A stretch of DNA of 34,262 bases from a virus. Taxonomy: Duplodnaviria > Heunggongvirae > Uroviricota > Caudoviricetes. Shown here in pieces: positions 1-34,262 of the stretch. Location of the stretch: IMG/VR virus record IMGVR_UViG_3300014208_000025, positions 244,967 to 279,228 of that record; one strand, written 5' to 3'. The notes beneath the pieces are model-generated. The model was given only the letters and a program-made list of their open reading frames with translations, was not told the origin of the DNA and did not search any database. Positions within the stretch are counted from its first letter, which is position 1, and each line of letters opens with the position of its first letter. The position numbers and the translations under genes are program-made.

Positions 1-73
1 CCAATTCTTCCGCACGAGCATATAGTCGGGTGTGGTAATTGGGATTTATAGGAGTCATAACATTTCAAAATTG

Positions 74-130
74 ACAGGAAGTAATAGTGGCACCGAAGAA
101 GTTTTAGGGAAACACACTATTACCCCCTGT
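74..130 (-). terminator. 16-bp stem-loop downstream of ORF 142-885 (terminator or 3' stabilising hairpin)
   Basis: Minus strand ACAGGGGGTAATAGTG pairs with CACTATTACTTCCTGT (two G-U pairs), followed by CAATTTT. Confidence 0.55.
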
Positions 131-141
131 GGTCGTAACGA

Positions 142-885
142 TTATCGTCGTTGTTCAACAAATTTGTAAAACTTGTTAGCCATTTCCAAAGCTTTTTCCG
201 AAGTTGGAGAATCTTTACCGTCAACGAGAATATTATTCTCACGATCAATCTGAACCTTCATTTCGTATTGCCATTTGAAAAATTCCAACGACATTCTAAG
301 GACCTCGTTTCTAATTTCATAAGCATTCTTGTTGACGCTTTTAGTTTCCGTTGGTTGCCGAACGGGGGTTGTAGGAACAACAAAATGTGGATTTTTGATA
401 ACCTCTTCCAACTCTCCTTTGGAATTGTAAACGGCGGCTTCTTTCCATAGGGTGTTAGCAATTTCGGTTTCTGCTTCGGCTTTTTCAGATAACGGCTTTG
501 AAGCCAATGGATATTTCTCTTCCATTTTTTTAACAACCTCGGCTGCATTCTTAACATTGATTTCGGTATTGCCCTTTTTCAGTGTAATGGTAGGGGATGG
601 AGTTATGATTTTGACTTCGGAAAAAGAACTTTCATCAACGGCTTTCTTGGTCAGATAAGCCATTTCTTCTTTTGTGAAAGTTGGAGGTTCTCCTGTAGTG
701 GTGGATTTAAGAGACTTGGCCGCAATGTTTCTACCCATGATAGATTCATATTGGGAAATGATTACATCCGTGGAAAATTGAGATGTGTTACCACCGAAGC
801 CGATACCTTCTTCTAATATAGCACTCATAAACGCTAACCTTTCTGTGTCTGTGTTTGTGAACGATGTGTTTCGTTCTACATTCAT
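142..885 (-). CDS. hypothetical phage protein
   Basis: 247-aa ORF with protein-like composition. Confidence 0.75.
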   Translation of the reverse strand: MNVERNTSFTNTDTERLAFMSAILEEGIGFGGNTSQFSTDVIISQYESIMGRNIAAKSLKSTTTGEPPTFTKEEMAYLTKKAVDESSFSEVKIITPSPTITLKKGNTEINVKNAAEVVKKMEEKYPLASKPLSEKAEAETEIANTLWKEAAVYNSKGELEEVIKNPHFVVPTTPVRQPTETKSVNKNAYEIRNEVLRMSLEFFKWQYEMKVQIDRENNILVDGKDSPTSEKALEMANKFYKFVEQRR

Positions 886-961
886 TACATAGATGTTAGA
901 ATAAGAAAACCGCCAAGAAATAATCCTAACGACTTTCTTTATTTGGAGGTTTCCAACCGGC

Positions 962-1372
962 TCAAATTCGTTTGTTCATCACTGCGAGAACAGCTTCCGT
1001 CACCATTTCCTTGAGTTCTTGAGGATTGACGGTACCGGAATTATTTAACGTTCCGACCAAATAATAATTCCACTTAGGAGTGCCACGGCCACTCGGATTG
1101 AAACTGCTGACATTCATTTTCCAATCATACAAATTGGTTAAAGGTTTACCATCAAGAAAAACTTTACCGAGAATTTCCAAAGCTCGTTTGGTAACATCAG
1201 CTTCATGTTTTGGGTCGGGTTTGTTTTGACCGTAAGGAACGTTGGGCAAAACGTTAAATTGAAAATCGGCTCGTTTGGGAAGGTTTTTGGCATTGTAAAA
1301 ATCTCGAAGAACATATTTGTCAAATTGTCCAAGTTTTCCGTATTCGGGATGTTTGATTTCAAATTTTCTCAT
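962..1372 (-). CDS. hypothetical protein
   Basis: 136-aa ORF; TATTTATA motif 11 nt upstream of the ATG. Confidence 0.75.
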   Translation of the reverse strand: MRKFEIKHPEYGKLGQFDKYVLRDFYNAKNLPKRADFQFNVLPNVPYGQNKPDPKHEADVTKRALEILGKVFLDGKPLTNLYDWKMNVSSFNPSGRGTPKWNYYLVGTLNNSGTVNPQELKEMVTEAVLAVMNKRI

Positions 1373-1423
1373 AAAGTGTCAGATATAAATAGATGAAGAA
1401 TGATCCAACGATGGACAAAAAAA

Positions 1424-1838
1424 TGGTGGACGTGGGGGAAGTCGAATCCCCGTGTCCGTTATTACTAACATCCAGCACTACATGTTTGTTTCATTTTTGA
1501 TTTCGGTGACTGTGTGGAACGAACAAACCACGTTAATCACCTATGTTCTTAGTTATCTCGGATGTTGCCAAGAACCGAATTTACATCCTATCCCTCTGTT
1601 TTACGCCAGACTAACTTAGAGGAAGTCGGTCAATCTGACGGAATGGTTTCTTAGGCCATCGCGAACTCGGCTTCCATTGAAGTTACTTCCATTGCTGGAT
1701 TCACTTCAAATGAAAAGTCAAGGGTGCTTAAACGATTTGGTTTAGCATTTGATTTTTGTCATCTTTTTAACGAGACCCGACGACGACCTCGACATGCTCT
1801 GGGTGCCTATAATATCGGGTCGATACCAGTACACGCCC
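1424..1838 (-). ncRNA. ssrA: tmRNA (transfer-messenger RNA)
   Basis: 5' GGGCGUG pairs with 3' CACGUCC-A-CCA, including the G3-U70 alanine identity pair; T-arm with UUCGACU loop; internal tag ORF; 415 nt. Confidence 0.95.
1651..1746 (-). other. tmRNA tag reading frame (A)AKPNRLSTLDFSFEVNPAMEVTSMEAEFAMA*
   Basis: Resume codon GCT after AAAUCAAAU; open for 31 codons to TAA; hydrophobic Ala-ending C-terminus. Confidence 0.75.
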
Positions 1839-1852
1839 GTCTAACAAAAATA

Positions 1853-1880
1853 ACTATATCATAATCAGTGAAAAAGTCAA
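1853..1880 (-). promoter_or_regulatory. sigma70-type promoter of the tmRNA
   Basis: TTGACT-N16-TATAGT with an extended TG. Confidence 0.7.
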
Positions 1881-1915
1881 GACCTTTCGCTTTTTGGTGT
1901 ATATTTATTAGACGT

Positions 1916-3250
1916 ATGATTCCGTATTTAATCGAACCACATAATCCTTGGGATAATACTCCCAAGAAAAAGAAACACCTTTGTCAACAAATTGAAGAAG
2001 ACGCTTTGATGGCCCGGATCATCGCGGAACAACTTGCCGCCCAAGCTGCGGCTCAACAGGTTCAAAATCAGGCAATGGCACCCGCCGGCGGAGGTGGCAT
2101 TCCTCCATACGAATATTTTAATCAAAGTGAAGTCGTAGATTTTTCAGGTACACCAACTACGGCTCCCGGTCCGTTGACCGTCACGTTCACAAACCTGACT
2201 ACAACTCAAGCCGGCGATGAATACAAATGGATATTTGGTGATGGTAATACCAGCACATTAGCCAACCCAACTCATTTGTATGCCAACACAGGAAGTTTTA
2301 CCGTCACACTTGAATCAACTCAGTCGGCTCTATCCCAAACATCATCTGTGGTAAAAGTGGCCTATATCAGTGCGTCTTCTCCTGTCGTGGTCGCCAATTT
2401 CTTGGCAACTTCCGCATCCAACATCGGACCTGTTACTGTAACCTTTGGAAATACATCAACGGATGACAGTCAGACGCCTACTACCGTTTACAACTGGACC
2501 TTTGGTGATGGTCAATCTTCCAGTGCAAATTTGCCTCCAATTCATACTTACGCCAATACCGGAAGTTATTCATTGAAACTTGGAGTCACGGGTTCGTATT
2601 CTCAATCTGCCAAAGTCATTTCCGTTGTCACGGTTGCCCCAACATTTGGTATTACCACATTCGTAACCACGAACTCCGTAGTCGCACCGTCATTCGTTAC
2701 ATTGTCAAGTTCTCTCAACTACAATGGTCACGGCACGGCATCCGGCCTTTGGTTCACAGGCGAATGGGTAGGTACTCAAGAATTCGTTCTAAACTATTAT
2801 TCAACCGACCCAGTTTACGCTACAAATACTAGTACATACGGCACAAGGTCAAATGCTGGTATTGGCGACGGTAAGTTCACCGCCTCATTAAGCATAACCG
2901 AATCGTCATACAATCTGACCGCATCCCATACTGTGTATTTCCCAATCACCGTTCCAACGGTATCCGTAAGTTTCACATATAATACGGCAAGTGGTCTTGG
3001 AGTGACGGCGGATGGATTCACCGCATCGTTTACGGCTTCAACAAGTTGGTTAAGTTCATCGTGGACTCCGGGTACATTGACCGGAAGATGGGATTTTGGT
3101 GATTCTTTTTGGCTTCCATACTCGGATGACCAACCATTCACACGAATCTATTCCACGGGTAGCTTTACTGCATCGTTGAGTATAACCGAAAGTAATTACA
3201 AAATTGTCAGTAACCTTTATACTGCATCGTTCAGTCATTCAGCACCATAA
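1916..3250 (+). CDS. PKD-domain protein, probably virion-associated
   Basis: Two PKD signatures (WIFGDGNTSTLANPTHLY, WTFGDG..PPIHTY) and a third WDFGD; Ser/Thr-rich; ATG 1916 chosen because TATTTAT precedes it. Confidence 0.85.
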   Translation: MIPYLIEPHNPWDNTPKKKKHLCQQIEEDALMARIIAEQLAAQAAAQQVQNQAMAPAGGGGIPPYEYFNQSEVVDFSGTPTTAPGPLTVTFTNLTTTQAGDEYKWIFGDGNTSTLANPTHLYANTGSFTVTLESTQSALSQTSSVVKVAYISASSPVVVANFLATSASNIGPVTVTFGNTSTDDSQTPTTVYNWTFGDGQSSSANLPPIHTYANTGSYSLKLGVTGSYSQSAKVISVVTVAPTFGITTFVTTNSVVAPSFVTLSSSLNYNGHGTASGLWFTGEWVGTQEFVLNYYSTDPVYATNTSTYGTRSNAGIGDGKFTASLSITESSYNLTASHTVYFPITVPTVSVSFTYNTASGLGVTADGFTASFTASTSWLSSSWTPGTLTGRWDFGDSFWLPYSDDQPFTRIYSTGSFTASLSITESNYKIVSNLYTASFSHSAP

Positions 3251-3270
3251 ATCTGAAAACAATAATCAAG

Positions 3271-3304
3271 GAAACTCCGAATCAAGAAATTGATTCGGAG
3301 TTTC
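3271..3304. terminator. bidirectional hairpin terminator
   Basis: GAAACTCCGAATCAA/TTGATTCGGAGTTTC perfect inverted repeat between convergent genes. Confidence 0.85.
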
Positions 3305-3308
3305 TGTT

Positions 3309-3822
3309 TTAAAGAGGGAATTCTTTTTCAATGAAGTCGGTCCATTTATTGAAGTGGTCGCCTAAATCTTCAAAGCCTAAACGATGATAAGCCAAGGCGC
3401 CCATTTTGGAGTAGTAATCAACCGAAGGAGCGGCTTTCAAACGATGTCGGCGTTCCATGTAATCACGAAAGAAACCAATCCCAACCAAACACGTATCCGC
3501 CACGTCGCTCATTTCACGAAATTCAATGCCGCGACCCATCATTTTGTCTTCGGTCAACATTCCATATGAAAAATGATTCAAACATTTCATTATACCTTGA
3601 AAGACTCGCACCGTTTCTTCTTCTTCACGTTCATGTTGGGTCAACGTACACAGAATCCAATCGGTCCCATTCTGTTCTAAAATATTGGGACAGTCCTGTA
3701 AGGATCGGGCAAGGGTAGCACGAAGAAGAAACTGGTCTTTGGAGTCAGAATTCGAGTAGAGTTTTTCGAATGTTGCCTGTTTTTTTTTCGTTATATCCCA
3801 AACATTTTATTAATCCATACAT
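3309..3822 (-). pseudogene. hypothetical protein interrupted by a one-base frameshift in an A9 run
   Basis: ATG 3822 frame (MYGLIKCLGYNEKK) joins the frame of 3309-3644 if the run at 3780-3788 is A8; span is 3n+1. Confidence 0.6.
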
Positions 3823-3869
3823 GCTCATAAATATTCAATGCTCAATTGTAATTCAACTATTTATAGTGG

Positions 3870-5081
3870 ATGAGCAGTTATCATAAAGAAGACGCCGACG
3901 TTTTTCGTATCCCGTTTGACCCCGACGAGGTTAAACGATTGGAACGTCTTGATTTCAAAAAGAAAGATTCGGAAGGAACGACCTACGAGTTTGAAGTGTT
4001 GTTGAACGCATGGGAAGAAAACGAAACCGGACTCATAGTTACGGCTACCAAATGGAATGGCAATTCAGTTTTAGTCATCGGAGAAAATGACGACGGTGAA
4101 GAACTGTTTACCATGCAGGCACCTTTCGAGTATGTCATTGGAAAATTGGAGCCAATCCTTCCCAAATTGAAAGAAAAACAAGACGACCAACACGAAAAGA
4201 ATCAAGAGAAATGGGATGTTCAAGGAGAACCTCTTCTCGGCGGAGGCTTTGACGACCCCAACACCCGACGTTTCAAAATATCCGAAATTGTCAAATCCAT
4301 TCACGAAGGTTTGAAGGATGATATTGAAGTCGTTCCTGCTAAACGTGAAGATGTTACCCAATTCGTTCAGAAACATTATCTGCACAAATTTCCTGCCGGC
4401 ACTCAATTAATTTACATGGTCAACATAAAGAAGCCTGACGGTTCACAACAACCGATTGGCATGGCCTTATACGGTTCCCCTTTCCCCACGGCTACCAAGT
4501 TCCTTGAACCGGAAGTTTCCCATCAAGAAACCATTGAACTGAAACGACTTTTCTTGGATGATGTCAATATCCCCAACCTTGAATCGTTTGTCATTGCGAA
4601 GACGTTAAAGAAGGTCAAGGAAGACAAGTCAAATGTGAAGGTAATCATTACGTTTGCCGACGATTTACAGGGGCACAAAGGCACCATCTATCAAGCCACG
4701 AATGCCATCTATCTTGGGAAGTCAGATTCAGGGAAGCACAAATACGTTTACATCATCAGGGGTGACGTGAAAGCAATCAAGGCGAAGCTACAACCTCAAG
4801 AGTATCCGAAGAAAAACGATATAACAGAAGTTTTGGGCGGTAAAGAAGTGGCGCCCGACGGCACTTCTACGGCGTTAATCAAATACATGAAGGATACCTA
4901 TAACATGGAGTTTATGGGAACGAAAAACCGCGAATATTTCTTCAAACGAGACGATGGAAGATACTTCAATTACACTTTGAAAGAACTAAGGGAAATGGGT
5001 TCCCCAACCGAATTAGGCGGGATGTATTACGTTGATAGAGAAAAACGATGGAAACAACGAAGCAATCAGTTGAGACGGTAA
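3870..5081 (+). CDS. multidomain protein with a central Mom-like GNAT (DNA adenine modification) domain
   Basis: Motifs HYLHK, IELKRL, NLESFVI and ITFADxxQGHKGTIYQATNAIYLG resemble the Mu Mom family. Confidence 0.75.
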   Translation: MSSYHKEDADVFRIPFDPDEVKRLERLDFKKKDSEGTTYEFEVLLNAWEENETGLIVTATKWNGNSVLVIGENDDGEELFTMQAPFEYVIGKLEPILPKLKEKQDDQHEKNQEKWDVQGEPLLGGGFDDPNTRRFKISEIVKSIHEGLKDDIEVVPAKREDVTQFVQKHYLHKFPAGTQLIYMVNIKKPDGSQQPIGMALYGSPFPTATKFLEPEVSHQETIELKRLFLDDVNIPNLESFVIAKTLKKVKEDKSNVKVIITFADDLQGHKGTIYQATNAIYLGKSDSGKHKYVYIIRGDVKAIKAKLQPQEYPKKNDITEVLGGKEVAPDGTSTALIKYMKDTYNMEFMGTKNREYFFKRDDGRYFNYTLKELREMGSPTELGGMYYVDREKRWKQRSNQLRR

Positions 5082-5083
5082 AC

Positions 5084-5389
5084 TTATTTCTTCCAATCAT
5101 CTACACCCACAAACCGTTCAGGATATTGATGTGGCCCTTTCAGACGAATCACATGAGCTTCGCAAACCGCTGAAGGTTTCTCCAGTTTCTCAACGTCATC
5201 CGCAAAGAAAATAATTGCTACTCCACCAAGTTGATTAGTCAGGTGAAAACCAACCGTATGTTCAGAGGTTTTGATGACTGACAGATTTCCTGCATACGAA
5301 AAACTGACGTGGCCAAAGGATGGCGCCACAACAACCACTGGCTTGTCGTTTAATTGAACCAAATCAAATTCCAATTTTTCTATGTTCAT
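5084..5389 (-). CDS. hypothetical protein
   Basis: ATG 5389 overlaps the stop of the YopX gene. Confidence 0.7.
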   Translation of the reverse strand: MNIEKLEFDLVQLNDKPVVVVAPSFGHVSFSYAGNLSVIKTSEHTVGFHLTNQLGGVAIIFFADDVEKLEKPSAVCEAHVIRLKGPHQYPERFVGVDDWKK

Positions 5390-5838
5390 ATGTGTTTCAT
5401 TCCACAAACATGACAGATATAACCATCCCATGCTGGTTCACCACATTGTTCGCACTTATCCAAATTCAAATCTTCCTCGTCATTTTCCTCTTTTTCAACA
5501 ACGTCAAGCAATTTGGTGACGCCTTCAAAAATGTTTCCGACCACTTCCATGTTGTTAATCATCAAATAGGCAAGGTCGTCATCCGTCTGGTCGCCCCAAT
5601 CCAACTGAAACTTGCCAGCGAAAAATTCCACGGTGCCAATTGACCCACCGTAGTTGATTTTGTCTCCCTCAAAAATTTCTTTCTTGTTTTTATCGTAACA
5701 ACCCGTGAATAGTTGAGGAATGACTTCTTCTTCCCTAAAACCGATGAAGTATAGATTTCCGACACACGAAGCCCAGCACCGAACATCAGTAACGAATTCG
5801 TTTCGTGACGGACACCAAAATCTTAGTTTCATGTTCAT
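5386..5838 (-). CDS. YopX family protein with a C-terminal Cys4 motif
   Basis: KLRFW...QLFTGCYDKNKKEIFEGD...EVVGNIFE signature; CEQC..CHVC tail. Confidence 0.85.
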   Translation of the reverse strand: MNMKLRFWCPSRNEFVTDVRCWASCVGNLYFIGFREEEVIPQLFTGCYDKNKKEIFEGDKINYGGSIGTVEFFAGKFQLDWGDQTDDDLAYLMINNMEVVGNIFEGVTKLLDVVEKEENDEEDLNLDKCEQCGEPAWDGYICHVCGMKHI

Positions 5839-6056
5839 AATATATCAAACCAATGTAGGGCATATTCAATTTCGCCACCAGTTTCTTTGAGAGTAATCAG
5901 AACCCAACTCGAAAACACTTTCTTGGAAGTCACGGTGTAAATCTTTCCTTTGGTCAAGGCTTTGGCGTTCTGAACCATGTCATTGAACCAGAACGGTCCT
6001 GTGCCCTTGTAACAAATCTTGTCTCCGGCCTTTAGTGAATAGATGTCGTTTTTCAT
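5835..6056 (-). CDS. hypothetical protein
   Basis: 73-aa ORF coupled to its neighbours. Confidence 0.7.
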   Translation of the reverse strand: MKNDIYSLKAGDKICYKGTGPFWFNDMVQNAKALTKGKIYTVTSKKVFSSWVLITLKETGGEIEYALHWFDIL

Positions 6057-6172
6057 TCGTAAATTTCGTATGGGTCAAAATTTGAAAATGGTTTCTGGTC
6101 ATGATATTCAAGACGTTCAACCGAAACGTCTCCGAAACCATATTTCCAAATCCATGCCAAAATTCGTTTCAT
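6053..6172 (-). CDS. small hypothetical protein (39 aa, MKRILAWIWKY...)
   Basis: Fills the operon gap with an ATGA overlap; not in the ORF track. Confidence 0.55.
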   Translation of the reverse strand: MKRILAWIWKYGFGDVSVERLEYHDQKPFSNFDPYEIYE

Positions 6173-6175
6173 AAA

Positions 6176-6460
6176 CTATCCCAAAAGAATCTGGCCCATC
6201 AGTTTCAACGCTTTTTCTTGGTCAGACGGACAAATGTGACCGAGGTTATCGCCCGTCAACAACAACTTCAACCGTTCTTTGTCTGGCAAAGCCAACGTCA
6301 TTTCATATGCGTTGAGTTTACTTAAAGCATTTGTCTCAGCCTTTTCCTTGGTGTCACCCATACCGACAACAATACTGCCATCGCCGGCAGTAAGGAACTC
6401 ACGCCAGAATATTTCCTGTTGACCCATACAGTTTTCCGAGTTGACAAAGTGGGCTGACAT
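6176..6460 (-). CDS. hypothetical protein
   Basis: 94-aa ORF in the operon. Confidence 0.65.
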   Translation of the reverse strand: MSAHFVNSENCMGQQEIFWREFLTAGDGSIVVGMGDTKEKAETNALSKLNAYEMTLALPDKERLKLLLTGDNLGHICPSDQEKALKLMGQILLG

Positions 6461-6464
6461 ATTG

Positions 6465-7559
6465 TTATTTCAAGACTTGGAACATGAGCTTCTTCAAATC
6501 TTCGTCGGACAATTCTTTACCATCCAACAGACGAAACAAGAAGGCGGCTCGGTTCGTGTCACCATACGCCGAAATAATCTTGCCCGCCTGTTCCTTGCGA
6601 GTCGGCAACGCACGGATGGAGTCCACGAAGCCCTTCATGTGAGCTACGATTTTCAAAACTTCCTTGTAACCTTCCGCAATCTTGGAAGCATTACCCTGAA
6701 CATCCGCCCATAGTTCGTAATCGAAGTTACAAATACAATCCTTGAACAATAAATATTCCGGCTTACCGTTGTTGAACCAAAAATCCATCAACTTTTCCAT
6801 TGACGCCAATTCAGACTTCATACGGTGCCGAATGAGATACCATTCAGATTTTACCTTGTGGATTTCCTGACCGTTCTTGGAATAGACGCAAACGCCTTCC
6901 TTGCCCGTCAACCACGCCGTCACTTCCGCCAACATGGAGTCAAAGGAAGCGAACGTGTAAGACTTCGGACGCTTTAATCCAAAAGTTTTCGCGGTTTGGT
7001 CTAAAAGAACTTGTGACCACAACGAATAATCTATATGATTAACCACACCCACCAAATACCAGTCAGGCGTATCACCATAATTGATGACAATTTTCTGAAC
7101 TGGAGAAGTCCATTCAAATAAAATTGAAAAATTCCAAGTATTATCTTTTGGTAAATGAGTCACAATAGAATTTAGGATTTTATCCTTGAAAATTTCAAGT
7201 TCATAACCGTTGTCCAGTTTGGAAGCATCAACCGTGCCACGAGTACGCAAGATGTAGTTACCCTTGTATTTGGAAACCACCAAAAGGGAACCATCCAACT
7301 TGTCAACGATAACGGTGCCGTTCAAAGATTGAGGCGGTGGGAATACTTCGGGCTTTTCGCCCATGTTAACGAACTTTGGGAAACCCGCAGACACTAACTC
7401 GCCCAAAGCGTTCCAAACACTAGACCTGAAAATCTTATTCTCCTGTGACCAGACCGAACCAATGTGGACAGGTTGAACTAATGAAAGGATTTCTCCATTC
7501 AGCATATGTTCATGAACCATAAATTGTTCACGGTCTATTTTTTCTAACGAAATGTTCAT
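6465..7559 (-). CDS. RNA ligase, T4 Rnl1-like
   Basis: Nucleotidyltransferase motifs FPKFVN, KLDGSL (motif I), FEW, EGVCV, KVKSEWY. Confidence 0.85.
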   Translation of the reverse strand: MNISLEKIDREQFMVHEHMLNGEILSLVQPVHIGSVWSQENKIFRSSVWNALGELVSAGFPKFVNMGEKPEVFPPPQSLNGTVIVDKLDGSLLVVSKYKGNYILRTRGTVDASKLDNGYELEIFKDKILNSIVTHLPKDNTWNFSILFEWTSPVQKIVINYGDTPDWYLVGVVNHIDYSLWSQVLLDQTAKTFGLKRPKSYTFASFDSMLAEVTAWLTGKEGVCVYSKNGQEIHKVKSEWYLIRHRMKSELASMEKLMDFWFNNGKPEYLLFKDCICNFDYELWADVQGNASKIAEGYKEVLKIVAHMKGFVDSIRALPTRKEQAGKIISAYGDTNRAAFLFRLLDGKELSDEDLKKLMFQVLK

Positions 7560-8220
7560 ATACAGAGTCTATCCAGTTTTTGAAATTTGTCAAGGACATT
7601 GTATGTTTTGCTCTATTACATTTTTCACAACATGAAACAACATTTTCTAATTCATATCCCATCGTGTTATCAACTCGGTCAATTCCATTATAGATGTAAA
7701 CTGATGGAGTTTTTGGATGCGTTTTTTCTTTTTGGGGAATAGACCCACAATAATGACAATTCTGTTTTGTCAATTTTCTAAATATTTCTTCGGTTAAAGA
7801 AAATGGAATTTGTCTGTGCTTAGCACTTATCCTATAACATTTCATCAATTCACGAAACATTGATTCCCCGTTTGGCATTACTTTACATCCTGAATTTTCA
7901 ATTTGTAAACACCCACAACTTCGGGTCCCCCATTTTCCTGTTATTCTTTGGGCTTCTTTTTCAAATACGTTTCCACAATCACATTTACAAACAAAATATG
8001 CTTTACATTTTCCTTTTGTAAACGCATCTTTTATTATGATTTTTCCATATCGTTTTCCAATACATTCTTTGGTTTTACTTGGAAATTGAATATGATTTAA
8101 TTTGGCAAATCTATACAACCACGACCTACTTATGTTAATTTGTGAAAGTAATTCGTTTGAAGTAAATTTTTTAGATTTGATTAGTTCAATTTCGGTATTG
8201 GAAAGCGTATGATTTTTCAT
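7528..8220 (-). CDS. HNH-type homing endonuclease
   Basis: CKCDCG..SCGC, CHYCG and GIDRVDNTMGYELENVVSCCEKCNRAK; more AT-rich than its neighbours. Confidence 0.85.
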   Translation of the reverse strand: MKNHTLSNTEIELIKSKKFTSNELLSQINISRSWLYRFAKLNHIQFPSKTKECIGKRYGKIIIKDAFTKGKCKAYFVCKCDCGNVFEKEAQRITGKWGTRSCGCLQIENSGCKVMPNGESMFRELMKCYRISAKHRQIPFSLTEEIFRKLTKQNCHYCGSIPQKEKTHPKTPSVYIYNGIDRVDNTMGYELENVVSCCEKCNRAKHTMSLTNFKNWIDSVYEHFVRKNRP

Positions 8221-8295
8221 ATACAGATAAATATACGGATTCACCTTAAAAATTCCAAAAATCTTAATAATAATTAACGGTGAATTAGTATAAAA

Positions 8296-9195
8296 TCAAT
8301 TCAACAAGATTTGTTCTTGTCCTGAAAGCACATCAACGAATCCAAGTTTGCTCACTTCAAAGGTTTCCACATGGTAATCATCGGCCAAGTCAGCCGCACC
8401 CACCACGTAAAAAGTTCCGTTCTCCTTCAACAAAGGAGCCAACACACTTTCCACATGGTTCGCACACCCACGTTGACATTTGATATGCAACCTCACACGC
8501 AATGGAGTTCCACAATCACTTTGTTCAAAATCATACCCAATGAAAAACATCGAAGCAACCCGAGCCGTTACATGAATCGTCACACAACTGCCAATGGCCG
8601 ATTTGTCCCGTGGCCAAGACGCCAAAATGTTCGCATGGTTTTCATTCGGTAACTTCAACCAAAATTGAAACACCTTCGTTACAACCGGAGTTGGTATCAT
8701 TCCCGCATTAGAAGATGAATTGACAAATCCATCGAACGCATCCTGAACCTTATACAGACTTCCCGTGTCATCGTCCCCGTGGTGAATGTAGATTTGTTGT
8801 ATTAATTCCATTACCTCGGAATCGTGCTTCTGACCCACATACAACGGAAGTTCAATCGGCACCCATTCATGAGCCGGAACGATGCCCAGCTCTTGATTTG
8901 GAACCGATGTCCACGAAGACTGAGAAAACGTCGTGATATGATCCGTAATTATGTTATCCAACAACGCTTTAATCTTGGGATTGCTATACTTGACCAACGT
9001 GTTTGCGTCATCACTGAAAATGAAATTCTTCTTGTCGTAGATATATTTGACGGCCGGCTGAATGGTTTCAACTTTGGTCCGCTTCTTCAATATTTCAAAA
9101 CGTGGAGAGGGTATGTTCATTACACGCCGTTCGGCCTCACTCTCCAAACGCCTCAGTTCTTCCTCCATTCTCAGTTGTGAAGCGGGCTTTTCCAT
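8296..9195 (-). CDS. hypothetical protein
   Basis: 299-aa ORF. Confidence 0.75.
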   Translation of the reverse strand: MEKPASQLRMEEELRRLESEAERRVMNIPSPRFEILKKRTKVETIQPAVKYIYDKKNFIFSDDANTLVKYSNPKIKALLDNIITDHITTFSQSSWTSVPNQELGIVPAHEWVPIELPLYVGQKHDSEVMELIQQIYIHHGDDDTGSLYKVQDAFDGFVNSSSNAGMIPTPVVTKVFQFWLKLPNENHANILASWPRDKSAIGSCVTIHVTARVASMFFIGYDFEQSDCGTPLRVRLHIKCQRGCANHVESVLAPLLKENGTFYVVGAADLADDYHVETFEVSKLGFVDVLSGQEQILLN

Positions 9196-9198
9196 GCG

Positions 9199-9339
9199 TC
9201 AATCCAAACGGTCAATTAAATTCCCCAATAAAGTATTTTCGAAAGGAGTTAACATCAATGCTTCAATTCCCATTATTACAATAGGCACCACGGTCAACAC
9301 ACAGAACACAAGAAGAAATAAAATAAAACCCCTTTTCAT
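9199..9339 (-). CDS. small membrane protein (46 aa)
   Basis: MKRGFILFLLVFCVLTVVPIVIMG hydrophobic segment; promoter-like TTGACT upstream. Confidence 0.55.
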   Translation of the reverse strand: MKRGFILFLLVFCVLTVVPIVIMGIEALMLTPFENTLLGNLIDRLD

Positions 9340-9648
9340 ATGATGCATCCAGTCTATAACAACTCCATTCAAAAGTCAACACAATTCTAATCGCATGAAA
9401 AATGTCAAAAAAGCATTCTAATATCATACGAAAGTTATCTCTTAAAACACTTACAAACGTATCATATCCTATGAAAATTATTATCCTTCCGGAATTTTCG
9501 TTACCCAGACTATAAAGCTCAAAAATTTCATTACGGAAACGGCTTCGCATAAGACACCACCTGGGACGACTTATAACCTCAACCAGACCCTTATAAAAAA
9601 GCTCCATAGATGATGCCTTATGGGTTATTATGATTCATGCATGATGTT

Positions 9649-9984
9649 TTATTCGGCCATAAGCAACGTCGCCGTCTTATTCCGTTCATCCCGTTGCTGA
9701 GCCTCTTCCTCAAGGTCCGCCTCATACGATTTCTGCCAAGGCTCTTTCGCATTTTCAATCTCTTGATGAATAGATTCAAGGAACGTCATCCCGGCAGAAT
9801 GAATAATGCCACCAATATGGGATTCCACCACGCTCACTTCGGCTAGTCGTTCTGCAACCTTGGTAAACGGATTTGGTTTCGTGCCATTATGTAAGGCCCT
9901 ACGTTGTTGAACAAGGGTTGGATGCTTCACTTGGAAGTCGGTGCTGGTTTGGAGGTTTTGCATGTAGGTATCAAGGTTTGTCAT
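9649..9984 (-). CDS. hypothetical protein, leaderless
   Basis: TTGACA-N16-TAGATT-N6-ATG. Confidence 0.75.
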   Translation of the reverse strand: MTNLDTYMQNLQTSTDFQVKHPTLVQQRRALHNGTKPNPFTKVAERLAEVSVVESHIGGIIHSAGMTFLESIHQEIENAKEPWQKSYEADLEEEAQQRDERNKTATLLMAE

Positions 9985-10279
9985 GCAACGAATCTATCAC
10001 ATGTTAAGAAGTTGTCAAGTCCATATCCAAGAAATGATTGCCGTGGTCGGAGTAGGCTAGAATGTTACGTGGCCAAAGTGCTTTTTTTGAGTGCTATTCG
10101 TATGTGAATACGTTTTATATTTCAGAGAAAAAATTGACCGACGCAACAACGTGGACCAGCGAGGGGTGTCGCAGCCCCGCGTTTGCTGCGTTCAGAAGAC
10201 CACCCAGCACCCACGTACGGGGGGTAGCATTAGGTGTCGTTATGAACCCTATTAGGGATGCCGGTAGGGGAGGGTCAAC

Positions 10280-10507
10280 CTACAATTTAGGAACTTCGTA
10301 GATATAATTACGGTGAGATGTTTTAGTCCACCAGTATCCTTTTCGTGGATGTTTGATGAATGACAAAAACCGACCGGCTTCAACGCAGTCGTTTCCACAC
10401 CTTCCATCGTCTGAATCCAGTTTGGATGGAAATGAGTAGGTATGACCATTCCATTTTACGGTAACGATTTTGCATCCTTTTGAGTAAATTAGAGTAGCAT
10501 TTTTCAT
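10280..10507 (-). CDS. hypothetical protein
   Basis: 75-aa ORF. Confidence 0.65.
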   Translation of the reverse strand: MKNATLIYSKGCKIVTVKWNGHTYSFPSKLDSDDGRCGNDCVEAGRFLSFIKHPRKGYWWTKTSHRNYIYEVPKL

Positions 10508-10513
10508 ATTGTG

Positions 10514-10630
10514 TTATACCTTGACGAGTTTACGGAACGAAATACGGAATGCCCCTTTGAAGAAATACACTTTTCGATATGGAGCACCCTTCAATCGGTC
10601 CATGATTTGTTTATGCGTTGGTATTTTCAT
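10514..10630 (-). CDS. small basic protein (38 aa), leaderless
   Basis: TTGACA-N16-TAGGTT-N6-ATG. Confidence 0.55.
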   Translation of the reverse strand: MKIPTHKQIMDRLKGAPYRKVYFFKGAFRISFRKLVKV

Positions 10631-10710
10631 ATTGGAAACCTAACATACCTTTCGGTATTGTCAAATCCTATTAAGCGAATCTTTTGATACACTCAGGTTC
10701 GATTCCACGG

Positions 10711-10902
10711 TCAACGGTCGAGAGTGACGTGAGAACAATGTGACCAGCAGATTCTTCCGCTTTCAGTTTTGAAGGCGATTAGGCTTTTATCGAAGTTTTC
10801 ATCGTGAAGGGTGCCACGAGTTATCTTTCCTTCAAAGGAACGCTTGACCTTGGTGCCTTCGGGGTAGAAGTTGTTAGCCGTCGGAAGGAATATCGTTTTC
10901 AT
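10711..10902 (-). CDS. hypothetical protein, leaderless
   Basis: Promoter -10 box lies 6 nt before the ATG. Confidence 0.7.
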   Translation of the reverse strand: MKTIFLPTANNFYPEGTKVKRSFEGKITRGTLHDENFDKSLIAFKTESGRICWSHCSHVTLDR

Positions 10903-11048
10903 ACCGTCAACCTAACACACTAAAAATTTTTGTCAATTGAAATCGTCAAATAAAAATTGGAGGATCAATCATGGTTTCTAAGTGTGTGGCCACTATATTG
11001 TTACGACAAATCCACAAATCCAGGTTGACCCTCCACTGTAGTAGGGGG

Positions 11049-11231
11049 TTATGGTGGTAGGATGCCTTCGGCTTTGAGTGCTCGGTCAAGTTCCATAAGT
11101 AGTTCATCACCAAGAGTTGACGTGGCTGAGTAGGTTACTAAGGCGTTACGGAGAGCCAACAGTTTCCCTTTGGTGAATGTGGTATCGAGTCTGTATTGGT
11201 TTTCAGATCGTTTGTCTTTTGTGATTTTCAT
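11049..11231 (-). CDS. hypothetical protein, leaderless
   Basis: Promoter -10 box lies 6 nt before the ATG. Confidence 0.7.
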   Translation of the reverse strand: MKITKDKRSENQYRLDTTFTKGKLLALRNALVTYSATSTLGDELLMELDRALKAEGILPP

Positions 11232-11280
11232 ACTGACAACCTAACACACTAAAAATTTTTGTCAAATAAAAAAACAAATT

Positions 11281-11311
11281 TCCCCGTTACCCTCTGACAA
11301 GATAACGGGGA
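11281..11311 (-). terminator. intrinsic terminator
   Basis: TCCCCGTTA/TAACGGGGA stem followed by a T-run on the minus strand. Confidence 0.7.
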
Positions 11312-11332
11312 GTGTCAGACCGGAAATTGTTA

Positions 11333-11986
11333 TTACCGAGCCATGATAGGGTTTTGATCCATGACCAACACTGCGGCTGCCGCCGTTCCGACGTTGACCG
11401 TTGACGGATTGACTTCGAAACCGTAACCCTCGGGGGCGGTGAATTCGATTGTGTCACCGTTGACCTTGACACCACAGACATTACCCTCGTCCAAGGCAAA
11501 TTCACGGAATTTTCCGATTGACAACTGACGACGGAGTTTGTTTTTCTCGATTGTCAAGGGTGCAGATTTGACGGGTTTCTGCGGTTCTCCTTCAATGAGA
11601 ACGACTTTGGAATGAAGGAGGCCGAACAATTGAAGGGTATTGTCAACGGTGTTGAGGTTCAGACCGTTACCGATGGAAACGTATTGACCAACCTTGGTAT
11701 AATCCTCGTTCTGTTTTCCTTCCGCGTGGGCCGTGAGGGTTTTCTTGAGGGATTCCATGACTTCGACGGCGGCGGTGTAGGCAAGTGTCGTCTTGTTAAC
11801 CATTTCCGACATAAGGATTTCCAACTCCGTGACGGATTTTTCGACTGCGGTGTGGTAAGAAAAGCCGAGATTCACCGTGTAACGACCGAGTTCCTTGGTT
11901 TTCTTGGTGAAGTAAGTCAGAGAGGCGAACTGACATCCTTTTATTCCCTTGATGGATTCTGCGACTTGACCGATTTGAGTTTTCAT
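11333..11986 (-). CDS. hypothetical phage protein
   Basis: Long ORF; likely start MKTQIG after an A-rich leader. Confidence 0.8.
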   Translation of the reverse strand: MKTQIGQVAESIKGIKGCQFASLTYFTKKTKELGRYTVNLGFSYHTAVEKSVTELEILMSEMVNKTTLAYTAAVEVMESLKKTLTAHAEGKQNEDYTKVGQYVSIGNGLNLNTVDNTLQLFGLLHSKVVLIEGEPQKPVKSAPLTIEKNKLRRQLSIGKFREFALDEGNVCGVKVNGDTIEFTAPEGYGFEVNPSTVNVGTAAAAVLVMDQNPIMAR

Positions 11987-12109
11987 AACAGTTATTGATT
12001 TTACGTTCTGTTTATTGAGGTTGGAGTGATTTCCTTCCTTCAACATACACACAATAACACGGTTCTATAAAAAGTCAAATTATTTGTTTGGGTATTTGTC
12101 AAGTCAAGT

Positions 12110-12289
12110 TTACAAAAGCGGAAGGTTTCCTTCCTCAAGGTCGTCGGTCAACTCACGAAGGTCGTTCAGACTGCTACTACCTGAAACCATGAAAAGACGG
12201 TTGACGTGTTCCATTTCCGATTTCGTCATGGTTGGGTTGGCTTTCAGAATAGCGAGCACTTTTTTCATTAGTTTGAGATTTTTATTCAT
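12110..12289 (-). CDS. hypothetical protein (59 aa), leaderless
   Basis: TTGACA-N16-TAGGTT-N6-ATG; not in the ORF track. Confidence 0.65.
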   Translation of the reverse strand: MNKNLKLMKKVLAILKANPTMTKSEMEHVNRLFMVSGSSSLNDLRELTDDLEEGNLPLL

Positions 12290-12589
12290 ACCTACAACCT
12301 AACACACAATTAGAATGTGTCAAATGATTTGTTTGGGTATTTTCTGATGGTTGACGTGGAGGAAATAACTCAAATTAGGAGTTGACAATTCACTAAAAGC
12401 GGTTAAATTCATAGATCATTAACATGGATTCATTGGTCGGTCCGTCCTCAGAAATGGGGTTGTAGCCATAAAGGTAGGTCAAACCACGTTATATGAACGG
12501 GAAATCAATTCTGGAATTAGGGGTGGCGTAACTTCCTCTGACGGTTTATCGTCGTTTCTATGGACAACTTAACACAAAACTTGAGTGTG

Positions 12590-12772
12590 TCAAATTTTTT
12601 GTTTACTTAACCATTCTTTCATATCCACCATGAACTTTTCACGGTCTTGGTGATAGAGGTAATCTCCATAAAGTCGAGTGACTTGGTGGTATTTACCGTT
12701 ATGATGGTTTGTCGTATTGACGGAAAGGGAATTGAGATATGCTCTATATCGTTTAATATCACCACGTTTCAT
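12590..12772 (-). CDS. hypothetical protein, leaderless
   Basis: Own promoter; stop is the TGA of the next TTGACA. Confidence 0.7.
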   Translation of the reverse strand: MKRGDIKRYRAYLNSLSVNTTNHHNGKYHQVTRLYGDYLYHQDREKFMVDMKEWLSKQKI

Positions 12773-12819
12773 ACCAACACAATAACCCACTTGGCCCGAA
12801 AGTCAAGGGGATTGTTTGA

Positions 12820-13026
12820 TTATTTCACACGTCTGTAATCCGATGGAATGACGCTACCTTGGATGATGGGGTTATGTTTCCACGCGGAGGCCGGAGTTTT
12901 GTAACCGAGCCGAGTGTGGAGTCCGTGGGTTTGAGAGTAGGATTCAAATTCCTCAAAGGAAGTGTAATTCTTTCTAAGTTTGGATTGCCACCCTTCGATT
13001 CCCGATCTACATTTGATTCGTTTCAT
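12820..13026 (-). CDS. hypothetical protein, leaderless
   Basis: TTGACT-N16-TATCTT-N6-ATG. Confidence 0.7.
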   Translation of the reverse strand: MKRIKCRSGIEGWQSKLRKNYTSFEEFESYSQTHGLHTRLGYKTPASAWKHNPIIQGSVIPSDYRRVK

Positions 13027-13080
13027 ACGATGAAGATACCCCTTGACCGGTGAAAGTCAAGGGGTTTCTTTGAAAAATTG

Positions 13081-13551
13081 TTATGGTTCAAGTCGGATGT
13101 TGAAGGAACGACGGTAGTAGTTTACCGAATTGGTATGTTTTCCGAACCAGTATAGGTTTTCTTCGACGCTGCTCCAATTTCCATTGTCTTGAATACCGCC
13201 CAAGGCCCGAACCGCTTCGTAACAGCCAACTCCACAGTTCCGACGTTGCGGTTGGATGGATTCATCCAAGTTCGTCATCAATTTCAAGGTGCGGGCAATT
13301 GTCATTTTACTTACAACAATTCCGTGCCCCGCGAGGATTTCGACCATATCAGTTTGAGAGAAAGCCGAAGTTCTGTCACTTCCGTTCAAAATACAGGCTA
13401 CATAATACCACATGGGTTTTTCGTATTTGGCCCGTTGTGATTTACCGATGCCGTTATTGTCATCAAATTCGTTGATTTTGGTGACAACGTGGCGGCGATC
13501 AATAACACTTTTGATTTGGAGCCGTTTGACCGATGGATTTGGTTGTTTCAT
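13081..13551 (-). CDS. putative winged-HTH DNA-binding protein
   Basis: FSQTDMVEILAGHGIVVSKMTIARTLK resembles the ArgR-type N-terminal wHTH pattern. Confidence 0.55.
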   Translation of the reverse strand: MKQPNPSVKRLQIKSVIDRRHVVTKINEFDDNNGIGKSQRAKYEKPMWYYVACILNGSDRTSAFSQTDMVEILAGHGIVVSKMTIARTLKLMTNLDESIQPQRRNCGVGCYEAVRALGGIQDNGNWSSVEENLYWFGKHTNSVNYYRRSFNIRLEP

Positions 13552-13589
13552 TATATGGTAATGAGTTGAAGATTTTACGTGACCGTGGT

Positions 13590-13808
13590 TTAAGCTTTGG
13601 TGACGATTTGGTGAATGTTGGCCCGGGCGAGGTTATCCAAGGAATTCCCCGTCCGTTTCAATGCCCCACTGACGACATGTGAGACACGTTCAGCGGTTTC
13701 TCTACCGCCGGGAAGAGTTGTGCGATATTCAAACCCGAGAGCCTTGAATACCCATTTCTGCCCGACCGCACCGTAAGTTACTTGATTGTGTGTATAGACT
13801 TTTTTCAT
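13590..13808 (-). CDS. hypothetical protein
   Basis: 72 aa; promoter near 13884 with an A/C-rich (AAC)n leader. Confidence 0.7.
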   Translation of the reverse strand: MKKVYTHNQVTYGAVGQKWVFKALGFEYRTTLPGGRETAERVSHVVSGALKRTGNSLDNLARANIHQIVTKA

Positions 13809-13893
13809 GGTGTTGTTGTTGTTTTGTTGTTGACCGATGTTGTTCCTAACAGATACACCCTAACACAGATTGTTAAAATGTCAAGGGATTTGT

Positions 13894-14049
13894 TTAACTA
13901 TTTGGAAGAATCTTGACCCACACTTCAGCCCCGCGCCGATGGACGATTTTACCGTGAAGCGGAGCACCTTTATAGCCTCCGTTCTTAATGTATTCACGAA
14001 AACGGGGTTCTGACGTGAACCAATAGATGTTGCAACCAAGGTATTTCAT
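13894..14049 (-). CDS. small hypothetical protein (51 aa)
   Basis: Starts directly after the stop of 14051-14383. Confidence 0.55.
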   Translation of the reverse strand: MKYLGCNIYWFTSEPRFREYIKNGGYKGAPLHGKIVHRRGAEVWVKILPNS

Positions 14050-14050
14050 A

Positions 14051-14383
14051 TCAGTTCCAAGATGTGTTCTGACCTGGTTTGAGATAGGCGATTCCGTAGG
14101 GTGCGGTGCAGTCTAAGCCACCGTCGGAGTTGAAGATATTTCCGCGTGGGTGTTTGGCCGGAGTCTTGTAGGAAGCGGGCATCAGCACGTCTCCCGTCGT
14201 CTTATCAATGAAAGCGTAACACGAGTTGTCACGGAAGACACGGATGTAGCGTTTACCGTCTTTGATCGTGAACTTGGGTAGCGGAAGAATCGGGAAATGA
14301 GTCTTCATATACAAGTCAGACTTTACACGGACGCTGGCCAGCCACATTTTGAATTGAATGGTGTCTATGGTTACTTTATTCAT
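14051..14383 (-). CDS. conserved-looking phage early protein, leaderless
   Basis: GKRYIRV..YAFIDKTTGDVLMPASYKTPAKHPRGNI pattern; own promoter. Confidence 0.75.
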   Translation of the reverse strand: MNKVTIDTIQFKMWLASVRVKSDLYMKTHFPILPLPKFTIKDGKRYIRVFRDNSCYAFIDKTTGDVLMPASYKTPAKHPRGNIFNSDGGLDCTAPYGIAYLKPGQNTSWN

Positions 14384-14397
14384 ACCGCTACCCTAAC

Positions 14398-14475
14398 ATT
14401 GTTTTCAGAATTGTCAAATGAATTGTTTGGGTTATTATTGTTTTCAGAATTGTCAAATGAATTGTTTGGGTTATT
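14398..14475. repeat. 39-bp perfect tandem duplication of a promoter -35 region
   Basis: ATTGTTTTCAGAATTGTCAAATGAATTGTTTGGGTTATT x2. Confidence 0.95.
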
Positions 14476-14716
14476 TGTGGGTGGGTTTGGTATATGATTC
14501 GAGGGTATGAAGGGGGAACACGTCATTAAACAGTTGGCCCCAACTATCCCACGATTGACAGTGAGCCAATTTGTTAGTAGGGTCAATTTTGAAAACGGAA
14601 TAAATTCGTTTGACTTTTGGTTTGTTTTTGCCCATGTCACCCCGTTCAAACCCCGTGGCATCGGCCGCGTTGTAAATTCGGGAATCTTGAGAAACTACTT
14701 TGATTTCGGTATTCAT
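14471..14716 (-). CDS. hypothetical protein, leaderless
   Basis: TTGACA-N16-TAGGGT-N6-ATG. Confidence 0.7.
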   Translation of the reverse strand: MNTEIKVVSQDSRIYNAADATGFERGDMGKNKPKVKRIYSVFKIDPTNKLAHCQSWDSWGQLFNDVFPLHTLESYTKPTHK

Positions 14717-14746
14717 ACCGATACCCTACACTTGTTTTAAGTATTG

Positions 14747-14996
14747 TCAAGCAGTAAATGTGACCCAAAAGAAACTATCTCGTGCCGAACTGGATTGGGC
14801 ACCACCGACAAATGAGTGACAATGATCGCCAGAGTCAGTGATGACCGCCATAGGAATTTTCTCCTTGACTCGATTCACAAGTTTATCCGGACCGTTACCG
14901 TGCCGATAGAAATAACTGACCCAATATTTGAATTGCCCCCTTTGACTTTCTAACGTGTTGGGAGCCTAACAGTTCAATGACTTGTTTCGTTGTCAT
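14747..14996 (-). pseudogene. leaderless gene with a one-base frameshift in a G5 run
   Basis: MTTKQVIELLGSQHVRKSK joins GQFKYWVSYFYRHG...SFFWVTFTA* if 14936-14940 is G4; span is 3n+1. Confidence 0.65.
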
Positions 14997-15026
14997 ACCA
15001 TCATCCTACCATTGTTTTAAGTATTG

Positions 15027-15221
15027 TCAAGTGGTTTGTGGAAACTCTTTGACCCGCGTGACGGCGGTTGAACCGACTTTGAATCTGACTTTACGAGTGC
15101 CTCCGTTTTCATACAAACGAAGTGACCCATCCAGCCCAAAATCCACCATCAAATCGTTCTTGACATCCGTTTTGTTTGGAATGTCCACCGCAAATTTAAC
15201 GTGAACGTGTATCGTTTTCAT
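15027..15221 (-). CDS. hypothetical protein, leaderless
   Basis: Own promoter; stop within the next TTGACA. Confidence 0.7.
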   Translation of the reverse strand: MKTIHVHVKFAVDIPNKTDVKNDLMVDFGLDGSLRLYENGGTRKVRFKVGSTAVTRVKEFPQTT

Positions 15222-15265
15222 ATCCACACCCTAACACGAGTTGCGAGTTTGTCAACCGAAAATTT

Positions 15266-15460
15266 TCACTTTTTAGGGGCACATCCCGGCATGTAATCGT
15301 AACCGTCAAACCAGCCATTGCCCTTGGTGTTGGGATTGGAACAGTGACTTTGGGCTTCTGTCAGAGTGACGTTGGAGCGGAGTGTCCGGCTACCGGCCGA
15401 ATAACGGTAACGACGGATGCGGTAAATACGAGGTTCAGGTTGATAAGTTTCAGAGTTCAT
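15266..15460 (-). CDS. hypothetical phage protein
   Basis: 64 aa; LTEAQSHCSNP..WFDGY. Confidence 0.7.
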   Translation of the reverse strand: MNSETYQPEPRIYRIRRYRYSAGSRTLRSNVTLTEAQSHCSNPNTKGNGWFDGYDYMPGCAPKK

Positions 15461-15466
15461 GGTGTT

Positions 15467-15589
15467 TTATTGGTTGGTGAGAGCCCGCCAGATTCCCTTC
15501 AAGTGAAAAGTGATTCGGCCCCAACGACCGAGTTGACACTGTTTACAAATACAGAGCGAGTGACACTTGATTTGAATCATCTTTGACAT
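15467..15589 (-). CDS. small Cys-containing protein (40 aa)
   Basis: ATG 5 nt after a TATGAT -10 box. Confidence 0.5.
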   Translation of the reverse strand: MSKMIQIKCHSLCICKQCQLGRWGRITFHLKGIWRALTNQ

Positions 15590-15643
15590 ACCACATCATA
15601 CACTTGTTTTAACTATTGTCAAATAAATACTGAAAGAAAATGC

Positions 15644-15670
15644 GGGGCCGGTGAAACAGTCACCGGCCCC
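15644..15670 (-). terminator. intrinsic terminator
   Basis: GGGGCCGGTGA/TCACCGGCCCC stem followed by GCATTTTCTTT. Confidence 0.75.
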
Positions 15671-15688
15671 TATGAACAACGAACCAAC

Positions 15689-16060
15689 TTACACCGAAAT
15701 TCCAGACTTGAATTGGGCCTTGATCGTGGGACTGGCCCACTTGGTAGGAACCCGAACGCAATCCATTCGACTGACGGGCGTGGGCACCATTTCCGTTTTC
15801 GTCACTAAACGTTTGACGAAACGGAACTTGGGTTTCTCCGTGATATACACCGTGAAGTGTGTCGCGTATTTCAACGGTAGGTCTTGCCGGAGATTCCGAC
15901 GACGATTTTCTTCGATGTTTTTATACGGTTTCCGTGGGCCCCGACCCCTCACACTGACACCGTTTGGGGTGTTTTTCAAAAGTTTACGGAGGGTGCGGAT
16001 AAATTGTTTACCCTCCACGTTATTAGGAACGTGTTTGAATTGATTGATTGAATCGTTCAT
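15689..16060 (-). CDS. basic hypothetical protein
   Basis: 123 aa; promoter near 16132 with an A/C-rich leader. Confidence 0.7.
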   Translation of the reverse strand: MNDSINQFKHVPNNVEGKQFIRTLRKLLKNTPNGVSVRGRGPRKPYKNIEENRRRNLRQDLPLKYATHFTVYITEKPKFRFVKRLVTKTEMVPTPVSRMDCVRVPTKWASPTIKAQFKSGISV

Positions 16061-16135
16061 GGTGTTTTCGTTGTTGTCGTTGTTTTACCGTTTCACTACA
16101 CAACACCCTATCATTGTTTTCGGTATTGTCAAATT

Positions 16136-16351
16136 TTATTCTTCGGATTCCTCGGGAGATTCCACGTTGTCCATGATGGTAGCAAGTAAATGGTCATAGT
16201 CACCACTCATACATTCATCCATGACAGACTTGATTTCCTCGGGAGTCCAACCTTGACGCCGGGCGGCCCGTTGAAAGGCACCCATCACTGTGAAGGCGTT
16301 ACCGTCCAAACCAACTAATTCGAGTTTAACTTTTTTGGTTATTGTTATCAT
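16136..16351 (-). CDS. conserved-looking phage protein, leaderless
   Basis: LVGLDGNAF..A..QGW..EI...MSGDYDHLL pattern; own promoter. Confidence 0.75.
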   Translation of the reverse strand: MITITKKVKLELVGLDGNAFTVMGAFQRAARRQGWTPEEIKSVMDECMSGDYDHLLATIMDNVESPEESEE

Positions 16352-16390
16352 GTTGTTATCCTACCATTGTTTTCGGTATTGTCAAATTGT

Positions 16391-16765
16391 TTAGTGAAGA
16401 AAAGAACGACCGTCAACCAACCGACGAAACTCAACTTCAAAATGGTCTGACCCCATATTGAGGGGAACAAAGTTGTTGGGGCCGCCGGTGTAATCACGAT
16501 TCGACTGTGCCGTTCTGACCAACATGGTTTCTTTTGACCAACGGATATCACTGATGGAGAAATACCACATTTGACCGTTTCCCCAAGTGAAGAATCCGTT
16601 TATGTCGAAGTGATTCGGTTTCCCTATCTGAACCAACGTCGCACCGTGTTCCGTCAAGAACTTGGTGAACTCACGTTTGAACAGACGGTGCCACGAGAGA
16701 TATTCGGGCGTCCGTGACGATGAACTTTCAAAGTTGGTTTGAGTTAAGTCGAGTGCTCGTTTCAT
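16391..16765 (-). CDS. hypothetical phage protein, leaderless
   Basis: 124 aa; own promoter. Confidence 0.75.
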   Translation of the reverse strand: MKRALDLTQTNFESSSSRTPEYLSWHRLFKREFTKFLTEHGATLVQIGKPNHFDINGFFTWGNGQMWYFSISDIRWSKETMLVRTAQSNRDYTGGPNNFVPLNMGSDHFEVEFRRLVDGRSFLH

Positions 16766-16801
16766 ATTGACATCCTAACATTGTTTTGAGTATTGTCAAG
16801 T

Positions 16802-16996
16802 TCAATCTGCGAGATTATCGAGAATCCACTTGTCAACGTCGTGCAACGTCTTTTCAGTCTGAACGTGGTAACATTGACATTCATCGCAGAAATAAATCAG
16901 TTGTGGTTGGGCGTCAACGAGGGCACGGATTTGTTCCGTTGACAAGTCAAGCAAACTTAGTTCCTCGCCATTTTCGGTAATTTTGATATCTTTCAC
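16802..16996 (-). CDS. hypothetical protein, leaderless with GTG start
   Basis: TTGACA-N16-TAAGTT-N6-GTG. Confidence 0.6.
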   Translation of the reverse strand: MKDIKITENGEELSLLDLSTEQIRALVDAQPQLIYFCDECQCYHVQTEKTLHDVDKWILDNLAD

Positions 16997-17064
16997 AATG
17001 ACAACTTACACCACAATTATACATTGTCAAGTGGTTTGTTTCATAAAATAGTTTCACAAAACAT

Positions 17065-17296
17065 TTGACAAACTCCGTTATTGTGTTATCTTGTTGGCAT
17101 AATAGAAGATGTGGCTGAAAGATGCCGGAGAATAGGGGACCGGAGGCTGCGCAGATTCTTTTTGAAAATAAAACTTGACAACGCCCGTTTTTGTGTTATC
17201 TTATGGTACACCACCCGACCCCTAATTCCCGAACCATATAGGCGCCTATTGGGCATGGGACATAGCACTTGACAACGGCTAAAAATGTGATAGATT
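17065..17296 (+). promoter_or_regulatory. three tandem rightward promoters inside the leftward array
   Basis: TTGACA at 17065, 17175 and 17269, each with N16 then TATCTT, TATCTT or TAGATT. Confidence 0.8.
17099..17163 (+). ncRNA. candidate small RNA with AUAGGGGA loop, copy 1
   Basis: Promoter-driven with no ORF; CCGG-AGAATAGGGGA-CCGG hairpin; ends in a T-run; second copy near 26125. Confidence 0.5.
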
Positions 17297-17330
17297 GAAA
17301 ATGAAGGCGGAGTGTGTCCGCCTATACAGG

Positions 17331-17567
17331 CTATTGGCGCCCGTGGTATGCGTTATGGAGTGTCCCAACCGAGACTTGGGAACACCGTCCACATTTCCAC
17401 TTCCCCTGAGTGCCCTCTGGTTTGAAGGGACTGTCAATGAATTTTTCCTCGAATCCCTCCCCTGTAAAAATTTGAGCCTTAACCTTGGGTTGATACCGTT
17501 CAATGAGCACCCATGAATGATGTTTGAACACCTTACAGACGACCCAAATTATGAAGTCTTGCCACAT
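17331..17567 (-). CDS. hypothetical Zn-binding protein
   Basis: C..H.W and CGRC pattern. Confidence 0.6.
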   Translation of the reverse strand: MWQDFIIWVVCKVFKHHSWVLIERYQPKVKAQIFTGEGFEEKFIDSPFKPEGTQGKWKCGRCSQVSVGTLHNAYHGRQ

Positions 17568-17589
17568 GTTATACTTGTTCTATGGGATT

Positions 17590-17775
17590 TCAATTCAGAG
17601 GTTTATCGGTTTTAACTACTCTGACATCTTGTGTTTCGATGATACGGTTGATGCCTCCCATGCGATATGTAAATTCGTTTTTCTTGACGCCGACCAAGTT
17701 AAAGATGCCATGGCCCACTTCCGTCTTTTTGGAAAACTTAAAATGGTCGCCGATTTTTAGTTGATTGAATTTCAT
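17590..17775 (-). CDS. hypothetical protein, leaderless
   Basis: TTGACA-N16-TAAGGT-N6-ATG. Confidence 0.7.
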   Translation of the reverse strand: MKFNQLKIGDHFKFSKKTEVGHGIFNLVGVKKNEFTYRMGGINRIIETQDVRVVKTDKPLN

Positions 17776-17917
17776 AAAGTTACCTTACCATTCTTTTTTG
17801 TTTTGTCAAGTGTGACCGTGCGATTTCTGGCAAGGAGTCTTTACGAAAAAGGGCCGTACGGCCCCCAAAGAAAACAACGCGGGGGGTACCCTCCCCCCGC
17901 CGACGGGTCAGTTACGA

Positions 17918-17991
17918 GTCAGATACTTGCCGTAACGAATCCAAATGTCAATGGGTCAGATACTTGCCGTAACGAATCCAAATGTCAATGG
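17918..17991. repeat. 37-bp perfect tandem duplication
   Basis: GTCAGATACTTGCCGTAACGAATCCAAATGTCAATGG x2. Confidence 0.95.
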
Positions 17992-18277
17992 CTTCGTCGG
18001 GTCGTTCAACGGCATACTTGGCTTCGCAGAGGCCGATGCCGGTCAGTTCACGGAGACGTTTGATGGCGGGAATTTTGCTGTTGTTGACGCCGCTGGTGTG
18101 CCAATTTGGAAATTCATGTCGCACACGACAGATGCCTTCGATGTAGTTCATGCTGGCGGGGGCCTTTGGAGTCATGTCTTCAATGGTGACATCGAGAGTG
18201 CCGAGGCCGAACAAGGCCAACTTCGGATGTTGTGTTAGTAACGTTTTTGCGTCTTCGAGAGTAAGAATGATTTTCAT
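17948..18277 (-). CDS. protein with a ribosomal protein bL12 (L7/L12) C-terminal-like domain
   Basis: SKIPAIKRLRELTGIGLCEAKYAVE matches the bL12 CTD motif KI..IK.VR..TGLGL.EAK..VE. Confidence 0.75.
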   Translation of the reverse strand: MKIILTLEDAKTLLTQHPKLALFGLGTLDVTIEDMTPKAPASMNYIEGICRVRHEFPNWHTSGVNNSKIPAIKRLRELTGIGLCEAKYAVERPDEAIDIWIRYGKYLTH

Positions 18278-18312
18278 GGTGGTAAAATACTCGATTATTT
18301 ATTGAAGTCAAG

Positions 18313-18627
18313 TTATTTCTTGACGGATTTCTTGGCCTTAGCCTTTTCCGCTTTATAAGCATCAACTAACGGAGTTGGGCTTTCCTTAACCAACTGTTTC
18401 GTCAGGCGGAGCCGTTGCCGTTCACAGGTGCCAACCGGCAACTGAGCCAGTTTCTCGGCAGTAGAAAGTTTGTCGTATTTGTCTTGACGGGCATACGCCT
18501 CGTGACGCTTGCGATCATTCTTGACGTGGGCCTTGGATTGACTGTAGTTCTCACGGCCCTTGCGAACAACCTTTTCACCGGTCGAAGTGGTGGATACGGA
18601 GGCTTGCGGATACTTTTGTTTGCTCAT
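18313..18627 (-). CDS. basic hypothetical protein, leaderless
   Basis: 104 aa, Lys/Arg-rich; own promoter. Confidence 0.75.
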   Translation of the reverse strand: MSKQKYPQASVSTTSTGEKVVRKGRENYSQSKAHVKNDRKRHEAYARQDKYDKLSTAEKLAQLPVGTCERQRLRLTKQLVKESPTPLVDAYKAEKAKAKKSVKK

Positions 18628-18665
18628 GGTGATAGGTTAGTATATTGTTTGTGAAATGTCAAGAA

Positions 18666-18929
18666 TTATTTTGAAGGATGCCGGGATTCAACCGTAATCC
18701 CCTTATCATTTGAAAAGTGTAAGGTATCACCTACTTCTGAAAACTCGATGGGTGCAACTAAATAACAAGTATATCCACTTTTTAGGGCTATGGTATAATA
18801 AGCAAATCCCGTTGCTTGATCCCGTGTAATTTTATCAAGCACTCTGGAACCGTTTTCGATTTTTGGCTCGGGCGCACAACCACAGATAAACAAAGTGGCT
18901 AGTATGATGCTGGATAAAAATGTTTTCAT
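18666..18929 (-). CDS. putative lipoprotein
   Basis: MKTFLSSIILATLFICGC signal peptide with a lipobox-like Cys. Confidence 0.6.
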   Translation of the reverse strand: MKTFLSSIILATLFICGCAPEPKIENGSRVLDKITRDQATGFAYYTIALKSGYTCYLVAPIEFSEVGDTLHFSNDKGITVESRHPSK

Positions 18930-19231
18930 TCGATTGTATGTAGGTTGAACTTAATTAATGTTTCGGCATTGTCAAGGATAAACTTGCGACATTCTTCATC
19001 ATCCTTGCCGCGGAACTTGAGAGTAATCCACCTCCAAGCACATGGTTCGGAGGTAGTTGCCTCTTTTTTGACGGTAAACATGACACGCCATAGCCCGTCT
19101 TTGGTTTGCCAACTGGGAGCAGAAATGGAGCCGACAATCTTGCCGTCTAACTTGATGTCACTGGATTGATAAGGATAACCCACGCCGTTCAGGCCGGTTT
19201 CCTTCTTCTCACGTTTGAAAGTGAATTTCAT
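18926..19231 (-). CDS. hypothetical protein, leaderless
   Basis: TTGACA-N16-TAGGGT-N6-ATG. Confidence 0.75.
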   Translation of the reverse strand: MKFTFKREKKETGLNGVGYPYQSSDIKLDGKIVGSISAPSWQTKDGLWRVMFTVKKEATTSEPCAWRWITLKFRGKDDEECRKFILDNAETLIKFNLHTIE

Positions 19232-19270
19232 ACCCACACCCTACCATTCTTTTCGGATTTGTCAAGTGGT

Positions 19271-19378
19271 TTATGTGACTCGAATAAACCACAGTCGGAT
19301 GTCAACCGGCACCCCTCCGATGAGCAAGCTCAAATGCCAGATGAAGGCAAAGGCAAAGGCGAAAAGGTAGCGTTTCAT
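19271..19378 (-). CDS. small hydrophobic peptide (35 aa)
   Basis: TTGACA..TATAAT-N6-ATG; hydrophobic stretch. Confidence 0.5.
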   Translation of the reverse strand: MKRYLFAFAFAFIWHLSLLIGGVPVDIRLWFIRVT

Positions 19379-19782
19379 ACCGTCATTATATCACCTTTCG
19401 CCGAAATGTCAACTCCCTGTTCTTTCAAGAATGATACAACTTCTTCTACGGTATCAAGAGTGTTAATGATATGGGGTTTGCCCGAGGGATTGAGGGAGAA
19501 GCCTTGACTTCGTTTGAAGATTTCTTCACGGGAGAGCCGGTCGTTTTCCTCGATTGACCTGAGTTGATTACAACCGTAACAGGCCAAAACTTTCTTGACT
19601 TCTCCGGGTTTTCGTTTTACCCAACGAGCCGGATTTAATTTAGAAAACAAATGATCCACCGTTGCAGCATTATCGGCAAGTTTACCATCGGAACAATTAG
19701 TTAATTGGGTCGGAATATTACACCAATGACAGTTTGGATTCTTGTTCCACATTCTTATTTTATCCGCTCGATGATTACTCAT
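19375..19782 (-). CDS. HNH endonuclease
   Basis: CHWC...ATVDH...VLACYGCNQLR. Confidence 0.75.
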   Translation of the reverse strand: MSNHRADKIRMWNKNPNCHWCNIPTQLTNCSDGKLADNAATVDHLFSKLNPARWVKRKPGEVKKVLACYGCNQLRSIEENDRLSREEIFKRSQGFSLNPSGKPHIINTLDTVEEVVSFLKEQGVDISAKGDIMTV

Positions 19783-19820
19783 AGAACAAATGGGGAGAGG
19801 AGGCTCGTCGCAATTCTCTG

Positions 19821-19997
19821 TCACTTCCGTCTGATCGGAACGAACCACGATTCTATTTCATCAAGTTGACGTTGAAGCGAATCCCGTTCGTCGGTGAGGT
19901 CGGAAATCTGACGGTTCAAATCTTCCTTGGTGGCACAGAGCGGACATGCGTGTCCGTCAAAACAAATTTCGTCGTGGGTTGAGCTACAAAGATTCAT
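19821..19997 (-). CDS. small Zn-binding/coiled-coil protein (58 aa)
   Basis: C..H..C..CPLC then a heptad-like region; ATGA overlap with the upstream gene. Confidence 0.6.
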   Translation of the reverse strand: MNLCSSTHDEICFDGHACPLCATKEDLNRQISDLTDERDSLQRQLDEIESWFVPIRRK

Positions 19998-20224
19998 TGT
20001 TGGGTAGCGGTTGCGACCATAAATTCGGTCAGTTCTTTGTTGAGGTCATTAAGACTAGTAATTTTTTCAATGAAGATGGCTTTCTTGCCACGATGGGCCA
20101 TGACGGAATAAGCAATCACTCCATTGCGGATGCGACTGAGGAAACCTATCATTGATGGAATATCAACATATTTTACAAAAATTTCATCCCTATGGAGAAG
20201 ATAGATTTCAAACTTCATGGCCAT
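19994..20224 (-). CDS. hypothetical protein
   Basis: 76-aa ORF in the operon. Confidence 0.6.
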   Translation of the reverse strand: MAMKFEIYLLHRDEIFVKYVDIPSMIGFLSRIRNGVIAYSVMAHRGKKAIFIEKITSLNDLNKELTEFMVATATQQ

Positions 20225-20231
20225 AAGTATA

Positions 20232-20450
20232 TCATTCCTTCACTTTTCTGTCAAGGTCCAATTTGGCGATTTCACCAGTGTTGCCAACAATGGTCAGAGA
20301 ATCACGGTCTTCGTTGAAACCTTCCGCCTTTTCAAAGTAGGCGGCAATGCGCTTAATGTTGATGGGACGTTTGCTGGTAATGACGTAAACGAATGGAGCA
20401 CAGTTGTCAAATTCAACCAGAACGACTTTCTTGTGTAGTTTTTTCTTCAT
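20232..20450 (-). CDS. hypothetical protein, leaderless
   Basis: TTGACA-N16-TACCAT-N6-ATG. Confidence 0.7.
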   Translation of the reverse strand: MKKKLHKKVVLVEFDNCAPFVYVITSKRPINIKRIAAYFEKAEGFNEDRDSLTIVGNTGEIAKLDLDRKVKE

Positions 20451-20629
20451 GGTGTCATGGTAACATTGTTTTGGGATTTGTCAAATTGTTTTGCTAAACG
20501 TTCACGTTGTTCTTTGGCTTGTTTAGTTGTAACACGAGGCATGGTTAACCTATACACAAGTAAAGCCTCTTCATCTCCATTCTTTAATGCTTGTTCAGCC
20601 GCTTTTACGCCAAGGAAACCCTTGGCCAC
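20447..20629 (-). CDS. hypothetical protein
   Basis: 60-aa GTG-start ORF with no clear promoter. Confidence 0.4.
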   Translation of the reverse strand: MAKGFLGVKAAEQALKNGDEEALLVYRLTMPRVTTKQAKEQRERLAKQFDKSQNNVTMTP

Positions 20630-20784
20630 AAACTGAATGAAACGGAGAAACTTTTGACCAAGTTAACCATTTCGGAAACCTTTCTCGGCAGTGATGTGTT
20701 TCGCCTTGGCAAGTTTCTGGTGGAAAACACTTGACAATTCCACAGCATGGTGTAGAGTGACCATGTTAAAGAAAACACAAAGTT

Positions 20785-20955
20785 ATGACACCCATGCCCG
20801 CCAATCCAGTCATCGTTCTCCATGTAACCTCACACGGCGAAGTCGTCGCCAATCAAAATAACATCGGCAACGACCTACGCATCGTGGTTGTGACCGATGA
20901 CAAAACCTATCAAGAAGAATCGGCCGGTATCCCTTATTCCGGCAAAATGGAATAG
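20785..20955 (+). CDS. small hypothetical protein (56 aa, MTPMPANPVIVLHV...)
   Basis: Follows the promoter at 20731 and an A/C-rich leader; precedes a terminator. Confidence 0.6.
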   Translation: MTPMPANPVIVLHVTSHGEVVANQNNIGNDLRIVVVTDDKTYQEESAGIPYSGKME

Positions 20956-20989
20956 TTTTAAGTCTTGAGGGCCAAAGTTCCCCAAGCAA

Positions 20990-21049
20990 TGTTGTGTCAT
21001 GCCGAGAGCACTCCTGATTGAGTGTTTCCGACATGACACAACGTTTTTT
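20990..21049 (+). terminator. long-hairpin intrinsic terminator
   Basis: GTTGTGTCATG..AGCACTC/GAGTGTT..CATGACACAAC followed by T6. Confidence 0.75.
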
Positions 21050-21086
21050 CATTGACAAACATTCGTCGGCATGTATATTTAAGGCC

Positions 21087-21284
21087 ATGAAACTAAGATT
21101 TAAGAAAGACGTGTCCGTAGATTTTCGTTCCAAACGTTTACAGGAGTGGGTTGACCATACCTTTCACAAAGATGAAATCGTGGAAGCTCATGTCATAACC
21201 TATGGCGGATGGTCTGATATGGCCTTTCCAAATGGTGATTTGGCGGAGTCTGTTAAATCAGATAGTTTTGAAGTTCTCGCTTGA
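21087..21284 (+). CDS. hypothetical protein, possible paralog of 33675-33968
   Basis: Own promoter; stop within the next TTGACA. Confidence 0.7.
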   Translation: MKLRFKKDVSVDFRSKRLQEWVDHTFHKDEIVEAHVITYGGWSDMAFPNGDLAESVKSDSFEVLA

Positions 21285-21317
21285 CATTACTGAAAGGTAT
21301 GTTAAGGTATTGGTATC

Positions 21318-21397
21318 GGAGGATGGTGGAGCGCATCGAGCCAACCGGGCCACTAAGAACAGGAAGCGCACTCGTCGGCTGAGACCTGTTACCTCCA
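21318..21397 (+). ncRNA. candidate 80-nt three-way-junction RNA
   Basis: Promoter at 21281 with no ATG at +1; GGAGG/CCTCC-A closing stem; GGTGG/CCACT and AACAGG/CCTGTT arms. Confidence 0.55.
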
Positions 21398-21409
21398 ATT
21401 TAATTTTGC

Positions 21410-21490
21410 CCGAGCGTCCCATAAGTGCCAGAAGGGTTTGTGGCAGTCTAAAACGGCCGGTGTACAACGGTTGAATAGCAGGGGACACGG
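21410..21490 (+). ncRNA. candidate multi-stem RNA
   Basis: GTCCC/GGGAC closing stem enclosing TGCCA/TGGCA and CGGCCG/CGGTTG hairpins. Confidence 0.45.
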
Positions 21491-21559
21491 TTCTGTTGAC
21501 ATGTAGGCAGACTCGTGATATCGTAGGTGGTTCAACTCCACGTCTCAGGCACCATTTTT

Positions 21560-21805
21560 ATGAAAACGAAAATCTTGCCGTTTTATCGGCAGACAGTCAA
21601 CGGAAAAGTCATCACGATCAAGAACGTCAAGATTACCGTCTTCGATGATGGCAACGAGGGGTTTCCGGCCTCCGAGTGCCAACGGTTCGAGCGGGCCGTG
21701 GAAAAGGTGTTTCCCGGCTGGTATCATCGGTTCACCAAGACGGGCAAGCACAGAAAAAATTGTGTGTCCTGTCGGCGTTACGGAAAAATGGGAGTCAAGC
21801 GATGA
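21560..21805 (+). CDS. hypothetical protein
   Basis: Start MKTKIL downstream of the promoter at 21497. Confidence 0.65.
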   Translation: MKTKILPFYRQTVNGKVITIKNVKITVFDDGNEGFPASECQRFERAVEKVFPGWYHRFTKTGKHRKNCVSCRRYGKMGVKR

Positions 21806-21932
21806 TTACAGCAACCGCCATGAAGTTTGAGAATGGTATGGTTCTACAATCCCCGGCTTGGTTTATTCAGCGAAGACCTTTGGTGATTCTTCTTGACAAT
21901 TCTTCTATGTATAGTAAGATACTGTTGAATAT

Positions 21933-22196
21933 ATGACAAGTAGCACAACAATGGCCCCCACGCCACCGCCAAAGCGGCAAGCACCCAGCCCCAACCAAAA
22001 GTTGAGTGGTGGGGGTACTACCCCTCCCTCCATATCCCAAGCGGAGAAGTATAAACTCGCTTACATGGATTCGTGGACCAAATTGCCCAAGTGGAAACAA
22101 TTAGCCATTGAAGATGATCGCAAAAAAGGGATTGACAATGGCCGCTTGATGAACGAGTTTCTTCACGAAGTAACACGTCTAGCAGAATTATCCTAA
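21933..22196 (+). CDS. hypothetical protein
   Basis: 87 aa; promoter at 21893. Confidence 0.65.
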   Translation: MTSSTTMAPTPPPKRQAPSPNQKLSGGGTTPPSISQAEKYKLAYMDSWTKLPKWKQLAIEDDRKKGIDNGRLMNEFLHEVTRLAELS

Positions 22197-22199
22197 TTT

Positions 22200-22442
22200 A
22201 TGAGCCTGTTTCATATCCACAAATTCGGCCCCATTCAAGGGGATAACTTTCAATACTGTGCGACCTGCGGTGTTGCCAAAGCGGCTCCGAACCCATGTAA
22301 GGAAGGACACAAATATAAAGAAGATAGCGTTTCTGAAATAACCAATCATTTCAATAGAACCCAAATAGTTAAAAATCTTGTCTGTATTCGTTGTGGCCAC
22401 ATGGTTCAGTTCAACGCGACAACGGGTCAATACCAAAATTAA
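22200..22442 (+). CDS. Zn-ribbon-like hypothetical protein
   Basis: CATCG, C..GH and CIRCG motifs. Confidence 0.7.
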   Translation: MSLFHIHKFGPIQGDNFQYCATCGVAKAAPNPCKEGHKYKEDSVSEITNHFNRTQIVKNLVCIRCGHMVQFNATTGQYQN

Positions 22443-22445
22443 TTT

Positions 22446-22643
22446 ATGGGACGTACATTCAAAGAAAAACCTTGGAAGTATAAGAACGACAAAAACTTCC
22501 AAAAAAAACAGAAGAAACATTTGAAAGGTCAACGACCGTTCAATACACCGACCAATGATGTGTTAGGTGACAATGGCCAAAATCCTCTATTTGCTACCGA
22601 TATCCCACCATACGAAACATTGGATTTTGACCCATCCAATTAA
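22446..22643 (+). CDS. hypothetical protein
   Basis: 65 aa; basic N-terminus and acidic C-terminus. Confidence 0.65.
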   Translation: MGRTFKEKPWKYKNDKNFQKKQKKHLKGQRPFNTPTNDVLGDNGQNPLFATDIPPYETLDFDPSN

Positions 22644-22680
22644 CACTTGACAAATTAAAAACTTCTGTTAAGTTGACCCC

Positions 22681-22881
22681 ATGATTACATTAGCATTCAT
22701 TCCGTTTTTGTGCCCTTGGGATGACATTTTTGTTTGGATTCCTTTGCTTACCATCATTGGAGTTTTCGTAAAAAAGAAATTTAAATGGTGCCGCAAGTCG
22801 TGTGGTTGTCATTGTCACAACAAGAAACAAATCACAACTTCTATAAAGGATGGACATTCCTATAATCAGACTGAGAAATGA
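22681..22881 (+). CDS. small membrane protein, leaderless
   Basis: Hydrophobic segment followed by a Cys/His cluster. Confidence 0.6.
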   Translation: MITLAFIPFLCPWDDIFVWIPLLTIIGVFVKKKFKWCRKSCGCHCHNKKQITTSIKDGHSYNQTEK

Positions 22882-23099
22882 AAACTCACAAAGAAATCCG
22901 TCGTAACATAAAAGAATGTTTTCATTTGTTTGCTCGTAATGGAGTATGGGGAACGTGCGTTGATTGTCCAACCAATGGCGACGGTCAAATTCAACCTGAA
23001 CTATGTGAAAATTTTGATAGATACGATCATAGATTAACTTTGACATCGTTAGTGGAACAATATAACTTTGCCCTTAATGAAACTCATAATCCTCAGTGA
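22878..23099 (+). CDS. hypothetical protein
   Basis: 73 aa; ATGA overlap. Confidence 0.55.
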   Translation: MKTHKEIRRNIKECFHLFARNGVWGTCVDCPTNGDGQIQPELCENFDRYDHRLTLTSLVEQYNFALNETHNPQ

Positions 23100-23697
23100 C
23101 GTTCATGGAAACATTTTGCGGTGTCAAGATGTTGCTTTGAGGAATCCCAGCACTCCAATCGTTCAACTGGGTGACTTGGGCGTGGGTTTCGTTCCTCGGG
23201 AAGTCATCGAAAATTTGCCTAAAAACTTCTTTTTCTTTCCCGGCAATCATGACAACCGAAAGATTGCAATGACGTTTGACAGGTGTTTGGGTCACTTTGG
23301 CCCATACTTCTGGGATACAATTTTCATTGTATCAGGAGCCGACTCCAAAGATAAGGCGGTTCGAACTGAGGGAGTCAACTGGTGGCCGGATGAAGAATTG
23401 ACTTATGAACAAGGGCAAGACTGTATTGACAAATGGGCCAAAAGTAAAGCCGAAGTCATCATTTCTCATGATTGTCCACAACGGATCGCTGAGGCATTCT
23501 TTTTGATTTACGATAAATCACGGACGCGGCAGATTCTTGATGCCATGATTGACGCCAGACGGCCAAGAGTTGTGCTATTCGGCCATCACCACCGACCATT
23601 CTCCAAACACCATGAAGGCGTGGAATATTGTTGTTTGAAAATAGATGAAACAATTTCCCTTGACATTTCGGAAAACAAGATTACTTTGACACCATGA
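23077..23697 (+). CDS. calcineurin-like metallophosphoesterase
   Basis: All five motifs present: SDVHG, LGDLG, PGNHD, ISHD, FGHHH. Confidence 0.9.
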   Translation: MKLIILSDVHGNILRCQDVALRNPSTPIVQLGDLGVGFVPREVIENLPKNFFFFPGNHDNRKIAMTFDRCLGHFGPYFWDTIFIVSGADSKDKAVRTEGVNWWPDEELTYEQGQDCIDKWAKSKAEVIISHDCPQRIAEAFFLIYDKSRTRQILDAMIDARRPRVVLFGHHHRPFSKHHEGVEYCCLKIDETISLDISENKITLTP

Positions 23698-23903
23698 AAC
23701 GAAGTTGGTTACTAAAATTAACACCGAAACAATTTGCGAAACTGTATAAAGGTTTGCATTTCCGGTTTCGATTCTATTTGAATCTGGCGTTTGAAACTGT
23801 CACCTATGAGGGCGTCACTCTCACCATTCACGTTCCCAACGACAACATTTCCAATGAAATTTCTGACTACATCAACGGTTTCGCTTGTGCGATTTATCCC
23901 TGA
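23694..23903 (+). CDS. hypothetical protein, leaderless
   Basis: TTGACA-N16-TACTTT-N6-ATG. Confidence 0.65.
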   Translation: MKRSWLLKLTPKQFAKLYKGLHFRFRFYLNLAFETVTYEGVTLTIHVPNDNISNEISDYINGFACAIYP

Positions 23904-23906
23904 CGT

Positions 23907-24101
23907 ATGACCAAATGGAATAAAGATCAATATCTTAGCCACGTTGGCCAAGAACCGGTTTTGGATGACCTTGACCGTTGTAATTGTCCGGAAGCTGACC
24001 AGCCGGGACATCACATGTGCGGCATTTGTGAACATCATTTGCCGGTATTTAGATGTCAAGTTTGTATCGCCAAACCATTTGGAACCGTAAAAAGAATTTG
24101 A
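23907..24101 (+). CDS. Cys/His-rich phage protein
   Basis: DDLDRCNC..GH..CG.C..H..P.F.C pattern. Confidence 0.7.
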   Translation: MTKWNKDQYLSHVGQEPVLDDLDRCNCPEADQPGHHMCGICEHHLPVFRCQVCIAKPFGTVKRI

Positions 24102-24133
24102 CAGACAGAAAATTTTCAGTAAGGTATCACTAT

Positions 24134-24499
24134 ATGACTTACAAAAATTGGTGTCTTCATTCAACTGTTATTCTTGCCGAGGCCGATGTTCACAACAAAT
24201 GGGCAGCTGAAGCCAAAAGAAATTTGTTAACCAATATTGGTCCGAGAATAGCCAAACTCAATGAAACAGGATACATAGGGTGTGGATATCATTACAGTCT
24301 TGAACAAGACTTTGGCAAGTTGTTTGGGTTGTTGGCAATCCGTTGGCAACCGTGTGCCAATTGGTGTAAACACGTAGAACGTGACAGAGACAAGGCAATG
24401 CTTGCCGAAGTCATTTATAGTTCTCTCATTGAACAGTTGACGGAAGCTGAAGAATCAGTTCCCAAATTCAAGAAAATTTATCCTCGCAAAAAGTTATGA
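24134..24499 (+). CDS. hypothetical protein
   Basis: Start MTYKNW after the promoter at 24098. Confidence 0.7.
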   Translation: MTYKNWCLHSTVILAEADVHNKWAAEAKRNLLTNIGPRIAKLNETGYIGCGYHYSLEQDFGKLFGLLAIRWQPCANWCKHVERDRDKAMLAEVIYSSLIEQLTEAEESVPKFKKIYPRKKL

Positions 24500-24870
24500 A
24501 ACCAAACTATCTAAATGAAATGGCGGATGTTTACACTCGCATGGCCATCGGCGAACACGTTCACACTCCATTCAACATGATTTTTCAAGGTGTTGACGCG
24601 ACCCATGCCGCCGGCGTATTTCAGTTTCAAGGCGAACCCGAACTTATCAAACGGTTAACGGGCGGAGCCAACTTGAACAGCAATCACGTTCTGTGGATTG
24701 GTGACGCATTCTTTCGCCCGAAAATCATTACTCAGTCACGCCATTTAATGGGTAACGGAATCTCTGGAATTTTCACCACTGGATTCTGCCATGTTGACGA
24801 GTGGGTGAAAAACGGAAAAGTTTTGAAAGGTGAATTACCACCTGAAACGAAAGCAACACAATACGCATGA
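24496..24870 (+). CDS. hypothetical protein
   Basis: 124 aa; ATGA overlap. Confidence 0.75.
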   Translation: MKPNYLNEMADVYTRMAIGEHVHTPFNMIFQGVDATHAAGVFQFQGEPELIKRLTGGANLNSNHVLWIGDAFFRPKIITQSRHLMGNGISGIFTTGFCHVDEWVKNGKVLKGELPPETKATQYA

Positions 24871-25010
24871 AAACCCCAAAAAACAGACAAGACGAAGAAG
24901 ACGAATTGCCGGTTGACACCTTGGCTCAAGAAGTGGCCGAGTCACTTCCCGGCTATCAAGAATATCAGAAAGAAGCCCGTGGCGACTCTTTGAATTTCGG
25001 TGATTACTAA
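24867..25010 (+). CDS. small acidic protein (47 aa)
   Basis: ATGA overlap with the upstream gene. Confidence 0.55.
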   Translation: MKTPKNRQDEEDELPVDTLAQEVAESLPGYQEYQKEARGDSLNFGDY

Positions 25011-25053
25011 GAGAAATTACTTGACAATTATTTCGTTCGTGTTATGGTTGTAA

Positions 25054-25186
25054 TGGTAAAACATGGACAGCATGAACGTCCTGCTAACTCCGGAGTATGA
25101 AAGGTGGACATGCGTTCGATTGATTGAGGGTTGCTCCTCATGTGTTGAAAGATGATGGTTCGACTCCACTCCATGTTTTATCACCA
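25054..25186 (+). ncRNA. candidate tRNA-like or Y-RNA-like ncRNA (133 nt)
   Basis: Own promoter at 25021; 14-bp terminal stem TGGTAAAACATGGA/TCCATGTTTTATCA then CCA; T-arm TGG-TTCGACT-CCA. Confidence 0.65.
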
Positions 25187-25317
25187 ATTTCTTAAACAAA
25201 TCACTTGACTTAGCGGAAACTTATGTTAAGGTAACTCCATGATAAAGATTGGAACACAATTTCGGAACTATATCGAATACAACGCTCGTTGGGCGACTAT
25301 TAACATCCAATTTTGAT

Positions 25318-25512
25318 ATGGCACACTCACGCATTATCGTTAAGGTCAAGGATTGTATCGCCTACATTGAGGGATGTGGTTGGAAGTTCATCGGGCGCCA
25401 ATACGGTTCTTATTGGTTCAAGGGCAACAACGGCAAAACCAACATGGCCGGAAGTAACACCATTCCATTCACCTTGACCGAACTCCGCCACGCCTACAAT
25501 AACGGATGGTAA
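25318..25512 (+). CDS. hypothetical protein
   Basis: Likely start MAHSRI. Confidence 0.65.
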   Translation: MAHSRIIVKVKDCIAYIEGCGWKFIGRQYGSYWFKGNNGKTNMAGSNTIPFTLTELRHAYNNGW

Positions 25513-25513
25513 T

Positions 25514-25714
25514 ATGCCAACACGAATCGTCACACGAGATATCCGAACCGTCAACGGCATCACTGTTGAAGTTCAAGGCATTAAACGGCTGGAATATACC
25601 GGAGAATGGGCACCGGCTGGCTTCTATGTCATGTTGAACGACAAACGGATTGGCAACTTTTGGGGTTGGCCAACCGATGATGATATAGCAAAAGTTTTGG
25701 CGAAATCCGCTTGA
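25514..25714 (+). CDS. hypothetical protein
   Basis: 66 aa; stop within the next TTGACA. Confidence 0.7.
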   Translation: MPTRIVTRDIRTVNGITVEVQGIKRLEYTGEWAPAGFYVMLNDKRIGNFWGWPTDDDIAKVLAKSA

Positions 25715-25744
25715 CATTTGTGAAAACAATGTTAGATTCTTCAC

Positions 25745-25861
25745 ATGATTGAAATAGTATTTGGCATTCTTTTACTCGGAATTCTGGTCGCAGGGTTTAT
25801 GGCTGCTCCGCCGTTGTGGCCCACGGATGCAGAAATCAACAAGGAAACCCACCATGATTGA
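25745..25861 (+). CDS. small membrane peptide (38 aa), leaderless
   Basis: MIEIVFGILLLGILVAGFMAA; own promoter. Confidence 0.55.
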   Translation: MIEIVFGILLLGILVAGFMAAPPLWPTDAEINKETHHD

Positions 25862-25902
25862 CACGTTAAGAATCTTGGTCAGTTGGCAATGGTGGTATTA
25901 TC

Positions 25903-26091
25903 ATGAAAACTTTCAAAGAAGCCAAGAAAGAAGCTGACCGTGTTGGAGGAGTGGTAACGTGGTGGGTTTCCTACTCCGTTCACAAAGCGAAGGATTACAG
26001 TTGGGCTACCTGTGGTTATCCTAAATACGTTTCCAAGAAAGCGGTCAAGTTCTTTCAAGACCGCTGGGCAAAAAAGAAAATGAAGAAATAA
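25903..26091 (+). CDS. basic hypothetical protein
   Basis: 62-aa ORF. Confidence 0.65.
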   Translation: MKTFKEAKKEADRVGGVVTWWVSYSVHKAKDYSWATCGYPKYVSKKAVKFFQDRWAKKKMKK

Positions 26092-26124
26092 TTTGACAAT
26101 ACTGAAAACAATGTTATGGTGTAT

Positions 26125-26190
26125 ATGTAACAGGGTATGAAAGCCCGAGGATAGGGGACCGGAGAGTGCGTTGATATCTTTAACGTTATC
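26125..26190 (+). ncRNA. candidate small RNA with AUAGGGGA loop, copy 2
   Basis: Promoter at 26093; leaderless ATG is followed directly by TAA; shares TGAAAG..CCG..ATAGGGGACCGGAG..TGCG with 17099-17163. Confidence 0.5.
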
Positions 26191-26245
26191 TGAAATAGTT
26201 GAAAGAATTATTTGACAATAGTGAAATCAATGTTATAGTGTCAAC

Positions 26246-26416
26246 ATGATAACAGAACATAACATTGTGACCGATAAAGGAAACACTATTCAGGTCTTCT
26301 ATAACAGCGACAACAATCTTCTTGTAGTTGATCTTATAGCCAAGAACGAGTCGGGCGGCAACGAAATACTTCGCCAGACGTTGGATGAATCCAAATTACT
26401 CAAACATACAACCTAG
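26246..26416 (+). CDS. small hypothetical protein (56 aa), leaderless
   Basis: TTGACA-N16-TATAGT-N6-ATG. Confidence 0.65.
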   Translation: MITEHNIVTDKGNTIQVFYNSDNNLLVVDLIAKNESGGNEILRQTLDESKLLKHTT

Positions 26417-26470
26417 TAATAATTTCACAAAACAATTTGACAATTCTAAAAACAAGATTAGGGTATAGAC

Positions 26471-26737
26471 ATGAGTAAACACATAATTTGGGCAGAAATG
26501 GCCCGTAGAAAAGTCCAGTTTCATCCAAACGAATCTTGGGAAACCATTACTCTTTGGGGGTTGTTTGAATGGGGGTCCGTCAGTAAATTGATTAACACCG
26601 GTGAACTCCTAACCAATTACAGAAAAGAGAATCGGACGGTATGGGTCAGACCATCTAAAGAATCGTGGGAAACCAAAATCAAACCGTTGATTGACGGTTA
26701 TTCTCTTTCCGAATTGACTACAATGGCAGGTTGGTAA
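26471..26737 (+). CDS. hypothetical protein, leaderless
   Basis: TTGACA-N16-TAGGGT-N6-ATG. Confidence 0.75.
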   Translation: MSKHIIWAEMARRKVQFHPNESWETITLWGLFEWGSVSKLINTGELLTNYRKENRTVWVRPSKESWETKIKPLIDGYSLSELTTMAGW

Positions 26738-26788
26738 ATAATCAAACAAAACATTTGACTTTCACAAAACTTCGATTAACTTAACCCA

Positions 26789-27613
26789 ATGAAATTATTA
26801 AAGTTTAGTGACGGAAACAGCAAACTACCAAAGGGTATAACAACTTTTTCGTTGCCGGCATCCTACTCATGTCCGGGAGCAAACGAGTGTCGTTCTCAAG
26901 CAGTTAAGACAAGTGAAGGATTCAGAATTAAAGATGGTCCTAACTGTCAATTCCGTTGTTTCGCCGCCATTGACGAAGTTCTTAAACCGAACGTCAGAGA
27001 ACAACGATGGCACAATTTCAACCTTTTGAAAACGTGTAAATCCACAGTTGAAATGGTGGAATTGATCGTTAAATCGTTACCGGCATCGGCGTTCAATTTA
27101 CCCGTGAGATTACATGTCAGTGGAGATTTTTTCTCGCAAATGTATTTTGATGCGTGGTTGGAAGTTGCTCGAAAGTTTCCCCAACGTATCTTTTACGGTT
27201 ACAGTAAATCGTTATTGGTATGGGTGGCTCGTAAAGACAACATGCCTCCGAATTTCAAATTGGTGGCTAGTCGAGGCGGAAAATGGGATAACCTAATTGA
27301 GACTCATAAACTCAGATCGGCCAAGGTGGTTTACAGTGAAGCCGAAGCAATCTCTCTTGGTCTGTCAATAGACCATGACGATTCATATTGTTACAAGGGT
27401 ACTGACGATTTTGCCCTACTCCTTCACGGCACGCAACCAGCCGGCAGTGCATCGGCCAAAGCGTGGCAGGAGTTGAAGAAAATTGGCAAGGGCGGCTACC
27501 ACAATCAGAAACGGGGCCGGGGTTGGGGCGGCAAGGATTACGAGGGTCAACCCCTCAAAAAAAACTATGGTAGGGGTACCCCCTCCCCCAAGGGTATGAA
27601 AGTTCTCGCTTGA
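26789..27613 (+). CDS. GP88-family phage protein
   Basis: GNSKL..FSLPA..SCPGA..C..CFA and VRLHVSGDFFS..Y..W..FYGYSKS pattern. Confidence 0.75.
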   Translation: MKLLKFSDGNSKLPKGITTFSLPASYSCPGANECRSQAVKTSEGFRIKDGPNCQFRCFAAIDEVLKPNVREQRWHNFNLLKTCKSTVEMVELIVKSLPASAFNLPVRLHVSGDFFSQMYFDAWLEVARKFPQRIFYGYSKSLLVWVARKDNMPPNFKLVASRGGKWDNLIETHKLRSAKVVYSEAEAISLGLSIDHDDSYCYKGTDDFALLLHGTQPAGSASAKAWQELKKIGKGGYHNQKRGRGWGGKDYEGQPLKKNYGRGTPSPKGMKVLA

Positions 27614-27643
27614 CATTTCACAAAACAATGTTACCTTGACGTT

Positions 27644-27817
27644 ATGAATAATACAATCAAACTGCCCAACGGTCACAAATGGGAAGAAGTTACTGCTGCA
27701 ACCGCATCTGAAACTTGGTTTCAATGTAATCGTTGTGGAGCGACTTTCATCCATGACATGATTGACGACTCCATTGAACAGGAAGCAGGCGATGAAAGTT
27801 GTGACGCTCAAGATTGA
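27644..27817 (+). CDS. small Zn-ribbon-like protein (57 aa), leaderless
   Basis: GHKW..CNRCG; own promoter. Confidence 0.6.
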   Translation: MNNTIKLPNGHKWEEVTAATASETWFQCNRCGATFIHDMIDDSIEQEAGDESCDAQD

Positions 27818-27853
27818 ACTTGACAAACCGAAAATTTCATTTAAGGTAAATCA

Positions 27854-28456
27854 ATGAGAACACTTGAAACGGTAAAGATTTGGTCGGGGGATGGCTTGGG
27901 TCAAGCCTCAGCCGTCACATTGACACAACTCAAACGTACGTCGGATGTGGCTTTATATCAACGTACTCAGAAAAGCGGTGCTTCGCAGGGGTATGAAGTC
28001 TTCATGGTCAAAGTCGTCGAGGCTGGTGCTCCCCTCCCTGGTGGGGGCGTGGTGGAGGAAAGTTACGAGCAATATCCAACGGCCAATCGTTTCGGAAGAA
28101 CGGCTTGGGCACCTGCGTCACTCGATCACGCAGAAAGAATTTACGAGAATCTGGTCAGAGGATTGAAACCTTGTGATGTGAGCGAGGCTGACGATGAAGA
28201 GGGCAACGAGACGCCCGAAATTCCTACGGTGCCAAGGGTGTCGGGTCAGCGTGGTCGCATCAAGAAAGAACTTCCTGTGTTGACTCTACCTGACAAGGAA
28301 TTCACCGTAGGTGAATTGGCCGAGGCAAACAAGGTGGAATATCCGATTGCCTATCAGTTCATCAAGGCGGCTCTTGAAATCAAAACGATCAAGTTTGTTC
28401 GGACCGAACGTCGCAATGCCAAGGGCAAGGAAAGTTCCATTTACTCAAAAATTTAA
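27854..28456 (+). CDS. two-domain protein with a C-terminal winged-HTH-like region
   Basis: FTVGELAEANKVEYPIAYQFIK...GKESSIYS; acidic linker. Confidence 0.65.
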   Translation: MRTLETVKIWSGDGLGQASAVTLTQLKRTSDVALYQRTQKSGASQGYEVFMVKVVEAGAPLPGGGVVEESYEQYPTANRFGRTAWAPASLDHAERIYENLVRGLKPCDVSEADDEEGNETPEIPTVPRVSGQRGRIKKELPVLTLPDKEFTVGELAEANKVEYPIAYQFIKAALEIKTIKFVRTERRNAKGKESSIYSKI

Positions 28457-28491
28457 TTTGACAATCGCAAACAATAGTGTAAGGTATCTCT

Positions 28492-28893
28492 ATGAATAAA
28501 AAAGTTCTCGCAGCAACCAGACGGGCCTACGGTGATTCACAACAGTTCCCCGATACCATCGAAGGCAACCTCAAACAAAACAAAGCCTTCGCGGCACGTA
28601 ATCTCAACTTCCGGGCTCCGGCACCTGTGTCGGTAACGGATGCGGTGGAAATCATGCGAGTGGCCCTTTGTGTTCCCTCAACGGAAATGGAAGCCTATAA
28701 CAATTTCAAACCGGCTCACTTGGGCATGTTGCCTGAATGCTCCAAGGTCATTCTCGCCCGTGAAGGGTCGGTTTGTGTTTACGTTAAATTGCCCAAGGAT
28801 TTCAAAACGGTTGACGCCCGAACATTGCGATACATGATGGTTGATGAATGTCATCCACAGAAAGATGGAACTGTACGGTTATGGTGGGATTAG
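28492..28893 (+). CDS. hypothetical phage protein, leaderless
   Basis: 133 aa ending VRLWWD; own promoter. Confidence 0.75.
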   Translation: MNKKVLAATRRAYGDSQQFPDTIEGNLKQNKAFAARNLNFRAPAPVSVTDAVEIMRVALCVPSTEMEAYNNFKPAHLGMLPECSKVILAREGSVCVYVKLPKDFKTVDARTLRYMMVDECHPQKDGTVRLWWD

Positions 28894-28971
28894 ATTTAAG
28901 ATTTTTCTCACCTTTGTTCTGCCCAAACTAAATTAAGGGGTGGTACTCCCTCCCCATAGGGTCTAAACATT

Positions 28972-29199
28972 ATGAGCATGACCAAACAAGAAGCCAAAGA
29001 CAAGTTGAGACAGGCACAAGAATTGATTTTCGAAGTGGAGAAACAATTCATCGAAAGCGAATTTCCACGACTTCATGGCTACCGTGCTCGCATTGCGTTG
29101 GCCACCTTTCAAGACATCATCGGTTATAGTTTCTGGAACAAGGATGAACCTTTAATCGAAACAAAAGATTTGACAAATCAAAAACCTGTGGCATCTTAA
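28972..29199 (+). CDS. hypothetical protein
   Basis: 75-aa ORF. Confidence 0.6.
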   Translation: MSMTKQEAKDKLRQAQELIFEVEKQFIESEFPRLHGYRARIALATFQDIIGYSFWNKDEPLIETKDLTNQKPVAS

Positions 29200-29202
29200 T
29201 TT

Positions 29203-29358
29203 ATGAATCCCTACGGAGAATGTTGTATCTGTCATCAAGCCTTCAAAAAGTGGGATCGGAAACATCGTATTCAAATCATCAAATGTGGCGTCAGGTCAGA
29301 GGAAGAATACGATTACTGTTCGCAATGTTACTCCATTCACATTGAGAAAAACGATTGA
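29203..29358 (+). CDS. small Zn-finger protein (51 aa)
   Basis: CCIC..YCSQC; stop within the next TTGACA. Confidence 0.55.
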   Translation: MNPYGECCICHQAFKKWDRKHRIQIIKCGVRSEEEYDYCSQCYSIHIEKND

Positions 29359-29393
29359 CACTCCTTGGATGTTCTAATATACTTCCATACCCT

Positions 29394-29636
29394 ATGAAGA
29401 AAAATCTAACTCTCTTAATTGTGGCATTCACTTTGATTGCCGGAACTACCATTCGGGTTGACGCCAAACAGACTCCACGAGAACAACATCACGAACAACA
29501 TGACGACCGAGAGGATCAAGATGATCGTGACGGTAACTGTCATAGTATTCCTGACTCTGGGAGTACTCTCCCCCTACTGGGAGCGGGCTTCATTGGTTTA
29601 TTCTTCGTTCGTCGCAAGTTTCAAGTTGTCGGTTGA
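29394..29636 (+). CDS. minimal VPDSG-CTERM (PEP-CTERM-like exosortase substrate) protein
   Basis: Signal peptide MKKNLTLLIVAFTLIAG..VDA; charged linker; C-terminal IPDSGST, transmembrane helix and RRK. Confidence 0.8.
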   Translation: MKKNLTLLIVAFTLIAGTTIRVDAKQTPREQHHEQHDDREDQDDRDGNCHSIPDSGSTLPLLGAGFIGLFFVRRKFQVVG

Positions 29637-29667
29637 GGGATTCATTCTCCCTCCTTTCTGTTGGGTC

Positions 29668-29697
29668 AACGAGCATCCCGTTATTGGGGTGCTCGTT
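29668..29697 (+). terminator. intrinsic terminator closing the rightward array
   Basis: AACGAGCATCCC/GGGGTGCTCGTT stem followed by CCTTT. Confidence 0.65.
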
Positions 29698-29796
29698 CCT
29701 TTGCGTCTGGTGGGGGTGGTACTCCCTATGGAGGGGAGATGGTCATAATTATTTAGAGCGTTTTCAAATTATCAGATATATTTATAGTTCGCTCCT

Positions 29797-30501
29797 ATGA
29801 ATATGTTGATATCTAAAGACGAACTAAATAATCTTGAATCCAATGATTTAGTTCCATTTGAATGTGAAATTTGTAAGTCAACGTTTTACAAAAAGAAACA
29901 TTATGCTCTTAGAGGTCTAAAAGGAACTCGAAACTATTCTGCTTGTAGTAAAGAATGCTGGAAAAAAGTTATAGGTAATAGACATAGACACGAATGTATT
30001 ACATTAACATGTGATTGGTGTAAAAAAGAATTTCAACGTAAACCAAATCTTCACCTGAGACGAAAAAAAATGTTATCTCAACATTGTTTTTGTTCTCGAA
30101 AATGTTCTTATCTGTATAGACAATCCGACAATTCATTTGGTAAACGTTCCACATTAGAAAAATGGATTGAGCAAAAATTGACCGTTGATTTTCCTACCAT
30201 CAGCATCGAATATAATAACATTACAACAATCAATGGAGAATTAGATATTTTTATACCTACGTTGGATTTAGCATTTGAAATTAACGGCGTCGGTCATTAC
30301 AAACCGATATACGGAGTTGATAATTTCAAAAAAAGAATTAAAAAAGACGGAGAGAAAATTGAAGAATGTTTGGCAAGAAAAATTGACTTGTTTGTTATTG
30401 ATTGCAAAGAATTTAATACGCTCAAAGAGGATAGAGATATTAAATACTACAATCGAATTTGTGAAGAAATATCACGAAAATGGCGAGCGGTCTGCGGGTA
30501 A
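29797..30501 (+). CDS. Zn-finger plus PD-(D/E)xK/Vsr-like endonuclease, probable homing endonuclease
   Basis: Two CxxC..CS..C fingers; ELDIFIP..LAFEINGVGHY nuclease motif; AT-rich; adjacent to a tRNA-like gene. Confidence 0.75.
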   Translation: MNMLISKDELNNLESNDLVPFECEICKSTFYKKKHYALRGLKGTRNYSACSKECWKKVIGNRHRHECITLTCDWCKKEFQRKPNLHLRRKKMLSQHCFCSRKCSYLYRQSDNSFGKRSTLEKWIEQKLTVDFPTISIEYNNITTINGELDIFIPTLDLAFEINGVGHYKPIYGVDNFKKRIKKDGEKIEECLARKIDLFVIDCKEFNTLKEDRDIKYYNRICEEISRKWRAVCG

Positions 30502-30557
30502 CGCACCACGCACTTGAAACTGGAAAGTTCCCATGCTTCTCCTTACATCAAGACCGC
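30486..30557 (-). tRNA. degenerate tRNA-Gly(TCC)-like gene
   Basis: Perfect acceptor GCGGTCT/AGACCGC with U73; D stem ATGT/GCAT; anticodon loop appears to be 6 nt (TTTCCA); non-canonical T loop. Confidence 0.55.
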
Positions 30558-30656
30558 ATCAATACATAGTCCCCATTTCTGGAAACCACTAACTTTAATT
30601 CGGTAAATCTGTAAGTGTTTTTGATAGGTTGTTTATATGTACAACCAGTCAAATCT

Positions 30657-31166
30657 ATGAATACATATTACACTGAAATCCAAAAATGTCAAGCGAAACA
30701 AAATAGAGAAATCTATTTTAATCGTGGTCGAACACAAGCCAAACAGAATGACCCTTTACATATCAAAGGATGTATGCTTTATTGGGCAGAAGGCACCAAA
30801 AGCAGAAACACTTTTGGATTTAGTAACTGTGAAGTAGAAACTCATAAACTGATGGTTTCTTTCTTAAAGCGATTCTTTGGCGACCACTTCCACAAACTTA
30901 AAGTGCGAGTCAATTTTTATCCATCAAAGACAAACTCATACGAATCTGTTCAGAAGTTTTGGTGTGACCAATTAGGAATCGAACTCCATCAGTTCAACAA
31001 ATATACTGACAGGTCAAAATACTACACGACACCAAAAGTCAACAAATATCCAAACGGGATTTTGTTATTACGATTAGGGTCGAATCAGGTGGTTCAACAT
31101 ATTTTTGGGGCCATTAACGAATATGTTGGAAGTGATTTGTATCATGTGGATTCATTTAGAAAATGA
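30657..31166 (+). CDS. LAGLIDADG-like putative homing endonuclease
   Basis: GCMLYWAEGTK..FGFSN..FLKR..FW pattern; lies between tRNA genes on the opposite strand. Confidence 0.6.
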   Translation: MNTYYTEIQKCQAKQNREIYFNRGRTQAKQNDPLHIKGCMLYWAEGTKSRNTFGFSNCEVETHKLMVSFLKRFFGDHFHKLKVRVNFYPSKTNSYESVQKFWCDQLGIELHQFNKYTDRSKYYTTPKVNKYPNGILLLRLGSNQVVQHIFGAINEYVGSDLYHVDSFRK

Positions 31167-31199
31167 AAAAGACACTAACATTTCTGTCAGTGCCTTTTC
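31165..31199. terminator. bidirectional hairpin terminator
   Basis: GAAAAAGACACTAACA/TGTCAGTGCCTTTTC imperfect inverted repeat between convergent units. Confidence 0.55.
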
Positions 31200-31203
31200 A
31201 AAG

Positions 31204-31277
31204 TAACGGAGGCAGGATTTGAACCTGCGACCTCATGGTTATGAGCCATGCGAGCTACCAAACTGCTCCACCCCGTA
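31204..31277 (-). tRNA. tRNA-Met(CAT), initiator-like
   Basis: Cloverleaf with a U1xU72 mismatch, fMet-like D arm GGAGCAGTTTGGTAGCTC and loop CTCATAA; CCA not encoded. Confidence 0.9.
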
Positions 31278-31279
31278 AT

Positions 31280-31655
31280 AAAGCGCCCGTTCTGACTCAG
31301 CCATCCAGCGAGTTCTACGTGGCAGTCTGCGACTTTCCCACTCCCTCTCCGGCATTTTGTCGTGTCAGATTCAGATGGGACCGGTCAATCATTGTCATCC
31401 TATCTGACTCTCATGTGAACGGAACATGAGTTTTTATTTATCTCATGCTACCCTGACTTTTCCATTACTTTTTCCACCTGCGTTAATCCTATTCACTGAG
31501 CAACGCGGGCTAACTAATCTCAGTTTCTTCTAATTCGTTGAGGCTGCCGTGCTCCCATCGGAACTTTGGTTGGGCTTACGTCGTCTTGCTCGTTTCCTAC
31601 TTGCCCAATTGGCGTTCGTGTTAGAGTTTAACGACCTACCATTTAATGCCCTTCA
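31280..31655 (-). ncRNA. candidate large structured ncRNA upstream of the initiator-like tRNA
   Basis: Promoter TTGACT-N16-TATAGT at 31665-31692; no credible ORF; stems GTCAGAT/ATCTGAC, CATGAG/CTCATG, TTGGGC/GCCCAA, ACTGAG/CTCAGT, GCGTT/AACGC. Confidence 0.55.
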
Positions 31656-31837
31656 ACGTAAATAACTATAACACAGTCAAAGAAAAAGTCAAGCGGATTT
31701 TTTCAATTTGTCTTTCAACTCTTTCAATTGAATTCGTAGCGGTTGCCGATCAACCTTTCCATCCAAACTGTTCAAGGATAAATATTTATCAAGAACCTGT
31801 AACAATTCTTGAAGTGTTAGTTCTCGTTCAGTGGAAT

Positions 31838-32038
31838 TCATTTTTTCAATTCTCTCACTTCTTCCGGTGAGAATTCAAACGTGTCACCTTTACGGAAAGA
31901 AATCACACGGTTAGGAATATCCTTCATCAAGGCGAGGATGTAATTCTTTCGCACCCGTGAACTCATCTTAACATACCGCATCTTGAGGAATTCAAACGGA
32001 ACACCTTTCCGAATTCGGAAAAACCGTTTCTTTTTCAT
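31838..32038 (-). CDS. basic hypothetical protein
   Basis: 66 aa; ATGA overlap. Confidence 0.6.
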   Translation of the reverse strand: MKKKRFFRIRKGVPFEFLKMRYVKMSSRVRKNYILALMKDIPNRVISFRKGDTFEFSPEEVRELKK

Positions 32039-32217
32039 TTTTCCAATTCCCTCAACCGCTGGTCACCTGAGCCAACGATGCGGCCTTGCCGGTTACGAGT
32101 GCGGTCATCCCCTTCATGGTAAATGGCAATGATACGTCCATTGCCATCACGGAGGGTGTTTCCGTCTTGTTTCCCCACAATCTTACCTTCACGGTTTCTG
32201 ATGAATTGGTCACTCAT
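32035..32217 (-). CDS. small protein with R[N/D]xxG[K/R]I[V/I] repeats, leaderless
   Basis: Three internal repeats (RNREGKIVG, RDGNGRIIA, RNRQGRIVG); own promoter. Confidence 0.7.
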   Translation of the reverse strand: MSDQFIRNREGKIVGKQDGNTLRDGNGRIIAIYHEGDDRTRNRQGRIVGSGDQRLRELEK

Positions 32218-32278
32218 AATGTTAATCTACTACAGGATTTTGTTTTGTCAAGAGGATACGTCACATTGAACTGGAATA

Positions 32279-32365
32279 TGGTGGGCTCACAGGGAATCGA
32301 ACCCCGATCTGTCGTTTATGAGACGACGGCTCTACATCTTGCGAATACCATTGAGCTATGAGCCC
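32279..32365 (-). tRNA. tRNA with CAT anticodon (Ile2-like) and an enlarged D-loop
   Basis: GGGCTCA/TGAGCCC-A-CCA acceptor; GTCGT-CTCATAA-ACGAC anticodon arm; canonical T arm; 20-nt D-loop. Confidence 0.85.
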
Positions 32366-32382
32366 GAGCCAATTGTCAATAA

Positions 32383-32586
32383 CTATATCTTACCTTCCCA
32401 ACTGAGAACGTATTTGATGGCGGCCACCGTATCACTGTTCCAGTTGTAAAGGCGTGCATCCATTTGAAGGTTGGCACGATTGGCGAACTTGTCGTTGGGT
32501 GCCGAAAAACAGAAGTTATCCACCGGCAACGGTTTGGCATGTGGAAACTTCCGCATGGCCGAATCAATCAAGTCAGTGGTTTTCAT
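32383..32586 (-). CDS. hypothetical protein
   Basis: 67 aa; ATGA overlap. Confidence 0.65.
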   Translation of the reverse strand: MKTTDLIDSAMRKFPHAKPLPVDNFCFSAPNDKFANRANLQMDARLYNWNSDTVAAIKYVLSWEGKI

Positions 32587-32951
32587 GTAGTCGGGTCTTT
32601 GACCATTTTGCCCGCCCGGTCGAGAATGTATTGAGCGGCAAGGTCAACTTCCTTGTAAGAGAAGTATTTCCGGTCGGCCCAATCGGCATCGGTTGCTGGC
32701 AGGTTATTGAGTAAATGGGTTGTGTAACAGTAAACCACAATTTCATCACTGTTACGACACTCGGAAAATGCAATGGTAAATTGATTCATTCCCACACACC
32801 AGACCTTAAGAACAAACCCTTGTTCCCGACCGTTGTCGAAACATTCAAACCAACTGTTCCGCATCAGTATGACGGATTGATTGATACGATTGATGGCTCG
32901 CCGGACCTTTTCGGCCACGGCGAGGTTTTGTTTCATGCGAATCGGTTTCAT
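32583..32951 (-). CDS. hypothetical phage protein, leaderless
   Basis: TTGACA-N16-TAGGTT-N6-ATG. Confidence 0.75.
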   Translation of the reverse strand: MKPIRMKQNLAVAEKVRRAINRINQSVILMRNSWFECFDNGREQGFVLKVWCVGMNQFTIAFSECRNSDEIVVYCYTTHLLNNLPATDADWADRKYFSYKEVDLAAQYILDRAGKMVKDPTT

Positions 32952-32981
32952 ATTGTCAACCTACCATTGTTTTTAGATTTG

Positions 32982-33662
32982 TCAATAAAAAAGTGGCATT
33001 TGACCGGTGGAAAATGTGAGAAGTTCTTTACCAATCCAATTGACAATGCGGCTCCGTTTGAACTTCTTGAACCGATTCTTGTCCAAAGTGTCCAAACCTT
33101 GAATATAATCGGAATTCGCCGTGATGACCCGAACCTTGCGGTAAGTGAGCTTACCATTGTGTTTGCTGCTAGGATAATCAAATTCCACCTTCGGATTTTC
33201 CTCCACCCAACTTTTACGGGTTGGTTTCGGAGCCGGCCCTTTTTCCACAGTCAACCATTCACCATCTTCGCCCGTGTAATGAATGTCAAATTCTTTGGCC
33301 ATCATTTTCCGAACTTCACCGGAAATATCTTTCCACCCACAAGCAGTAAACTTGCCTGAAACGCAGTTGTAAATTGATGGAGCATTCCAACCCGTTTTAT
33401 TCCGGTGGTTGGGCAAGTCATCCAATTCAGCATAGTCACCAAGGAAGGCGATGGAATCACCGGCCCACGAACCGACCAACGGACTCTTGCTGTAAAAATC
33501 CCCTCCACCACGACCATTAGATGAGGCGAGAAGCATCACGAGGGCGGTTGACGTTGAACATTCCCAACCGACTTGTTCACGGAGTTTGAAGCCGTTACCA
33601 ATGCGATGAGGATGGATGAATTGTTTCTTGGTCAAATTGACGAGATAATGATATTGCCCCAT
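32982..33662 (-). CDS. phage protein with a C-terminal WYL-like domain
   Basis: N-terminal MGQYHYLVNLTKKQF..GSWAGD..GDY; C-terminal VEFDY..G..TYRKV...IQGLD...RFKKF..SRI. Confidence 0.65.
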   Translation of the reverse strand: MGQYHYLVNLTKKQFIHPHRIGNGFKLREQVGWECSTSTALVMLLASSNGRGGGDFYSKSPLVGSWAGDSIAFLGDYAELDDLPNHRNKTGWNAPSIYNCVSGKFTACGWKDISGEVRKMMAKEFDIHYTGEDGEWLTVEKGPAPKPTRKSWVEENPKVEFDYPSSKHNGKLTYRKVRVITANSDYIQGLDTLDKNRFKKFKRSRIVNWIGKELLTFSTGQMPLFY

Positions 33663-33674
33663 AAATTTGTTTTG

Positions 33675-33968
33675 TTATTTATTTTTTATGATGGGAAATT
33701 TGGTTTTGATAATGGTGAACCAACTGCGACTCAGACCCATTCCCATTGTGCCGTCGCCAAATTGAACGTCCCAAACGGTTTTATCGGGAACGAATTTCCC
33801 TAATGCAGTTTTCTTATCAAACCGGAATCGTTCAGGATGGCCAATCAAATCAAATTCAATTTCCGTTCCTTTGAGAAAAATTTCCGGCAAGCCCCATACA
33901 GGTTCACCTTGACGATTAAGCCGTTCAACGATCTCGACTTCACAATCACATTTGAATTTTACTTTCAT
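33675..33968 (-). CDS. hypothetical protein, leaderless; possible paralog of 21087-21284
   Basis: TTGACA-N16-TACCTT-N6-ATG. Confidence 0.7.
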   Translation of the reverse strand: MKVKFKCDCEVEIVERLNRQGEPVWGLPEIFLKGTEIEFDLIGHPERFRFDKKTALGKFVPDKTVWDVQFGDGTMGMGLSRSWFTIIKTKFPIIKNK

Positions 33969-33998
33969 ATTGTCAAGGTAACATAATTGATTGTTTTG

Positions 33999-34205
33999 TC
34001 AAATGATTTTTTTTCGAGATTTCTCAATGGAGAATAACTTGAAGACATCCTTCCACTTTTTCCGGCACGAAAGACATTCAACGCCCTTCGTAAACGTTTT
34101 GTCATCCGTCATGATGCCAACTTCAGAGGCCATGAAAGTTGAATCACAAAACGGGCAGTTTTGGGGATTGTTGAGATACTTGGCGGTAATATTTGAATTG
34201 AACAT
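33999..34205 (-). CDS. Zn-ribbon protein
   Basis: CPFC..CLSC..W. Confidence 0.7.
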   Translation of the reverse strand: MFNSNITAKYLNNPQNCPFCDSTFMASEVGIMTDDKTFTKGVECLSCRKKWKDVFKLFSIEKSRKKII

Positions 34206-34262
34206 AAGTTTATCTTTTCTTTAGACCGAGTTCTTTTCGGGCTTGTTTACGGGCGTCTTTCA

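Follow-up and report, generated by a model that had tools for sequence, protein, structure and literature searches.

A dense array of early-type promoter cassettes with predicted leaderless genes in an uncultured T4-like jumbo phage

Cassette shuffling at PeSL (promoter-early stem-loop) elements has already been published for T4-type phages (Arbiol et al. 2010, PMC2839356; Comeau et al. 2014, PMC4122927), with PeSL mini-circles documented in RB49 and phi1 (PMC2839356). PeSLs share with the locus described here strong sigma70-like early promoters set directly beside small ORFan genes in hyperplastic T4-like regions, and in both cases related phages differ through the insertion, deletion, or replacement of cassettes, which PeSLs bound and which the promoters here apparently bound. 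Unlike PeSLs, the promoters of the present array have no stem-loop or terminator (often GGGG...CCCC in PeSLs), and the Shine-Dalgarno sequence at the 3' end of the PeSL element is missing, as the start codon lies 6 nt past the -10 box and leaves no room for a leader. The early "über" promoters of T4 combine four elements, UP, -35, TGn, and -10 (Hinton 2010, PMC2988021), and T4-like phages rely on host polymerase (PMC2988021). Four highly conserved recognition elements in dozens of copies are likewise present in the array, whose promoters, by analogy, should outcompete those of the host directly after infection; they differ from the T4 set in their mostly 16-bp spacer, an often G-rich -10 box, and the predicted lack of a transcribed leader. 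A large virulent phage with many leaderless genes is the Thermus phage phiYS40, which produces leaderless middle and late transcripts and shifts the host IF2/IF3 balance in favor of leaderless mRNAs (reviewed in PMC3594737). That phage is not T4-like, however, and its leaderless class is middle/late, whereas the class predicted here would be early and carries full -35/-10 promoters.

Three viral contigs (L135, L177, and L136) reach comparable promoter density, with 13 to 26 copies of TTGACA-N17-TAnnnT per 9 to 12 kb, each ahead of a small gene, but their genes have 25- to 30-nt leaders with a Shine-Dalgarno sequence (AAGGAG or GAGAGG), and the L136 spacer contains dyad symmetry, as in PeSLs. 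Integron cassettes are promoterless, and integrons depend on attC sites together with an integrase. The array resembles integrons in its tandem single-gene units, unrelated cargo, and content that varies among relatives, but each of its cassettes carries a promoter, and it showed neither an integrase nor anything resembling attC. In the literature searched, leaderless early arrays in T4-like phages were not described, and the two terms co-occurred only incidentally. Overall, the array is a predicted leaderless, stem-loop-free form of the early-promoter cassette regions known from T4.

Layout and promoter architecture

The window, the whole stretch of 34,262 nt that was analyzed, closes a 279-kb genome from an incomplete IMG/VR record; as this record is 79% complete, the array at its end may extend past the contig. 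Judged from its sequence, the phage is an uncultured, distant T4-like jumbo myophage, with a portal containing an intein, a sheath, and PolB as T4-like markers. The initial annotation described a divergent array at 9649-29700. The divergence and the orientation switch near 20.6/20.7 kb were both recovered, the latter between promoters at 20484 (-) and 20731 (+), but the array is wider than first drawn, starting at ~7.6 kb, continuing to the end of the window (34.0 kb), and including a third, leftward block (Table 1). Apart from an RNA ligase, the cargo of the left arm consists mostly of ORFans of 33 to 237 aa. Among the three rightward promoters embedded in that arm, the first two have no ORF after them (presumed small RNAs), and an ATG follows the -10 box of the third at 4 nt; this cluster shares promoter repeat family D15 with 26143-26175. 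In the third block, one promoter opens a long non-coding stretch that reaches tRNA-Met. The sole lead to a host is the VPDSG-CTERM mini-protein, which points to Verrucomicrobiota; the leaderless signal in one proxy genome was equivocal.

Table 1. Coordinates of array features, given as positions in the window
Feature	Position	Strand	Details
tmRNA with promoter	1424..1880	-	tmRNA 1424-1838; array-type promoter 1853-1880
First left-arm cassette	6465-7559		T4 RnlA-like RNA ligase
Left arm	7566..20484	-	~29 leftward promoter cassettes
Cassette pair	10896..11271	-	47-nt promoter-to-ATGAAAA modules 10896-10942 and 11225-11271, 91% identical; family D2
Leadered cassette	13809..13884	-	promoter, then 48-nt CA-rich leader (..AACAACAAAACAACAACAACACC-ATG) lacking Shine-Dalgarno
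Tandem duplication	14398..14475	-	perfect, 39 nt, of partial promoter (UP-like tract, -35, spacer); family D3
Embedded promoters	17065..17296	+	three, inside left arm
Divergence gap	20485..20730		between last leftward and first rightward promoter
Right arm	20731..29383	+	~20 rightward promoter cassettes
Right-arm cargo	23077-23697		metallophosphoesterase
Right-arm cargo	26789-27613		GP88-family protein
Right-arm cargo	27854-28456		conserved 200-aa gene
Variable cassette	28458..28970	+	promoter, 133-aa ORF, hairpin
Right-arm cargo	29394-29636		VPDSG-CTERM mini-protein
Third block	30665..34002	-	5 consensus promoters
tRNA(CAT)	31204..31277	-	initiator-like; A11:U24 pair, U1xU72 mismatch
Third-block ORFs	32035-32217, 32583-32951, 33675-33968		promoter-driven, predicted leaderless

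The consensus TTGACW-N16-TANNNT matched 53 times in the window compared to 0.80 +/- 0.90 times in shuffled sequence (largest shuffle, 4), which bears out the promoter density noted initially. A weight-matrix (PWM) scan of the entire 279-kb genome returned 70 sites at or above 14 bits, compared to 2 in shuffled sequence; the terminal 35 kb accounts for 58 of the 70. Of the ~51 promoters in the region 9649-29700, 46 have a spacer of 16 bp and 5 to 6 have one of 17 bp. One correction to the initial description is that ~12 promoters serve RNAs or leadered genes instead of leaderless ORFs. Genome-wide, spacers of 16 bp occurred at 75 sites, 17 bp at 38, and other lengths at 8 to 19; the constancy noted earlier applies to ~85% of sites here, but in relatives 16 and 17 bp are both used. 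A logo of 61 sites displayed conservation of an UP-like A/T tract, the -35, TGn, and the -10; the TG previously noticed just upstream of the -10 is present as T in 40 and G in 43 of the 61 sites. The -10 boxes are often G-rich (TAGGGT, TAAGGT, TAGGAT). Promoters of the same type precede the tmRNA, tRNA, and presumed small RNAs, and a separate late-type motif, TATTTATA, serves other genes at 3 to 5 nt from their ATGs.

We consider it highly probable that the region is an early, ORFan-rich, hyperplastic "host-takeover" zone in which ~60 host-read promoters produce leaderless mRNAs and double as patches of homology. Specifically, the host housekeeping sigma70-type polymerase would read these very strong four-element promoters directly after infection, the early timing being assumed by analogy with T4. 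At roughly two thirds of promoters, transcription would begin on the A of the AUG and yield a monocistronic leaderless mRNA, translated without a Shine-Dalgarno sequence in a host assumed to be efficient at leaderless initiation. Because leaderless starts function only at the 5' terminus of an RNA, and Shine-Dalgarno sites are lacking in this phage, almost every gene would require its own promoter; the remaining genes would depend on CA-rich leaders free of structure or on ATGA stop-start overlaps. Promoters of the array type would also express the tmRNA, tRNAs, and small RNAs. The repeated 45- to 55-nt modules are probably homology patches for the recombination system of the phage itself, through which cassettes would be gained, lost, and moved as units.

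Promoter repeats and cassette turnover

The possibility that the promoters are alike through convergent selection for maximal strength deserves serious weight, even if we would not bet on it; in that case gene boundaries would be where cassettes turn over, through ordinary illegitimate recombination and horizontal transfer, with no recombinational role for the repeats. Every conserved position is a known polymerase contact (UP, -35, TGn, and -10; PMC2988021), most promoter pairs share just 60 to 80% identity across ~45 nt, and the same design with other spacers and offsets arose in separate lineages. Ends of homology blocks lie near promoters at 2.6 times the rate of random positions, a figure to be read with the caveat that promoters sit at gene boundaries, where block ends are expected anyway. 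Against convergence alone, positions free of known constraint are more similar between neighboring promoters (0.419) than between distant ones (0.369, p=0.0004). The identical 28-mers reported upstream of 10902 and 11231 were found (10909-10936 and 11238-11265) and belong to wider homology of 47 nt at 91% between adjacent cassettes, whose cargos of 63 and 60 aa are unrelated; comparison of cassette cargos revealed no paralogy. The 39-nt tandem duplication, with its ends in an AAACAAT microhomology common to the UP tract and spacer, is evidence of misalignment at promoter sequences. A further repeat, CCCAAACAA, had been listed upstream at four sites; all four are upstream of promoters, but two represent a single tandem duplication, and one further site is unrelated.

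Cassette gain and loss, for which alignment of related genomes had been suggested, was evident for the 133-aa cassette. It is present in relative L020, whereas L021 lacks it at the corresponding position, the genes on either side being ATGA-coupled; the G007 homolog of the cassette lies in the opposite arm and orientation behind a different promoter. In L021, homology to the window passes through promoters and, at two of them, breaks off where the -10 box ends, with different cargo in between, although at 68 to 76% amino acid identity such relatives are too diverged to show the crossover itself. A 55-kb stretch of G007 has only 8 genes in common with the window, in scrambled order; G007 also has a minus/plus promoter switch (182138/182192), and near-identical 37-mers recur at at least 4 of its cassettes. 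Bearing on the predicted indel breakpoints inside the repeats are the two -10 ends in L021; the near-identical contigs G007 and G008 displayed no indels over 10 kb.

Could the repeats form a selected, dedicated cassette-shuffling system, with the array generating diversity akin to an integrase-free integron? We judge this unlikely. Cargo swapped between conserved promoters, one cassette in different places and orientations among relatives, promoter likeness that decays with distance, duplication of a partial promoter, the recurring 37-mers of G007, and the mini-circles of RB49 and phi1 (PMC2839356) are all in its favor. The same observations fit equally well, however, if shuffling simply follows from having many strong and mutually similar promoters in a T4-like phage proficient at recombination. 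The initial proposal of crossover sites is partly supported by the cargo swap, the cassette movement, the neighbor likeness, and the duplication, but ordinary boundary indels combined with promoter selection would account for all of these as well. The array showed neither a recombinase signal nor a stem-loop, and it has no fixed core at which crossover would occur; predicted folding of the 68 nt before 53 promoters matched that of controls (-11.96 versus -11.99 kcal/mol), and spacer dyads occur in few promoters and are absent from most. Homology is also short and imperfect, and the relocated 133-aa cargo does not keep its promoter. Recombination at the promoters is probably a side effect, in keeping with the PeSL model, and the cassette-shuffling idea is essentially that published model.

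Start-codon geometry and leaderless reading

Of the 70 PWM sites, 35 have an ORF that opens with an ATG exactly 6 nt past the -10 box. Within 9649-29700, an ATG or GTG occupies this offset at 30 of the ~51 promoters, as the initial annotation had observed for most cassettes, and lies at 4 to 8 nt at 8 more; ~0.9 would be expected by chance at any one fixed offset in that region. The ORFs that open at this offset encode 25 to 364 aa and have A-rich second codons, ATGAAA being the most frequent start. We regard these ATGs as genuine, predicted translation starts because the offset is kept in relatives (L020 and L021) and matches cover two proteins from near residue 1: in the GP88-family protein the Pfam match begins at residue 7, corresponding to profile position 4, and in the RNA ligase the PHROG match spans residues 24-357 of 364. 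A pyrimidine precedes the ATG at 51 of 61 sites, and the A of the ATG is the seventh nucleotide past the -10; with this pyrimidine at the 6-nt offset, the geometry most likely puts +1 on the A of the ATG. Together, geometry, relatives, and domain coverage strongly support the earlier idea of promoter and translation start as one module, as a prediction from sequence. In G007, the promoter-N6-ATG pattern matched 53 times and the reversed control pattern 0 times. Offset or spacer differs in other phages: in a freshwater clade, 176 of 385 unique promoters have the ATG 9 nt past the -10, and G002, from a separate T4-like lineage, combines a 17-bp spacer with an ATG at 6 nt in 17 of 29 promoters. 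The nearest isolate, Microcystis phage Mel-JY01, is without such an array.

Genome-wide, a loose Shine-Dalgarno match was found in only 25% of genes, without a clear positional peak, and the host is presumably Shine-Dalgarno-poor. Promoterless genes have CA-rich leaders or ATGA stop-start overlaps. The A/C-rich leaders described initially, lacking Shine-Dalgarno sequences, were seen at the leadered genes at 13590, 15266, 15689, and 18666, and the promoter at 16132 is followed by a 44-nt CA-rich leader similar to that in Table 1. The mature 5' end of the tmRNA lies 15 nt past its -10 box. Compared by eye with the E. coli initiator tRNA, the tRNA(CAT) presumably is initiator-like, its anticodon stem having 2 of the 3 G-C pairs characteristic of initiators. 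Genes for IF1, IF3, and S21 were not found in the record.

Only a handful of convincing intrinsic terminators were seen in 20 kb of array, and with so few between cassettes, much read-through RNA must exist. This RNA opens an account that we find very unlikely, in which the mRNAs start elsewhere and are translated internally, the G-rich "-10" 7 to 8 nt before the ATG being a weak Shine-Dalgarno sequence or, in a milder form, serving both roles. AGG, GGA, or GAG does occur in the -10 hexamer of 20 of 47 leaderless-type promoters, whereas promoters of RNAs or leadered genes have one of these in 4 of 28 cases (post hoc Fisher test, p=0.012). However, a full -35, 16-bp spacer, TGn, -10, and UP-like tract far exceeds what a ribosome site needs, the same promoter stands ahead of the tmRNA, tRNA, and small RNAs, the leaders of promoterless genes and the genome as a whole display no Shine-Dalgarno signal, and the -10 boxes of G002 and the 9-nt-offset relatives lack AGG. 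Jumbo phages frequently encode their own RNA polymerases, and the 16-bp spacer and G-rich -10 are slightly atypical. Even so, reading by a polymerase or sigma factor that the phage encodes or modifies, in place of the unmodified host holoenzyme, is most improbable, given a canonical group-1 sigma70 consensus (TTGACA, TGn, TAnnnT), the dependence of the T4-like group on host polymerase (PMC2988021), and a distinct late-type motif for other genes.

Meaning for phage biology

It is conceivable, at long odds, that the all-leaderless design is a strategy of translational takeover; a second and similarly doubtful option is that the G-rich -10 boxes double as ribosome sites on read-through RNA. If takeover were true, all phage messages would carry a 5'-terminal AUG, the initiator-like tRNA and tmRNA would be supplied from the same promoters, and leadered initiation, which depends on 30S or IF3, would be shut off by an early product, leaving ribosomes to read phage mRNAs only.

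Under the favored reading, the array would be a compact early program in which promoter and translation start are fused in a module of ~45 nt, present in ~60 copies and free of ribosome-binding sites. The sequence signature may be used to find such phages and to correct their gene starts. The PeSL concept, in which mobile cassettes are bounded by promoters, would also be widened by the array to take in elements without a stem-loop or Shine-Dalgarno sequence. A similar predicted design recurs in several uncultured T4-like lineages with fixed offsets of 6 or 9 nt and would therefore imply hosts, or states of the infected cell, in which leaderless initiation is efficient enough for most phage genes.

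Promoter motif, start-codon geometry and extent of the array

The window contains 53 copies of the consensus TTGACW-N16-TANNNT, where 0.8 would be expected, and the promoter-dense array described in the initial annotation is therefore real. The genome-wide weight-matrix count proposed there returned 70 sites of at least 14 bits compared to 2 in shuffled sequence, with 58 of the 70 located in the last 35 kb. The 16-bp spacer likewise prevails across the genome (75 sites; a 17-bp spacer accounts for 38, and each of the other lengths for 8-19). A logo of 61 sites displays an A/T-rich tract immediately before the -35 box, frequently of the form ..CCAAACAAWTC, then TTGACA, a spacer containing an A-run, TG at -15/-14, and TAnnnT, an arrangement matching the four-element early promoter class of T4 (PMC2988021). 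Downstream of the -10 box, five variable bases and then a pyrimidine (51 of 61 sites) precede ATG, with ATGAAA the commonest start.

An ATG placed 6 nt past the -10 box opens an ORF at 35 of the 70 weight-matrix sites; within 9,649-29,700, the exact 6-nt offset was found at 30 of approximately 51 promoters, and another 8 lie at 4-8 nt. Because the ORFs opening at these positions run from 25 to 364 codons, and a GP88-family Pfam match and an RNA-ligase PHROG match each span one of the encoded proteins from near residue 1, the offset ATGs are, as judged from sequence, real translation starts. Bacterial RNA polymerase favors initiation 7-8 nt past the -10 box, at a purine following a pyrimidine. 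From this established preference and the geometry of the sites, we infer that transcription starts on the ATG itself.

The array is present over the 9,649-29,700 originally assigned to it but reaches wider, from about 7.6 kb to 34.0 kb. The reported switch from left-pointing promoters below ~20.6 kb to right-pointing ones above ~20.7 kb is borne out by the two arms tabulated below, although a third block points leftward again. One promoter per predicted leaderless gene is the majority pattern; about a dozen promoters, however, have no ATG behind them and precede a tmRNA, presumed small RNAs, leadered genes, or a long stretch of non-coding DNA with tRNA-Met at its end. In a post hoc, genome-wide comparison, the -10 hexamer contained AGG, GGA, or GAG at 20 of 47 leaderless-ORF promoters versus 4 of 28 RNA or leadered promoters (p=0.012). 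This bias may stem from a sigma preference of the host or from a dual role as -10 box and ribosome site on read-through transcripts.

Features of the array and its surroundings (window coordinates)
Feature	Position	Strand	Remark
tmRNA	1,424-1,838	-	promoter region to 1880
Array start	about 7.6 kb		RnlA-like RNA ligase, same expression design
Leftward arm	up to 20,484	-	by promoter orientation
Rightward arm	20,731 to about 29.4 kb	+	by promoter orientation
Third block	30.7-34.0 kb	-	by promoter orientation
Presumed small-RNA promoters	17,065; 17,175; 21,281; 25,021; 26,093		no ATG following
Non-coding cassettes	17124-17156; 26143-26175		promoter-driven
Tandem duplication, 39 nt	14,398-14,475		partial promoter, perfect
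Tandem duplication, 37 nt x 2	17918-17991		perfect; overlaps 3' end of 109-aa gene 17948-18277
Homology end 1	26,240 (L021 1134)		last -10 base
Homology end 2	27,637 (L021 2177)		last -10 base
133-aa cassette	28,458-28,970		promoter, gene, hairpin
Secreted protein gene	29394-29636	+	80 aa
tRNA(CAT)	31204-31277	-	consensus promoter 31665-31692 (-)
tRNA-like gene	32282-32365	-	TATAGT -10 box, ending 11 nt upstream of the gene's 5' end

Scarcity of Shine-Dalgarno sites, and RNA genes

The phage uses Shine-Dalgarno sites almost never: outside the array, a loose match was seen at only 25% of genes, with no clear positional peak. Inside it, the leaders without Shine-Dalgarno sites noted previously were confirmed, as promoterless genes carry long CA-rich leaders (…AACAACAACAACACC-ATG at 13,590 and 15,689) or, alternatively, an ATGA overlap with the upstream stop codon. 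A 5'-terminal AUG would be usable only at the RNA 5' end, and an internal gene on read-through RNA would remain untranslated unless coupled or provided with a CA-rich leader. This restriction, together with few terminators and no ribosome-binding sites, would account for the one-promoter-per-gene layout.

The motif TATTTATA occurs beyond the array 3-5 nt ahead of ATG, exactly at 13 genes and with one mismatch at about 26; only the exact count was relied on, since shifted copies of the motif had entered the shuffled-motif control. Given this spacing and a similarity to TATAAATA, the late promoter of T4, late genes, too, probably have an absent or very short leader. Instances stand before larger genes (e.g., 33961, 34660, 39912, 113051, and 175459 of the source record, G000), and in the window a motif of this type at 3857-3864 lies ahead of the gene at 3870-5081. 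Genes for the translation factors S21, IF1, and IF3 were not found in the source record; Microcystis phage Mel-JY01 (L216) has an annotated ribosomal protein S21 gene (PP395634.1 22183-22410).

Several RNA genes were observed in the window. The one-piece tmRNA (Rfam, 122.9 bits) has the same promoter type and a predicted tag that is unusually long, ending ..EFAMA. The tRNA(CAT), which closes about 370 nt of ORF-free sequence, displays initiator hallmarks in a by-eye comparison, namely the pair A11:U24, mismatched U1xU72, and an anticodon stem with 2 of the 3 expected G-C pairs; an initiator tRNA supplied by the phage would suit a leaderless program. The tRNA-like gene, in which the anticodon loop carries CAT and the D-arm is oversized, scored 59.5 bits with Rfam and was missed by ARAGORN. 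The two non-coding cassettes have a common ..TAGGGGACCGGAG.. core, and a conserved RNA-like cassette, GATCGGCTGAACAAGCTAGGGTAGGGGACC, recurs in relatives with a 9-nt offset (L012, L014, and L017; e.g., L017 10636-10680); these cassettes may constitute a conserved phage small-RNA family. At G000 227710-240724 (-), the -10 region of five consensus promoters contains GATATAGT, and TATTG.. follows in place of ATG. As the same downstream pattern stands ahead of the tmRNA and a tRNA, this region is probably an RNA gene cluster.

Relatives of the array and probable exchange of cassettes

The 16-bp spacer and 6-nt offset are kept in L020 and L021, metagenome fragments with proteins 68-76% identical to those of the window. 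G007, a 214.7-kb viral contig (shared proteins 34-57% identical), gave 53 exact promoter-N6-ATG matches versus 0 in the reversed control and has a leftward-to-rightward promoter switch of its own. A freshwater clade (L011-L072) with a T4-type portal and about 37% identity on the common 200-aa protein carries equally dense arrays of the layout TAnnnT-ATTTCCACG-ATG, where a 9-nt offset at 176 of 385 unique promoters would imply a leader of at most 2-3 nt. A search with a 17-bp spacer produced mostly single chance matches but also an unrelated contig, G002, which is T4-like, has 55% G+C, and carries a portal with 54% identity to Methylophilales phage Melnitz; its 29 promoters with this spacer lie in 14.8 kb, and 17 of the 29 have ATG at 6 nt. 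The same search yielded control arrays with Shine-Dalgarno leaders; promoter-dense viral contigs L135, L177, and L136 have 25-30-nt leaders with AAGGAG.

Growth of the array by gene duplication was ruled out, as the cargos are mutually unrelated, with no paralogy among them. The initial annotation had proposed integrase-free shuffling with promoters as crossover sites, and alignment of relatives did reveal cargo exchange and an indel, whereas the near-identical G007 and G008 are without indels over 10 kb. Between L021 and the window, DNA homology crosses promoters, ends at the final base of the -10 box, and restarts 18 nt ahead of the following -35 box, with differing cargo between. The 133-aa cassette is present in L020 and missing from L021, in which both flanking genes are ATGA-coupled; its G007 homolog occupies the opposite arm and orientation, adjoining the homolog of 18,313-18,627. 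Only 8 genes are common to the window and a 55-kb G007 stretch, in scrambled order and orientation.

In the 9-nt-offset relatives, 18% of the ends of homology blocks lie in the interval from -20 to +45 nt around a promoter versus 7% for random positions, although breakpoints at gene boundaries are expected whatever the model and promoter resemblance itself extends Blast blocks into promoters. Adjacent same-strand promoters are 41.9% identical at positions outside the search pattern, compared to 36.9 +/- 1.3% when permuted (p=0.0004), a result that clustering of promoter subclasses would mimic; identity falls off with distance between promoters. Adjacent cassettes have a common 47-nt module at 91% identity, and two perfect tandem duplications were observed. 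Together, these comparisons favor modular exchange of cassettes, but most promoter pairs are only 60-80% identical. A recombination role as a by-product is plausible, and the concept is already known from shuffling mediated by PeSL (promoter-early stem-loop) elements in T4-type phages (PMC2839356, PMC4122927). Unlike PeSLs, which carry a stem-loop and a Shine-Dalgarno site, the array promoters have neither: the upstream sequences fold no better than the control, and there are few terminators.

Phage identity and comparison with known systems

The source record, from IMG/VR, comprises 279,228 bp (40% G+C, classed linear, about 79% complete), and the 34,262-bp window forms its final part, positions 244,967-279,228. 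As a protein identical to the 200-aa product of the window is also encoded on a 351,839-bp contig, the true genome size is probably about 350 kb. Among the products of large ORFs outside the window are an intein-bearing T4-type portal, a tail sheath, ribonucleotide reductase, a family-B DNA polymerase, and an NAD-dependent ligase, and the closest cultured relative is Mel-JY01, at about 40% amino acid identity; the source can therefore be placed among the T4-like jumbo myophages, as a distant member. The phage collection searched held no DNA-level relatives, and an alignment-based search of viral contigs added no further relatives. A cyanophage origin was rejected, as psbA and nblA are absent and a 190-kb scan of Mel-JY01 gave just six promoter matches, the chance level; Mel-JY01 also served as a control for the array.

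The 80-aa secreted protein has a signal peptide and an acidic/His-rich stretch and ends in a VPDSG-CTERM exosortase sorting signal (31.3 bits; NCBIfam cut-off, 22). Its tail has its best genomic match in a Luteolibacter (Verrucomicrobiota) MAG, a sequence-based lead towards a host in Verrucomicrobiota, and some Verrucomicrobia are poor in Shine-Dalgarno sites (PMC10783764). In 265 kb of this Luteolibacter MAG, whose start calls are unreliable, there was no Shine-Dalgarno peak, and the TANNNT peak at -12 was only weak.

A virulent phage already known to express many genes without leaders is Thermus phage phiYS40 (PMC3594737), in which, unlike in the early-type array, the middle and late genes are concerned; leaderless transcripts are reported absent from phiKZ. 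The literature searched contained no account of leaderless early arrays in T4-like phages. A promoter combined with a leaderless start is the best explanation of the repeated unit, and a likely one. Overall, we conclude that the array is a probably leaderless, stem-loop-free form of the T4-type early-promoter cassette regions, found in several uncultured lineages.

Follow-up and report, generated by a model that had tools for sequence, protein, structure and literature searches.

A conserved, promoter-driven putative RNA element in huge T4-like environmental phages

Two promoter-driven copies in one phage genome

The window (the whole stretch of DNA analyzed here, 34,262 nucleotides) belongs to a T4-type phage (Gp23 capsid) whose genes hardly use Shine-Dalgarno (SD) sequences and which has more than 40 leaderless early genes. 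Within it, exact copies of a 14-mer, ATAGGGGACCGGAG, were found at 17132-17145 (copy A) and 26151-26164 (copy B), both on the + strand, as a sequence-only reading of the same DNA had noticed. With up to two mismatches allowed, there were two matches versus 0.10 expected, and none of 100 shuffles gave two or more; a third copy was sought across the entire 279,228-bp phage genome and none was found. Pairwise alignment of the copies also recovered the wider common pattern described in that reading (TGAAAG.., CCG, AGRATAGGGGACCGGAG and TGCG).

Each copy follows a full promoter, as had been claimed. Copy A is preceded by TTGACA-16-TATCTT (17065..17092, + strand), the spacer of which contains TG, and copy B by TTGACA-16-TATGGT (26093..26120, + strand). 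The transcript start was taken as the seventh nucleotide past the -10 element, a rule drawn from 41 leaderless ATGs in the phage genome, which gave predicted starts at 17099 and 26127; the 14-mer lies 33 nt past this start in copy A and 25 nt past it in copy B. The RNA unit of copy A (17099..17165, +; covariance-model matches of 58.4 and 37.5 bits) comprises a hairpin, P1 (17112-17127), a linker GAGAA (17128-17132), a core (17133-17141), a spacer (17142-17157) and, from 17158 on the same strand, a degenerate 3' module from which the box is absent. The unit of copy B (26127..26199, +; 72.1 and 65.9 bits) contains P1 (26133-26146), a linker GAGGA (26147-26151), a core (26152-26160), a spacer (26161-26177) and a 3' module, CTTTAACGTTAT, at 26178-26189 (+). 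Copy B is followed by the next leaderless gene (ATG at 26246) and then by the GP88 gene (26789-27613), and copy A faces convergent genes. Both cassettes had been described as free of open reading frames; this holds for copy B, where no ORF reaches 40 aa, but two ORFs cross copy A, both running through promoters.

A family of relatives and its anatomy

Comparison across phage contigs established a family, the linkage of its members to promoters and to one strand, the P1 helix and a pattern of conservation. The covariance-model search that the sequence-only reading had proposed recovered at least 31 distinct relatives by strict rules, with several looser ones besides, in contigs of related huge phages, where a genome usually has 2-5 of them. 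Their orientation was always that of the neighboring genes. Most were preceded by a promoter of the type TTGAC-N16-TAnnnT, which ended 9-23 nt upstream of P1 in 24 of the 31 members. Occurrence of the 14-mer in both orientations had been named as the mark of a DNA site; every member was co-oriented with its promoter, and this mark was therefore absent.

The unit spans about 75 nt and consists, from 5' to 3', of the start, P1, a purine linker (RAGRR), a nearly invariant U-R-GGG-N-A-Y-C tract, 16-17 bases and a 3' module, (A)CUUUAACG. The distance from the tract to the module is fixed at 25-26 nt, and the bases between them are free in sequence. Invariant or nearly so are A2 and G3 of the linker and U1, G3-5, A7 and C9 of the core, and 30 of 31 members retain CUUUAAC in the 3' module. 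Even between copies of one phage, P1 varies in sequence and length. Its pairing held in 93.3% of cells versus 69.5% in shuffles, with 19 double-sided changes versus 4.4 (0/500 shuffles in both cases), and slid controls were 15-65% paired.

The earlier idea of a conserved hairpin stood in so far as P1 covaries, but not as drawn: minimum-energy folds of the two copies (z of +0.27 and -0.82) were no better than those of shuffles, and single-sequence folding was dropped for both copies and both strands, shuffles being equally good. Nor is AUAGGGGA displayed in a hairpin loop, since the tract lies single-stranded 3' of P1 and no other family-wide helix was present. RNAalifold found P1 alone, and neither a helix closing the 5' flank with the 3' module nor a P1-loop pseudoknot gave consistent registers; in B-type members, the candidate 5' strand of the closing helix lies upstream of the predicted start.

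No reading frame was conserved among the members, and starts were not kept either. Neither copy matched any of the 4227 models of Rfam 15 at the gathering score, and an E-value limit of 10 gave only noise of 10-16 bits. A search for the exact 17-mer in GTDB (185,579 species genomes) returned 25 single unrelated chance matches, one per locus and with no arrays, and a bacterial origin was rejected on this basis. The Synechococcus phages B23 and S-SRM01 have GP88 but lack the element; a strict linkage to GP88 was rejected, the element being restricted to closer relatives among GP88 carriers. Our literature search found nothing on an RNA of this kind. On these comparative grounds, the two stretches are real copies of a predicted small non-coding RNA unit, conserved and strand-specific, which one clade of huge, T4-like phages from the environment keeps just behind strong early promoters.

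Candidate roles of the element

Among the roles considered, we tentatively put forward, as a possibility that may well prove wrong, that the G-tract pairs with a C-rich complement, in cis in some relatives and on two C-type sibling RNAs in this phage; its partner, and any effect on infection, are what we infer. Under this proposal, both stretches would encode one small non-coding RNA family, either as a stand-alone transcript or as the 5' end of a longer RNA, transcribed by the host RNA polymerase from consensus early promoters of the huge T4-like phage, and the invariant G-tract would be its working end, base-pairing with CCCCUA... In some relatives, the complement would follow the tract after a few bases of the same RNA, closing a second hairpin, and in others it would lie 30-60 nt downstream, whereas the source phage would carry it on separate promoter-driven RNAs, 12559->12480 (-) and 17209-17262 (+).

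The neighboring ORF-less, promoter-driven cassette at 17175..17262 (+) contains ACCCCTAATTCC at 17218-17229, the best trans complement of the linker and core of copy A, the cis-antisense site aside; it ranked 2 of 145 promoter-proximal transcripts against copy A (-17.2 kcal/mol). A C-type sibling at 12480..12593 (-), with a promoter at 12593-12566, has a P1-like hairpin (12553-12540), a linker AGAGG (12539-12535) and ACCCCTAATTCC (12524-12513), and ranked 9 of 145. Because this minus-strand RNA shares the hairpin-plus-linker scaffold, we propose that RNAs of the G type and of the C type would titrate one another by binding. At promoter-proximal non-ATG sites of the phage genome, CCCCTAAYY occurred in the two C-type cassettes only. 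Elsewhere in the family, a strong local complement of the G-tract was present no more than 22 nt away in 13 of 31 members, and the folds of L226, L121 and L043 show the corresponding hairpin (z of -1.5 to -2.7); L061a and L021 have CCC(C)UAACC farther downstream, and L118 and L126 combine the same scaffold with a C-type or hybrid sequence. The complement also varies with the linker (GAA/UUC in copy A, GGA/CC in L021 and L061a, GAGAG/CUCUU in L066).

The suggestion of a base-pairing guide in the sequence-only reading survives here as the best guess, but the complement is not family-wide: as a rule for the family, a downstream complement was not significant (shuffle fractions of 0.04 to 0.97), and neither the 40 kb surrounding the five G004 copies nor the 20-kb stretches covered for G003 and G002 yielded a C-type cassette. 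The pairing amounts to only 6 bp with 2-5 interrupted pairs added, and for copy B it reached only ranks 10 and 29. A search for antisense targets within the phage genome gave nothing prominent apart from the element's own loci. The pairing model leaves the conserved 3' module and its fixed spacing unexplained.

Most members have no terminator and read into the next promoter, so that a cis-acting leader suits them better than a discrete sRNA. One such reading, which we consider unlikely, is a leader of the nut or rrn boxA kind, in which a boxB-like hairpin and a boxA-like CUUUAAC in the nascent RNA would load host Nus factors or a phage factor onto the polymerase transcribing it, allowing that polymerase to pass Rho-dependent or intrinsic stops in downstream cassettes. 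The element begins 2-16 nt past the transcript start, with co-oriented genes next and no terminator between, and its roughly two copies per genome recall nutL and nutR. The E. coli rrn boxA is UGCUCUUUAACAA, and it has CUUUAAC in common with the 3' module, the distance of which from the core is fixed; the five 11-nt P1 hairpins all have a G-N-C-R-A pentaloop, one of them GACAA, which is the loop of P22 boxB. The likeness to lambda and P22 nut sites and to rrn boxB-boxA leaders covers a promoter-proximal position, a short hairpin, a linear U-rich CUUUAAC box and a place in early regions. However, the order and spacing of the boxes are unlike those of lambda and P22 nut. The boxA consensus is GCUCUUUAACAA or CGCUCUUA; against this consensus, CUUUAAC is present in 30 of 31 members, GCU is missing and copy A has no box, and the match is only partial. 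A GNRA-like boxB pentaloop adjoining boxA was not found in the family, where P1 loops are mostly 6-8 nt or longer, pentaloops occur in only 5 of 31 members and some 40 nt separate P1 from the box. Moreover, the G-tract, the best-conserved part, is invariant and has no counterpart in nut sites, copy A lacks the 3' module and downstream genes and faces convergent ones, every downstream gene has its own promoter, and neither a phage NusB gene nor an N-like protein was identified.

A protein decoy appears still harder to sustain: an abundant early RNA would titrate a host RNA-binding protein through its purine tract, as a CsrA/Rsm-type sponge or a mimic of the 16S 3' end. Both copies have consensus promoters, and canonical copies carry three GGA motifs within 19 nt. 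A hallmark of CsrB/Rsm sponges is a large number of A(N)GGA motifs, most of which sit in the loops of hairpins. The element resembles CsrB and RsmZ in being a small non-coding RNA with a strong promoter and several GGA motifs in canonical copies, but it has at most three motifs versus 5-22, none in a hairpin loop, and no terminator. Its motifs lie in the single-stranded linker and core, only one (in GGGGAC) is invariant, A(N)GGA in loops was not found, and the Rfam Csr/Rsm models were unmatched. Genes for CsrA, Hfq, NusB, RegB and MotA were sought in the phage and none was found. The sponge suggested earlier is accordingly not upheld, and the SD-like decoy proposed alongside it is unlikely to matter because phage genes hardly use SD sequences.

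As for the 16S mimic, core, spacer and module are colinear with E. coli 16S GUAGGGGAACCUGCGG..GGAUCAC..CCUUA, and the likeness to helix 45 and the 3' tail extends to colinear GUAGGGGA, CC(U)GCG, (G)GAUC and C(U)UUUA, with a 5-bp GUAGG/CCUGC upper helix-45 stem possible in about 10 members. Alignment to 16S gave a positive z in 30 of 31 members (mean 1.89) and a median rank of 78 among 2058 rRNA-operon windows, the reference being E. coli rRNA only, from which the 16S of the phage host may differ; the helix 45 window was the top one for L216, L228 and L234. On the other hand, shuffled queries reached equal scores somewhere in the operon (a mean fraction of 0.96), a helix set in the helix-45 register was paired in only 43.5% of cells and was rejected as a P2, the loop has 9 nt versus GGAA, and the anti-SD CCUCC is not retained. 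A first test of rRNA mimicry or antisense (L1 stalk, H93, 23S 612-629 and 16S helix 45) gave a best p of ~0.07-0.1, and the test across the family gave a hint that fell short of significance. We regard the similarity to helix 45, as seen in sequence, as a resemblance and not as demonstrated homology. It seems highly improbable that the RNA mimics the 16S 3' minor domain (helix 45 and tail) and soaks up IF3 or another factor docking there. The C-domain of IF3 is located at helix 45/helix 24 (PMC8266586), and IF3 discriminates against leaderless mRNAs according to a statement in PMC8138138 that cites Tedin et al. Given the more than 40 leaderless early genes, such a mimic, if true, would tilt host ribosomes toward phage messages.

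A function at the DNA level is very unlikely, whether as operators through which a dimeric regulator controls the next promoter, as a middle-type promoter or as an origin of replication primed by transcription. In L060b, L086a and L086b, the 3' module forms a perfect palindrome of 14-16 bp, further palindromes lie nearby (e.g., 17238-17249), the distance from the module to the next -35 element is 33-35 or 41-43 bp, the element of L021 sits among iteron-like repeats in an 800-bp non-coding region, and the core-to-module spacing is fixed with free sequence between. However, the covariation of P1 and its G-U pairs on the + strand indicate RNA or single-stranded DNA. In addition, the left half of the palindrome is far better preserved than the right, the spacing of the module from the core (25-26 nt) is tighter than that from the next promoter (22-43 nt), the element strictly keeps one orientation with respect to the promoter upstream of it, and no MotA-like gene was found in the phage. 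Finally, a tiny gene of 5-8 codons ending at the TAG in the 14-mer, with possible read-through by a tRNA with anticodon CUA (genome position 240539-240614), is scarcely credible despite in-frame ATG..TAG at 17109-17135, at 26137-26154 and in L028a: L021, L033 and other members have no start codon, the frame past the TAG varies among members or stops immediately, the ATG merely belongs to the P1 loop consensus AU(G/C)AAA and lies away from the transcript start, unlike those of the leaderless genes, and there was no genome-wide signal of TAG recoding.

Known phage RNAs and biological meaning

Like the orphan phage and metagenome RNA motifs (RAGATH, GOLLD and ROOL), the element emerged from comparative genomics of uncultivated phages and combines conserved sequence with a covarying stem, but it is far smaller than GOLLD and ROOL, is mostly single-stranded, and matched none of the 4227 Rfam models in sequence or structure. 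RNA anti-CRISPRs are solitary CRISPR-repeat mimics in phages; they are likewise promoter-driven short phage RNAs with a hairpin and a conserved flank, whereas P1 varies within one phage and the core 17-mer was not in arrays among the 185,579 species genomes. The promoter-early stem-loop (PeSL) marks a cassette border, made up of a promoter and a preceding terminator. The cassettes of T4-type phages that it delimits share with the present locus the type of phage and the dense early promoters heading tiny cassettes, but the element is a conserved unit, predicted to be transcribed, which has an invariant core and lies within a gene-free cassette.

The early regions of huge phages are large and packed with tiny promoter-driven cassettes, some of which now appear to be RNA genes. 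One of these candidates is under very strong selection, with a 9-nt core that is nearly unchanged versus neighboring proteins that have drifted to about 50% identity. The outcome is a new predicted RNA family whose boundaries are clear and for which there is now a seed alignment and a covariance model; G-type and C-type forms occur in it and may act as a pair. It raises the question of which early takeover step would call for an abundant, G-rich RNA in a phage whose messages begin at AUG and which ignores SD sequences. If either the 16S-mimic or the antitermination reading were true, the element would show a virus steering host translation or transcription in a new way, by RNA alone.

The repeated 14-mer and its family

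An exact 14-mer noticed in the sequence-only reading was found at 17132 and 26151, on the plus strand in both cases and far beyond chance expectation, and no third copy was present in the whole 279,228-bp genome. The two occurrences lie within RNA units that we refer to as copy A (17099-17165, +) and copy B (26127-26199, +), each of which is preceded by a consensus promoter, as had also been reported. A first screen of IMG/VR, an exact-word scan, returned mostly chance matches. Five IMG/VR contigs shared a much wider common context behind TTGAC promoters, with conserved gene order and 40-60% protein identity to the window. The counterpart of copy B in these relatives was an element located a few hundred bases 5' of a GP88 gene (PF17338), which in the window is located at 26789-27613. 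Loci were then gathered via GP88 from viral and metagenome collections and searched with two covariance models of the unit (R1 and R2) plus a pattern scan, which revealed 31 distinct members in phage loci under strict rules and looser members in L019, L021, L180, L208, L118 and L126. One 250-kb contig contained five copies and most others two. Occurrence in both orientations had been proposed as the mark of a DNA site; every family match was on the same strand as the neighbouring genes. The unit had no match in Rfam, an exact 17-mer search of 185,579 species genomes gave chance matches only, and two cultured cyanophages sharing GP88 were devoid of the element. Overall, copies A and B represent a real, strongly conserved and hitherto uncatalogued small RNA unit of one clade of huge, T4-like phages.

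Phage genome and transcript starts

The virus record is a single contig with a G+C content of 40%, of which the window is the final 34 kb, and it encodes a T4-type major capsid protein, 37 tRNAs and one tmRNA. The tmRNA (window 1424-1838, -; 122.9 bits) has a long, 31-residue tag with a FAMA end, and a tRNA(CAU) at window 32282-32365 (-), which carries a 14-nt D-loop insert, scored 59.5 bits with the Rfam tRNA model and was missed by ARAGORN. One of the 37 tRNAs, located outside the window (genome 240539-240614, -), has the anticodon CUA; it is amber-suppressor-like and was labelled Pyl by ARAGORN. The early region includes genes for a T4 RnlA-type RNA ligase (window 6465-7559, -), a metallophosphoesterase (23068-23697, +) and an HNH/homing-endonuclease-like protein (29797-30501, +). 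A 93-aa ORF (window 29355-29636, +) has a C-terminal VPDSG-CTERM sorting domain (TIGR03778, 30.9 bits versus a curated cut-off of 22). The VPDSG-CTERM signal family is typical of Verrucomicrobia, and this ORF hints at an exosortase system in the host, which could perhaps belong to that group.

Promoter analysis over the whole genome (in the window, 7593-34002) showed that an ATG was placed exactly 6 nt past the -10 hexamer at 41 of the 113 TTGAC[AT]-N16/17-TAnnnT promoters. Early genes are thus leaderless, and the seventh base past the -10 hexamer can be used as the transcript start. The predicted starts are 17099 for the RNA of copy A and 26127 for that of copy B, neither of which begins with ATG. 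A Shine-Dalgarno sequence was found in only 20 of 121 long genes. In many long genes, TATTTATA directly precedes the ATG; it may be a late promoter and would likewise give leaderless starts. The opposite strand has a promoter-like site (TTGACA-18-TATTGT, window 26244-26215, -) from which transcription would run antisense to copy B; this site was not conserved in relatives.

Anatomy of the RNA unit

The 5' hairpin of the unit, P1, is 11-30 nt long, has 13 different closing stems and lies 9-23 nt past the promoter end in 24 of the 31 members. In the alignment fitted to the covariance model, which favours P1, 93.3% of P1 cells were paired versus 69.5% in shuffles, and 19 double-sided changes were observed versus 4.4; neither value was reached by any of 500 shuffles. 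The same compensations were seen in gap-free subgroups, and slid controls gave 15-65% pairing. P1 is followed by a purine linker of 5 nt (position 2 is A in 25/26, position 3 is G in 26/26), a core U-R-G-G-G-N-A-Y-C with six invariant positions, and, after 16-17 free bases, a 3' module, (A)CUUUAACG, located 25-26 nt from the core start in 30 of 31 members. The following promoter lies at variable distances from this module (22, 26, 33-35 or 41-43 nt). RNAalifold detected no family-wide helix besides P1, and the structure drawn earlier gives way to a simpler one. Most members have no terminator; in L234, a GC-rich hairpin occurs 45 nt farther downstream. The canonical 3' module is lost in copy A and still present in its close relative L234.

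Several additional elements were observed 3' of the unit. In 'b' copies (window 26190-26205; L060, L061, L126 and L129), a conserved block AAAUA(G/C)UU(A/G)AA lies 11 nt past the 3' module and could form an AU-rich hairpin with CUUUAAC. A perfect 12-bp palindrome, ATAGGCGCCTAT, is present in the cassette following copy A (window 17238-17249, +), and the motif recurs 3' of the family member in L180 (~2040-2055).

Possible functions

CCCCUA-type tracts are complementary to the core, and pairing of the core's G-tract with such a C-rich tract would be the best, albeit weak, reading of the function of this RNA family. In 13 of the 31 members such a tract lies no more than 22 nt away and gives a second hairpin, and in L061a and L021 the complement is 30-60 nt downstream. 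The window has two separate promoter-driven C-type cassettes with ACCCCTAATTCC (12480-12593, -; 17175-17262, +), the minus-strand one also having a P1-like hairpin and linker. Family members of C-type or hybrid form, with the same 3' module, occur in L118 and L126, and in three independent instances the complement varies in step with the linker. When 145 promoter-proximal transcripts of the genome were compared, the adjoining C-type cassette was the top trans partner for copy A; for copy B, C-type partners ranked 10 and 29. A downstream complement is not a rule across the family, only 43.5% of cells pair in a fixed-register helix, and in three other contigs the surroundings of the copies showed no C-type unit.

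Three features suggest a leader of the nut or rrn type: the location of the unit directly after the transcript start, a boxA-like CUUUAAC at a fixed distance and G-N-C-R-A pentaloops in five P1 hairpins. However, the box order deviates, the boxA-like sequence lacks GCU, copy A faces convergent genes and the G-tract is left unexplained. A DNA site, to which the palindromic 3' module and the repeat-rich surroundings in L021 might point, is hard to square with the covariation of P1 and the asymmetric conservation of the 3' module. In L021, a distant relative, iteron-like direct repeats (GGAATGTGG three times, a AGAATAAGATATT-type unit three to four times) occupy 2020-2200, just 3' of the element, and may represent a replication origin or regulatory region. 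Members consistently resembled the 16S rRNA 3' end, but this similarity did not reach statistical significance, and the CsrA sponge proposed earlier is disfavoured, as its defining feature is missing. A tiny ATG..TAG frame ends inside the 14-mer in both window copies; a peptide gene was rejected, since start codon and frame are not conserved in relatives and the genome gave no sign of TAG recoding.

Follow-up and report, generated by a model that had tools for sequence, protein, structure and literature searches.

Which product is made by a phage cassette that has a complete promoter but no start codon at the place where its neighbors begin their proteins? The question is raised by a locus near position 25,055 of the stretch of DNA analyzed here (34,262 nucleotides, hereafter the window), which forms the last 34 kb of a 279-kb jumbo-phage record in IMG/VR (IMGVR_UViG_3300014208_000025). 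An initial annotation, made from the letters alone, had seen a promoter-driven 133-nt RNA with paired ends, a T-arm and a 3' CCA that is not a tRNA. The follow-up analysis indicates that the locus is very probably a real and functional gene for a structured RNA, because a homolog on metagenome contig L025 keeps the promoter, the start point, the fold and compensated pairs, and has no ORF in common with the window.

The phage and its cassette array

The same region is also present on metagenome contigs of ~351 kb. The phage record holds ~45 tRNA-type genes (>40 tRNA genes), a gene for a CCA-adding-type enzyme and a true tmRNA at 1424-1838, recognized by both RF00023 and ARAGORN. The tRNA cluster lies on the minus strand at 212.9-240.6 kb of the genome, and the RNA gene on the plus strand at 270.0 kb. 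The region around the RNA gene is an array of tiny cassettes with one promoter per gene and few terminators. In 33 of the 53 window promoters of the form TTGAC[AT]-16-TAnnnT an ATG or GTG follows exactly 6 nt past the -10, and because this spacing is fixed in those promoters, start sites can be predicted to the base. Most genes of the array thus appear to be leaderless, each with a promoter of its own.

The elements that bound the RNA cassette are:

25021..25048, plus strand: sigma-70-type early promoter (-35 TTGACA at 25021-25026, 16-nt spacer, extended -10 TGn-TATGGT with the -10 at 25043-25048)
25205..25232, plus strand: promoter of the next cassette (TTGACT-16-TAAGGT, leaderless ATG at 25239)

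The promoter of the RNA cassette matches the consensus at 10/12 positions and has the TG of an extended -10. Six nucleotides past the -10 there is no ATG but G25055, the first base of the terminal helix of the RNA, and by the rule of the array this base is the predicted transcription start. At L025:540-564 the same promoter stands at an equal distance, with the first G again 6 nt after TATGGT. We infer that a host-type RNA polymerase begins the RNA at G25055, which would make 5' processing unneeded. The description of the cassette as a promoter-driven, stand-alone RNA gene therefore holds. At the other end, no intrinsic terminator was called at the RNA cassette in the terminator prediction for the window; the spacer before the next cassette and its -35 are kept in L025, and the downstream genes differ between the two loci. 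The 3' end is presumably formed so as to leave an RNA with a predicted length of about 129-132 nt (~130).

Fold of the RNA

The window RNA was folded with the T hairpin enforced before the homolog was known. This fold, a four-way junction, has an energy of -39.9 kcal/mol versus -41.2 for the minimum free energy (MFE) structure, a gap of 1.3 kcal/mol; the MFE structure differs in the 3' half, and its z-score, taken alone, is modest (-2.4). The parts of the four-way junction are as follows, with RNA position 1 at G25055:

25055..25067, plus strand: 5' strand of helix P1 in the acceptor-stem position (RNA 1-13, pairs with 25170-25182, RNA 116-128)
25070..25113, plus strand: P2 (RNA 16-59), a large arm where a tRNA has its D arm, with GCAUG/CAUGC as closing helix
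25115..25149, plus strand: P3 (RNA 61-95), a long hairpin where a tRNA has its anticodon arm
25156..25168, plus strand: P4, the T-loop hairpin UGG-UUCGACU-CCA (RNA 102-114)
25170..25182, plus strand: 3' strand of P1 (RNA 116-128, pairing probability 0.8-1.0)
25183..25186, plus strand: single-stranded ACCA tail, a discriminator-like A plus CCA that is not conserved

P1 comprises 13 bp at pairing probabilities of 0.8-1.0, with one G.U (G25056.U25181). The terminal stem had been given as 14 bp, and its first 13 stand; the 14th pair, T25054-A25183, would begin upstream of the predicted start and is lost in L025. The argument that a single G-U favors the plus strand was well founded, in that the G.U pairs fit only this strand: on the other they become C.A, so that the plus-strand RNA is taken to be the folding species. 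The closing helix of P2 (probability 0.9) is predicted in separate folds of both homologs, and the arm contains the palindrome CUCCGGAG; its inner 3-bp hairpin (33-35/40-42) is unsupported, the change of G41 to U in L025 breaking a pair. P3 has a base helix (61-66/90-95) and an apex, UGAGGG/UCCUCA, whose loop of 4-6 nt is not of the anticodon type. Among the internal stems proposed earlier, GAGG/CCTC survives as this apex, but AGCA/TGCT (probability 0.07, and broken in L025 by G29 to A) and ACATG/CATGT (probability 0.00) do not.

P4 finishes one nucleotide before the 3' strand of P1, which confirms the T-arm noted there as TGG-TTCGACT-CCA (25156-25168); it is invariant in L025. Read directly and compared with the phage's own tRNAs, it fits the tRNA T-arm consensus GGUUCGANUCC. 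The stem has 3 clean pairs only; admitting one A.C would lengthen it to 5 positions (100-104/112-116). Formation of P4 is favored because P3 rules out a competing pairing of 74-79 with 107-112. The connectors of the four-way junction measure 2, 1, 6 and 1 nt, as against 2, 1, 4-5 and 0 in tRNA.

Other tRNA hallmarks are missing. The RNA has no D-loop GG, and among all hairpins with stems of at least 4 bp and loops of 6-9 nt there is none of the anticodon type (5-bp stem, 7-nt loop). The sole 5-bp/7-nt candidate, at 63-79, contains three G.U pairs and an A at the U33 position, and it clashes with the covarying P3. The initial annotation was thus right in saying that this is not a tRNA and has no anticodon arm, a point on which ARAGORN and Rfam (both silent) agree.

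Compensated pairing and selection in the homolog

The element at L025:571-699 shares promoter, start point and fold with the window RNA, and in this one homolog the stems are maintained through compensatory changes. Of its 11 substitutions relative to the window, 8 lie in pairs that stay paired, 1 breaks the inner hairpin of P2 and 2 fall in loops. In P1, A7-U122 becomes G-C, G1-C becomes G.U and G2.U becomes G-C, and G11/G12 are deleted jointly with their partners C117/C118 (a GG/CC co-deletion), which leaves 11 bp instead of the 13 bp of the window. In the base of P3, C63-G93 becomes U-A, G64.U92 becomes G-C and U66.G90 becomes U-A. The covariation thus comes from two distinct sequences, between which two pairs changed on both sides, four changed on one side only and one co-deletion occurred. 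Under the fold chosen beforehand, 8 consistent changes have P=0.0023 in a permutation with random placement of the substitutions, whereas the rival MFE fold of the window accommodates 5 (P=0.23). The four-way junction is L025's own MFE structure. The MFE fold of the 3' half in the window was rejected in favor of P3 plus the T hairpin, since the pattern of substitution favors the latter.

The same alignment bears on selection. The RNA differs at 11/123 aligned positions (9%), as against 29/102 (28%) in the flanking non-coding DNA (Fisher P=2e-4), and three core blocks (P2, the P3 apex and positions 94-116) together differ at only 2/92. P2 has 2 substitutions in 47 nt, and the P4 hairpin and the P3 apex are unchanged; all three are conserved without covariation, and because no pairs vary there, the case for their pairing is energetic, together with the ruling out of the competing structure. 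On this sequence comparison the RNA is under purifying selection, which contradicts decay or chance. The fast change of P1 and the P3 base, with compensation, beside the near-invariance of P2, the P3 apex and the T-loop region suggests that the former are structural clamp helices and that the invariant parts may be contact surfaces.

Coding potential

The window has a 30-codon ORF on the plus strand (25063-25155) and a 60-codon ORF on the minus strand. No ORF of at least 20 aa is common to the window and L025 on either strand. The first ATG of the plus-strand ORF is lost in L025 and a stop follows codon 15; the substitution behind the stop, C63 to U, is also one of those compensated in the pairing of the RNA. 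The minus-strand ORF is split in L025 by indels of -2, +1 and -2. The ATGs of the RNA cassette do not stand at the transcript start, unlike those of the 33 leaderless genes. By these sequence criteria the gene is non-coding, and the short ORF seen at first is not kept in L025.

The 3' end and the likeness to tRNA

The 3' CCA had been counted among the features of the RNA. It is indeed present in the window (ACCA, 25183-25186), but it is not conserved: the tail is UUCA in L025, where the discriminator-like A has become U and a U-rich tract lies directly past the helix. The first two P1 pairs also differ, G-C/G.U in the window against G.U/G-C in L025, and the first three pairs in the window are G1-C, G2.U and U3-A, with no G3.U70. 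The T-loop would lie 16-18 bp from the 3' end, a spacing that differs by 2 bp in L025 and is 12 bp in tRNA. Several enzymes rely on positions at the acceptor end for recognition or as a ruler, namely aminoacyl-tRNA synthetases, the CCA-adding enzyme, RNase P and RNase Z. Two reviews deal with enzymes of this kind (PMC4919913, PMC9976931). Because the distance to the T-loop is both off and unconserved, recognition by enzymes that measure it is disfavored, and because neither the tail (discriminator and CCA) nor the two outermost pairs are kept, an acceptor-end function is unsupported. A CCA at one given offset arises by chance with odds of ~1/64, and the feature was picked post hoc; most simply, it would be a lineage-specific or chance feature. 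What keeps an acceptor function barely alive is the CCA-adding-type enzyme of the phage, together with the CCA on all tRNA-type matches in a genome scan.

That scan sought a T-loop hairpin, a perfect stem and N-CCA in the phage genome; since CCA was demanded, every tRNA-type match carries it and the count of tRNAs is a lower bound. It recovers the phage tRNAs, the tmRNA and the RNA gene, which alone has a stem >8 bp. In 40 dinucleotide shuffles of the 279-kb genome there were 90 matches with stems of 7-11 bp and none with at least 12 bp. By our own calculation, the 10-base T-arm match GGTTCGANTCC is expected by chance in a 132-nt RNA at ~1e-4.

Searches with models of known RNAs were uniformly negative. 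No Rfam family reaches its gathering score, the check that had been recommended for YrlA and tRNA in particular; RF00005 gives nothing at E<=10 over 24900-25350, and a cmscan of all 4227 families of Rfam 15 at E<=10 yields only a spurious 9.6-bit match on the other strand. ARAGORN, with and without its intron option, finds nothing at the RNA gene, and at lowered thresholds it makes spurious calls only. All in all, we regard it as slightly better than an even chance that the RNA is derived from a tRNA, as distinct from being a close mimic of one.

Search for relatives

Relatives of this RNA are rare. A search of 50,697 phage records by megablast and blastn returned nothing or chance matches of at most 27 nt. 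Exact and degenerate patterns gave no homolog in IMG/VR, five matches of one search being ordinary tRNAs of an unrelated phage, and none in GTDB genomes, where one match was a GC-rich coding region. Three metagenome copies are 100% identical to the window RNA, ACCA included, and are uninformative. The neighboring genes were more widely distributed: homologs with 54-85% protein identity occur on about a dozen other contigs with no RNA adjacent. Relatives of the upstream 124-aa gene (60-81% identity) have no RNA beside the gene, nor have those of the downstream 64-aa gene. It was the upstream 47-aa gene that led to the one informative homolog, on L025.

A covariance model (R1) built from the window RNA and L025 was run over 111 kb of related loci, over the entire phage record and over 17 related IMG/VR records, and recovered nothing beyond the two copies it was built from; the IMG/VR records are fragments centered on a terminase or GP88-family gene, and their silence means little. 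The RNA gene is therefore known from two lineages only, and the phage genome has no paralog of it. Nor does the phage genome contain, elsewhere, a complement of at least 13 nt to any part of the RNA. A role as a primer-binding site was rejected on the same ground, as neither the 3' end nor any other part has such a complement in the genome.

Comparison with known RNAs

Phage RNAs that are shaped like tRNA without being tRNAs have been known since the species 1 and 2 RNAs of T4. The nearest known analog of the window RNA, judged by resemblance of predicted features, is T4 species 1 RNA (rnaC). Both are phage-encoded, of the stable type, not tRNAs and ~130-140 nt long (rnaC ~139 nt); in both a T-loop hairpin directly precedes the 3' strand of the terminal helix, and neither belongs to an Rfam family above threshold. 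The order of arms is common to the two, in predicted folds only: terminal stem, large arm, hairpin, T arm. They differ in that rnaC, by its annotation, is a member of a tRNA cluster, with whose tRNAs it is transcribed and processed jointly, whereas the window RNA lies outside the cluster, in an early cassette region, and has its own promoter with the predicted start at position 1; rnaC has a canonical 5-bp T stem and a weak terminal helix, the window RNA a 3-bp T stem and a 13-bp clamp. No homology is detectable: R1 with filters off scores 6.6 bits, E=1.2, against rnaC (L024:2903-3004), and what it ranks highest in the T4 tRNA region, below significance, are tRNA genes. In a 2022 article, species 1 RNA is classed as late and the function of T4 RNAC and RNAD is still described as unknown (PMC9697503).

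With canonical tRNA (RF00005) the RNA has in common the T-loop consensus, similar junction connectors and, in the window, N-CCA. Unlike tRNA, it has no anticodon-type hairpin, its terminal helix is 11-13 bp instead of 7 bp, its arms are 44 and 35 nt, its T stem is 3 bp and its CCA is not conserved. Among the features by which a tRNA is recognized it thus has the T arm beside the 3' strand, and lacks the anticodon arm and the 7-bp acceptor stem with CCA. The tRNA-like domain of tmRNA likewise has an acceptor-type helix and a T arm with no D or anticodon arms, but the window RNA has no G3.U70, no tag frame with a resume codon and no pseudoknots; RF00023 and ARAGORN are silent on it, and SmpB was not found in the phage record.

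The initial annotation had pointed to YrlA, a bacterial Y RNA that joins a long helix of both ends to a module with a tRNA-like T-loop. The window RNA does have a long end-to-end helix and a tRNA-like T-loop module. Its P1, however, is a perfect duplex without what we take to be the bulged Ro-binding motif of Y RNAs, and, unlike YrlA, its free ends sit on the acceptor-like helix. The likeness goes no further, as there is no Rfam match at E<=10 and no Ro60/TROVE gene (PF05731) in the 279-kb phage record (79% complete), the search being confined to the phage, so that a Ro60 encoded by the host is conceivable; controls for PF05731 were matched in D. radiodurans and B. thetaiotaomicron. YrlA and its Ro60 protein (Rsr) are the subject of Chen et al. 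2014 (PMC4201824).

In sum of these comparisons, the RNA is a phage tRNA-shaped stable RNA of a kind known from T4, and its promoter-driven, clamp-closed form is new with respect to the open-access literature searched, in which no RNA of like shape with these two features is described.

Proposed role and alternatives

The account that best explains the whole, which we put at somewhat less than an even chance, is that a stand-alone early gene encodes a tRNA-derived, trans-acting, protein-binding small RNA. The gene would produce a small non-coding RNA in the form of a four-way junction closed by a clamp helix, and would most likely descend from one of the many tRNA genes of the phage. Decoding would have been lost with the anticodon loop, and the acceptor-end features would no longer be maintained. 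Contact surfaces would be provided by P2, by the apex of P3 and by the T-loop region, which together would present a tRNA-elbow-like shape, and the fast-evolving terminal helix would merely clamp the RNA and shield its ends. The target could be a tRNA-handling protein of host or phage, whether an enzyme that processes or modifies tRNA or a defense protein directed at tRNA, which the RNA might sponge or scaffold. We commit, tentatively, to a trans-acting, protein-binding RNA with an elbow-like shape, a possibility to which we give well under even chances; that it serves as a protein sponge or scaffold is likewise possible without being probable. Since the phage genome has no complement of at least 13 nt elsewhere and the invariant folded core is large, we lean toward a protein partner over an antisense role. 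An anticodon-nuclease decoy, as first imagined, is implausible for an RNA with no anticodon loop. It is unlikely, although conceivable, that this is the first characterized member of an undescribed class of expanded, anticodon-less, tRNA-shaped jumbo-phage RNAs that are expressed early, each from a promoter of its own, and that offer an imitation of the tRNA elbow to sponge a tRNA-directed immune effector of the host or a tRNA-processing enzyme.

T-loops occur in many non-tRNA RNAs, including RNase P, riboswitches and rRNA. The main rival, which we rate as somewhat unlikely, builds on this: the RNA would be structured and trans-acting but have no functional link to tRNA, its T-loop being a mere tertiary module that aids folding, and it would work by base-pairing of a conserved loop or as a ribozyme- or riboswitch-like fold, with the palindrome in P2 as a possible site of dimerization. 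Such an RNA would have no need to conserve CCA, acceptor-end sequence or helix length, the Rfam tRNA model would be expected to remain silent, and the near-invariant core blocks look as loops do that contact something. It would leave to coincidence a 10-base T-arm match (expected at ~1e-4) that directly precedes the 3' strand of P1, and junction connectors that copy those of tRNA, in a phage with >40 tRNA genes available as a source; nor does the phage genome offer a complement of at least 13 nt with which the loops might pair. The opposite alternative, a working acceptor-type tRNA mimic, would be matured to a CCA end that is aminoacylated, or would be a substrate or decoy for enzymes of the CCA end (the CCA-adding enzyme, nucleotidyltransferase toxins of the MenT/AbiE type, EF-Tu). 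We consider it improbable. The helix of the window is followed by ACCA, the phage tRNA genes found in the scan (which required CCA) all encode CCA, and the CCA-adding-type enzyme of the phage could repair a CCA-less copy such as that of L025. Yet the UUCA tail of L025, its U discriminator and its altered pairs 1-72/2-71 indicate that identity positions are free to vary, G3.U70 is absent, and the helix is 4-6 bp longer than the acceptor/T stack of tRNA and not conserved in length.

The remaining alternatives deny the RNA a free role or an RNA role altogether. Punctuation by tRNA-like elements is known in organelles and from MALAT1/mascRNA. Two papers treat such punctuation (PMC8457004, PMC1920247). 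A cis-acting, tRNA-shaped signal of this sort, serving to process or terminate and thereby separate cassette transcripts, would suit a region with one promoter per gene and few terminators, and the U-rich tract right behind the helix in L025 could be read in the same way. We think it quite improbable: a full promoter of its own begins the predicted transcript exactly at the helix, which suggests a dedicated RNA; a conserved core of ~90 nt far exceeds what a cleavage signal needs; and the downstream gene, which has its own promoter, differs between the homologs. A small protein (an ORF of 15-30 codons), a decaying tRNA pseudogene or a chance structure is highly improbable. The window does offer its 30-codon plus-strand and 60-codon minus-strand ORFs, and in the first 15 codons past the second ATG the two substitutions are synonymous or conservative, but no ORF is common to both loci (first ATG lost, stop after codon 15, minus ORF split) and the ATGs lie away from the transcript start; a pseudogene or chance fold is contradicted by the compensatory changes and the strong purifying selection.

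The RNA also lends itself to experiment: a clean single-gene cassette, a predicted start at position 1, a fold supported by compensation and a clear split between fast-evolving clamp helices and invariant surfaces make it tractable for pull-down and structural work. Models of the aminoacylation type merit no priority, as the CCA is not conserved. To our knowledge, replacement tRNAs and repair enzymes are so far the chief known elements of the conflict between phage and host over tRNA. If it is true that the invariant surfaces bind a host protein that handles or cleaves tRNA, the gene would add an RNA-based layer to this conflict.

Other expanded RNAs of the phage

Several other RNAs of unusual length were observed in passing. 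The same phage has at least two further cloverleaf-like RNAs, one of 147 nt at window positions 21408-21554 and one of 151 nt within the tRNA cluster (genome 240051-240201); each combines acceptor stem, T arm and ACCA, and neither is related to the RNA gene. A relative carries a 145-nt RNA with acceptor stem, T arm and ACCA behind its homologous 124-aa gene (L019:728-872). No sequence similarity links these expanded RNAs to the RNA gene. The phage also has several tRNAs of 86-98 nt and a tRNA(CAU) with a 14-nt insert in the D-loop. The expanded RNAs hint at a repertoire rather than a single oddity.

Promoters and probable small RNA genes

Transcription across the window (1-34262, both strands) is laid out with one promoter per gene, and most of the genes are leaderless. 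Among 53 promoters of the form TTGAC[AT]-16-TAnnnT found on the two strands, 33 place an ATG or GTG exactly 6 nt past the -10 hexamer, as in the following examples (window coordinates):

25205-25241, promoter with leaderless start site
26437-26473, promoter with leaderless start site
27610-27646, promoter with leaderless start site

The other 20 lie mostly in front of the tmRNA or of cassettes devoid of an ORF. Several promoters of this type lack a start codon where one would be expected downstream, and many small RNA genes appear to lie in the early region of the phage. ORF-less cassettes of this kind include:

26125-26190, plus strand, ORF-less cassette
17065, 17175, 12593, 12078, 13884 and 31692, further ORF-less cassettes

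Expanded tRNA-shaped RNAs

A second expanded tRNA-shaped RNA, of 147 nt and unrelated to the ~130-nt RNA, is found in the window at 21408-21554 (plus strand). Its acceptor-type stem of 7 bp (including one C.A) and a 2-nt connector lead into a large three-way arm and then a long hairpin; next comes a T arm (GTGG-TTCAACT-CCAC), which is followed by ACCA. Upstream lies an 80-nt RNA begun by a promoter at 21281, and a promoter-like site (21496-21524) is present within the 147-nt RNA itself.

Beyond the window, the tRNA cluster in the full 279-kb phage record (G000:C1) holds two elements on the minus strand:

G000:C1:240051-240201, minus strand, 151-nt RNA
G000:C1 about 240207-240392, minus strand, T-arm/ACCA element directly preceding it

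The acceptor stem of the 151-nt RNA is a perfect helix of 7 bp; the RNA also has ACCA and a T arm of the canonical 5 bp. None of the tRNA callers recognised it. A suppressor-type tRNA(CUA) is nearby (240539-240614).

L019, a related contig, also carries an ORF-less cassette, located downstream of its homologue of the 124-aa gene and ordered as ~94-nt RNA, long hairpin, 145-nt RNA:

L019:556-649, plus strand, ~94-nt RNA, ends closed by a 12-bp helix
L019:728-872, plus strand, 145-nt RNA whose acceptor-type stem has 6 bp and whose T arm has 5-6 bp, with ACCA

A fold z of -3.1 accompanies the 145-nt RNA in this cassette, and an unusual tRNA lies downstream on the opposite strand (L019 1221-1297).

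Unusual tRNA, tmRNA and nucleotidyltransferase

Three further features of the phage are a tRNA, a tmRNA and a CCA-adding-type enzyme:

Window 32282-32365, minus strand, tRNA(CAU) whose D-loop carries a 14-nt insertion
Window 1424-1838, minus strand, tmRNA (122.9 bits)
G000:C1:132565-132987, plus strand, PolyA_pol/CCA-adding-type nucleotidyltransferase within a 493-codon open frame

The tRNA(CAU) was missed by ARAGORN, although it scores 59.5 bits with Rfam. The tmRNA has its own promoter (1853-1880), a short leader and a predicted tag of 31 residues ending in ...AEFAMA. No SmpB gene was found in the phage record.

Follow-up and report, generated by a model that had tools for sequence, protein, structure and literature searches.

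A giant phage encodes an 80-aa protein, P0001, that consists of a predicted signal peptide, a short hydrophilic stalk and a C-terminal sorting signal of the VPDSG-CTERM type. Judged by its profile matches, P0001 adds a new, phage-encoded member to a known family of sorting signals. By a narrow balance, and for the chain of events as a whole, we favour the reading that the phage gene is functional and specifies a minimal substrate of the exosortase type. On this reading, the gene was acquired, though not in the recent past, from tiny VPDSG-CTERM proteins that form a class in bacteria, and it has become part of the phage's own array of sigma-70-type, probably early, promoters. What is unusual is that a phage carries the protein; its miniature design is not.

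Gene, protein and family assignment

The gene lies in the window, by which we mean the whole stretch of DNA analysed (34,262 nt). The window is the last 34 kb of the IMG/VR virus record IMGVR_UViG_3300014208_000025, which is linear, 279,228 bp long and 79% complete according to CheckV. All positions are those of the window, and the features of the VPDSG gene are as follows.

29355..29383, + strand: sigma-70-like promoter (-35 box TTGACA at 29355-29360, 17-nt spacer, -10 box TATACT at 29378-29383)
29394..29636, + strand: coding sequence of the mini VPDSG-CTERM protein P0001, stop included (HMM matches; start conserved in homologues)
29394..29465, + strand: predicted Sec-type signal peptide, residues 1-24 (read from the sequence; conserved in P0003 and P0017)
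29466..29546, + strand: cargo or stalk, residues 25-51 (27 hydrophilic residues, rich in Asp, His, Gln, Arg and Glu)
29547..29621, + strand: VPDSG-CTERM sorting domain (TIGR03778 on residues 53-75, PF18205 on residues 53-76)
29635..29697, + strand: two hairpins 3' of the stop codon, putative terminator (terminator-like site; fold statistics)

The coding region runs from an ATG at 29394 to 29633 on the + strand and is followed by a stop codon at 29634-29636. We took this ATG as the start because two homologues, P0003 and P0017, open with the same signal peptide (MKK..LLIVA.TLIAGTTI.V.A). A 93-aa frame beginning with TTG at 29355 was rejected, its start codon being merely the -35 box TTGACA read as a codon. 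The preliminary description had placed the feature at 29355-29697; the ORF does lie in this interval, but coding starts at 29394, 29355 being where the -35 box begins.

The same description had divided the 80-aa product into a signal peptide, about 27 residues rich in His, Asp, Glu and Arg, and the tail, and all of these parts were seen. By inspection, the signal peptide (GRAVY +1.03) comprises the n-region MKK, a hydrophobic core and a cleavage site at which VDA is followed by Lys. Residues 25-51 include 6 Asp, 4 His, 4 Gln, 3 Arg and 3 Glu; taken with Ile52, this stretch (residues 25-52) has a pI of 4.98, a charge of -4.9 and a GRAVY of -2.7. A single Cys-His stands directly before the motif. 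The tail begins with IPDSG (residues 52-56), in which Ile takes the place of the Val of VPDSG, continues with a hydrophobic helix of 16 residues (STLPLLGAGFIGLFFV, residues 57-72) and the basic cluster RRK (73-75), and closes with the five residues FQVVG (F76, then QVVG up to the stop). The ESM Atlas model of the protein has a mean pLDDT of 0.53. Two further ideas about the product were rejected: that P0001 is a lipoprotein, for which it lacks a lipobox, and that the Cys-His before the motif is an invariant defining feature, since P0017 has Arg instead of Cys.

P0001 thus has the layout of a VPDSG-CTERM protein: it opens with a signal peptide, and the motif, the helix and the basic cluster lie at its very C-terminal end. 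That its tail is a VPDSG-CTERM signal had been proposed from the letters, and HMM searches, now run, placed it above the curated cut-offs of two libraries: TIGR03778 gave 31.3 bits (E 1.5e-7; cut-off 22) and PF18205 gave 32.3 bits (E 8.1e-8; cut-off 25). When all of the 279-kb record was scanned in six frames, the VPDSG tail occurred at one site only (34.1 bits), and none of 14 control genomes scanned in the same way gave a match above the cut-off. Regex and architecture scans of the phage record also found no second VPDSG tail. The canonical PEP-CTERM model TIGR02595 scored 14.4 bits on the protein and 16.2 bits in the six-frame scan (cut-off 16), and PF07589 scored 15.9 bits against a cut-off of 20.7. 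The motif itself is PDSG and not PEP (Pro-Glu-Pro). As neither generic PEP-CTERM model scores appreciably above its threshold, P0001 is properly assigned to the VPDSG variant, whose model, on these scores, fits it far better than canonical PEP-CTERM does.

The ORF is short and partly of low complexity, which could be read as the mark of a chance ORF or an assembly artefact. However, the HMM E-values of 1e-7 to 1e-8, full-length homologues at 58-64% identity and the presence of the identical protein in three data sources effectively refute such an origin, and we regard its probability as negligible.

Neither PF09721 nor TIGR04151 ('exosort_VPDSG') matched anything in the phage record (279 kb, 79% complete). 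The record thus carries no exosortase by these models, and any processing of P0001 would fall to the host, although an exosortase gene in the missing part of the phage genome is conceivable.

Carrier phage and expression signals

By its gene content, the carrier is a T4-like jumbo myovirus. The PHROG matches of its large ORFs are to tail sheath, portal, a family-B-like DNA polymerase, an SbcCD-like nuclease and ribonucleotide reductase. A protein identical to P0001 is recorded on a 351,720-bp contig (ENA) and on a 351,839-bp contig (JGI). The occurrence of copies on independently assembled contigs of about 351 kb indicates that the gene is a stable part of the phage, and the length of these contigs fits the completeness estimate of 79%. 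With a GC3 of 0.38 against a GC content of 0.40 for the phage genome, the VPDSG gene is, in composition, at home in the phage.

Several other features of the window were recorded. A phage tmRNA on the - strand (1424-1838) matched Rfam RF00023 over its full length with 122.9 bits, and ARAGORN predicted a tag of 31 residues ending in AEFAMA. Rfam also gave two tRNA genes on the - strand, at 31204-31277 (61.9 bits) and 32282-32365 (59.5 bits). ARAGORN called only the first of these (tRNA-Met, CAT), so that the second, of 84 nt, is atypical. An AT-rich ORF of 183 aa at 30615-31166 (+) had no family match. The 274-aa protein encoded at 26789-27613 (+) matched PF17338 (GP88, E 3.3e-39) and phrog_1392; its relatives in two IMG/VR contigs (L032 and L033), at 45-52% identity, are the nearest phage kin that we found for this genome region.

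The preliminary description had given the gene a promoter and a terminator of its own, and both stood up. The promoter, TTGACA-N17-TATACT, agrees with the consensus at 11/12 positions. The ATG follows 10 nt past the -10 box, which implies a very short mRNA leader, and it is preceded by no Shine-Dalgarno sequence. Beyond the coding region, the first hairpin (29635-29653) has 6 bp and is followed by CTTTCTGTTG; the second (29668-29697) has a strong 13-bp stem and a UUAU loop and is followed by CCUUUG, its U-tract being short. The region folds with an MFE of -44.5 kcal/mol (z -4.63), and 0/200 shuffled sequences folded as well. The two hairpins together are a probable transcription terminator.

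The promoter belongs to a larger set. TTGACW-N16/17-TANNNT sites number 60 in the window, against 1.8 expected, and span 9351-29383 on both strands; they run on the - strand as far as about 20.5 kb and on the + strand beyond about 20.7 kb, the VPDSG promoter being the last site of the + strand. Most of the sites stand 6 nt before an ATG, implying leaderless mRNAs. The sites make up a divergent array of tiny gene cassettes, probably of the early class. In T4, promoters of the host sigma-70 type before many tiny genes mark the early, host-takeover class, and by this analogy the VPDSG cassette, too, would be expressed early.

Immediately upstream of the VPDSG gene, a 51-aa ORF at 29203-29358 (+) has a zinc-ribbon-like pattern (CxxC...C and CxxC) and no family match, and before it a 75-aa ORF at 28972-29199 has a weak, sub-threshold PADLOC match to AbiEi (E 0.003). 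These two ORFs lack an array-type promoter and are therefore probably co-transcribed from the promoter at 28458-28485. Both ORFs, together with the VPDSG gene and its hairpins, are bracketed by an exact 15-nt direct repeat (GGGGTGGTACTCCCT) at 28937-28951 and 29713-29727, both copies being intergenic. One exact 15-mer pair in 34 kb is near chance (about 0.5 expected); allowing up to 3 mismatches gives 3 sites, where 0.42 would be expected. The repeat could represent cassette borders or a shared hairpin element. Directly downstream, the gene at 29797-30501 (+; GC 0.31, GC3 0.24) matched HNH/homing-endonuclease families of PHROG (best E 2.6e-10), the nearest neighbour of the VPDSG gene being this mobile element.

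We looked for the tail in other phages and in further collections. PF18205 had no match in eight distantly related phage records, which had been reached via the neighbouring gene at 27854-28456 (36-39% identity). The VPDSG gene is hence not kept across the wider lineage, and the phage may be able to do without it. Phage relatives found via neighbouring genes (L022-L030, L032 and L033) shared single genes only. As degenerate DNA patterns, H[NS][VI]P[DE]SGxTLPLLG had 0 matches in metagenome and viral (IMG/VR) contigs and P[DE]SGSTLPLLGAG had 0 matches in GTDB genomes. The single IMG/VR match (L031) to a broader pattern, VPDxGSTxxLLG, was in no open frame and was rejected as a chance match. By tblastn, nothing was found in 50,697 GenBank phage records or in PLSDB plasmids. 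A search with an alignment of three proteins in viral, metagenome and genome collections yielded no confirmed match among 530-600 candidate stretches, and these candidate lists were probably swamped by the signal-peptide pattern. In the literature searched, neither VPDSG-CTERM nor phage-encoded PEP-CTERM proteins were the subject of any paper.

The surroundings of the gene bear on the suggestion that P0001 is a neutral passenger from the host, perhaps carried along with the adjacent homing endonuclease and with no role in infection. The absence of the gene from the eight distant relatives, its position next to the HNH/homing endonuclease gene and the 15-nt repeat around its three-gene block are in keeping with such an origin. 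Against this, every element from the signal peptide through the motif and helix to the basic cluster is intact, the promoter and hairpin are of the phage type and GC3 is phage-like, and an identical copy is present on the independently assembled 351-kb contigs. We hold a neutral passenger to be very unlikely.

Relatives and the class of small VPDSG-CTERM proteins

An exhaustive HMMER search of 1.84 billion representatives of any length gave nine matches, from which P0005 and P0006 were discarded as compositional or repeat artefacts. The true relatives were nearly all equally small, as in the case of P0007 (80 aa), P0009 (94 aa) and P0010 (69 aa). P0003 (84 aa) was 58-64% identical to P0001 over the full length, P0004 (67 aa) had the ending RRKFQVVG in common with it, and the likeness of P0008 (206 aa) was confined to the acidic linker and the tail. 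In P0003 and P0017, the signal peptide was almost letter-for-letter that of P0001.

The nearest relatives (P0003, P0017, P0004 and P0036) keep the miniature layout, with the signal peptide or the tail conserved and the stalk variable. Within the closest group, the signal peptide and H-[NS]-[VI]-P-[DE]-S-G-x-T-L-P-L-L-G are conserved and the stalk varies by substitutions and indels. Conservation of the tag together with variability of the stalk points to selection on tag recognition rather than on the stalk.

This pattern has to be weighed against a simpler role, in which P0001 is a plain bitopic inner-membrane peptide whose tail serves as a stop-transfer anchor only, without any exosortase, and whose stalk works in the periplasm or at the inner membrane, much as T4 Imm or Sp do, or binds metal ions. 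A signal peptide, a C-terminal helix and RRK would give an N-out/C-in topology in any Gram-negative host, and the stalk, being rich in His, Asp and Cys, might bind Zn, Ni or Cu. The gene is also one of an array of small genes that are probably early, which recalls T4 imm and sp. However, H-[NS]-[VI]-P-[DE]-S-G-S-T-L-P-L-L-G is the best conserved part among the relatives, both length and sequence of the stalk vary, and there was no PHROG, PADLOC or PDB match to any exclusion protein. A role as a mere membrane peptide is in our judgement unlikely.

P0001 belongs to a recurrent class. A profile search restricted to 36-165 aa found 43 proteins, 37/43 with a precomputed PF18205 match, and several of them carry the JGI name 'VPDSG-CTERM motif'. 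More than 40 clusters of VPDSG-CTERM proteins of 51-150 aa have a low-complexity cargo of about 30 residues. We tabulated 54 motif-bearing proteins, made up of the profile matches, cluster members and proteins of 190-206 aa; their median length was about 80 aa, and the stretch between signal peptide and motif had a median of about 30 residues. Among the minis, the stalk was of the type (NGN)n, of the type (KDKY)n, a conserved AYFEWPHHQDSRQ block or, as in the phage protein, rich in His, Arg and Asp. In the ESM Atlas, a cluster of 67-aa VPDSG-CTERM proteins has 62 members and the label Bacteria, Verrucomicrobiota being the phylum of the one member for which it is known; a cluster of 72-aa VPDSG-CTERM proteins has 70 members, whose taxa are not recorded, and comparable mini PEP-CTERM clusters exist as well. 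The minis are apparently native to bacteria, an origin that rests on the Atlas label, with the phylum recorded for one member. We found no paper on tiny cargo-less exosortase substrates.

Set against this class, P0001 is accurately described as a sorting signal with almost no cargo, yet this is no peculiarity of the phage: the design is recurrent, and the phage copy lies at the median of the class. The preliminary description had also raised the possibility of a decaying fragment of a host gene. This was not borne out: both ends of P0001 are intact, its relatives are themselves minis, a search for longer proteins sharing words with the linker and tail found none, GC3 (0.38) is phage-like and the expression signals are of the phage type. 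The phage copy thus resembles the usual members of a natural substrate class rather than a purpose-built dummy.

These results also bear on the proposal that P0001 is a decoy or competitive inhibitor, produced early and in excess to occupy the exosortase C of the host, so that native VPDSG-CTERM proteins remain unsorted and the envelope or the EPS layer is disabled. The strong consensus promoter (11/12), the minimal cargo with its high-scoring tail and the lack of an exosortase of the phage's own would suit a decoy. However, the same minimal design is common in environmental sequences and in clusters labelled bacterial, so that a small cargo is no sign of a dummy, and the tail is a normal, cleavable-looking motif in which nothing suggests a dead-end inhibitor. 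The idea is weakened because it rested on an abnormally small cargo, yet minis of 51-150 aa are recurrent. The existence of the class removes the main argument for a purpose-built decoy, though some competition for the enzyme is conceivable. As an account of P0001, a decoy seems to us quite unlikely.

Proposed mechanism, significance and known systems

We conclude that P0001 is most likely a host-derived, early-expressed, surface-modifying moron, and we propose the following course of events. Soon after infection, the host RNA polymerase would transcribe the VPDSG cassette from its own promoter. The precursor would be exported by Sec and cut by signal peptidase I after VDA24. The C-terminal helix and RRK would then anchor P0001 in the inner membrane, its 27-residue stalk, acidic and rich in His, reaching into the periplasm. 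There, XrtC of the host (the VPDSG-specific exosortase, TIGR04151) may recognize IPDSG, cleave the protein and hand over a peptide of about 30 residues to the envelope, in the way expected for a native mini. This would alter the surface of the infected cell, the payoff being most plausibly superinfection exclusion, blocking of adsorption or prevention of the re-adsorption of progeny. Early timing, export, processing by XrtC, a host among the Verrucomicrobiota and the biological payoff are steps that we infer for P0001, and the remodelling of the surface in particular is pure inference by analogy.

A Verrucomicrobia host and processing by its exosortase C are plausible. The tag can reasonably be taken to point to the host phylum, as the preliminary description had proposed, because the family names, the pairing of TIGR03778 with TIGR04151 in NCBIfam and the Atlas label all fit. 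A bolder version of the mechanism would have a giant lytic phage flood a VPDSG-specific exosortase early in infection with a nearly cargo-less substrate, either coating the cell with a short acidic, His-rich peptide or starving native proteins of sorting, and so blocking superinfection or the loss of progeny. We consider this version conceivable but rather doubtful. If it were true, phages would for the first time be functionally connected with an exosortase system of any kind, and there would be a way into the role of mini CTERM proteins in bacteria.

Exosortase systems are widespread, and the fates and functions of their substrates are largely unexplained. A phage copy under a phage promoter implies that the mini peptide has an effect worth its cost during infection, and P0001 may be of use as a compact, portable probe for XrtC activity. 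As a host marker, the tag predicts an XrtC-bearing, double-membrane host, most likely of the Verrucomicrobiota, for an uncultured phage of about 350 kb; few phages of this phylum are known. The value of the finding is moderate, P0001 being an ordinary family member, and the interest lies in the phage context and in the unexplored class of cargo-less substrates.

The closest known system is that of VPDSG-CTERM and exosortase C (XrtC), a variant of PEP-CTERM/EpsH (Haft et al. 2006, PMC1569441). PEP-CTERM proteins in general have no recognizable domain besides the tag, and bacterial genomes that use the system encode many substrates together with the enzyme, with a median of 8 PEP-CTERM instances per genome (PMC1569441). 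P0001 shares with VPDSG-CTERM proteins the signal peptide, the C-terminal motif, the helix, the basic cluster and the lack of any other domain. It differs in that it is encoded by a virus, in a single copy and without an exosortase in the record (279 kb, 79% complete), and in having Ile for Val. A single tail with no paralogous expansion is expected for a captured gene. Compared with the metagenomic minis (P0003, P0017, P0004, P0036, P0010/P0011, P0024 and P0047), P0001 has the same plan and size; their stalks are of the (NGN)n, (KDKY)n or AYFEWPHHQDSRQ kinds, whereas that of the phage protein is rich in Asp, His and Gln and carries Cys-His.

Phages are known to modify the envelope of their hosts by small proteins. 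T5 Llp, Cor of phi80 and N15 and lambda Bor are envelope-modifying lipoproteins that depend on the host Lgt/Lol machinery, and T4 Imm and Sp are small early membrane proteins; several of these five mediate superinfection exclusion or receptor blocking. P0001 has no sequence similarity to them and uses another sorting signal, and in searches with it there were 0 matching families in PHROGs, 0 matches in PADLOC and 0 in the PDB. Like them, P0001 is small, predicted to be exported and directed to the membrane, and would need host machinery for its localization, a likeness that we regard as one of functional analogy.
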